A stretch of 63,865 nt of DNA, filler included, from Reclinomonas americana ATCC 50394 (GCA_048213135.1; 14 parts of 14 records of this genome joined end to end with filler, not necessarily neighbours in it); one strand, 5' to 3'; counted from the first letter of the whole stretch, positions 1-63,865 are shown. Notes: generated by a model from the letters alone, not told the origin. Numbers and translations: made by a program.

Positions 1-580
1 ACACTCGCTGCCGCTGGCCGGCTCCTCGCTGCTCACACCTCACTACAACTCGCACCAAGTCGACGTGGTCTCCAACTCGTCGGCCGGCTCACCCAGCAAC
101 AGCGCCCCCACCTCACCTTTCCTGTCGGGCCAAGCCACACCACCGGCCAGCCTGCTGCACCCGTCGCTGCCGAACCCGTACGAGCTGCCGTCGCTGAACG
201 AGCTGGCGCACCACAACCACAGCCGCGCCACTCCCATGACCATGGGCGACGCGCCCATGTTGACAGTGGCTGGCCCCACGGGTGCCGCCGGTGCCGGCGG
301 ATCGGTGTTTGCCGTACCGCGTCCGCGCACTTCGCTGTCACCACCGCGCCGCGGCATGGTGGTCGGCCACGGACCGTTGGAGTTTGAGCCGTCGCACCAC
401 GCGACTGGTGGCGTGTCGCGCCGCAAGCGTAGCCCGCACAAGTCGGCACGGCCGTCCACCTTCCTCGAGCAAATGCAGCCGTGCGATCTGCTGTGGTCGC
501 ATGGCGCCTCTGGCAACGCGACGGCCCTGGCGGCGGCACGCATGACACACGCCGACATGCAGATGGATCTGGACGAGTGA
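1..580 (+). CDS. 3' part of an unknown Pro/Ser-rich low-complexity protein (5'-truncated)
   Basis: Open frame with coding-like GC3 bias ending ...MQMDLDE-TGA, followed by T/G-rich non-coding DNA. GA|GTGAGC at the end could instead be a splice donor. Confidence 0.55.
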   Translation, partial: HSLPLAGSSLLTPHYNSHQVDVVSNSSAGSPSNSAPTSPFLSGQATPPASLLHPSLPNPYELPSLNELAHHNHSRATPMTMGDAPMLTVAGPTGAAGAGGSVFAVPRPRTSLSPPRRGMVVGHGPLEFEPSHHATGGVSRRKRSPHKSARPSTFLEQMQPCDLLWSHGASGNATALAAARMTHADMQMDLDE

Positions 581-1482
581 GCAGTGTCCTGTTCACTCCC
601 TGTGCATGTGTTAATGCTGTAATGTTTCTCTCTCTCTCTCCTCTATGTGGGTGTGCGGTGGGAGTCTTGTGTCGTAGTCTCACTCGCCCACTCCCTTTTC
701 TTCTTTCCCACTATTGTCACGCGGGTCGGAGCACGGTCGGTGGGCCTTCGTGTTTTCTTGTACAGTTTCTGCCCACGGTATCTATTGCCCGATCGAGACG
801 TGCGTGTACAGTTGTGTCGTGCGTGAGTGTGTGATGGCAACGGTGCCGTGTGGTCACCTGAAGTGGCTCTCGCGCGAATGCTTCGCGCGCCACCTCCGTT
901 GTACCATTACCATTCGCTTGTTGTGTTCTTTCCCACTGTTGTTCATTTGTTTGTTTGTTGTTGTTGTTTGTTTGTTGTTTGCTGCCAGCTGCGTGCTTCA
1001 CTCCGTTGCTCTTTTGTACGTTCTTGATGTTGTTTGTTTGTTTGTTTGTTGTGGTGTCTTCCTGCAGTTGTAGAGTTGTTTGCTTTGTTTTGTTGGGTAT
1101 TGCATTGAGATCCTGTCGGTCACTAGTACCGACAGTGGTTTGTTTTCTTCTCTCTCTCTTTTCCCCATACTCCTTTTTTAGTGTTGTTGTTACTGCTACT
1201 GCTGTCTGTCATTAGCCACCACCCCTCCTACTGTCACACATGTAACACACGCACATCGGTCGTCATCGATGCTGTGTTGTTGTTGTGGGTTTTTTTCGCG
1301 CTGGTTGTTGTTGCTCGGCATTGCAGTTTTTAGTCGGTGCCGGTGCTGCAGCGACATGAGCATGGTGTCAGTCGCGGGGGGAAGGTGGCTCGGTGGCGTC
1401 ATTGTGTAAGCAGAAGAAAAGTGAAAAACGCATTTCAGCCACTTACTATCCATCGATTTCTTTGATTGTTACTCCCGGCTGA

Positions 1483-3309
1483 ATGAGCGGCGAGGGCGAA
1501 GACGACGAGTTTGGTGGCAGTGGCAGTGGCATTCATGTGCCTCCTCCTCCTCCTCCCCCGCCACCACCACCACCACCACCCATGGCACTCTCCTCTGCAC
1601 AACCAGTGATTGTGCCTCTGCCCGAAGGCCGACGCCAGAAGAACACCAAGATGAACCGACCTCCACCGCGCCCGTTTGACATGAGCAAGTGCGTCCACTC
1701 TCACACTCACACACACACTCACACACTCTCTCACACATGTGCATGCACAGACATCCATTGCGTCGCATTGCACTGCGCATTGCATATGTCGGATGGAGCT
1801 ATGCAGGTCTGGCTCTGCAAGAGTCGGCCACTGACACTGTGGAGGTGAGAGCGAGAGAGTGTGTGCTTCCTCTGTGCACACAGGCACTCACATTTTATGT
1901 GGAAAAAAGGCGCGTTTGTTTGACGCCTTGCAGCGCACGTGCCTCATTTCGGACCCAGAAACGTGTCGGTACTCTCGCTGTGGACGCACTGATCGGGGAG
2001 TGAGTGCGCTGGAGCAGGTGGTGGCACTGTATGTGCGCTGCAAGGATACAACGGGAATGGGCGTGTTGCCGGCGGGCACGATTGTAAAGTCGGAGGAGAT
2101 GACGGTGGACTACATGGAGGAGATCACGGCGAGTCTCGGCCCGCCTCCTGCTGTCTCCAATGGTGCTCGGCGAGCGATGGATGGCCTTGTTTCCATTCTC
2201 TGCTTGCTCATGGTATGCTGGGGTGTGTGCAGAGATGGACTATGCGGGCATGCTGAACGGGGCGCTGCCGCTCGACATTCGCTGCACCGGGTGGGCTCCG
2301 GCGCCCCACAAGTTTGACGCGCGTTTCTCGGCCGAGCAGCGCACCTATCGCTACTACTTTTTGCATGGAGGCATGGACGTGGAGGTGAGCTGAAGATCTG
2401 ACTCTGCGTGTGGCGTAGTCGCTGACCATCGTTTCTCTGCTGCAGGCCATGCACCGTGCGGCGCAGTCGTGGGTGGGCGAGCATGATTTCCGCAACTTTT
2501 GCCGCATGGATGCGAGTGCCGTGACCAACTTTCGACGACGCATCTACAGCGTGACTGTGCGACAGTGTGGGCCCGTGGAGCACTTTGGGGCGGCCTCGAG
2601 TCCGTTCACACCGTACGAGTTGGAAGTGGTTGGCTCGGCGTTCCTGTGGCACCAGATTCGCAACATGGTGTCGGTGCTGTTTATGGTGGGCCGAGGCGAC
2701 GAGCAGGAGGATGTTGCGTAAAATGCACAACACCGAGGGTTATCCACTCACCCACTCACTCACTCACCACGGCGCGCAGATCATTGCTCAACTCTTGTCG
2801 CCCGAGCACTTCCCACTCAAACCCACGTACCCCATCGCGCCACCCGAGCCACTCGTGCTCTACAACACCACCTTCAAAATCCCACTGGAGTGGCGCGAAG
2901 CCTCAACGCCACGCGCCCTCCAGTGCATCCTCGATCAGTTTCGAGAGCACATGGCCAAGTCGGCCACCCTCTTTGGCATGATGGCCGGCATTAGCGGTTT
3001 CGCCGACTTTGCCCACCAACAACACCGACCAGCGCGGATCAACGGCAAGCGCAATACTCGTTCGCACGTGCCGCTTGTCGATCGCTCCATGGAGTGTTAC
3101 GTGCAGTGCGCGCACCTACCTATCGAGAAGTTGCCTTTGGCTCATTTGTCGTGCTTGCAGGTTCTTACGAGCACCGACTGGAGACGGTCAAACGACGACG
3201 ACTAGACAAGGGCAAGCCTCTGCCCACGGCTGTGGCGGCTGCAATTGCCGCTCGCGATGAGGAGGCAGCGAGTGGAGGAGAAGAGGAATACGACGAGGGC
3301 GACGAATGA
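1483..3309 (+). CDS. PUS3: tRNA pseudouridine(38/39) synthase, TruA family; 7 exons
   Basis: Spliced motifs RRIALRIAYVGWSYAG, YSRCGRTDRGVSA (catalytic Asp), FDARFS..RTYRY, GEHDFRNFCRMD, GSAFLWHQIR. GT-AG introns start at 1689, 1845, 2163, 2385, 2713 and 3096. Confidence 0.95.
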
Positions 3310-3396
3310 ACAAAAACGGAGAGAAACTGACTAAAGTCGAACGTCGACATTGACGTCATTGCTTGTGTGTTTGTGTGTGAGAGGGAGAGGGAGAGA

Positions 3397-3797
3397 ATGA
3401 CAGAGTACAAGGGAAGTGGAGGCGAGGGCAATCGTGCGGCTGCACTGCTGCGCAAGAGAGAGGAGGAGCGACGTGACTTTGAGCGGCGCATCAAGCTGCT
3501 GGAAGACGAGTCCACCAAGAGTGGGCTCATTGCGTTCACAGGGTTGCGTCTCTCTCTATCTCATACGCACACACAGGTAGAGATAAGAGAAGAGAGGAGA
3601 GGAGGAGAGAGATGTGTGTGCATTGTGCATTGCGAATCATGATTGATCAGAGTCAAGTTGGACTTGCTCTTTCTCGTTCTCTCTCACACTCTCTGTTTGC
3701 TGTCTTGTGTTTGTTCTGTCTGCCTTTGCCTCCCTGTCTCTCTTTCTCGTTCTCGTTCTTTCTATGTTGTTACTCCTTGCCACTATCTCTCTCTCTC

Positions 3798-3872
<75 letters not shown>

Positions 3873-5607
3873 CTCGCTCTCTCTGCCTCTGCCACTCTCT
3901 CCCTCCTGCTTTCTGTCTCCATGCCCCCTCATCCCTTTCCCCATCTTCCTTCCTCGCCCCTCCCATTCTTCCCTCCCCCTCTTTGCTTATTATTCGATGC
4001 AGCGTGCCGGAGACCATGGAGGACCACTTGAAACGCGAGGCCATTGGTCTGCAAACCAAGGAGGAGTACGCGCAGAAGCGAGAGGCGTATCTGCGAGCGG
4101 AGGAGGAGCGGCGGCAGAGGGAAGAGGACTTGTTGCGTACAACACACACCCTCACCCTCTCTCTCTCCACACAAATCACGCTGGCAACATGAGGAAAAAC
4201 ATTGAGTTGGGAGCTGAATGAGGTCGCCCGGTCTCGTGATGCGAACTTTTACGGGCGAGCACCACTTGTGGGTGCGGTGTGAAGTGTGGGGAATCGCTGT
4301 GCAGGTGACTGGGGGAGAGACGGAGGCTGGGAGGAGTGTGCTTTGTGCGCGCGCTTGCTCGTTGCTGCCGCGCGCTCACTCCCTTTCTCACTCTTCTCCA
4401 TCACCTTGCGCGCATTCTCCCCACTTCGCATCCCTCGATGCTGACTTAAAGGCGAAACTGAAGGCAGCACAGATAGACACACACCCCCCATGCACAAAAT
4501 CGTGTTGCACTGCTTGCGATGCGGCACCCTGTCTCACTTTTGTGTGCGTGTGCAGGGCGGCGTTGCGGCGAGAAGGGAAGCGAATGGAGAAGAAGCAGGA
4601 CAGGTCACGGTTGTCGTTTGCGGATTTTGAGGATGAAGAGGAGCTTGGTGAGAGGGTCGAGGTGGACGAGGATGGTATGTCTTCCTTTTGTTGTTGTTGT
4701 CTTTTCAATCATCGCGGCGTGTGTTGAGTTGTTTTCTATTCTTGCGTGAACAGAGATGCCACTGAAGAAGCGCAAGGTTGTGAAGAACCCCGACGTGGAC
4801 ACCTCGTTCCTGCCGGATCGCGATCGCGAGCGCCAGGTGCGCGAGGAGCGACTGAGATTGCAGGAGGAGTGGATGCGACAGCAGGAGGCCATGAAAGGTG
4901 TGTGAGGGTGCAACTTGCCGCCCACAAAGCAGGCATGCGTGACTCACATGCATGTCTGTGTGCGACAGAGGAACCGCTCGAGGTCACGTACAGTTACTGG
5001 GATGGTACAGGTCACCGAAGGACGGCCAAGGTGTGTGGAATGGGCGAGCATGCGTACCTACGGGCGGCGATGTGACGCGTGTATGTGTGGCGCAGGTCAA
5101 GAAGGGTTTCACGATTCGACAGCTGCTGTGCGAGGTGCAGAAGGAGTTCAAGGAGTTGCAGCGTGTGTCAGTCGACAGTCTCATGTTTATCAAGGAGGAT
5201 ATCATCATTCCCCATGTTGCGTGCGTGGGCCGCTGCCTCTCCCCCCTTTGCTGCGTCTGTGGTTGCTTACTCGTCCTTGCAGCAATTCACATTCCACCAC
5301 CTCATTGTCAACAAGGCACGTGGCAAGTCAGGTCCGCTGTTCCACTTTGATGTCCACGAAGACGTGCGCATGCTGGCCGACGCACGCAAGGAGAAGGACG
5401 AGGTACGCATCTCTTGGCATTGCGCTGCAATACAGCAGGCGTGCATCCTCACCTCCTCCCGTACAGTCACATCCGGCCAAGGTCGTCGATCGTCGCTGGT
5501 ACGAGCGCAATAAGCACGTGTTCCCGGCCTCGCGGTGGGAGATCTACGATCCGGAGAAGGAATTCGAGAAGTACACCATTCATGGTGGCGAAGTGCAGGG
5601 GCAATGA
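3397..5607 (+). CDS. XAP5: XAP5 / FAM50 family nuclear protein; 8 exons
   Basis: [74 protein letters not shown]. Confidence 0.96.
3787..3883. repeat. (CT)n microsatellite in XAP5 intron 1
   Basis: Direct reading. Similar CT/GA/CA tracts occur in many introns and at most contig ends. Confidence 0.95.
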
Positions 5608-5684
5608 CCACGGGCACAGACAGAGAGAAGGAGACGAATGAACACCCCGTGCAGTCAGCGTCTGTCCTGTTTCAACACATCACC

Positions 5685-7473
5685 ATGGCCTCTGCCGCCG
5701 ACAAGCACCCATGCCGCTGGGGCATTGTCTCCACTGCCCGCATCTCCACACGAGTTCCGCCCTCTTCTGTCTCTCTCTCTCTCACCATCACACACACGAT
5801 CACACACAACAACAAATGTGCATGCATGCAGATCTGCGGAGCAATGGTCGACGCACACAACGCACGCCCAGAAGCCGTGGCCAGTCGCTCCCTGGAACGC
5901 GCCACCGAGTGGGCAGCACAGCACTGCGACACCATGCGTGCTCTTCCGACCTACTCCGAGGTTCTTGTCGCTGAAAGGCTATCTCCCCCCACGTTTGTCT
6001 CCTTCTCACTCACCACTGCGCAGCTGGTCCGCGACCCCGATATCGATGCCGTGTATGTGCCACTGCCTTGCGCCCTGCATCGCGATGTGGTGGTGGAGGC
6101 GGCGGAGCACGGCAAGCATGTGCTCATGGAGAAGCCGGCGGCGACCTCAGTCGAGGATCTGCGTGCCATGATCGATGCCTGTCGTCGTGCCGGTGTCAAC
6201 CTCATGGATGGAGTCAACTTTATGCATCATCCGCGCCTCAAGGTGCTGCAGGAGGTGTTGCACGACCGGGAATTGTTTCGTTGCGTTTCTCGTGTTGTTT
6301 TTCCCTCCATTGCATGCGTTGACGTCCATGTGTGCAGCCGATGGAGTGCACTACATGCAGGTTGCGTTCTCGTTTCCGACCGAGGACGACTGGCGCGCTG
6401 GCAACATTCGCACCAATATCGACCTGGAGCCACTGGGCGCTGTCGGCGATCTCGGCTGGTACACTGTGCGCATCATGTGAGTAGTGCCTGCTGCACAGCA
6501 TCCGTTGCGCATGCCGCGTCTCACTGTGCATGTAGTCTGGTGGCCTTTGATTGGGAGTTGCCGGTGCGTGTGCAGGCGCACACGTTGCAGTCGCAGAATG
6601 GAGTGCCGACGGCCATGAGTTGCGTCGCCACCAACGAGTACTTGGAGTTGTCGCTGACTGGGAGGACTGCACAGCGGCGACTCTGTTCTTCACCAACAAC
6701 CGGCATGCCACATTCGACGTGTCGTTCTTCTCGAATCGACTGGAGAGCGTGCGCATCTGGTCGCGCGAGTGTACCGTGTCGATGAACGACTTTGTGGCAC
6801 CACGCGAAGTGGTTTGTGCGAATCGTCTTGTGGTCTCGATGGACTCCTGCTCATTGCTCTCTCCTCGACAGCCAAACATCGAGGACACGTTCAGCGATTC
6901 AGAGACCGACCGCGTGCTGTATCACAAGGCACCGGGAGCTCCGTTGCGTTGCAGTCGTCGGCCCATGTTCCATCACGCTGTCATTGCCCACTCACTCCCC
7001 CTCAGTGACACTGCCAAGCACGGTTGCCGGTTCGATGTGTTCACCGGGCGCGCCAATGCTGCCGTGCGCAAGACCACACATGTGGTGGTCGGCGCTGCTC
7101 CGCACGTTGTGTTGTTGCTCTTGCAGTCGTCGCTTCATATTGCTCTTGTGTTTCTCACGCGGTGACTGCAGACCGTGTCGATGATTGAGCGGTTCAGCCA
7201 GAGTGTACTCGACAGCAAGGTACGACTCACAGATCAACACTTCTCTTGTAGATCGCTCACGCTTATGTTCTCTTTCTGTCCCCCTCGTCACACAGGTGGA
7301 ACCCGAGTTCGTGGGTGCGTCACCCCACTCTCCCTTTCTCTCTCTCATCATCTCCACTCACTCGGAACACCGCTGCAGAGTGGATGCTCAAGACGCAGAT
7401 GGTGGTGGACGCCTGCATGAAGTCTGCAGTGGACGACGGTGTCATGACTGCCGTGGGAGCCTACGAAGTCTAA
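5685..7473 (+). CDS. Gfo/Idh/MocA family NAD(P)-dependent oxidoreductase; 11 exons
   Basis: RWGIVSTARI, AVASRSLERA, DPDIDAVYVPLP, GKHVLMEKP, LMDGVNFMHHPR, LEPLGAVGDLGWY. Ten GT-AG introns restore one frame ending in TAA at 7471. Confidence 0.92.
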
Positions 7474-7489
7474 ACCAGCGTGTGTACAT

Positions 7490-10161
7490 TCAGCGAAACA
7501 TAAACGTGTTCTTGTTGGTGCCCTTGAGAATGTGCTTGGCACTCTCCGTGCCGACCACCCTCTCCACGACCATGGCATCGAAGCGCGTAAAGAGCGCAGG
7601 ACAGACATCGACGCGACCCTCGTCCACCATGTTGATCACCTCCGAGTAGAAATGCGGGTGCTCCGGCAGCGAGTAGAACACCACCCGCTTGGCGCCGCGC
7701 AGTCGGTACCTAACAACGACATCAATCAGCACACAACCACGGGCCCCGAGCATCGCGCTCCACTCACCGCTTGAAGAAGAGGAAGCGTTCCGAGATCAGC
7801 ATCACTTTCTTCTCGCCGTGGAAAAACGCGCCGCGCTCCACCGACAGCTCCGGACCCGTCGAGTACTCGGAGCACACGGCCAGCGGGACGTTGTGCTGCT
7901 GGAGAAAGTTGCGCACACGCACGAAATCGAAATACGACGCCACAAAGATCAGCGTCTGCTGCTCTCCCAGCTTCGGATAGATGCGTTGCTCAAAGTACGT
8001 GAAGCGCGCATCGTCGGCCGTGGCCACAGAGTCGGCGACAATACGGTGGAAGACCATGCGCACGGGCACGGCGACCCGTGGCAACACACCCGGATACGTC
8101 TGTCGCACAATCACCGGCCCGAACTGCGACTGTGCATGCTTCCGGAACAGGGCCGACACGTCAGGCGACGAATAACGCGACAGGAGCGTGATGGAACGGA
8201 AGCGCTCCGACACCTCGTCCACAAAGTACGGTCGCAGGCGTGAAATGTCGGCGTGATGCAGCTTCGTCGGCACGCGATTCAGAGCCGCAAACGTGGCAGC
8301 CACGTGCGCCCAGTTCTGCATCAGCATCACATCGAGCTGATCGGCCACCACCAGGTCGACAGACGACAAAAAGTCCATTTCTCGCTCGCCCTCGCTGCCC
8401 AACAATAAGAAACGGCGCATAAGCGACAACACCACAGGATACCACGGAAGCACGCACGCACCCTTCCTCGCCGACCACCAGACGCAAGCCGAGGGGAGAC
8501 GCCACCAGAATGTCGGAGGTGTAGAAATCGGAAAACAGTTTGACGCGCTTGCCCGACACCGAGAGTCCCACGCGGAAGCAATCGTCAATGTTCTCGCGGA
8601 AGGTGTGCCGATAGTCCACTGGGCGCAACTGCAACTTCTCGTCGGCCTCGGGCGGCGACGAGAACTCGTCGTCGAACCGATCCTGGTTGATGACGATTCC
8701 TGTGCCGTCGCTGTGCGCAACAGCATGAGACAAAGGCGTGCCCTCGACTACTTCACCTCTCCCACGCACGCGTACCTCGTCACCGCACGAATGATCTCAT
8801 TGACAACATCCCTCGCCGTATTCTTCAGCGGCAGCAGGATGAGCACCTTGGCTCGCGTGTATCCCTGATCGTGGAACTCGGAACGCGGTTGCTGCGACGA
8901 TGAGGCAGAGGACTCAGCCGGCGACCGGTGTTTCCGTTGCTTCTCCTGTTGCTTCTTCCTGGCACGAGCAGCATGTCGCTGAATGGCCGACGATCCGTTG
9001 ATCTTGTCCTCCTCCTCCTTCTCATCTTTCTGTTCTTCGCGCACCACCGCGTTGTGCTTGCCGACCTGGTCGTTGACCCGCATCACATGGTGCAGACCGT
9101 AGAGAGCGTAGAGTGCACGACGGCGACGCTCGTCCTCCACATTGACCACCGACTCGGTGCCATTCAGTGGCGTCACGTACAACAGATCGCGTCGCGAGGC
9201 GATAATGGCCACAAAGGCGGCCTCGGCTGGCGACAGACGCACAGGCTCGCCCAGCTCCTCGCACCGTCGTGTCCAGTAGTCGGCCAAACGCTTCCGCATG
9301 ATGCGACTCACATCGTCACAAACCGTGGGCGTGTGTGTCGCCTCCGAGCGCCACGCCGCCACCGAGTCGCCGAGCGAAGAGTACGGATGCGCCAGCTTGG
9401 ACGAGATGGCCTGCATCTCCGTGTGCGGTGGCAGTGGAGCCTTTAGCCGCGCCAGATCCTGCACTCCGTCGAAGCAGTCAGCACCTGCACGCGCACACAC
9501 ACACACACACACACGCGACCACACTCACCGTCTCCTCCGTGTACGAGGAAACCGCTTGCCACCACTCCTCGTCCAGCCGCACACCATCATCGACCGCCAC
9601 ATGCCCTGCATCCTCGTCCTCCTCCTCTTCTTCCTCCTCTGCATCCTCGCCCAGCTCCAGTCCACTCTCCATCTCTCCATCCGCCACGGTTGGTCTCTTC
9701 ACACTCAAGTCCTCATCGTCATCGTCGTCGTCATCGTCATCGTCGTCACCGTCCATCGCCTCATCGCCGTCCTCTCCCTCTGTCCTGCCCGCCGCGGCAG
9801 ACTCCAATCGTCGGCTGCCTCGCAGCAGCGACAGGAACGCCACGTAGTTGGCATCCGCTTGTCCCTCGACATCATCATCATCATCGTCATCGTCATCGTC
9901 GACCACTTCGTCCTTTTTGTTGACTGCTGCAGCACCTCGTTTTCTGTGGAACGACTTGCGCTCCTCATCTGTGGACTCTGTTGTTTTCAGTGAGGGCTTG
10001 TGAGTGGATGATGTGAATGTGCACATGGCCAAAAGAGCGACGCAACTCGCGCGGAACTTGCCGCCGGTGTTTCTTCTCGCCGGCTTCCCCTCCGCCCCCG
10101 ACTTGTGTCGCTTGAAGGGCACCTTGCCGCTGGCACTCTTGCCACTTCTCTCACGCTTCAT
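7490..10161 (-). CDS. UTP25: U3 snoRNA-associated protein 25 (DIEXF/Def)
   Basis: Acidic N-terminus, DQGYTRAKVLILLP, NIDDCFRVG, LFSDFYTSDILVASPLGLR, MQNWAHV, SYFDFVRVRN, SERFLFFKR, VVFYSLPEHPHFYSE. Confidence 0.95.
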
Positions 10162-10239
10162 CCTGTTGCGATGATCGGTCGACTGGAGCGGACTGGTGGA
10201 ATTACAAAACACCCTCGCACGAGGCAAAACGCAGCAACC
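10162..10239. promoter_or_regulatory. Putative bidirectional promoter between UTP25 and CCT6
   Basis: Only 78 nt separate the two divergent ATGs. Inferred from geometry; no specific motif recognised. Confidence 0.55.
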
Positions 10240-12437
10240 ATGTCTCTCTCCATGGTGAACCGCAACTCTGAGGTTGCCCGCAAGCTGCAGGTAGGCAAAC
10301 AACGACGCACGACATGCGCGCGTGTGTGTGTTGTGCGCGCGCGCGCTCAAACATGCTCACCCACTCTCTCTCTCTCTCACACACACAGGCCCTCATGATC
10401 AACATTGGCGCGGCTGGCGGTCTGCAGAACCTGCTCAAGTCCAACCTCGGACCCAAGGGCACTCTGAAGATGTTGCGTGCCACACAAACACACAAAACAA
10501 ACAAACATGAAAGACAGCAGCAGTTGTCTCTGTGCGCGCGCTCCTGCTCTCTCTCTGTGCCATCGCGCACACTCACGCGCACTCTCTCCACAACACAGGC
10601 TGGTCTCTGGCGCCGGTGACATCAAGCTCACCAAGGACGGCGCTGTGTTGCTGCACGAGATGGTATGCGCGTGTGTGCGCGTGTGTGTGTTGTCGATGTC
10701 GCAAATGCTCACCCTCTTCTCTTCTCTCTTAGCAAATCCAACACCCCACCGCCAACATGATTGCGCGCACTGCCACTGCGCAGGACGACATCACGGGCGA
10801 TGGCACGACATCGTGTGTGCTGTTGGTGGGCGAGTTGCTGCGTCAGGCCGAGCGGTACTTGGCCGAGGGCGTGCACCCGCGTGTGCTGTCCGAGGGCTTT
10901 GAGCAGTCGCGTCTCATTCTGCTCGAGTACCTGGAGCAGCTGAAGCAGGAGCGCGACATTAGCGACCGTGAGCTGCTGCGCGCCGTGTGCAGGACATCGG
11001 TCGGCACCAAGGTCGTGCCAAAGCTCGCCGATCAGTTGGCCGACATTTGCACCGACGCTGTGCTGTGCATCCGACGACCGGGCGAGGAGCTCGACCTGTT
11101 CATGGTGGAGATCATGCACATGCAGCACAAGGTGGGGTGGGATACAGCAGGGACGGGATGGAGGACTCTGAGTGTGAGCTGAATATTGATGATGTGTGCA
11201 TGCAGATGGACCAAGACTCGCGCCTCGTGTCGGGTCTGGTGCTGGATCACGGCTCGCGACACCCCGACATGCCGCGCGACCTGCGTAACTGCTACATTCT
11301 CACCTGCAACGTGAACCTGGAGTACGAGAAGAGCGAAGTGAATGCCGAGTTCAAGTGGCGATCGGCGGCCGAGCGTGAGCGCCTGGTGGAGGCCGAGCGC
11401 AAGTTTGTCGACGACAAGGTCCGCAAGATCATCGATCTCAAGCGCCAGGTGCGGAACTTTCCCCCCTTCCCCCCTCCAATTCAAGTGTGCTCGTGACTGA
11501 CTTTATTCCATGTAAAAGGTGTGCGACGGCACCGACAAGACTTTTGTGGTGATCAACCAAAAGGGCATCGACCCGATGTCTCTCGACATGTTCGCCAAGG
11601 AGGGCATTTTGGGACTGCGCCGTGCCAAGCGCCGCAACATGGAGCGCCTGGTGCTGGCGTGCGGTGGTGTGGCCGTCGATTCGGTCAACGAGCTGACGGT
11701 GGCCGATCTCGGCTACGCCGGTCACGTGTACGAGCAGACTCTCGGCGAGGAGAAGTACACGTTTGTGGAGGAGGTGTCGAACCCGCTCTCGTGCACCATT
11801 CTCATCAAGGGTGCGTGGGAGTTGCATCACCTGCCTGTTGTGTATCTGTGCCAATGATTGTGTTTGTAGGCTCGAACAAGCACTCGATTGAGCAGATCAA
11901 GGACGCCGTGCGCGATGGTCTGCGTGCCGTGAAGAACGTGCTGGAGTGCGGCGCGGTGCTGCCCGGTGCTGGCGCGACTGAGATGGCATGTGCGCTGCAC
12001 TTGCGTGAGCGCGCCAAGGACGTCAGCGGCAAGTCCAAGCTCGGTCTGCGAGCATTCGCCGACGCGCTGCTGGTCATTCCCAAGACGCTGGCGGCGAACT
12101 CGGGCTACGACCCGCAGGAGACGTTGATCAAGCTCGAGGACGAGTTCCACGCTGGCACTCAGGTGGGCATCGATGTGTACACGGGAGAGCCAGTGGAGCC
12201 GTACTCGGCCGGCATCATCGACAACTTCATGGTCAAGAAGCGTGAGTAATATGAGGACGAAAGTGGCAATCGATCCTGCACGCGAAAAGTTGCTCATTTT
12301 GGTTGGTGTGCGCCTGTGCAGACTGTATCAGCAGCTCGTCCATGATTGCGACCCAATTACTGCTGGTCGACGAGATCCTGAAGGCCGGCCGCGTCCGCGG
12401 TGGCGCACCCGGTGGCCCCGGTGCCGGTGACGAGTAA
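10240..12437 (+). CDS. CCT6: T-complex protein 1 subunit zeta (CCT6)
   Basis: [95 protein letters not shown]. Confidence 0.98.
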
Positions 12438-12841
12438 TCTCTGTGGCATGCAAGCGTAGTATGTCGCAGATGGCTTGTTTTTTCCCTCCACTCGAACAAC
12501 TACATGATGAAGAAAAAAGAGGAGGGGACCCCCTGCGGCGTTAGATGGAGAATGGAGGTAGTGGTCGTTGGTATCAAGTGAAAAATCTGCAGTCAGTCTG
12601 CTTCACTGGTGGTGACGGGGAGGACAGACACACTCAGTAGGCGGCCATGATTGTATTATTGTTACGGCGACGCCCAGAGGTCCTGCGACAAAAGTGTCGG
12701 TGAGAGCGAGGTGGAGATTAGGGAGAGAGAGAGAGAGAGAAACGGATGTGCGCAACTCAAAGTACGTAAAGTCTGTGGGTTGATGATGAGTGACAACAAG
12801 GTCAGCTTTGAATCAAAAGGAGGAAGTGAGGGGCAATATGT

Positions 12842-12941
12842 NNNNNNNNNNNNNNNNNNNNNNNNNNNNNNNNNNNNNNNNNNNNTTAATTAATTAANNN
12901 NNNNNNNNNNNNNNNNNNNNNNNNNNNNNNNNNNNNNNNNN
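12842..12941. other. Artificial assembly linker (N44-TTAATTAATTAA-N44); 13 copies in the window
   Basis: Identical 100-nt spacers with stops in all six frames, also starting at 24827, 27123, 28414, 30094, 32183, 36272, 44172, 54277, 56266, 58626, 61063 and 62335. Confidence 0.99.
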
Positions 12942-13239
12942 AACACCATTGGGCGAACGAAAAGGCACACACCCACAGGCATGCAAATAACGGCCCGCCA
13001 TGCACCGAAATGTACACAGTCAACCGTGACAGCACAATCATGCCTCTCCCTCCTCATTTCTCTTTCTTTCTCTCCACCTCCTCGCTCACAAGCACGCGGA
13101 TAGAGCGAAGTGCGGCAGGTCGTCGCGCCAATCAGGCAATCACAAACTGATCGTCATCAACACAAAATATCGAAACTATGATGACAGGCAGGCAGACACG
13201 ACACAGAACACGACACACACACACACAGTGTGTGCTCAC

Positions 13240-13549
13240 TCTATCAAGTGCCTATACACACCTGGTTGTGACCAGGTGGCCTGATGCGCGGCAGGTGGCG
13301 GATAAGCCACCTGCGCAGCCTGTGGATAGGGATTCACTCGCGGAGGTGAGCCGCCTGCGCCAGACATGGGCAACACACTCGGCGCCGCCACCGGATACGC
13401 TGAGAGACACAGAGAGACACACAGAGAGAGACACACAGTGAGACACACAAAGAAGAGAGACTCCTCAGACTCAAGAGAAAGAGCGCACCTTGATGCGCTG
13501 CTGGTGGCGACGGCTGCGCGTACGCAGGATACGCGCCTCCGTTGTACAT
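13240..13549 (-). CDS. 5' exons of an unknown protein with a Pro/Ala/Tyr/Gln-rich N-terminus (3' part unresolved)
   Basis: MYNGGAYPAYAQPSPPAAHQ, GT-AG intron, then AYPVAAPSVLP...YPQAAQVAYPPPAAHQATWSQP. Confidence 0.55.
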
Positions 13550-13672
13550 TCACGCACAGAGAGAGAGAGAGAGAACAAGCGCGCACACAGGGTCCGACAC
13601 GATTTGATGACACCGGGACAGTTCCGCTTCGTTGCAGCTCGCTCTGTCCATCGCGCCATCTGTCCTTGCGCA

Positions 13673-16282
13673 ATGTCCTCGCCTCCGTCGGTATCGTCGC
13701 CTTCTGCCTCTTCCTCTTCCACTGGCCTCGTTCTCTGCTGGGAATGTGCGCGCGCAGCATGCATGGATTCACTTCGTCGACTCGGCTGCTCTCCATTCGC
13801 GCTCAAGTCAAAGACCGACGAAGAGCATCTTTTGGTGCAGAAGTTGTCACACACAGAGGAGCGAGCAGAGGCGGTTGTGATGACCGTGGAGAAGGAGAAG
13901 GAGGAGGGTGGAGCAGAGGAGGATGCAGTGTCAGTGTCGCCGCGGATGATGATGCGCGATGGACGAGAGAGGTCGTCGGTGGCGCGACGAGGACGCCCGC
14001 TGGTGCGCAGGCGGCGACGAGGTGGAGAAGAGGGTGAGGGCGGTGATGATGATGATGATGGGGAGGAGGATGCAGCGGGGAGCGATGACGACGAGGTGTT
14101 GAGCGCGGCTGGTGTCGGTGAGTGCATTCATTCGTTCGCGCTGGTGTGTCTGTCGCCGCCTCACTGTGCGTGCGTGCACACGGTAGAACCGCTGCGGACG
14201 CGGTCGCGGTCACCGTCACCGGGGCGGGTTACGTTCTCGGTGGAGGAACCGTCGGCGGCCGATACCAGTGCGCTGCTGGCGGTGGCCTCGAGTGCCGAGT
14301 CGGCGCCGATTGGTTCGACGCCGTCGCTGCTGGTGGTGCCGGGCGATGCGCGGCGGTTGCAGCGCGGGCAGCAGAGTCGTCGTCGAGAGTCGTCGTCATC
14401 GTCGTCCATGCAGGCAAAGACACAGTCGCCCGTGTCGGTGGCCTCGTCGTCGTCGGGCTCGTCGTCGCTGGCGCCGTCGGTGGTGCCGTCGTTGGCGTTG
14501 GGCGACATTGGAGCGGGTGCGGATGCGCGGCGCCAGTCGTTGGAGATTGGGCGCTTTCCGCCGGCGGTGCCCGTGCAGCGTCTCGACTTGCGCAATCACA
14601 CACTGCGCACGCTGCTCATTCATTTGCGTTCCAAGTGGAAGCCGACCGGTGTGGCCATTGCACGGCGCTGGCAACGCAAGGGTCGCTACACGTCGTACTC
14701 GTTCTCCTCCATGTCTGCCGTGCTGCGCTTTGCGGCCTCCTCGTCGCCGAGCGATGAGCCGACATCGCCGCTGGCGGTGCCGCTGCATCCGCCGCCCGTC
14801 GTCGACATTTGCTGCCAGTGCGGGCGCGACGTGGATCCCATGACGGGCTCCTCGTCGGTGGGCGGTGGCGACGAAGAGAGCATCGAGTATGCGCGACAGC
14901 CGCGCCAGACGTTCGTGTACGAGACTGTGCGTGCGTGTCTGCGGGCCAGCGCCAAGGCCTGCGAGCATGCACGCGCCGCACTGGATAGCGTACCGGCGTA
15001 CGTGCTCAGCTACCCGTACTTTCCGCCGGTGGTCGGGCTGGTGTTGCCGCCCACGGTGAGTTCCATCTTTCCCCTGTCTGCGAGAAGCCGCTGTCGTTCT
15101 CACTCTTCCTCGCACAGATTCTTTACCGCGGAATGGACGGTGTACCGATTCGGCACTTGAGAGGTGCATTCCCCCACAGTATCTGTGTGTGTGTCTCTCT
15201 CTCTCTCTCCTCCATTGCAGCTGACATGGATGATGCAGTATTCCTGGTCGGCTTGAATCGCGTGTTCTGGATGGACGTGGAGAGTCACGAGGCACACTTC
15301 CGACCCGTGTTTGAGGTCAGCGTACTCGCCGCTCTGTGGCACTGCTGCTACTTGCTCACACACACACACTATCCCCCGCACAGGAACTGTTGAACTGGTT
15401 GTACGATACGGATGAGTGGGACGAGGTGATGCTGGACGCCAGTGTGATTGTCAGCCGCTTCTTGTTGTATTATGTGGGTCGCAAGCGAGCCTCGGTGGCG
15501 TTGCAGTCGTGGGTGCAATGTCTCAGTGCGCGCATTCACGGTGCGTTCAAGGCATGCATTGCCTTTGCAGCGCACGTGTTTTTACTGATGGTTGGCGCTC
15601 GGCGCAGATTGGGGTGTGGTGGTGGAGCAAGTGTGCCACATGCTGCGCACGACGGTGAACGAGGACTCGATCATTCACATTGTGGACGTGATGGACGCCT
15701 TCCGCACCCTGCCACTCACCGGGCGCGACCGTGTGAAACTCGAGCAGAGTTTGTACATGCTGGTCACGCCCGGCGGGCCGCGGTATCCGTCCCGTGCCGT
15801 CCGCAACCACGCTCGACAATGCATGAACATTCTCTTTCCCGTTGCGTTCATCTACCGTGAGAAGGAGAAGGAGGAAGAGTGAGCAGTGCTGAGAGTGGTC
15901 GCTGCAGGTCGGGCGCTCCATTCGCTCCTTTATCAACCTGTCCTTCCGCGGTCTGCATTCGTACTCGTGGCCGTCGTCGGTCGCCATCTGGTTGTGGAGC
16001 TGGCTCGTCTACCTGTTCGTCGTTGCCTTGCGCGTTGTCTCGTGTGGTTTCCTCGGTCGCGGCGCCGCCCGGCCGCACCTCCACCGCAACCGTCGCAGCG
16101 CCTCGGTCGACCACATCCCTCTGGCCGGGCGACGCAGTGGTCCGCCTCTGACCTCCGTGCCGACACCACCACCGTCCTTTATCAACGCACCAGCCGCACC
16201 GCCTTCGCCACCCGATCCAGTCGACTTGACTCCCGACAGAGACGACAGCACGTCGGAGGACGAGGAAGAAGAAGAAGAGTGA
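13673..16282 (+). CDS. Uncharacterised protein: disordered Ser/acidic N-terminus, predicted helical C-terminal domain
   Basis: Spliced frame continues through ELLNWLYDTDEWDE...LYMLVTPGGPRYPSRAVRNHARQCMNILFP|VGRSIRSFINLSFRGLHSYSWP to an acidic tail and TGA. Confidence 0.75.
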
Positions 16283-16292
16283 ACGAACAGTG

Positions 16293-17619
16293 ATGTGGTG
16301 GAACAGTGGGGTGGATCTGCAGCCGCTCGTCGCGGCGTTTGTGTGGGATGCCGTGTTCACGTGTCTCACGTTTGTGGGATCGGTGGTGGTGCGTCGTTGT
16401 CAGCTGCAGGAGAGTGCACGCAAGAAAACATACTCACGCACTTACGCGCACAGATGGACAACTCGTCGGTGTATGGTCAGGCCCCCTGTGCATTCGTCTT
16501 TTTCCTCACTGCTCGTCTCTCACTCGTGCACACTCGACAATGCACGCAGATCCGTACTGGAGGTGAGTGCATTCATTGTCATGCATTCAGAGATGTGATT
16601 TCCTCATGCATGCAACAGTGCCGCACCGCCACTGATTGTCGTGTACTGGCTGTGGAGTGCGGGCGGTGGTCTCAGTGCACTCACCGAGCGCTCCATACTC
16701 ATGACTGTGCTCATCTGGGTGTGGGGACTGCGCCTGACTGCCAACTTTCTCGTCCGCGATGATGGTGGCGGTGGCCTCGGTCGCGGCCGCGAGCTGGAAG
16801 ATTGGCGGTGCGTGTGTATGTGTGTGTCGTCGTCATTGCTACCTTGCCTACTGTGCTCATGCACCGCGGAACCGACAGCTACAAGGAGCTCCGAGTGCAG
16901 CACGGACGCTTGTACTGGCCGGTCTCGTTTCTCGGCATTGTTGCGTTTTGTGCAGGCTGCCCTGCGCTGGCGGCGACCACCTCTGACCCCCGTCGCGCTG
17001 TGTGAGTGCAGCACTTTTTCCCGACAGTCCTCGTGTTCCTCGGCATGATTCCCGTGTTCTTTGCCACTCGCTCGGACACTCCCCTGAATGGCGTCGATGC
17101 GCTGGTGAGTGAGAGTGAATTGATGCGTCGTCGACTCGACTCGTGCTGCTCACCCACTCGTGCGTGCGTGCAGGCCCTGGTGGTGACTGCGATTGGTATT
17201 GCCTTTGAGGCTGGGGGTAAGTGCATTGGCTGGCCGACTCAGTCGGTCTGGCTCGCTCACCATGCGTCCTTCATGGCACAGGCGACTGGCAGCTGGCTCG
17301 CTTCCGTCACACGCGACGTACGCGTCACGAGGTGCTGCAGAGCGGCCTCTTTGCCTTGACCCGTCACCCGAACTACTTTGGGGAGGTGACATTGTGGTGG
17401 GGTCTGTGGCTCTTTGCTGTGGCCTCGTGCCCGCTGGCGACGGTGGCGTGGCCGAGCGTGGCTGGCGCGTTGGCCATCACCTGCCTGTTTGTCTTTATCT
17501 CCGTGCCGTGGCTTGATCAGCGCATGGCCGAGCGCAAGGGTGCTGCATTCGTGGAGTACGCGCGACGCACCCCGGCACTGTTCCCGTGGTTTCCACAAGC
17601 AGCCGTCAAGTCGGCCTGA
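16293..17619 (+). CDS. DUF1295 / steroid 5-alpha-reductase-like membrane protein
   Basis: DNSSVYDPYWS, WGLRLTANF, EDWRY, SFLGIHFFPT, GDWQLARF, GLFALTRHPNYFGE, EYARRTPALFP. Confidence 0.92.
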
Positions 17620-17700
17620 GTGAATGACTTCTCTCGTTTTTTCTCTCTACCTCTAACAAGAATAACACATTATTATTATTATGTACTTTGCGTCCCCTGC

Positions 17701-20700
17701 TCACTTTTGCCCACTCTCGCTGCGCCGCGGGTTCCGACGTCGCTTCGGCGACGATATCCTCAAGTCCGTGCCAAGGTCGGCTGCTGTCGGGTCGCGACGC
17801 TGCCTCGATCGGGGACTGTGGCCCGGCGACGGTGGCGCCGTCGATGCGCGATGGGCCGCAGCCGAGGGTGAGTTCTCTTGCAGTGTCGCCATGTGGTGGA
17901 AGAGACGCGGATTCGTGGTGTTGGTGGCGGTGACCGCAGGGAGTGCTCGTCGCACACGCACAGGCTCCGCACCGCTCTCGACATAGGTGCGATGCGCGCG
18001 AGCAAACTTCTCCTCCAGCGACAGCTGCGACTCCACGTCGATCGTCGGCGCCGCAGGCGTGCTGAAGACCGGGCGTCGATCGCCCACCACGGCACGCGCT
18101 CGGGTTGACTCTGTCGGGGCCAGCAAACGGTGACTGCCGGTATACTCCACCCTTCCGGCCATGTGATCCTGCTCGGCCTCGTCGCCATACTCGTCGCCGC
18201 CTCCGTCGTCATCGTAGTTGGCGATAAAGTCCAACTGGTCGTCCGACACGAACGACACGGTACGGGAGCGCGCTGCAAAACTATCCAGCGACGACGACGA
18301 CAGGGAATTCGGCTGCGACGTCGACTGATGCTGCACCATCGACGCGCTGGCTTGCACAATGCTGCGCAGTCGATCGGGATAGGTGCTCGACTGTGGACGC
18401 GATGCACTACGCGACACCGATGTCGCTTCATGCACGGCCGCCAGCGAGTTGACTGTGTGCACACCGTCAGTGCCTGAACATCTTTGTGGAACACACAAGG
18501 TGAATGTGTGCTGCAAACCTCGCTCCTGCAAGTGCGCCACATGCTCTCGCAGTCGCACGAGATGCGTCTCCAGATCGGCCACGTAGGCCTTGAGCAGAGG
18601 CGACTGCGAGGCGTCCAGGCTTTCACGCAGTGCGCGCCGCTTGCTCGAGTCGAGTTGATGCAGGACGGTCAACTCGCCTTCCGGCACCGTCGACGACTGC
18701 GCCACAGGGCGAAACTGGTGCTGCCCGCTGTTGCGCCCTGCTGGACCACTTGACAAGTCGCTCCACCGTGCGACCATTGCCGACAGCTCCGAGTTCATAT
18801 CGAGCGCCTGGTCGGGACCTTCGCATGTACATAGGGAGGTGAGGTGAGTCGAAAACATGCAAACACAGACGGTGCGCAAGTGAGAGCGGTCGACGCACTC
18901 AGCGACTTGGCAATGCGCGTCAGAGCGTCCAGCGACACCAAGCAGGCGCGAGTTCCGAATCCCTCGAGGCTCTTGGGGAGCTCTGTAGTGTCCACGAGAT
19001 CTGCAAGCACACGAAAAATCAGTGCCCACCTCCATGGCCACTGCTTCCATGTTGCAGCCGCACGCAACAGTCCAGGAGCAACGTTGCCGCCTGTTCCGGC
19101 TGCGCCTCGACAGTGCGACGCAGGAATGGATGTCGCTCACACACTGCGTCAAGCAGGCGACGCCATTGCATGCGATTCACAGCGGTAGCATCGCCAAAGG
19201 CCGAACTGGAAGGCGGCAGGGCCTCAACCAATGCGTCCAGCGTCACAGACACACTGGAGGCGGCCAGTGCGCGCATCGGCTGCGCAAGTGAGGCCGCTGC
19301 GTGTTGCGAGAGAGCCACGGCCGGTCGGCTGGCAGCGGCATCGATCAACAAATCCTCGTCGTCGTCACCGCCACCGCCACCGCTGCCAACGCCACTGTTA
19401 TCGGCAGGAGGAGCGACAGCAGCATGCGACTTGCTCTTGTTTCTTGACTTGCGTTTCGCAGACGAGGAGGAAGACGACGATGACGCAGACGATTTTCGGT
19501 GCGGCTGCGCTCCAAAGAGGGCCTCTAAGGACGACTCAGCCGTGGCAGTGTCACTCGCATCGTGCCGTATGTCGTGATCTGTGCGACGCGTCTCCGTGAC
19601 AGGCATAGGCGGAATGTGCAGAGAGGGCACGCTCTGCCGCTTCACAAGAAAAGGTCAGACAAAAGTGACACTGCTTGGCCAGTAAAAAATTGCAGCGTAC
19701 CATGGTGTCCACTGGAGGAGCTGACTGGGTAGGAGGTGGTGGTGGCGGCGGTGAAGGAGGTCGACCAGCAGCAACAACCTCCATTGGTGATGGCTTCACA
19801 TCAACAAGTAGTAGTCAGCCCACTGCGAAAATGAATGAAAGCAAACAGTTGCAGCTCGGCGCACCGGTACAGAGACGGACGGACTTGCTGGTGGGTGCAT
19901 CTTTGCGGGAGGTACTCGGGAACTCTGCGATTGGATGCATGCGATGTGTGGGCGTTGTGCAAGGAAAAAGAGACTCGGGCACAATACGAAACAGGTGCGG
20001 GGGAGTGACTGGATTTCGGTTCGACGCCGCCAAAGACGGGCTGTGCGCGCCCCACCAGGCCAGTGAGTGCAAAGTTTGACAGGTCGAGCAAAGGGCGCGC
20101 ACGATGGCAGTGGTAGTGTGGCCTCTTTGTGTGGTACGCACCGATTCAGGTGCCGGTGGTGGCTGGCAAATCAGAGGCAGCAGTGGCAGAGGACGGGCGC
20201 AAGGTATTCAGTGCGGGAGCCATCTGAGGCAGACACAAATGCACAGACAAGCACAGACACACACACGGGCGAGAACAAGCAAGGAGAGGCGGGCACATAC
20301 AGGGAGCACAGGAGAGAAGGACAAGTAAAAATCTACACCTTTAGCGGCCGCGGATCATCGCCAAACACGGCAAACTTCACCATCCGAAATAGAGAGCAAG
20401 CAGAATGCATACATACATGAATGACATGCAAAACACACGACAATTTTGACATAATAGAGAGTTGATTGCAGAAAGAGGAAGGGAAAAAAACAAGAAAATG
20501 CAGGTGGGGGGAGACGAGAAAAACAAAATGAGACACAATTGCGTGCATGCACACAAACATAAGGATCATTATCTGGTCACCGTCGGCACAGGCTGCGGTC
20601 TCCGTGCTCGGTCCTGAGCATGTGGTGAGAGCGGCTGTCGATCTTGCGGCATCTACAATGTTGCGGTGAGCGGCGGGGGACGATGCGCGGAGAACAGCAC

Positions 20701-22929
20701 GGTGCGACAGGCGACCAGACCTCAGGTTCGGGAACGGTGGTTCTCATCGAGTCCATGCGAGGGATGGTGGCGGCAGATGTGGGCGTTAACTGCGGGGGAT
20801 TAGGAGAGCCAAGACATGAGGAGAGATGGGAAGAGAAGGAAAAAGAAGAAATAGGAAGAGAAGAGAGATGAGGAGAAGAAGAGAGAAGAGAAGAGAATAA
20901 TAGGAGAGCAAAAAAGGAAAATGGAGGAAACGACGAGTGAGTAGATCACATACCCTCTTCTCCGCAGCCTCCTCCTCGGGTGAGAGCATGAAATGACTGG
21001 CGACGGGTGATTGCCGTGGCTGTGTGTGCACGGTGAGCGAACTTAGAGAGAGAAAAGGGAGAATCTCAATCGCGGTGCGTACCAATGGTGATCCCACGCT
21101 GCGATTCGCTGGCGACGGCGCGTCGTCAGTGAGCATTACGAATGACGATGATGCCGATGAGCCAGCAGTGGCAGCGAGTGGCGGTGGTGGTGCTGGTCTC
21201 CGTCCAGGCTGCAAATGTGCACATGTGAGGGAGAGGGAAAAATAGAGGATACACTCCAAGTGTGCACGACGCACCGCGTGAACGACGTGCTGCGCGAGTG
21301 GATGTGTCTGCGGGAGCGAGGGACAATGTCAGCGCGAGTGGAAGCAGGGCGGTGCAAGAGCGACGCAACATCCGACGGCGACTGAGCACCAGAAGCCTCT
21401 CGGGACTCGGCTTTCTCGCGTGCAACCGCCCACCGTTGACGGGTGCGTGGTGGTGGCGAACGCGACAGCGAGACAGAGGAGCGAGGAGTTGAATTTGTCG
21501 TATCCTGCTCGTGACACACACACACATTCACGCAAATGTGAGAGTGGACTTCAACGTAGAACGTGAGCGTGGCCACACACACCGTTGTTCCGCCGTTGCG
21601 CTGGGGAGACTCGCTTCGGGAGGCAGTTTCACGCTTCTCGACCTCCTCTTTCACCTGCTGCCAGCGACTGCGCAAGCGAAGCGACCGCGACATGCGCTGC
21701 AGGGACGAGCGGAAAGCCACCCACAGTTCGCGCATTTCTAATCTCTGTGCATGATGGAAACGCGCGTGTCAGTGCGCGTGACGATGATGCATGCATGCAG
21801 CAGCGGCTCTTGCTCGGTACCTCCTCCGGCACCCGGGTATCACGCGCATTGCGCGGATTCTCCAGTGCGCGGCGACTCTTGACGGAGAAAAAGTCGTATC
21901 TCCGCTCGAGCAGCGTGCACAGATCGTCAAAGACGGGCTCGCCGAGAACGTCTTGCACGCGAATAACAAACTGGTTGACCATTTCGGCCTGCAGGGGTGC
22001 GGTGAGAAGAAAGGAGAGAGATGAATAATCACAACAAAGAACGCGTGCGCGCGCAACATTGACGGGCGACACTTGCTGCAGGGAGCGTGGACATGGACCT
22101 ATTACATGCATGCGGGGTCCCACCTGCATCCACCACAGTGAGGAAACGACAGCAGGCAGTGCAACAAAGCACAACGTGTGGACACACCTCCACCATCTGC
22201 CGCAAGCGACCCGTGGCCGACGATCTCAAATCGAGACGTGTAGCAATGGCATAAACTACCACAAAGTGACCGGAGACGCCATTGCGTCCGCGGTCGTCGT
22301 ACTCCACGCCCTCGAACTCACACAGGTCGATGCGATCGCGGGGAACATAGAGCGTGTACTTGGAGAAGCTGTGCATGTGGCGCGTGTCACACACAAACTG
22401 CCATCACAGCGACGAAATATACAGAAATAGGGGAAAAATGCGAACACGAACACGCCGGCAACGAGGCAATCGAGGACACGAGAAACGATCAAACAAACAA
22501 AACGCACACACACGACAGCACAGCAAGTAATGGCGTGGCGCGAGTGAACAATTGAATGAACAAATGAATGAATGAATGCATGTAAACTGCACAGGTGTGC
22601 GACTCGCCCTCTCTCTCTCTCTCCCTCATACAAGCGGGGAAGAAACGCAACATATCGCGCGGCACAAAGTGCAAGCCGTCATCGCTCAGAATGATGTTGC
22701 CCTCCTCGTACTTTTCAGGTGTGGCGGCATACGAACCCGCGCGAGTTCCACTGTGTGCGAGAGTGTGTGAGAGAGGAGGAGAAGGGAAGAAGACAGAGCG
22801 CGCGCGCAAAGGCGTGTTTGCGTGTGTTTGTGTGTGACAACGCAACACAAGAGTGACGCGGTAAGCACCGGGCAGCTCCAGAGGGCGCGTGGAGAGTAAT
22901 GACGACGACGAGGATGCGGAGGAGGCCAT
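17701..22929 (-). CDS. Large multi-exon unknown protein (globular N-terminal region, long Ser/Pro-rich region, short coiled coil); could be two genes
   Basis: Chain of exons bounded by GT-AG introns from MASSASSSS (22929) to TGA (17701). No family recognised, and not every junction was verified. Confidence 0.6.
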
Positions 22930-23558
22930 GACAAAACGAGCGCGCGCAAGTGTGTAGTGCGTGTGTGCGAGAAGAGAACTTGCGTGTGAGCGTGTGCGTG
23001 TGTTGTTGTTGGTGTGTTCACAGGCGCAGTGGTGTCATGGAAAGAGAACAGAGAGAGACACACGCACAAAGAGAGAGAGGCAGACACAGGCGCAGGCGCA
23101 GAGGAGAAAGGGCCACGCAAAATCCGTCGCGGCGCACGCTCGTGTCGTCACGACGTTGAGTGAGTGATGGATGCGAGCGAGTGACACCGCCGATGCGCCC
23201 GCGAAATCCGTCGGTTTCCACAGCTCGCGGAATAACTGACCGACGTCGACGACGTGGGGTGACGTGAGTAAGGTGCGGACAGGAACTTTAATGATCCAAA
23301 TAGCAGTGAAGCCGCATGACGATCACCATCTCGCGCAGCGAGGTATCTCAAGAAAGACGAGAACTGTCAACCTGACGACGTTTCTTCGCGATCGATCTTC
23401 AAGAGAAACCACGGCGCCAGCATGTCTGCAGCTCCCCTCAACAATGAACGCGGACTTCACTGCTTGGCAAAAAGGCCATGATTTAGAAGTCGAAAGAGTG
23501 AAAGAATTCGAACTGCAGCTGAAGAGGCATACATCGATGCTGTTTGGATTAGTACAGT

Positions 23559-23559
<1 letters not shown>

Positions 23560-23608
<49 letters not shown>
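23560..23608. repeat. (GTT)n microsatellite
   Basis: Direct reading. Confidence 0.95.
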
Positions 23609-23659
23609 ACACCTCGAGTCGATTCCGTCGTCAAGTTGTCCAATCAATCATCGCCACCA

Positions 23660-24741
23660 ATGAGCGACCCGACATCGCGATCGCGGGTGGCGCGGTCACT
23701 GTGCGAGACCGCCATGTACGACGAGCGCCGCCCCGTCGACGCTCTGGCCACGGCTCTACTCGCCGGTAAGATCACATGCACACACATTCCACACACTCTC
23801 TCTCTCTCCCTCACTCTCTCTCCCAACCGCAGGTCTGCGAGTGCACTCCGACTCCACCTGCATCGCCGACGTCGCACGCTGCTATCGTGTCACCGCCGAC
23901 GCATGTGTCGCTCTGAGCATGGCAGCATCCGCTCGCCGATGGTTCTCGCCTCATCCCATTCATCACTCTCTCTCACTCTCTCACACCTGCACACAGTCTC
24001 CTCCTCGGACTGCACCTCCTCCCCGACGACGAGGACCTGCTGATGCGCGCCCGCTCCCTCACCGAGACCATCGGTCGCACCTCACAGAGCGAATCACTAC
24101 GACTGCGCCACCTGCTGGTCACCAGTGCCAAGCTGGCGGCTTCCCATCGCGAATCGATGCATGCGTGGCCGCTGCAGTTTCAGTACTTTTCACAGCTGTT
24201 GGCACGCCAGCAGCACGAGACGGCCACCGACTTTGTGCTGCCGTTTCTCCGCTGGTATCTCCGACGTGCCGACGGCAACAATGTCGGCGTGCAGCGTGCA
24301 CGGCTGGTGGCGGAGGAGCTGGCACGAGTGGGGGCGCGTGACGAGGCCGCACGAGTCCTACGATTGGCATTGGAGTTTGACGACACCGACGAGGCCTCCT
24401 GGTTTGCGCTGCACGAGGTGCTCCGCGATGCGCACAAGTACGCAGAGTCGGCCGAGGCACTGCTCGTGCATTTTTCGCTGCTGCCGACGCCGGCCACGGC
24501 CGAAAACTATCGGCAAGTGGCCGACCTGTTCGAGGCGGCTGGCAGCTGGCGACACGCCTGCGCGGCACTCACCACGTACTGGGAGGAGACGCGCGACACA
24601 CACATGTTGCGCCATGTGGCCGATGTGGTGCTGGCACATCGCCGGCATGACGAGGTGGACGAGGAGCTGCGAGGAGTGGCCACTCGTCTGCCCCCGGTTG
24701 AGCAGTTGCACCTGGAGATCGTCTCCAAGGCCGAATCATGA
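23660..24741 (+). CDS. TPR-like helical repeat protein; 3 exons
   Basis: Amphipathic helices such as DEAARVLRLALEFDDTDEASWFALHEVL and AENYRQVADLFEAAGSWRHACAAL. Two GT-AG introns. Confidence 0.65.
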
Positions 24742-24926
24742 GTTAAAACGTATACGCTCCAGCTGCTGCTGCTTCACTCATCTATGCTGCGCCGCTGCCG
24801 AACTATGCACACACACACGCAAAAAGNNNNNNNNNNNNNNNNNNNNNNNNNNNNNNNNNNNNNNNNNNNNTTAATTAATTAANNNNNNNNNNNNNNNNNN
24901 NNNNNNNNNNNNNNNNNNNNNNNNNN

Positions 24927-26774
24927 ATGATGACAAACCAAGGACAGGTTGCGATCGACGACCATGCCCTCGATCTGGTGGAACTCGCACAAGTGTGTGG
25001 CATCCATGTCCTCATTGCGGAACACACGATCAATCGAGAAGAACTTGCGTGGTCGGAACACCGGCTCCGCCGCCAGCTCATTCAGCACACGCGACGACAC
25101 AGCGGTTGTGTGCGTTCGCAGCAAGAGACGCCGAGCCTCGTCCTCAGACCAGTTGTACCGATAGCCAATGGACCCGTGTCCACCAACCTCGTGCACGGTG
25201 CGCACACGCTCCACGTAGTCGGGTGGCAAAAAGGCGGCAGCCGGTGGATCTGCGACACCATCACCGTACATAAGTCTCTCAAAGTGGGAGTTGAGAGAGA
25301 AAGGCATGGACACGCACCTGAAATGTAGAAAGTGTCGTGCAGATCGCGAGCCGGGTGCTGCTGCGGCTGGAAGAGCGAATCAAAGTTCCAGAACGCAGCC
25401 TCCACGAAGCGATTCGTCGGCATCTCCTCAAAACTACACCACATTCATGCACGTTGGTGATAACTCACGAAACACATGACCCTCCACCGACGAGCACCAC
25501 GAACCCCATTTGCAGCAAAATGTTGCGAATGTCCGTGCGGACCTTCAGCAGCGGGTGCAACAGACCACCCTCCACACTCCGTCCACGAGCATTCAGGTTG
25601 ACCTTCTTGAACGACGTAGTTGCCCATGCTCCACTGCAAGCGCCAAACGCAGCGTGAACAAGCAGCGCACAACAGCAACAACTGCACGCAGAAAACGACG
25701 AGACGCAACGACGCCAACATCTCATCGGTGATCTCCGTCTCCATGCGCACACGCGCTGGCCGCCAGCTCACACCCTTCTCCAACGAAAAGTCCTTGATGG
25801 TACTGCACGGCAGCAACACCAACATCAGTCACATACCGCCTCACCAGTCACCGACGCGAGTTGTCATTTTGCACGCAACACCGCCTGCACCAATCCCCTC
25901 GTCTTCAACATCTGCACCTCCTTATCCGACACCGACGTCGGGTCCTCCCTGAACGCCAGCATCACCGGCACCATTGGATCCGCAGAGATCGCCTCCTGCT
26001 TGCCACCAAAAACAGTCACCCAACTGCTCGTCTGTTGGCATGCAAGACAGAATCACACTCACCGCAGCGCGCGCCACAAACACATCCTTGCCTCGCTTCT
26101 CCGACACAACCCACTTGTTGGCCATGGCCTTGCCAAAGGTATTGTTGAAGCTCTGCATACATGCATCCATTAGTGACTGTGAGGAAATGATCAAACACGA
26201 CGACCACCCACACACACACCTTTGCATCTCCGAGGCCGAGCTCCTCCAAGTGCGCTGCAGCACGCGCACCAAACTCGTCCTTGTTGACAAACTCGCCCAC
26301 TGGAGGCAACTGACTGACGAGCACATGCTCTGGTGTGCCGTGACGCAGGAAGGCATCGAGCAGAGGAGTCACCTGTGTGAGAGAGAGTGGACATGTCACG
26401 CACAGGCAGACACAGCGCGCGAGAAACACCATGCAAACGCAACTCGCATCTGCACGGAGCTGACCACTGTCTTGCTGACATAGTCCTCGCTCTCGAGACT
26501 GATCACGCGCTGTGCACGACAAACAAGGCGACATGTCACGCACTTTTTCCCCACCCCCCGCGCCCCTCGTTGATTCGCATGCACTGACCGGTGTGACATC
26601 GGCGACGTGGTCGAGGCCCATCTCAGCGGCCAAGGCCAGCGTGGAGGTCAGGCGGCCGTCGGGGCTGGTGGCCATGCGCGAGAGGATGGCCGCGTCGATG
26701 CGCTCCACCAGGTCCTGCGCCGATGCCTTGCTGCCGCCAGCTGCGGCGGAGACGGAGCCAGAGGATGAAGCCAT
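24927..26774 (-). CDS. FARSA: Phenylalanyl-tRNA synthetase alpha subunit, cytosolic (3'-truncated by the gap)
   Basis: [83 protein letters not shown]. Confidence 0.97.
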
Positions 26775-26942
26775 GAACTCTCCACTGTTGTTTGAGATAC
26801 GTAAGACAGATGAGAGTCCTGAAAGTGTCCCGTATTGTCTGCTTCTTATATCGTCGCGGTGAACACAACAACACACACACAACAACAATCATCCATGCAA
26901 CAACAACAACAACAACAACATCATCATCAGTGTTCGCGACAT

Positions 26943-39917: not shown

Positions 39918-40179
39918 CCAAGATATGAGCATCGCCCATCTCCTCCTCGGGACTATTAAGGAGGCTCCCCTCATCTCCCTTTCCCCCATCGCTCACCGGC
40001 ACTGTGGTCCTCGTCGGCTGCACGACCGGCACCAGAGTCGAATCACCGTCCTGCTCACCTGTCGCCGCCATGTGCACCGACGTGGAGAAGGCCGCCAGCA
40101 CTTTGCGCATCGACTTGAGCAGCGCCCGGCGAGTCAGGCATTGGCGCACGATATCGTCGGTGAGGTAGGGAATGGAGGC
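37532..40179 (-). CDS. CRYM: Mu-crystallin / ornithine cyclodeaminase family (ketimine reductase-like); start exon not located
   Basis: GFLGVMPA, LGAKLVSFFP, MDGHYITEARTAAVSAV, GILGAGTQARSH, GADIVVTAT, GAHVNCVGACRPTWRELDD, VTVFKSLGMACED. Confidence 0.9.
39330..39950. repeat. Diverged intronic tandem repeats in the CRYM gene
   Basis: Repeated agaggtatccagatatgagca.cctctt...tcctcatctcacccaggatgtctcaat..tgcagcagtg. Confidence 0.8.
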
Positions 40180-40678
40180 CTGCGGGGGAAGGAACAGGGA
40201 AGGGTGAGGGAGAGGGAGAGGGAGTAGGCGAGAAGAGGGATAGACGGAGTGGGAGTGAGACACTCTGTGAATGAAAGAGAAATGAGATGAAGCGAAAGGG
40301 AGGTGGAAGAGGAAGAGGACAAAGAGTGGAGAAGAGGAGAGTACGCGAACAGAATGGCCTTTCTCTCTTCCTCGGAGAAAAATGCAGATAAGAAGGAGAT
40401 GCAAAGCAGATCGCGATGGCCATTTCGTATCTCGGAGAAATGCACCCAATATAGGCCGAGATCGACAAAGAAAGGAAAGCAGAGATCGCGATATCAGCTT
40501 CAGTATCACAGACACGAAACCACACTCTCTTTCTCTCTCTGAGTGCATATGTGTGTGTGAGACAGAGAGTGTGTGAGAGAGAGTTTCTGTGTGTATTTCT
40601 CCGAGAAATGCACACAATAAAGAGATTGAAATGCACAGCAACCGCAATCTCTTTCTCGCTCACACTCTCATTGTCTCA

Positions 40679-40737
<59 letters not shown>

Positions 40738-40807
40738 ACTCTCTCTCACACACACACACTGTAAATTTCGGAGAAAAGCAGATAACAAGAGACAGAGCCT
40801 GAGATGC

Positions 40808-41189
40808 GCATCTGCTTCTCATCCCCTCCTGCACATGCAACACACACAAAGAGAGAGCAGGTGAGACAGAGAGAGAACTCCTCGCTCACCATTCTTTCGC
40901 GCTTTTTTATGTTTCGATGCTCGCTCTGTCTCCCATTGTCTTTTCATGCATGTGATGAGAAAAGAACACGTGTGTGCGGTGGTCAGTGTGGTGTGTACGG
41001 CGGTGTCATCTGCTTCTCATCCCCTCCTGCACATGCAACAGAGAGAGCAAGTGAGAAAGAGAGAGGAACTCTGCATGCGCTCACCATGTTTATGTTTCGA
41101 TGCTCGCTCTGTCCCCCATTGTCTTTTCATGCATGTGATGAGAAAAGAACACGTGTGTGCGGTGGTCAGTGTGGTGTGTACGGCGGTGT
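40808..41189 (+). repeat. Tandem duplication (about 185-200 nt) covering the 5' end of the GT77-like gene
   Basis: catctgcttctcatcccctcctgcacatgcaaca and atgtttcgatgctcgctctgtc...gtgtacggcggtgt each occur twice. Confidence 0.9.
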
Positions 41190-41304
41190 TTCTGTTGTGG
41201 TTGGTGTCGATGCGTGGTGGGAATGGTGGAGGAAGTGGAGTGAGAGAGGGCGGTGTGCAGGCGGGAAGTGGAGTGCCTCTGAGTTGCGCGCACAGAGAGA
41301 GAGA

Positions 41305-41341
<37 letters not shown>

Positions 41342-44105
41342 TGTGTGTGTGAAGAGTGTGCGTGTGCATTGATTGTTGCAATGCATGCATGCAATCGTAC
41401 TCGTTCGCTCACTACCTCACTCTTTCACTCACTTCTTCACTCTTTCACTCACTGCCTCACTCTCTCCTCTCACTCTTTCACTCACTGCCTCGCCTTTCCA
41501 CTCATTCTCTCTCTCTTTTCTCACTCTTTCACTCACTGCCTCACCCACTCAGTCACTGCGTCACTCTTCTGCTCACAGCCGCACTCATAGCTCACTTATT
41601 TCCTCACTCTACGACTCACAGGCTCACTCTTTCACTCACTTCCTCACTCATTCACTCACTTCCTCACTCATTCACTCACTTCCTCACTCGTTCGCTCACT
41701 TCCTCACTCTTTCGCTCATCTGTCACTCTTTCGCTCACTGTCTCGCTCTATCACTCCTTACCCGCTCTTCTACACACTCTTCCTCTCCCTTCTGCACACT
41801 TGCACTCTTCTACTTGTTCTTTCACTCACTTCCTCACTCATTCACTCACTGCCTCACTCTTTCACTCACTGCCTCGCTCGTTCACTCACTTCCTCACTCT
41901 TTCACTCACTGCCTCACTCTTTCTCTCACTCTTTCTCTCCTTTTTCTCACTCTTTCACTCACTGTCTCGCTCTTTCCGCTCACTCTGCACTCACTGCCTC
42001 TCTCACACGCTTCCTCACCCATTCAGTCACTGCTTCACTCCTCTGCTCACAGCCGCACTCATAGCTCACTTATTTCCTCACTCTACGACTCACAAGGCTC
42101 ACTCTTTCGCCCACAGCCCCTCTCTTGTGTTCACTGCCTCACTCTTTCACTCAGTGCCTCACTCTTCCTCACCCTCCCCCTCCCCCTCTCTTCCCCCTTC
42201 CCCTAAACCTCCCTTCCCCTAATTAGTCCACCTCCTCCACGGCAAACGCACCAACCTCCCCTCCATCCCCGACGACCAGCGCTTCGGCGAGTGCGACAGC
42301 GTGGAGGAGTCCTTCCGCAACGTCATGAGCACGCCACACTCCGCGCCCAAGTGGCCACAAATGCCCACCGACTGGTCGTCTACGGTGCGGCGCTGCACGG
42401 GGCCTGATCAAGTGCTGCTGTTCACCACGGTGACACTGGTGAAGGAGCATCCGGGGGCACGGTGAGGAGAGTGGAATGGGAGACAGAGGGTTGAGGAGAA
42501 GAGATTGGAAACGCATTCTATCGTTGGCTGCGTTGAAGTGAGACTCTTGACAGAGGAGACGTAAATCTGGACAAGGTATTGCAGGTTGGGCAAGAAGAGA
42601 GTGTGCGAGTGAGAGAGAAAGTGAGAGACTGGATGACAGCGAATGAAAGAAAGAAAGAAAGAAGAAGAGTAAGAGAGAGAGAGAGAGAGAGGAGAACGGT
42701 GAGAGGGAACAAGAACTGCTCAAGGAAAGACTCAGATGCAGCAAGGTTAACAGAGGGAGAGCGACAGAGTGAGAGAGAGAGAAAGAAAGACGCAATGAAA
42801 GAAACAGCGAGACTGGAGGACAGCGAATGAGAGAAAAGAAAAAGAAAAGAAGAGAGAGATGTCTTCGCCTTCAGTCGCTTGTTCTCTCTCCTCACTCACT
42901 CTCTCGCCTTTGTCATGTTCACGCTTCGTCTCCCATGTCCACCATCCCCCGAATTCGATCTTGAACCCCTTCGCTCCTTCTCTTCCCCTTCCCCTTCCCT
43001 CTTTCCCTTTGAGAGAGCGAGGAAGATGAAATGCAAGCTGCTCACTTTTCGTCCTCACCTTTCCTTCTGCTTTTGCTTCCCCCCCTCTTTTGTCACTGAC
43101 TTTTGTCACACTTCGTCTACCCCATTTCCACCTCTTCTAAAGGTCGACATCTTGAACCCCTTTGCTTCCCTCCCTTCCTCTTCCCTTTCCCTCCCCCTTT
43201 CCCTTTGAGAAAGCGACGGAGATGAAATGCAAGCTGCTAACTTTCCGTCCTCACCTTTCCTTCTGCTTTTGCTTCTCTCTCCCCCCTCTTTTGTCACTGA
43301 CTCTTTCCACACTTCTTCTGCCCTATTTCCACCATTCCTCAAGGTCGACATCTTGAACCCCTTTGCTTCCCTCCCTTCCTCTTCCCTTTCCCTCATCCTT
43401 TCCCTCATCCTTTCCCTCATCCTTTCCCTCATCCTATCCCCTCTCGCAGGTCGATGATCAACCACGTGCTCAACTGGCTGGCCTTTGCGCACGACTGGAC
43501 CGACGAGCGTCGCATGACCCCACTCATCGTGTGCAGCGACGACGCCACTCGCTTCGCCCTGCTGGATGCCGGTGTACAGGACAGCCTCCTGTACGTGCAC
43601 CGCGGCACGTGGACGGGCTACGTGGAGGAGAAGCGCACCGCCGCCGTCAACATCAAGTGGCTGTACGCGTGGTTCACCGTGCGCCTCGGCGTGCAGGCCT
43701 TCTTCTCCGACGTGGATCTCGTCATGCATCGCGACCCGCTGCAGCACCTCTTCTACACGGGCGCACCGGGCGTGGCGACGCAGCCGGCCGTGGCCGAACT
43801 GCAAATGTTCAACGACGTGAACGACCCGAAACTCACCTCCGCCATGTGGGATCGCGGCAAAGTCAGCCGCATTCGCGAGCCGTGGGGTCTCGCGCCGCTC
43901 GAGTGCCCGCTGAAGAACTGGTACATGTACTGCACGCAGTTTCCGGGCGTGTACTGCGTGTCCACAGGGTGGTGGTTGGCGCAGCCGACTGTGCGCGTGC
44001 AGAATTTGCTGGCGCATGTTGCGTGGAAGGGGGGAGGAGGGGGAGAGAGAAGGGAGACAGAGAAGGGAGAGGGAGAAGGGAAGAGAATAGAGAAGGCAAG
44101 GGCTA

Positions 44106-44145
<40 letters not shown>

Positions 44146-45052
44146 AAGGCGAGGGAAGAACGAGAGGAGAGNNNNNNNNNNNNNNNNNNNNNNNNNNNNN
44201 NNNNNNNNNNNNNNNTTAATTAATTAANNNNNNNNNNNNNNNNNNNNNNNNNNNNNNNNNNNNNNNNNNNNACGAGAGAGGACGTAGAAGAGATGAAAAA
44301 TGAGCTGAGGTGAAAGCGAAATTGTCGGCCACAACACGAACATACAGTAGCAAGTGCAAACACCAGAATTTGGATGCCGAGAACAGCAGGGAGAGAAGGA
44401 GAAGGGCAAGAGCGCAAGAAAAATGTCCTATTTTGCTTCTTCGCGCTTGTTCCCTCCTTAACTCCTCTTTTCTCCTCTCGTTTCTCCTCTTCTCTCCGTA
44501 CCCCCTTTCATCTCTTCTCTTACTCTCTTCTCTCTTCTCTCCTCCCTTGTTTCTCTCCTCTCTTCTTCCCATCCTTCTCTCTTCTCTCCTCCCTTTTTCC
44601 TCTCTCCTCTCCTCTTCCTCTCCTCTTCCTCTTCCTCTTCTCTCTGCTCTCCTCTTATCATCTTCTCTTCTCCTCCCCTCTCCTCTCCTCTCCTCTCCTT
44701 TTCTCCCTTCCCCTCTTCCTCTTTCTTTTTCTTCCCCCTTTCCTTTATCTTATGGCCCCTTCCCCCATTCATACAGACGGTGGACATGCTCTCCTGGGGC
44801 CTCTCAGGCACCATGCGCTGGGAGCAAGCCATCTTCAATCTAATCCTAGACCTGCACGTCCGCGAGGGCCTGCTGCTGGAGGTGGTCGACGGCCGCCTCG
44901 CCGGCAACCTGCCGGCATTCGATCACCTCGTGCAACACCGTGGAGCGGCGTATGCACCCGTCGATCGGCGTGTCATGTCGCACTGCGGCTGGATTCACGG
45001 CGACGAGAAGGAGGAGGTGTTGAAGAATCGCGGCCTGTGGCGAGTTCCGTGA
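41138..45052 (+). CDS. Nucleotide-diphospho-sugar transferase (GT77-like), type II membrane protein, spans a gap
   Basis: Signal anchor MRKEHVCAVVSVVCTAVFLLWLV, HVLNWLAF, VNIKW, LGVQAFFSDVDLVMHRDP (DxD), VSTGWW, WEQAIFN, HCGWIHGDEKEEVLKNRGLW. Confidence 0.85.
41395..42170. repeat. Degenerate (CACT)/(CTCACT)-rich intronic repeat array
   Basis: Repeated ttcactcactgcctcactct units, with a longer block repeated at about 41545 and 42020. Confidence 0.85.
42958..43395. repeat. Intronic tandem repeat, about 190-200-nt period
   Basis: atcttgaacccctt at about 42958, 43149 and 43350; gatgaaatgcaagctgct occurs twice. Confidence 0.88.
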
Positions 45053-45101
45053 GGCCACGGTAAAAGAAATGTGAGTGATTAACAGGCGATATTTTATTGG
45101 A

Positions 45102-48100
45102 TTACAGTTGTGGGAAGCGTGACGCCGACGATGAGCGTGTGCGCTTGCTGCCGCCTTCTTCGGTCTTGGCGGAAGCCGCTGCCGCCGTTGCGGCTGGCTG
45201 TTGTTTCTTCTCCGCCAGTGCTCGCCTCGCTGATGTGATTGAGAGTGAGTGTGAAGGGAAGGGAAGACTCTCTTGGCGATGAAGGTTATACGCACGTGGT
45301 CGATCGGCTTCGCTATCCGACGATCGGTAGTACAGCGTGTCTGAGTGGCTGTCGGCCAGCACATACATGCCACCGCCCTCGCCGTCGCCGTCGGGAGTGG
45401 CAGCCGCACTGCTGGCCACAGGCAGACGCCGCCGGGACGGTTTCTGAGCGGACGATGGGGCGGAGACGCTGTTCTGTCGCGCTCGACGGTCGCTGTTCTG
45501 GCGCAGTGCATTGATGCTGTCCTCGATGCCGGTGGAGGAGGCACTGTGGGGTGCAGGTAAGCGATGGAGGGGGGGGGGGGGGGCGGAGAAGGTGATCCAC
45601 CAGCGTGTCGCTCATCTCTATCCTCTTTAACATCTTACTTGATGAGGGGCCAAGAGGGTGATCCACCAGCGTGTCCCTCCTCCTCCCTTCTCATCTCTTT
45701 CCCTCTTTCTTTCACTTCCAGACATCTTACTTTCTTTCTCTTCGTATCTTTCACTTTGCCGCTGTCGATTTCTCTTCATCTGTGTCACTTGTCTCAAATG
45801 CTCTCTGTTAATGCAGGCTGTCTTAACAACACAGGGGGTGTCTCTCCTCTCCTTGTTTCTGCTTGTTTTCCATTGCTTTTCATCAAACCTGTTTGCACCG
45901 CGTTCTTTAACATTCTGCTCTTGTCCTTCCTCCTTGTCCTCGCCTACTGTGCTGTCCATCTCTGCTTGTACAAACACCAGTTGTTCCTGCTGATCTGTTC
46001 TTCTCTCACTGCTAGCTGCGCCTATTCTGCTCATTCTTTCTCAGATCTCCATCTCGTTCTCTAGTTGTTCCTTGTCCTCACCTCTCTGCCTGCGCCTATT
46101 TTGCTCATTCTTTCTCAGGTCTCCCTCGTCCAATGGTTCCTATTGCTCTATTCTTCTCTCTTTCCTCTCTTCCTGATCCTGTTGTTCACCATTATACATG
46201 GTGAGTTCTGTTCACACCATCTCTCGTACAACAGTTGCCCCTGCTGCTCTATTCTTCCCTCATTACCTGCGTCTCTCGTTTATCTCTCTTCCCTTAATCC
46301 CCTTCCCCCTTTCCCCCTCCCCCCTTTCCCCTTTCCCTCAATCCCCTTTCTCCCTTTCCCTTTTCCTCACCGACTCGGGGGCCTTGACCCATCGCTCGCC
46401 GTCGCATCCACCGCACTGCGAAATTCGGGCCGCTTGTGCCGCACCCGCAACCCACCATTGCGCACCTGCGACGACCCCAGTTGCTGCATGGGAATCACAT
46501 TCGCCTGCCGCGCCACCTCATCGGTGCCGTGGCTGGCCACCCCCACGCGGAACTCCACCTCCGCACCCGTCGCCCTGCCACCCGCATCCACACTCGGTGG
46601 TCGCGAGTTCTCCACCGAGTCACCGCGCCTCCTCAGTGACGGCAGCAGCACCGGCAGAGCGTTCTGCACAAGCACGTGAGTAAGGGGGCAAGGCAAGAAA
46701 AGAGATGGATAAGTAGTGCGTCACCTTTTGTGCCTTCTTGGACACCCCGGAGGGCGGCAGAATGGCGTCGAGGAGTGCACGTCGCTGCTCATCCGCGTTC
46801 TGCACCAGGCTGCGCACGTGTCGGACTCGCTCGGCATCGGCGTCCGACAGGGTTCCGGCCGCGTTCTCGTCAGCCATTATGCTGACGATGATACTTGTTA
46901 GGGACGTGTTCAGCTCGCTTCCCGTTGCCGTTCTCCACTCACCTCGACTGGTTGGTGGGCGATCCATTGGCAGTCGACGCCATGCTGCTGTTGCGTGTCG
47001 TGGGCGACGTTGCTCGCTGACCGACGATGGTCATGGGCGACGATTCCTCTGTTACCACAGGCAGTGAGCTGTTGTCTCCTCGCAACCCCATCGCCCTTCT
47101 TGTCTCCCCTCCTGCTTACCAGCACGGCGCAGCTCCATCAACTGCAACACGGCTTCGCGCTCCGGCGACATGCGACTGCGTGGTGGCGACGGTGACCGCG
47201 ACCGCATCATGACTGGCAACTGCGGCGTGCCCGCAATGCTGCTGGGAATGAGCACGTACTCGGGCGGCTGCGAATGCTGCTGCTGTTGAATGGGCCGGAA
47301 GCCGACATTGTTGACCATGTCGCTCTCGTCAAGCTGGCGCGATTGCGGCGGACTCCTGCGCAAGGTGTTAAATAACATTGCCTTCCCTCTTACGAGTCGC
47401 GCTCACTCACTTGCTGCGACCCTCGCGCGGACTGATGGGCGACTTGCGACCCACGGCCTCCATGGGCTCCGTCGACACTGGCCGCTGCTGCTGGTGCTCC
47501 TCGTACCGCTCGAACGGCTCGAACGAACCGCGTCCGCGTGTCCACATGTCGCTCCGCCAGCCGGCACCGGCAGAGCGCTTCCGTTGGGTGGTGTGTGAGC
47601 CGCCGGCGCCGCGAACCGACGTGCGCAAGTGCTTGGTGCGGGCCAGATTGTCGACGATGAAGTTGCGCGTCTGGTGCAGGCGGGCCATCACTTGCTCCAC
47701 CGAGTTCTTCATCTCCGAGAAGGGTGGCGGGATGAGCTGGGGGCTTACTCTGTGGTGCAGATAATGGTGAGTGATGAAGCGGAGAAGGGGGAGAGAGCGA
47801 CGACGTGGTTGAAGACTCGCGAAGAGCTTTTTTCTTCTCTCCTCTCCGTCTTCGCCCACATTACATTGTATCTTCTGCACTTCCTTCGCCCGTCTTCCGT
47901 TTATCTCATTCTCGCTCTTCCCTTCTTCTCAACATATCTCTCTTCCTCGTAATCTGTCTGTTCTTCTTCTTCCTCTCTCCCAGTGCTCTCCCTCTTCGTC
48001 TCCTCTCTCGCTTCAACTCTCCCTTTTCCCATTTTCACTGATTCTCTTCCCCCTTCCTTCCTCGCCCTTCTCCACTTATCTTCTTGTCTTGTCTTCCTTT

Positions 48101-51100
48101 TCCTTTTCCTCGCCATTGTTCCCGTATTCTTCTGCCTTCCTCGCCCTTCCTCTGTTTAACACTTTTCCGCTCTTCCCTTCCTTCTTTATGCCTCTTTCTC
48201 TCTTCCCCCTCCTTCTCTCCATCTCCCTCTCCTTCTTCTTCCTCTCTTCATTCACCATCTTCCCCTTGCCCTTCTCGTCCTTCCTAGTCCTTCTGCTCTT
48301 CATCCACTTTCTAGAGATCTCCTTTTCTGCCTCTCTCATCTTCCCCCTCTCCCTCTCCTTCGCCTTCGTCTCTTCATCCTCCTCTCTCCCACTCTCTTCT
48401 CCCTTCCCCTTCCCCTCCCTCTCCCTCTCCATCTCCTCCCTCTTCCCTCTCTCCTCCCCCTTTCCCTCCTTCCTCCCTCCCCTTCTCCCTATCCCTTGTC
48501 CTCCCTCTTCCCTTCTCCTTACTTCACCTTTCGGGGGGCGTTCTCGTTCCCATCTCGTGCACTCCGAGGGCAAACTGCCGCTCCCTACCCGCCGATCGCA
48601 TCTGCTGCAGCATGCCCATCTCCTGTTCAATGTCGTACATCTGCAGATGGCTGGAAGGTGAGCAGCAAGGAAAACTCTCGCAACACTGGTTGCCGCCAGA
48701 CAAACCGGTGATGTGGGTCGCGAGTTGTTCGGCACCGCCTCCTCAAAGTTGGGGAAGAGGCCACCGCGAATCGTCCTCTCTCGCACGGCACGACCGCGCG
48801 ATCTGTTGAAGCCGTACGATTGCACCAGTTGCTGCACCTCCGTGCTCGCCACCACACCCGTGCTGCAGATGTAACCAGTTTCAACAATACTGGCACCTAT
48901 TTCTTACACAGCAATATAAGATAACGCAACGCTGCCATGACCATCTCCCAGTGTCGCTCACGATCGCGGCGAAGGTCGTCGCGCTTCTTGGCCCACACTT
49001 GCATGTGCCGGGAGCGGCGATCCTCCATCGACTTGAGTTGTCGTTCGAGGCGCGCCGAGCGGTACGGCCCCTGCGGCAGCGCACGGATGCTGGCCCGGAT
49101 GCGCGCCTCCTGCTGGCGCGCCAACTCAATCTTGCCTGCATTGATGGGGAGATGAGACGCCACACAACCATGAAGAACTGTGGTGATGGTGGGGAGACGA
49201 AACGCTGCAGCGCCTCCAGCTCCAATCGCTCCGCCTCAATCGCGGCATGCAGTGCCACCTGCTCCAAGCGCAACCGCTCGTCCTCCTCCAGCAACGACTG
49301 CACCACCTTGGCATCGATGGCTGGATCAGGCGCCGTGGCGGGCTCTGGTGGCGGCATCGGCACCGGTTTCTGCTTGGCGTCCGCCTTCTCCATCGATTCA
49401 ATCACGCGCTCCGAGATGCTGACCGCCAGCTGCTCCAGCATTCTGCGCGCCACGTCATCACGTTACTTTCCTTCTCAAGGCAACAGGAAGTGAAGACCAC
49501 CCAACAACTCACTTGCCCTGCGACAGGAGCGCGACTGCTGCCGACTCGGACACGGCATTGATCTCCGCCTCCAACGCGGCGACATCCATGTAATCAGCGG
49601 CCGCAGAGTCGCCGACAAACCCGCCGTCACCGGTATCGTCCCCATCCTCCTCGTCGTCATCGTCTTCGTCGTCATCATCATCATCGTCCTCACCCGCTGG
49701 CCCATCGTAGCGACGCATGACCGACGGCGCCATGGCGCGACCCGAGGTCTGCGCACTCGATCCCGGAGTCTTGCGCCGCCGTGCGCTGGAGGGCTTGGTC
49801 TTGCGGCGGTTCTTGCGCGTAACAGCCTTGGTGCCAGTACGACTTGCGCCCGCCGAGCCACGGCCACTATTAGCACTGCCGACGCGAGAGCCTGGCTCCT
49901 CGTCACCCGAATCGTCCAAGTCGGCGTCGCCCTCGTCGTTGGCCGCCGCTGCCGCGCGCACCACCACCGCCTTGGCCTTGTTCAGCGCACGGCTCGTGCG
50001 GCGTGCCAGCGACATTACCTCCTTGGTCACGTCTTCGCCGGCGGTGATTCGCTTGAGGAGGGTTTGCATCTGTGTTGCGAGGCGCCGGTGAGCGAGGGAG
50101 AGAGAATAAGAGAAGAGAAGAGACCTGCAAAATTACCGTGGTGGCGTCCACGACCGACAGGTTGACCTTGGCCTTGCCGAGACCGTGCTCCAGCACGCGA
50201 GCCACGTTGATCATCTTCAGGACCATGGAGTTGATGGACTTGCGTTCTTGCTGCAGCACCCTGGTTTTTGCAAACCAAGACGAGATCAGTCGCCAGAAGG
50301 AGGAGAAGGAGGAGGAGGAGAAGGAGGAGGAGGAGAAGGAGAAGAGGTGAAACAAGAACTCGACGAGGAAGAAGGAAGGAAACAAGAGGAAGACCAAAGA
50401 AGGCGAGGACTTAAGCTGAAAGGCTCAAGGAGGAGAATAAATGCGGGAGGAGGAAGCAAGATGGGGGAAGAACAAGGAGAAGGAGAAGAAGAAACGGAGC
50501 TCAAGGAGGACGACAAGAACAACAACAACAACAACAACAAAAACCAACAACAACAACAGTAGCAGCAGCAGCAAGAAGAAGAAGATTGTCGGGAACAAGA
50601 AGCCCTTCTCCTTCACGCACATGATCTCATGATCCAGTGTCTCCTGTTGAAGATGCAGCTCGACAATCTCTCTCTTAAAGGCCTCCACATTGGCCTCACG
50701 CTCCAGCTCGCGCGTGCGCTGCTCCTCCCTCTCCGCCTGCATGCCAAGTCAGTACCGTAGACAAACACAGTTTCCGCCGTTTCTCCACACACACGCAACT
50801 TCACGATGTGCCGTCTCGGCGTCTGCCTCGCTGGCACGCCGCAAGCCCGCATTCTCCAACTGGCGCTTCAGCTCAGTGATGAGGTGCTCCTTTTCGATCA
50901 TCGCGTCTTGCATGGCCGACACCTCGGTGCGTGCCACTTGCAGTTGCGACTCAGTGGCCGCCTTTTCCGACTCCAGTCGCAGCTTGTCTTCTTCCAGCTT
51001 GCCGGTGTCACCACGCAGTTGCTCCACCATGGCGCTCTGCGAGGCAAGTTGTTTTGAGGACCGAGAGAGGAGACGGCGGGGAGTGAGAGGGTGAACGCAA

Positions 51101-53936
51101 CTGCTGCACGCAAAGCATTCTCACGCTCCGGCTGCTCGGCGGCCTGCTTGAGTTGCCATTGCAGGCTTTCGATTTCAGCACGCTGTGCAGACACATGTTC
51201 AGCACACCATACGTGTGAAAAGCAAGACCGTGGACACGCACCGCTTCCGACAACTCGGTCTCCTTGATTGACATGGCCTGCTCGTGCTCCTGCTTGGCCG
51301 CATCACGCTCGCCAATCACAGTCGTGATGTGCGCCTTTAGATCGCGCAGCTGTTGGTTCTGGTCGGCCAGCTTGGCGCCATTGGCTCGTGCCGTGGCCGC
51401 CACGGCGTGTTCCGCCTCGAGTTCCACTGTGTTTCACACAGATGAGCGTGAAACCCCAGAACAAGTGCGGAGGTTCGCTCGCACCTTTCAAGTGCGCAAT
51501 CTCGTCCTTGAACTTGCGCTTCTTGACCTTGTGCTTCTCCAGCTTCTTGCGCGCAGCCTCCACCTCGGTTCGCAGCGGTCGAGTGATACGGTCGACACCT
51601 TCGGCTGCGCTCGAGAAATGAATGAGTGGACGAGGTGGGGGAAGAGGAAGAACACACACCGCTCACCAATGGCTTTCTCCTGGTTGGCCGTCATATCCTC
51701 CAGCTTGAAGACCAATGAGCCTGCCAGAAAGCACAAGAGGTAAGTCTCCGTACTGCACACATTCTTCCCCCTTTCCGGCCGCAACGTTCTCGCTCCTCGG
51801 CCGACTTGAGAGCTCGCTCCAAGATGGCGATCTGCTCCTTCTGCCGTGCACAGTCCAGACGCATCTGCTCGTGCATGCTCTCCACCGCAAACATGCGCGT
51901 CTGATACTGCATGTTCTCCTTTTCAAGCACGCTCATCAGCCGCTCCTTGCGATCCATCTCCACTCGCAATGACTCCAGCGCACTCAGAATCTGACGGCGG
52001 CGAATGAGCAACAGAGAGCACTCCTCCCCCCTCCCTCCACCCAACAAACCTCCTCTGTCTCGCGTGCAGCATGCAGCAGTTCCTCTTCGAGCGACTCCAC
52101 CGCGAGGTTCAACTCAATAATGCGATGCGCACTCTCCTTTTCCTGCTCCAGCAGTGCACGATTAAACTCCTCCTGCTCCGCCAGCGCCTCGTGCACGCTT
52201 CCGCCCTGTGTAGCCTGCCGATCCATGCGCTGCTCCATCTCATTCAGCGGCTGCACAAACTCGTCGGTGGACTCGTCCGACGAGCCCTGCCAGTCCACAA
52301 GAATGCCGTCCTCCAAACGATACGGCGCTGCCGAAAGGGAACACCCATGTCAGCTCACGGTCGGCCTCCTTGACACAAAAGGCGCACTCACCATCTTGGC
52401 TCGAGGGCATGGAGCGCATGAGCTCGGCCAGAATCTCTGCGCGCTCCTCCAGACGCTTCTGCAACGCGACGCGATCCAGCACCTGCTCCTCCTCCTCCTC
52501 CTTGGCGTCGGCCTGCTTCTCCAGCATTTGCAGAAAGGCCTTGCCGGTGCGAGTGGTAGAAGACTGGCTGTCGCTAGCCTGCGCCGCCGCCTGCTTCTCG
52601 TCACCACCACCAGCCTCGGCGTTCTTGGCGTTCTTCTCGAAACGCCCGATCGTGCGCTGCAGCATCTTGAACAGGCGTGCAATGTCGTGCCTGCGCATTT
52701 GTGCCGTGGTCAACCGGCGGGTGGCGATGCGCGCCGTCTGCACTCGCAGCGTGGTGAGGAGATTGCAAAGGAAAGGGGCGAGGGAGGAGAAGAAGAAGAG
52801 GCGACGCACAAACTCATCATCGTCCTCCTCGTCACTCGAATCGTCGTCCTGGAAATCGTACATGCCCAGCTCGCCTTCCGGCTGCGATCAGAGAGAGTGG
52901 GGTGAGGAAGCGAGTGATCCTCGACGGGCGCAAGGCCACGCACCAGGTTGCCAAAGAGTGCCTGCGTGAACAGCGGTCCGGCTCCGCGTGTGCCCGACTG
53001 ACGCGATCGTGCGCGCTTGATGAGACTCCCCACCCGGGCACGCAAACGCGGGCCACCTTCAAACACCTCAGTTCCTCGCCGACCACGAGCAGCGGCCAGC
53101 GATTCAGAGGAGAACACCGAGCCGGAGCGAAACTGCGCAAACGAGTCGCCAAACACTTTCGAGCCTGCACGTCCGCTGTCGCCGACAATGCTCGAGCGGC
53201 GGCCGGCGTTCTCGGCCGCCCGCACCGCCGCACTGAGCATATCCACCGCTCGGTACCCGGAGCCCGCTGCGTCGCTGCTGGCATCGGTGAACGTGCTGCC
53301 TCGCCTCGCCGCATCAAACGTGGAGCCTCTTCTGACAGCGTCAAACGTGCTTCCTCTTCTCACAGCGTCAAACGTGGAGCCCCTCCGTGCCGCGTCGAAC
53401 GTGGAGCCTCTCCTTGCCGCATCAAACGTGCTGCCTCTCCTCGCCGCATCAAACACACTGCCCTTGCGTGCACCATGATCGCCAAACGTGCTGCCTCGCC
53501 TAGCCGCCCGCTCAGCATGCGCAAACACACTGCCCTTCCTCGCCGGCTCCTTGCCACGCGCTCCACCACCAGCCACCGTGCTCCCGCGTCGCGCAGCCGC
53601 CTCTGTGACCGCCGCCCTCGCCTCATTGCCGCCACTGAGCGGTCGAGCAGCAGCCGCAGCAGCTGGAGCATCGGCAAATCGCACACTGCCATCGCCTCCA
53701 CTCGGCGGCCTGCCCTTGCCATCCTCAAACCGCACACTTGAATCCTTGCGCTTACCCGCCTTGGACGACGACACAAGCACCTCTGCGCGCGGCACATCAT
53801 CCTCTTCCTCTTCCTCCTCGTCGTCATCTTCACTGAATTCGCTCGCCGAGGCTTTCGGCGAGCGTGCAACCGACGATGGCGGTGTGCGCGGACGGCGAAT
53901 GTGTTCCGCCACGGGAAGATCGTCGTCGTCGCTCAT
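45102..53936 (-). CDS. Very large multi-exon coiled-coil protein with N-terminal RRGS repeats; function unknown
   Basis: Exons run from MSDDDDLPVAE through E/K/Q/R-rich heptad segments (about 48900-52800) to ...SRFPQL-TAA. Most junctions were checked for frame. Confidence 0.7.
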
Positions 53937-54499
53937 TATTACTATATCAAAGGGCGTTTCACGTGTGGAGGAAACGGCTGATGTACAGTTGTCAGCGAGC
54001 ATGAATGTCCGGTTTCCCGCCACTTTTCGTGTTTGTGTGACTCTTTAGTGAATGAGTGAGGCAGTGTCTGTGTCTGCCTCCTCTGTGCCTGCGTATGCGG
54101 GAGGGGATACGGTGACTTTGCGTGTGGAGGATTTTGTGGAGTTGTTGAGGTTTGCGAGAGAGAGTTTTACCGACTCTCTCTGTGTGTGTGAAAGTGTGTG
54201 TGTGTGAGAGAGGGAGAGAGGGAGGGAGGGAGAGAGGGAGAGAGAGAGGAGGGAGAGAGAAAGAGAGAGAGAGAGANNNNNNNNNNNNNNNNNNNNNNNN
54301 NNNNNNNNNNNNNNNNNNNNTTAATTAATTAANNNNNNNNNNNNNNNNNNNNNNNNNNNNNNNNNNNNNNNNNNNNAGAGAGAGAGAAAGAAAGAGAGAG
54401 AAAGAGAGAGAGAGAACATGCATTTCTTCACAGCATCTTTCTTCTGTCTCTTTCTCTCCAACACACACACACACACACACAAAAGTGAGAGAGAATGCG

Positions 54500-55500
54500 T
54501 TCACTCTCATTATCTCTCATATGCATTTCTCCTGTCTTGCTTGCCTCACTCTCACTCACTCTCTCTTCCCCGCACTTCTCTTGCATTCTCCTCTCTCTCT
54601 TTGTTGTGTTTCTCTGTCTTCACTCGTCCTCTCTTGTCTCTCTCTTACACACGGGACACATTCGCTCATTGTGTCCCTTCCCCTCTCTGTTTGCACCCGC
54701 ACACGGGACACATTCGCTCATGTGTTCCTATCCTTTCTGTTTGCATTTCACCCCTCGCCCCCTGTATAGTCTCACTGTTCTCACTCTCTCCCCGTCTCTG
54801 TGCGTTCCTTCCCGTTTTCTCTTGTCTTTTGCCTCTCTTTTCACACTCACTTATCTCATTCACTCACTGCATTCTCGCTCGCTCACTGCTTCCGTCCCTT
54901 CCTTCTCGTTTTCCCGCGTCTCTTGCCTCTCTCTTCACACTCATTCTCTCATGCCTCACGCTTCTCACTCTCTCCCCATCTCTGTGCGTTCCTTCTCGTT
55001 CTCTCCTTTCACTTGCCGCTCTCTTCACACTCTGTTCTCATTCATTCACTGCAATCTCACTCACTCGGTGTTTCCGTCCCTTCCTTCTCGTTCTCTCATG
55101 TCTCTCGTCTCTCTCTTCACACTTATCTCATTCACTCACTGCATTCTCACTCGCTCACTGTTTCTGCCCCTTCCTTCTCGTTCTCTCCTGTCTGTTGCTG
55201 CTCTCTTCGCGCTCACTTTATTCATTCACTCACTGCATTCTCGCTCGCTTGGTGTCTCTCTGCTTCTTCTCTCACTCACTTTCTTTGCACTTCCTCCCGC
55301 ACGCTTGCTTCGTTCACTGCAATCTCACTGTCTCCCTCTCACTCTCTCTCTCTCTCTTTGCATTTCTCTATCATTCTCCCTCCTCCTCTCTTGCCTCATT
55401 CGTGTTGCATTTCTCTTCCGTTTATCTCGCCTCTTGCTTTCTTGCCACACTTTTGCTTCGTTCACTTATTCACTCATGGCGTTCACGCTCTCTGTTTCCA
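54500..55500. repeat. Degenerate pyrimidine-rich intronic repeats
   Basis: Recurring cacttatctcattcactcactgcattctcgctcgct / ccttccttctcgttctctc units. Confidence 0.75.
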
Positions 55501-55608
55501 TCACTTCGTCTTCCTCTTTCTCTCTTTGCATTCCACTCTTGCCCCATACTTCCCCTTCCTCAACCTTCCCCCAACTCCTCCCTCACTCTGCCTTTCTCTC
55601 CTCTGCAG

Positions 55609-56178
55609 AGCATATCAAACCTACGTCGACTCCACATCGATCCTGTCGGCGGACGTGCAGGTGGTGCGGAAGCGCGAGAGTGTGCGCAATGCGGAGCGCG
55701 AGTTTCTCTTTCAGTATCCGACGCTGAAGCCGCTGTTTGTGGGACCGGATTATGAGTTGGAGGGTGAGTGGAATGGGGAGGGCAAGGGGAGGGAAAAGAA
55801 AGAGAGGCATGCAAAGACAACAAGGGTACTCATGCAACACACCAGCGCCTTGTCATGCTCATCTGTCTCGCTGTGTTGAAGAATGTGCACGCTATTGTTG
55901 CATGGCTGCCTACTCTCTCACTCCATGTTATCTCTCTCGTTTATCGCATTGTCTCCACTGCATTTCATCTCTCCTTCTGCGCGTCTTCTCGTCCACTTAA
56001 CTCTCTCTCCCACTTCGCTCCTTCACTACCACATCACGCCCACTCGTTCACTTTACTCCTTCTCTCCATCTGCACTCCGTTACCATACCGTGCCTGCTCT
56101 CGCATCATGACCTCCCCACTGCAAGTGAGAGTGAGAATCATCACATTCTGTCATTACATTCTCCCTCTCTCTCTCTCG

Positions 56179-56219
<41 letters not shown>

Positions 56220-56489
56220 CTACTCTCCTCTCGTCTCTCTCTCTCTCTCTCTCCTCCTCTCTCTCNNNNNNNNNNNNNNNNNNNNNNNNNNNNNNNNNNN
56301 NNNNNNNNNTTAATTAATTAANNNNNNNNNNNNNNNNNNNNNNNNNNNNNNNNNNNNNNNNNNNNGTTACCGTACCGTCCGTCCGTCCGTCCTCCGTCCT
56401 ACTACTACTACGTACCCGTACCCCTACCCGTACCGACGTACGTAGAGTAGTAGTAGTAATACTACTACTACTACTTCTCTCTACTACTA

Positions 56490-56542
<53 letters not shown>

Positions 56543-56872
56543 ATTTCTCCTCTTTCTCTTCCTCAATGCCTGCATGTTCACAGAGGCCCTCCGCCTGTCG
56601 GACTCATCAGACGACGAGGAGGAGACTGCAAACGCACCCGCGGCCAACTCAACCGGCGGCGATGGAGGCGAAGTCGCCCCTGCCGCCTCGTCCTCCACCG
56701 CCGCCGCCGCCGCTGCTGCAGCAGCAGCACAACGCTCGCATCGCAGCAGCGGGCTGTACTACGCCGATCCCGACGCGCACGCCCCGTCGCACACGCGGAC
56801 GCGGTCGCCACGCTTCCCCGCCAGCCGATCGCCAACTCATTCCTCGGGAGATGAGGAGTCTGTATCGCAGCA

Positions 56873-56913
<41 letters not shown>

Positions 56914-58340
56914 GCCGCGGGTTGACAACGCACGACTTGTACAATGATGAATCGCATTTCATTTCACGCGCGCGACGAACCATGGGCGAGCGCACGTTCC
57001 ATCAACTCATGCGCACTCGTGCCGGCGGCGACTCGACGCGCTCCTACCAGCTGGCTGTGGAGTGGTTCCGTCGGCGAGAGGAGACTCGTGAGCAGCGTCT
57101 CTATGTGCACGAGAGGTCGGCCGCCGACAAGCGCATCGTTGCGTGCACGGCAGAGAGGGTGTGGGGTGGAGAACGTGTTGCTGATCAAAATGTTGTGCAG
57201 TTTGAGGAACTGGATGCGCGCGAGGAGCTCCGACTGCAGCGACAGCGATGGATGCAGCTCCGCACGCAAGTGTATGAGGCACATGCGCCAGAGTTGCGTC
57301 ACGATTTCTGTACGAAGAGTCGAGTGTTTTTTGTTCTCACCAAGTCTGTGTCAGAGCCGAGCCCTTCCGCCGCAACCAATTCCGAGTGGTGCGCCTCGGC
57401 AGCAACGGATCGTTGGAAATGCAGCGAGCGACACAGCCGTACACTGACATTTTCTCGCCTCAACGGAAGCCGCGGGTGAGTGACTCTGTTTAGTGTTTCA
57501 TTCACTCTCTTTCTTGCTGTCTCATCCCCCTCATGTTTCATACTCTTTCTTTTCCTTCCTTCTGTTCCTCCCCCTGCTTCTCTCCCCTGTTGCTTCCTCC
57601 CGTTCTTTCCCCCTGTTTCTTTCCGCTTGTCCGTTCCTTCTGTTCCTTCATTCACCTCCTTCCTCCCCACCTGCCCCCTGTGCCTTCTCCCCTTTTCCCC
57701 CTTCCCATCTTCATTTCATTCTCCGTATTTACTCCCTCCCCCTCTCTCGTTTCCCTTCTCTCGTATCCTTCCCCTGTTCCTTCCCCTTGTGCCCCTCCCC
57801 CTATCTTCTTTCCTTTCCCTTCCCCATTTCCCTTCCCCTCACGCCTTCCCCCTCCCGCAGTCCCCTCCCTACCCCGCCTCCAAATCCTGGAAGCCACTGA
57901 CTGGCGAAGCCGGCAGCGCCCTGGAGCGCCTCCTCAGCTGCCGCAACGCTCGCATCGCCGTCAGCCACATGCGCCAAGTATTTGAGCGGTCGCTCCACTC
58001 AGTGGAATATCAGTACCAGCCGCCGGAGCAGTTCACACCCAACACGCTCTACTACATTGTGCTGTGCCCGCCCGAGGCAACCAGCGCCGCTGCCGGCTCC
58101 GGAGGCAGCGGCAGCAGCTCGTTGTCGCCGCCCAACTCGTCGGATCTGGCGAGCTCGTATTTCGCGCCGCGTGGATCCAGTGGTGCGTGGCATCTCTCAC
58201 TTTTTTGTGCATGCCTTGCGACGCGCTCATTTGTATTTGGTGGTGGTGGTGCAGCGGCATTCACAGACGCCGTGCGTCTGAAGGATCAGGGATTCGTCGG
58301 CTTTGCGAGACACGGACTGGGCCAGGAGCTCTTCTCGGCT
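55609..58340 (+). CDS. Internal exons of an unknown protein with poly-Ala and poly-Gln tracts; spans a gap, both ends missing
   Basis: Exon 55609-55763 ends in phase 1 and joins the acceptor at 56583 in frame. Further exons lie at 57201, 57861 and about 58255. A (CAG)n tract is at about 56868-56911. Confidence 0.65.
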
Positions 58341-58725
58341 GTTGCGTCACGTTTATTTGTTTGCTTACTCTGCCTTCCCCCTTGGTTTTCCCCCATCGTT
58401 CTCTCACCTTCGTCTTTCCCCCTGCTCTTGCTGTTGCTATATTCCCCCTTCCGTCTTCCCCCTTCCGTCTTAGCCCTTCTCCTTCCCCTTCTCCTTCCCC
58501 TTCGCTCCCCCTTCGTTTCCCCCTTCGCTCCCCCTTCGTTTCCCCTTCGTTTCCCCTCGTCTCCTGCTGTTTCCTCCCTCCCCCTTCCGTCTTCCCCCCT
58601 TCCCTCTTCCCCCCTTCCCCCTTCCNNNNNNNNNNNNNNNNNNNNNNNNNNNNNNNNNNNNNNNNNNNNTTAATTAATTAANNNNNNNNNNNNNNNNNNN
58701 NNNNNNNNNNNNNNNNNNNNNNNNN

Positions 58726-58805
<80 letters not shown>

Positions 58806-59004
58806 CTCTCTCTCCTCTCCTCCTCCTCCTCTCCTCCTCCTCCTCCTCTCCTCCTCCTCCTCCTCTCCTCTCCTCCTCCTCCTCCCTCCTCCCTCCTCCC
58901 TCCTCCCTCCTCCCTCCTCCCTCCTCCCTCCTCTCTCTCTCTCCTTCTCTCCCTCTCTCCCCTCCCCTTCATTTCCCTTAACCCCCCTTCCCCACCTCCC
59001 GCAG

Positions 59005-61501
59005 ACTGGCAAAGCGGCCTGCACAACCTCATCGTCAGCTTCGGCTTGATTGCACGCACGTTTGTGCTGCAGGACCGCCCCGACATTCTGGAGCAGCACG
59101 CCGCCGGCGAGCCACTGGAGGTGAATCGCTTCCTGCCCGACAGCGCGAGTGCGGCGGCGCTGTTTGCCGAGACGCAGCACGAGATGGCCGTGCCGCAGCC
59201 GGACTCGTTTGGCTTTGTGGCCGACTCGGCCAAGTTGGCGCAGTGGCTGCTGGGCTTCGAGGTGGCCGCGCTGGCCGGCACCCCCGGCCCCAACCCTGTC
59301 GGCGACTATCTCGGTCGCGTGCAGACGTGGTTTGCCAGCGACGCGTCGGCGGCGAACGGCGCCTCGATGGCTGTGTTCACGTCGACCACGCCCAAGTCGG
59401 GGTGAGTGTGGTGACGAATCAGAGAAGGGAAAGCAGGAATCTCACACCACGATGCAGATCGGCACTGGTGCACCTGGGCGACGCGGTGTCGTACCCAAAG
59501 GAGCAGCTGCAGCGTGAGGATATCTGGAGTGCTTTTTCACACGCCCCTGTGGTGGTGGTGGACGGCAGCATGCTGCACGGCAGTCCCGAGCTGGTGTCGA
59601 TGATTGTGCGATTGGGAGCTGGTCATCAGGGGAAGCAGGTGGGTTGGGGGACGGAGTAGGGGAGAGAAGGCGGGAAGGGATGGGGGGAATAGAGATAGGC
59701 GCGCAGAAACATGCAGATGGAAGAACGATGCAGAAAGACAGAGAGCAACGATCGCGGCGGAAGATATAGAGAGTGCGTGTGTATTCATGTACTGTGAGTG
59801 TGCCGTGTGACTGTGTGAGTTTGTGGGCGATTGTATGTAATAAGTGTGCAAGAGAGTCAGAAAGTGTATGCATGAGTGGGCGCTTGTGAGCGAGTGAGTG
59901 TGTGAGCGCATGTGTGAATGTGCGTGATTGTGCAAGTGGGTCATCGTGTGTTTTTGTGCGCTGAGTGTGCACAGAGACTGTGTTTGAGTTTGTGTATGGT
60001 TGTGTGTTTCTGATGAGTGTTAAAATGAGCGGGTCTCCCAGTGTTGTCGAGCAATCGTGTTGATTGCGTTGTGCGTTCGAGATTGTCGTTTGTGTTCATG
60101 TGTGTGTGAATGTGCGCGTAAACTTGTGTGGGAGAGTTACTTTGCGGGTGTGTGCGAGTCAGTCGTGTGTGATTGAGTGAGTTATATTGATTTCACGGAA
60201 GTGATTACGGTCGCTCACGTCGTCTTGGTTTCACAGAAACTCGTTTTCAAGTTCCCGGTGGCCTCCAGCGCCGCCATTGTCGACGCCGTCAAGGACGCCG
60301 TGCGTGCCGCTAACTACGTGTTCACCACCGAGCACGAGTTGCACTCGTTTGCCAAGGCCGCTGGTTGGATGGTGGGTTTTGTGCATGCTTCTGTGTGTCT
60401 CTCTGTCTGTCTGTCTATCTGTCTGGTTGTTCGCTCTTTCTCTCTCTCTCGCTCTCCTCTCGATCTGACGGTCAATCTTTTTCTCGGTCCTTGTGTCTCT
60501 CTGGTTTTCGCTCTGTCTACCCCGCCTCTCTTTCTCTCTATCTATCTCTCTCTCTCACACACACACACAATCCGCGTGTTTGTCTGTCTCTCACTCTTTT
60601 TCTCTCCCCTCCCGTTCGTGGCAGTGTGACTGTCGATCTCAATGTGTTTCTCTTACACTGTCTCACTCTGTCTTTCTCTCCGTCTGTGTCTCCATGTCTT
60701 CTGCTCTCACCCGTCTTCATCTCTCTCTCTCTTCCGTGTGTGCATGCGGCCGACTCTCTGTCAATTCCTCTCTCTTTTCTGTCTGTGTGTCTCTGTCTCG
60801 ATCCGTGTGTCTCCTCTGTCTCTCTCTCTCTCTCTTTCTCTCTTTCTGTGCGTGGCTGTGTGTCTGACTCTCGATCTCAAAGTCTTTTTCTCTTTCTCTG
60901 TCTCTCTCTCACTCACTCTCTGTGCTCTCCCTCTCTCCCTCCCTCCCTCCCTCCCTCCTCTCTCCCTCTCTCTCCCTCCTCTCTCTCTCTCTCCTCACTC
61001 ACTCCCTTCCCCTTATCTCCACCTCACAGACCAACAACGTTCACATCCTCATGCAACGGCTTNNNNNNNNNNNNNNNNNNNNNNNNNNNNNNNNNNNNNN
61101 NNNNNNTTAATTAATTAANNNNNNNNNNNNNNNNNNNNNNNNNNNNNNNNNNNNNNNNNNNNGAGGGGAGGGTGAGATACGGTGTACTTAATTGTTGATT
61201 CGCAGTGGGCGCCTCCACCCATCTGGCACGACCCTGTGGCCAACCTGGCCGCCGCCGGTGCTGGTGTGCTGAGTCAGCTGGCGTGGCCGTTTGCCACTCC
61301 GTCGACAGCGCAGTGCATTCGCGCCGCGCAGTATGCTGTGTGGGCAAGGAACACGGTTTGTTTGAGAAGATTGTTTGTTTTTTACGCAATGTGTGAAGAA
61401 GCTCATGAGAATGTGTGGGATCACAGGACGGTGCGCTGCACGGCTCCCCCGATGCCGGCAAGCTCGGATTCTCCACCGGCAACGAGCCATTCAAGCCATG
61501 A
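59005..61501 (+). CDS. Adenosine-kinase-like (pfkB/ribokinase fold) protein with degenerate catalytic motifs, 5'-partial, spans a gap
   Basis: Collinear ADK-like segments DSAKLAQWLL, SALVHLGDAVSY, SPELV, YVFTTEHELHSFAKAAGW, GVLSQL, QCIRAAQYA. Confidence 0.8.
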
Positions 61502-61603
61502 GCATGCAAAGAATGGCACGCGCAGTGTTGATCCCCCCTTTTTTCCTCCACCTTGAACCACACCAAAAACTTGTAAACGGAATTTCCTTTTTCTTTCATT
61601 GCT

Positions 61604-62334
61604 TCACAACAAAAAGGGCACGATGGCCTTGCGGGTGGGTGGGTAGGTGTCGCCAAAGGTCTGGCGGTACCACTGGTGGTTCTTGAGGGCGCGAGGGACG
61701 AGGTTGGTGGAGGTCCAGATGGCGAAGACCAGCGGTGCCATTTGCCACTGCAGGGCCATGGCGTAGCCGAACCTGTGAAGCAAAGGAAGCGCGACGATGA
61801 TCAGCACCAAATCATCGATCTCAGACAAAGGTGAAAGCTGCGCAGCGGCAGGTGGAAAAGCAAGGCACTGGAGCTCTCCTGCTATCTCTCTCTCCTAAAG
61901 TCAAGGTGCGCTGTGGCATGAGAGCAAGCAAAGCAACTTCTGATTGCAGTAGACGCTGATTGAAACATATCAAGCTCCCTCCGCATCCCTCTTTTTCCAA
62001 TCTTTCCCTCCTCCTCCCTCTCCCCCACCCACCCTCCCTCCCCCCCTTCACCCCCTCCACCCACCACTCGATAATCTCCCCCAGATAATGCGGACTGGCG
62101 ACATACTGGAATCCGCCGCCAAACGGCACCTTGTAACCCGTGGAGCCGTCCGCGCGCAGCAACAACAAGCGCTCCTCCGAGTCGCGGTTGAGACGCACGC
62201 CCGCCGCGAACACCAAGAGGCCAATCAGGAACATGGGTGACCACACGCGCTCCATCGAGTGGGGCATGTTGTGGCACACGGCGGCGCGCGACAGCGACCA
62301 GCCGACAATGGTGTTGGAGACGGCGCCAAAGATT
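61604..62334 (-). CDS. 3-oxo-5-alpha-steroid 4-dehydrogenase (DET2/SRD5A-like), C-terminal half
   Basis: GYKVPFGGGFQYVASPHYLGEIIEW|FGYA, NLVPRALKNHQWYRQTF, YPPTRKAIVPFLL. Confidence 0.92.
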
Positions 62335-62696
62335 NNNNNNNNNNNNNNNNNNNNNNNNNNNNNNNNNNNNNNNNNNNNTTAATTAATTAANNNNNNNNNN
62401 NNNNNNNNNNNNNNNNNNNNNNNNNNNNNNNNNNAGGAGGAGGAGAAGAAGAAGAAGAAGAAGAAGAAGAAGAAGAAGAAGAAGAAGCATGTGAGCAACA
62501 ATAACAAGAAGGAGTAGGAAGAAGAGGAGGAGTCAGAGAGGCTGACAGGAAAGAGAGAGAAGCAAGGGAGAGGAAGCCAATGAGAAGCGAGGGAGAGCAG
62601 AGGCAGAGAAGAGAGACTGTGAGAAACAACCAAGTGAGGAAAGAGAGAAGAAGAAGAAGGAGATGAGTCAGAGAGATAAAGCGATGGCATCCTTTT

Positions 62697-62733
<37 letters not shown>

Positions 62734-62768
62734 TGTGTGTGTGTGTGTGTGTGTTTTGTTGTGCTCAC

Positions 62769-62884
62769 CTTGAGGCCGGGAAATGGCCAAAGTAATAACT
62801 CGCTTGTGCATCACTGGCCCAAATGCGACTCAACTCGGCGTCGTTGGTGCGATCGGCGTCGCACAGTTCCTCAAAGAGACTCAT
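62769..62884 (-). CDS. Probable first exon, possibly of the DET2-like gene
   Basis: MSLFEELCDADRTNDAELSRIWASDAQASYYFGHFPAS followed by an AG|GTGAGC donor and a typical CA/GA then CT intron. Confidence 0.45.
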
Positions 62885-63865
62885 TTCGTGTGTGCTCACA
62901 ATCACAAATCGATCAAAGAATGCTGAGCGGACAAGTGGACTTGACCTCGACGCAGACTTCGTAGGCGACTGCTTTGTCTCTGAGAAGGCGATGCAACTGG
63001 TTCAAGTAGTGGCAGAGACGCAGGCGCTTGCAATTCGAATTCTGTACTCGCTGCGGTGCGCAGCGCATCTTCGAAGATTACGGATCTGACTGCGTCCTGC
63101 ACTCGCTGGCCACAAAGGATGCAGGGCAGAGTAAAGTGGACTGGATAAACGCAGGGTCTACATCGCGTTTGCACTGCATGCGCCTGCTGGGTCGACGCTC
63201 GGTATCTCAATATTGGCTCCGGACTGCGCATGATGGTGAGAAAACGCGCAGCGCAGAGTGTCTGAAATGCAAGTGCTCCAGATCCGCAGCTGTTTGCTGC
63301 TGTGTGCTGTTGCGCTGTGCAGATCGCAGTTCTCGACTTGCCGGAACTCCAACAAACTCAGAAAGAAATACCTGCAATTGGACTTGGCAGTCATTGTCGG
63401 TGGCAGAAGTGTTCTCATTTTTTCGCGAGAAGAAACCAATTGGAACGACGACGCACGTAGGACACCCTGCGCCTGCATCAAGAAAGGTGCCAAAAGAGGT
63501 TTGGTCCTCCGGGTGACATCCTGGCGCACCGAATGAATTCGTTGCAATTGTTGCGCAAATTGCAATTGCAACGTTGTGTTTGCATGCTGCTCCAGATATA
63601 GCTGCGTTCATTGCATCTTTTTTTTGCTTGGAGGCTGCCCAGATCCTGACGCGCATTCGGGCGCAGTATGCAAACACCGGCGCCAGTATTCGAATACGGC
63701 ATGTATTTCATTATTCTGTTGAGCTGTCCCACGACCATGTATGCGCCAAGATGCACGTGGTCAGAATACATCTGCATTGCGCTGTGCAGGTGAAGATCGC
63801 AGTTCTCGACTTATTCGGAGCTCCGAGAGCGAACACACACACAAGAAACCTGCCGCTGACCTCAA

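What the first reader, a model, noticed from the sequence alone, without database searches (positions are those of the whole stretch)
2713..58347. A second major 5' splice-site class, GTTGCGT, consistent with routine +1-shifted U1 recognition
Seen: besides ordinary donors (G|GTGCGT, G|GTGAG, G|GTACGC), many introns start GT-T-GCGT, the same consensus with one extra T. Exact sites on +: 2713, 3543, 4132, 5216, 6280, 6619, 6943, 10472, 15841, 16940, 44018, 57138, 58341. On - (first intron base): 10046, 19068, 21369, 22651, 22846, 25709, 25879, 26443, 35101, 48930, 50799, 51101. All but 58341 (downstream exon lost in a gap) join a downstream exon in frame. Variants: GTTACGT 3096, GTTCCGC 5754, GTTGTGT 7106, GTTGCGC 26991, GTTGAGT 36593(-), GTTGCGA 48684(-), GTTTCGT 49203(-), GTTGCGG 51785(-). 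Counting variants, 10 of 23 introns in PUS3, XAP5 and the oxidoreductase are of this type. In 24 of the 25 exact sites the last exon base is not G (exception 3543), whereas most ordinary donors follow an exonic G. Both classes therefore share the 7-mer G-[G/T]-T-R-C-G-T but are cut one base apart. Known: rare mammalian GUUAAGU sites pair with U1 in a shifted register (Roca & Krainer 2009). Inference: this lineage has turned that exception into a mainstream mode that compensates for a missing -1G, implying an adapted or second U1/U6 or altered U1C/LUC7/Prp8.
Basis: partly seen in the sequence, partly recalled or inferred. Interest (0 to 1): 0.88.

Follow-up and report, generated by a model that had tools for sequence, protein, structure and literature searches.

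The report
A second common splice-donor motif
In this protist DNA roughly one intron in five starts with GTTGCGT instead of the usual GTGCGT-like signal, a real and unusually common variant of the splice signal whose molecular reader cannot be named from this stretch alone.

Summary
GTTGCGT stands at all 25 listed places (29 copies in all; 10.3 +/- 3.4 expected). Eight of them are shown to be exact GT-AG donors by colinearity with homologous proteins or Pfam profiles (2713, 5216, 6280, 6619, 10472, 25709, 25879, 26443); nine more are supported by my gene models only; eight stay open; one unlisted copy (6361) is exonic. Of 32 homology-checked introns 13 have T at +3 and 8 are GTTGCGT. But with a canonical U1 5' end these sites are predicted to pair worse than unused exonic GT sites (AUC 0.21), and their strict +5C and missing -1A/G are not what shifted pairing to a canonical U1 predicts. 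Best reading: a register-displaced donor class read by a lineage-adapted or second U1 (or a protein helper); untestable here, as no U1 gene, genome or RNA run was available. The organism is jakobid-like (nearest: Seculamonas).

The parts
2713..2779 (+). PUS3 intron 6, gat|GTTGCGT, 67 nt
   Evidence: Spliced model aligns without indel to 6 PUS3 homologues (GRGDEQEDII|AQLL)
3096..3160 (+). PUS3 intron 7, agt|GTTACGT, 65 nt
   Evidence: VDRSMECSYEHR colinear with homologues
5216..5282 (+). XAP5 intron, cat|GTTGCGT, 67 nt
   Evidence: Pfam XAP5 profile runs 22-70 in the exon before and 72-105 in the exon after
5754..5831 (+). oxidoreductase intron 1, cga|GTTCCGC, 78 nt
   Evidence: ARISTR|ICGAM same length as homologues
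5961..6023 (+). oxidoreductase intron 2, gag|GTTCTTG, 63 nt (+3T, no G at +5 or +6, -1G)
   Evidence: TYSE|LVRDPDIDAVY colinear with 7 homologues
6280..6337 (+). oxidoreductase intron 3, ttc|GTTGCGT, 58 nt
   Evidence: joins conserved blocks in frame, within one residue of homologues
6361..6367 (+). GTTGCGT preceded by G that is exonic and unused
   Evidence: codes QVAF of the conserved FSF block
6619..6674 (+). oxidoreductase intron 5, tga|GTTGCGT, 56 nt
   Evidence: joins DWELP and ATLFF..FDVSF blocks in frame
6812..6871 (+). oxidoreductase intron 6, gtg|GTTTGTG, 60 nt, uncertain (in frame, no stop, variable region)
   Evidence: gene model only
6943..7005 (+). oxidoreductase intron 7, tcc|GTTGCGT, 63 nt
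   Evidence: needed to keep frame into the conserved C-terminal exons; region itself variable
7106..7171 (+). oxidoreductase intron 8, cac|GTTGTGT, 66 nt
   Evidence: APH|TVSMIERFS colinear with homologues
9978..10046 (-). UTP25 intron 1, cga|GTTGCGT, 69 nt
   Evidence: gene model only (N-terminal, not conserved)
10472..10598 (+). CCT zeta intron 2, gat|GTTGCGT, 127 nt
   Evidence: gives [15 protein letters not shown]; no indel at any of 7 junctions against 5 homologues
16940..17011 (+). DUF1295 gene intron, att|GTTGCGT, 72 nt
   Evidence: gene model only
19001..19068 (-). intron, act|GTTGCGT, 68 nt, gene of unknown family
   Evidence: gene model only, chosen already with GT-only donor model
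21989..22057 (-). intron, aat|GTTGCGC, 69 nt, weak gene model
   Evidence: gene model only (gene score 24)
25434..25504 (-). PheRS alpha intron, ggg|GTTCGTG...TAG, 71 nt: +3T with G at +5 and -1G
   Evidence: only this junction gives [11 protein letters not shown] as in homologues
25634..25709 (-). PheRS alpha intron, gtc|GTTGCGT, 76 nt, at an old intron position
   Evidence: EMLA-S-GAW colinear with Seculamonas protein; same place and phase as the exon start AG|T GGT in L014-L016 and AG|G GGT in L013
25803..25879 (-). PheRS alpha intron, ggt|GTTGCGT, 77 nt
   Evidence: no indel at the junction in alignment with 6 homologues
26373..26443 (-). PheRS alpha intron, cga|GTTGCGT, 71 nt
   Evidence: no indel at the junction, less conserved region
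48863..48930 (-). coiled-coil gene intron, agc|GTTGCGT, 68 nt
   Evidence: gene model only (gene score 603)
49136..49203 (-). coiled-coil gene intron, agc|GTTTCGT, 68 nt
   Evidence: gene model only
50737..50799 (-). coiled-coil gene intron, gaa|GTTGCGT, 63 nt
   Evidence: gene model only
51037..51101 (-). coiled-coil gene intron, gca|GTTGCGT, 65 nt
   Evidence: gene model only
51721..51785 (-). coiled-coil gene intron, aac|GTTGCGG, 65 nt
   Evidence: gene model only
57138..57200 (+). possible intron, atc|GTTGCGT, 63 nt, in frame
   Evidence: gene model only
10240..12437 (+). CCT zeta gene, 8 exons; six ordinary donors for comparison (cag|GTAGGC, atg|GTATGC, aag|GTGGGG, cag|GTGCGG, agg|GTGCGT, agc|GTGAGT)
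24927..26774 (-). PheRS alpha gene (3' end lost in a gap), 8 introns: 3 GTTGCGT, 1 GTTCGTG, 4 ordinary

Best explanation
Shown: GTTGCGT-type sequences are true 5' ends of ordinary short GT-AG spliceosomal introns in this jakobid-like genome and form a second, abundant donor class beside G|GTGCGT / G|GTGAGT. Shown: in this class the conserved core GCGT lies one base further from the cut than usual, +5 is C, +6 is G, and the exon never ends in G. Inferred: the class is read in a register displaced by one base, with the intron's own +1G in the slot normally taken by the exonic -1G and +6G in the slot of +5G, while the cut itself is still set by the GU. Inferred: an ordinary U1 5' end cannot do this alone, so the lineage has either a U1 whose 5' end is adapted (G opposite the C of GCGU, as in Mastigamoeba's ACGUAC) or a second U1 variant with A opposite +2U, which would pair with all seven bases of GUUGCGU; protein help (U1C, LUC7) is the fallback. 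Inferred: the class arose in place at old intron positions, not by insertion of a repeated element.
For: Real donors: 8 exact sites and 3 variants fixed by colinearity with homologues or Pfam profiles; 9 of these 11 introns are not multiples of 3 long. Abundance: 13 of 32 homology-checked introns have +3T, 8 of 32 are GTTGCGT; all 93 curated: 32 and 17; GT-only gene finder: 12 of 90. Displaced register: -1G 0 of 23 in the class against 44 of 61 ordinary (p 3.5e-10), 16 of 22 for perfect ordinary hexamers (p 1e-7), and 5 of 5 for +3T donors that keep +5G; core +4G 20, +5C 22, +7T 20 of 23. Canonical U1 insufficient: consensus site -0.6 kcal/mol against -8.9 to -13.3 for ordinary consensus sites; class mean -0.91, below 310 exonic decoys at -2.83, AUC 0.21, while ordinary donors reach AUC 0.88. 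Adapted or second U1 would work: AUACGUACCUG gives class mean -4.79 (AUC 0.61) and ordinary -7.57 (0.79); AUACGUAACUG gives class -8.6 (AUC 0.96) but ordinary AUC 0.60; none of 64 variants serves both well, best joint AUC 0.78. Precedent for U1 co-evolution: Entamoeba GUUUGU with AACAAAC, Mastigamoeba GUGCGC with ACGUAC, Physarum with standard and modified U1 (preprint 10.1101/2022.06.08.495308, passages). In-place origin: intron 25709 shares place and phase with four distant eukaryote contigs; class interiors share no more sequence than ordinary introns (mean longest common substring 5.9 against 6.1).
Against: No U1 or U6 sequence of this organism was seen and no RNA data, so the reader of the motif is pure inference. 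Energies are nearest-neighbour values for naked RNA without pseudouridine, U1C or LUC7, and only positions 5, 6 and 8 of U1 were varied. A pure shift predicts that -1 of the class copies -2 of ordinary donors; it does not (G 0 of 23 against 15 of 61, p 0.008; pyrimidine 17 of 23 against 23 of 61, p 0.004), and avoidance of -1G is unexplained by any model here. +3T also occurs with the normal +5G (25504 GTTCGTG; 6812, 48705, 52049 GTTTGT) and once with neither (5961 GTTCTTG), so part of the effect is simple tolerance of +3U. Sample: one 64-kb window; genes chosen for homology checks were partly chosen because they held listed sites, so 8 of 32 overstates the share; 61 of 93 introns rest on my own gene finder, whose last pass used a donor model trained on its own output.
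Confidence: 0.5

Rival explanations
1. One reading: an ordinary U1 snRNA pairs with these sites one base out of register (as at human GUUAAGU sites), and this suffices, perhaps with the usual U1C/LUC7 support.
For: The pattern of displaced Gs and missing -1G fits the register. Shifted and bulged registers are proven in human cells (Tan et al. 2016, PMC4856993, passages read; Roca and Krainer 2009 seen only as cited there and in PMC9311317).
Against: Forced shift register +1.6 kcal/mol, best duplex -0.6; class scores below exonic decoys (AUC 0.21). GUUGAGU and GUUAAGU would pair better (-3.8, -3.7) yet A in that slot is 0 of 23. -1A, which would extend the shifted helix, is not enriched (6 of 23). 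In humans all validated noncanonical registers together make 1.5% of donors, here one motif makes 13-25%.
Confidence: 0.2
2. The extra U at +3 (or +2) is simply bulged out, at the U1 stage and again at the U6 stage, and G+1/U+2 keep their normal partners; the missing -1G has another cause.
For: A bulge at +2/+3 is a validated human register (68 predicted sites). U6 must in any case reach G+6/U+7 one base further away, which a bulge explains for both snRNAs. Insertion of one U by slippage is a simple path from GUGCGU at an old intron position.
Against: In this register -1G would add a G:C pair (-4.5 against -0.6 kcal/mol) and should be as common as in ordinary donors (44 of 61), but is 0 of 23; forced bulge +2.4 kcal/mol with canonical U1.
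Confidence: 0.15
3. No special register: the lineage has merely relaxed the +3 purine rule, and GTTGCGT is frequent for compositional or mutational reasons.
For: +3T donors with normal +5G or with no G exist (25504, 5961 homology-supported; 6812, 48705, 52049 model only). Entamoeba shows that +3U can be the norm.
Against: The class is far tighter than ordinary donors (GC core 19 of 23 against 15 of 61, p 2e-6), lacks both -1G and +5G, which ordinary sites almost never do together, and GTTGCGT is 29 against 10.3 expected in the window.
Confidence: 0.1
4. The class marks introns born from a repeated mobile element (introner) that carried GTTGCGT at its end.
For: One heptamer shared by many short introns of like length (median 68 nt).
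Against: Interiors are unrelated; length and acceptor are those of ordinary introns (median 67; C at -3 in 22 of 23 against 53 of 61); intron 25709 sits at a place and phase shared with distant eukaryotes.
Confidence: 0.03
5. Artefact: the sites are not donors and my and the reader's gene models are wrong.
For: No RNA evidence; 8 of 25 listed sites are unverified.
Against: Eleven junctions of the class restore conserved protein sequence residue for residue in five unrelated genes.
Confidence: 0.02

Closest known systems
Shifted-register 5' splice sites of human genes (Roca and Krainer 2009; described in Tan et al. 2016, PMC4856993)
   Same: GU followed by U at +3, consensus core one base further 3', weak canonical match, cut still at the GU.
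   Different: Rare in humans and proven to pair with the normal U1; here a major class (8 of 32 checked introns), core GCGU instead of AAGU, predicted to pair very poorly with a normal U1.
Bulge +2/+3 register of human 5' splice sites (Roca et al. 2012, seen only as cited; Tan et al. 2016)
   Same: One extra U after GU accommodated in the 5'ss/U1 helix.
   Different: Bulge sites gain from -1G; this class never has it (0 of 23).
Entamoeba GUUUGU(U) donors with co-evolved U1 AACAAAC, and Mastigamoeba GUGCGC with U1 ACGUAC (Roy and Bowser preprint)
   Same: Lineage-wide departure from GURAGU including U at +3 or C at +4; precedent that U1's 5' end can change to match.
   Different: Those genomes have one transformed consensus in the normal register; here two consensus classes coexist, one base out of step, in an intron-rich compact genome.
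Left-handed and right-handed 5' splice sites tuned by LUC7 paralogues (Kenny et al. 2025, PMC11842720, abstract and passages)
   Same: Two donor classes in one genome defined by a trade-off between -1G and intron-side matches.
   Different: Right-handed sites are -1H/+5G in the normal register; this class is -1H/+5C with G at +6.
U12-type introns (recalled knowledge)
   Same: A second donor consensus in the same genome served by its own snRNA.
   Different: No RTATCCTT donor; acceptor, length and branch-like motifs are those of the ordinary introns here.
Variant U1 snRNAs of human (search listing only) and the mixed standard/modified U1 set of Physarum
   Same: More than one U1 5' end in one cell is possible.
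   Different: No variant-specific major donor class is established there; here the variant is only predicted.

Membership tests
U2-type GT-AG spliceosomal intron | GT at the 5' end and AG at the 3' end | tested here: met
   All 93 curated introns were asserted GT..AG in the script; C at -3 of the acceptor in 22 of 23 class members.
U2-type GT-AG spliceosomal intron | Removal restores the conserved protein | tested here: met
   11 class junctions in CCT zeta, PheRS alpha, PUS3, oxidoreductase, XAP5.
U2-type GT-AG spliceosomal intron | Junction seen in RNA | not testable with these tools
   No RNA holder listed.
Shifted-register 5' splice site | Poor pairing to U1 in the canonical register | tested here: met
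   No -1G, +5C, +6G; best duplex -0.6 kcal/mol.
Shifted-register 5' splice site | Clearly better pairing to the canonical U1 5' end when shifted by one base | tested here: not met
   Forced shift +1.6 kcal/mol; class below exonic decoys, AUC 0.21. Met only for hypothetical U1 variants.
Shifted-register 5' splice site | Rescue by suppressor U1 matching the shifted register | not testable with these tools
   Bench test.
Bulge +2/+3 register | Bulged pairing more stable than canonical, exon contacts as usual | tested here: not met
   Forced bulge +2.4 kcal/mol; -1G 0 of 23.
Co-evolved U1 / donor pair (Entamoeba type) | U1 gene whose 5' end is complementary to the atypical donor | not testable with these tools
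   No U1 match in the window at gathering score or at E up to 1; no genome held.
U12-type intron | Donor RTATCCTT | tested here: not met
   Donor sequences listed hold none.
Introner (repeated intron-generating element) | Sequence similarity between copies beyond the splice signals | tested here: not met
   Mean longest common substring of interiors 5.9 (class) against 6.1 (ordinary).

The most novel reading that the evidence does not exclude
This lineage runs two parallel donor codes within the major spliceosome: a canonical U1 for G|GURNGU sites and a second U1 variant (A opposite +2U, G opposite +5C) that pairs with all of GUUGCGU one base out of the usual register, the cut being fixed independently by U6/Prp8; avoidance of -1G keeps the two readers from competing for one site.
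Probability: 0.25. Interest if true: 0.85.

Novelty: new variant of a known kind. Interest (0 to 1): 0.66.

Why it matters
The 5' splice signal and the U1 5' end are among the most conserved RNA-RNA contacts in eukaryotes. Noncanonical registers are known as rare exceptions in humans (1.5% of donors for all validated kinds), and wholesale consensus changes with U1 co-evolution are known from Entamoeba and Mastigamoeba. A genome in which two tight consensus classes, one base out of step and mutually exclusive in their exon contact, share the work would be a natural experiment on how the cut site is uncoupled from U1 pairing, and on whether a cell can keep two U1 specificities. It also matters in practice: gene finders trained on GTRAGT-like donors will mis-model a third of the introns of such a genome (my GT-only and self-trained passes both mis-set junctions). 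My searches of the held library found no paper using GTTGCGT or GUUGCGU as a splice signal and nothing on jakobid donor consensus; subscription journals are not covered.

Tried and rejected
RNA evidence: the look-up of sequencing runs on window 2501-12500, kind rna: no RNA holder listed (one search was one base too long); read laying therefore not used. Whole genome: none held. snRNA genes: none in the window at gathering score or at E up to 1 (only sub-threshold miRNA-like and one snoRNA-like hit). Earlier notes of this scan: none for this genome, none on the motif. Relatives' DNA: metagenome scan with the PheRS exon gave 21 loci, best 67% identity, none closer than Seculamonas, so donor usage in relatives could not be compared; the loci served only for intron-position comparison. 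Andalucia godoyi as source: rejected, it is intron-poor (107 of 864 genes with introns; PMC7050145 passages); its supplement holds gene sequences with 40 GTTGCGT strings but no splice annotation I could use. The large coiled-coil gene 48524-53936 (8 of 15 model introns with +3T) has no Pfam hit and looked too low in complexity for a homology check. Papers PMC2719486 and PMC3360564 are not held. Third-order Markov ranking of heptamers was dominated by microsatellites and added nothing.

Full report
What the window is. A 63,865-base eukaryotic nuclear scaffold, 57% G+C, made of 14 contigs joined by 13 linkers of 44 N, TTAATTAATTAA, 44 N. It is gene-dense with short introns. Pfam on open frames and exons finds PUS3, XAP5, a GFO/IDH/MocA oxidoreductase, UTP25, CCT zeta, a DUF1295 protein, PheRS alpha, an ornithine cyclodeaminase-like and a steroid-reductase-like gene. 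The best named hit of three different exons is each time Seculamonas ecuadoriensis, a jakobid (CCT zeta 71%, PheRS alpha 77%, PUS3 58%), and no protein of the window itself is in the collection. So the source is a jakobid-like protist, not Andalucia godoyi, which is intron-poor.

The observation. There are 29 copies against 10.34 +/- 3.43 expected; 0 of 100 shuffles reach 29.

Are they donors? I wrote a dynamic-programming gene finder whose only donor rule was GT. Of its 90 introns 12 start GTTGCGT, against 29 of 7670 GT sites in the window. It was noisy, so I checked junctions against homologues. CCT zeta: my 8-exon model aligns to five homologues without an indel at any of 7 junctions; intron 2 is gat|GTTGCGT and yields [15 protein letters not shown]. 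PheRS alpha: 26443, 25879 and 25709 are GTTGCGT donors without indel; at 25709 the join gives EMLA-S-GAW as in Seculamonas, whereas the gene finder's alternative adds residues. The same alignment exposed three wrong model junctions; reading the DNA gave aag|GTGTGT at 26219, cag|GTGCGT at 25317 and ggg|GTTCGTG...TAG at 25504, the only join that gives MGFEEMPT. PUS3 (1483-3309, 442 residues) aligns end to end; 2713 GTTGCGT and 3096 GTTACGT are exact. PUS3 stops at 3309, so 3543 and 4132 belong elsewhere and remain unverified. Oxidoreductase (5685-7473, 382 residues, 10 introns): 5754 GTTCCGC, 5961 GTTCTTG, 6280, 6619 and 7106 GTTGTGT are held by conserved blocks; 6812 GTTTGTG and 6943 GTTGCGT lie in a variable stretch and rest on frame only. 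Seven of its ten donors have T at +3. The copy at 6361, cag|GTTGCGT, is exonic. XAP5: the Pfam profile runs 22-70 before and 72-105 after intron 5216.

Counts. I compiled 93 introns: 32 checked by homology or profile continuity, 61 from the self-trained gene finder. Checked set: +3 is G 14, T 13, A 5; GTTGCGT 8 of 32. All: +3T 32 of 93, GTTGCGT 17 of 93. The checked genes were partly picked because they held listed sites, so the true share lies nearer 13-20%.

Anatomy of the class. Among +3T donors, 23 have G at +6 and not at +5. Their core is nearly fixed: +4 G 20, +5 C 22, +7 T 20 of 23. Ordinary donors are looser: +3 G 46, +4 A 22/C 19/T 13, +5 G 49, +6 T 35 of 61. The exon base before the class is T 9, C 8, A 6, G 0; before ordinary donors G 44 of 61 (Fisher 3.5e-10; checked set 0 of 11 against 16 of 19, 6.7e-6). 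Perfect ordinary hexamers still have -1G in 16 of 22 (p 1e-7). Five +3T donors keep G at +5 (GTTCGTG, GTTTGT x3, GTTTGCC) and all five have -1G, though only 25504 is homology-checked and the finder mildly favours -1G. Length (median 68 against 67) and acceptor do not differ.

What this says about register. In normal numbering the class lacks both -1G and +5G, the two strongest contacts. One base later both reappear. A bulged +3U with normal exon contact would profit from -1G; its total absence argues for the displaced register.

What it does not say. With the canonical U1 5' end (as printed in PMC4856993) ViennaRNA gives -8.9 to -13.3 kcal/mol for ordinary consensus sites, -0.6 for gau|GUUGCGUGC, +1.6 for the forced shift and +2.4 for the forced bulge. 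Over all sites, ordinary donors beat 310 unused exonic GT sites of four validated genes (mean -6.64 against -2.83, AUC 0.88); the class does worse than the decoys (-0.91, AUC 0.21). GUUGAGU or GUUAAGU would pair better, yet A in that slot is 0 of 23. The -1 base of the class does not mirror the -2 base of ordinary donors. So shifted pairing to an ordinary U1 does not account for the consensus. Varying U1 positions 5, 6 and 8 (64 variants), a Mastigamoeba-like ACGUAC end helps both classes moderately, and ends with A at position 8 fit the class very well (AUC 0.94-0.96) but ordinary donors poorly (0.60-0.65); no single variant serves both (best joint AUC 0.78). These are naked-RNA energies and only a guide.

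Origin. The class is not a repeat family. Intron 25709 splits a serine codon after its second base, just before G-A/E-W; four distant eukaryote contigs from metagenomes start the matching exon at AG|T GGT or AG|G GGT, the same place and phase (only the acceptor side was located there). At least this intron is old, so its donor changed in place.

Known relatives of the idea. Shifted, bulged and asymmetric-loop registers are proven in human cells but cover 1.5% of donors together (review PMC9311317). Entamoeba uses GUUUGU(U) in 88-89% of introns with a U1 reading AACAAAC; Mastigamoeba GUGCGC with ACGUAC; Physarum has standard and modified U1 copies. LUC7 paralogues define -1G-dependent and intron-side-dependent classes in animals and plants. 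None describes two tight consensus classes one base out of step in one genome, and no held paper uses this heptamer as a splice signal.

Verdict. The register reading is supported by pattern; the named mechanism is not sufficient with a canonical U1; an adapted or second U1 is the leading but untested explanation.

Noticed in passing
window 12842-12941 and 12 further places: Thirteen contig joins of 44 N + TTAATTAATTAA + 44 N, an all-frame stop linker; several flank CT/GA microsatellites, so gaps fall in simple repeats and cut genes (PheRS alpha loses its 3' end at 24926).
   Followed up: partly
window 10162 (-) and 10240 (+): UTP25 and CCT zeta start codons lie head to head 77 bases apart, a likely shared bidirectional promoter.
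   Followed up: no
window 6361-6367 (+): One of only two GTTGCGT copies preceded by G is demonstrably exonic and unused, in line with avoidance of -1G in the donor class (n = 1).
   Followed up: yes
window 25634-25709 (-); L013:7365, L014:2787, L015:2082, L016:8342: PheRS alpha intron position and phase shared between this protist and four distant eukaryote contigs from metagenomes.
   Followed up: partly
window 48524-53936 (-): A 1468-residue coiled-coil protein model without Pfam match, with about seven tandem RRGSTFDA repeats in exon 1; 8 of its 15 model introns have T at +3. Exons 10-11 of the model look wrong (runs of L, F and S).
   Followed up: partly
window 41297-41479 and 62578-62733, both strands: Sub-threshold matches to several plant miRNA precursor models on both strands (best E 0.0047, far below gathering scores): probably long hairpins or inverted repeats, not miRNA genes.
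   Followed up: no
window 27223-30093 (+): Two long open exons (gene-finder scores 123 and 245) without any Pfam hit, with frames open on both strands; unknown gene cut by three gaps.
   Followed up: no
window 48684 / 48705 (-): Two in-frame candidate donors 21 bases apart (GTTGCGA, 44-nt intron; GTTTGTC, 65-nt intron) share one acceptor; a possible tandem donor pair.
   Followed up: partly
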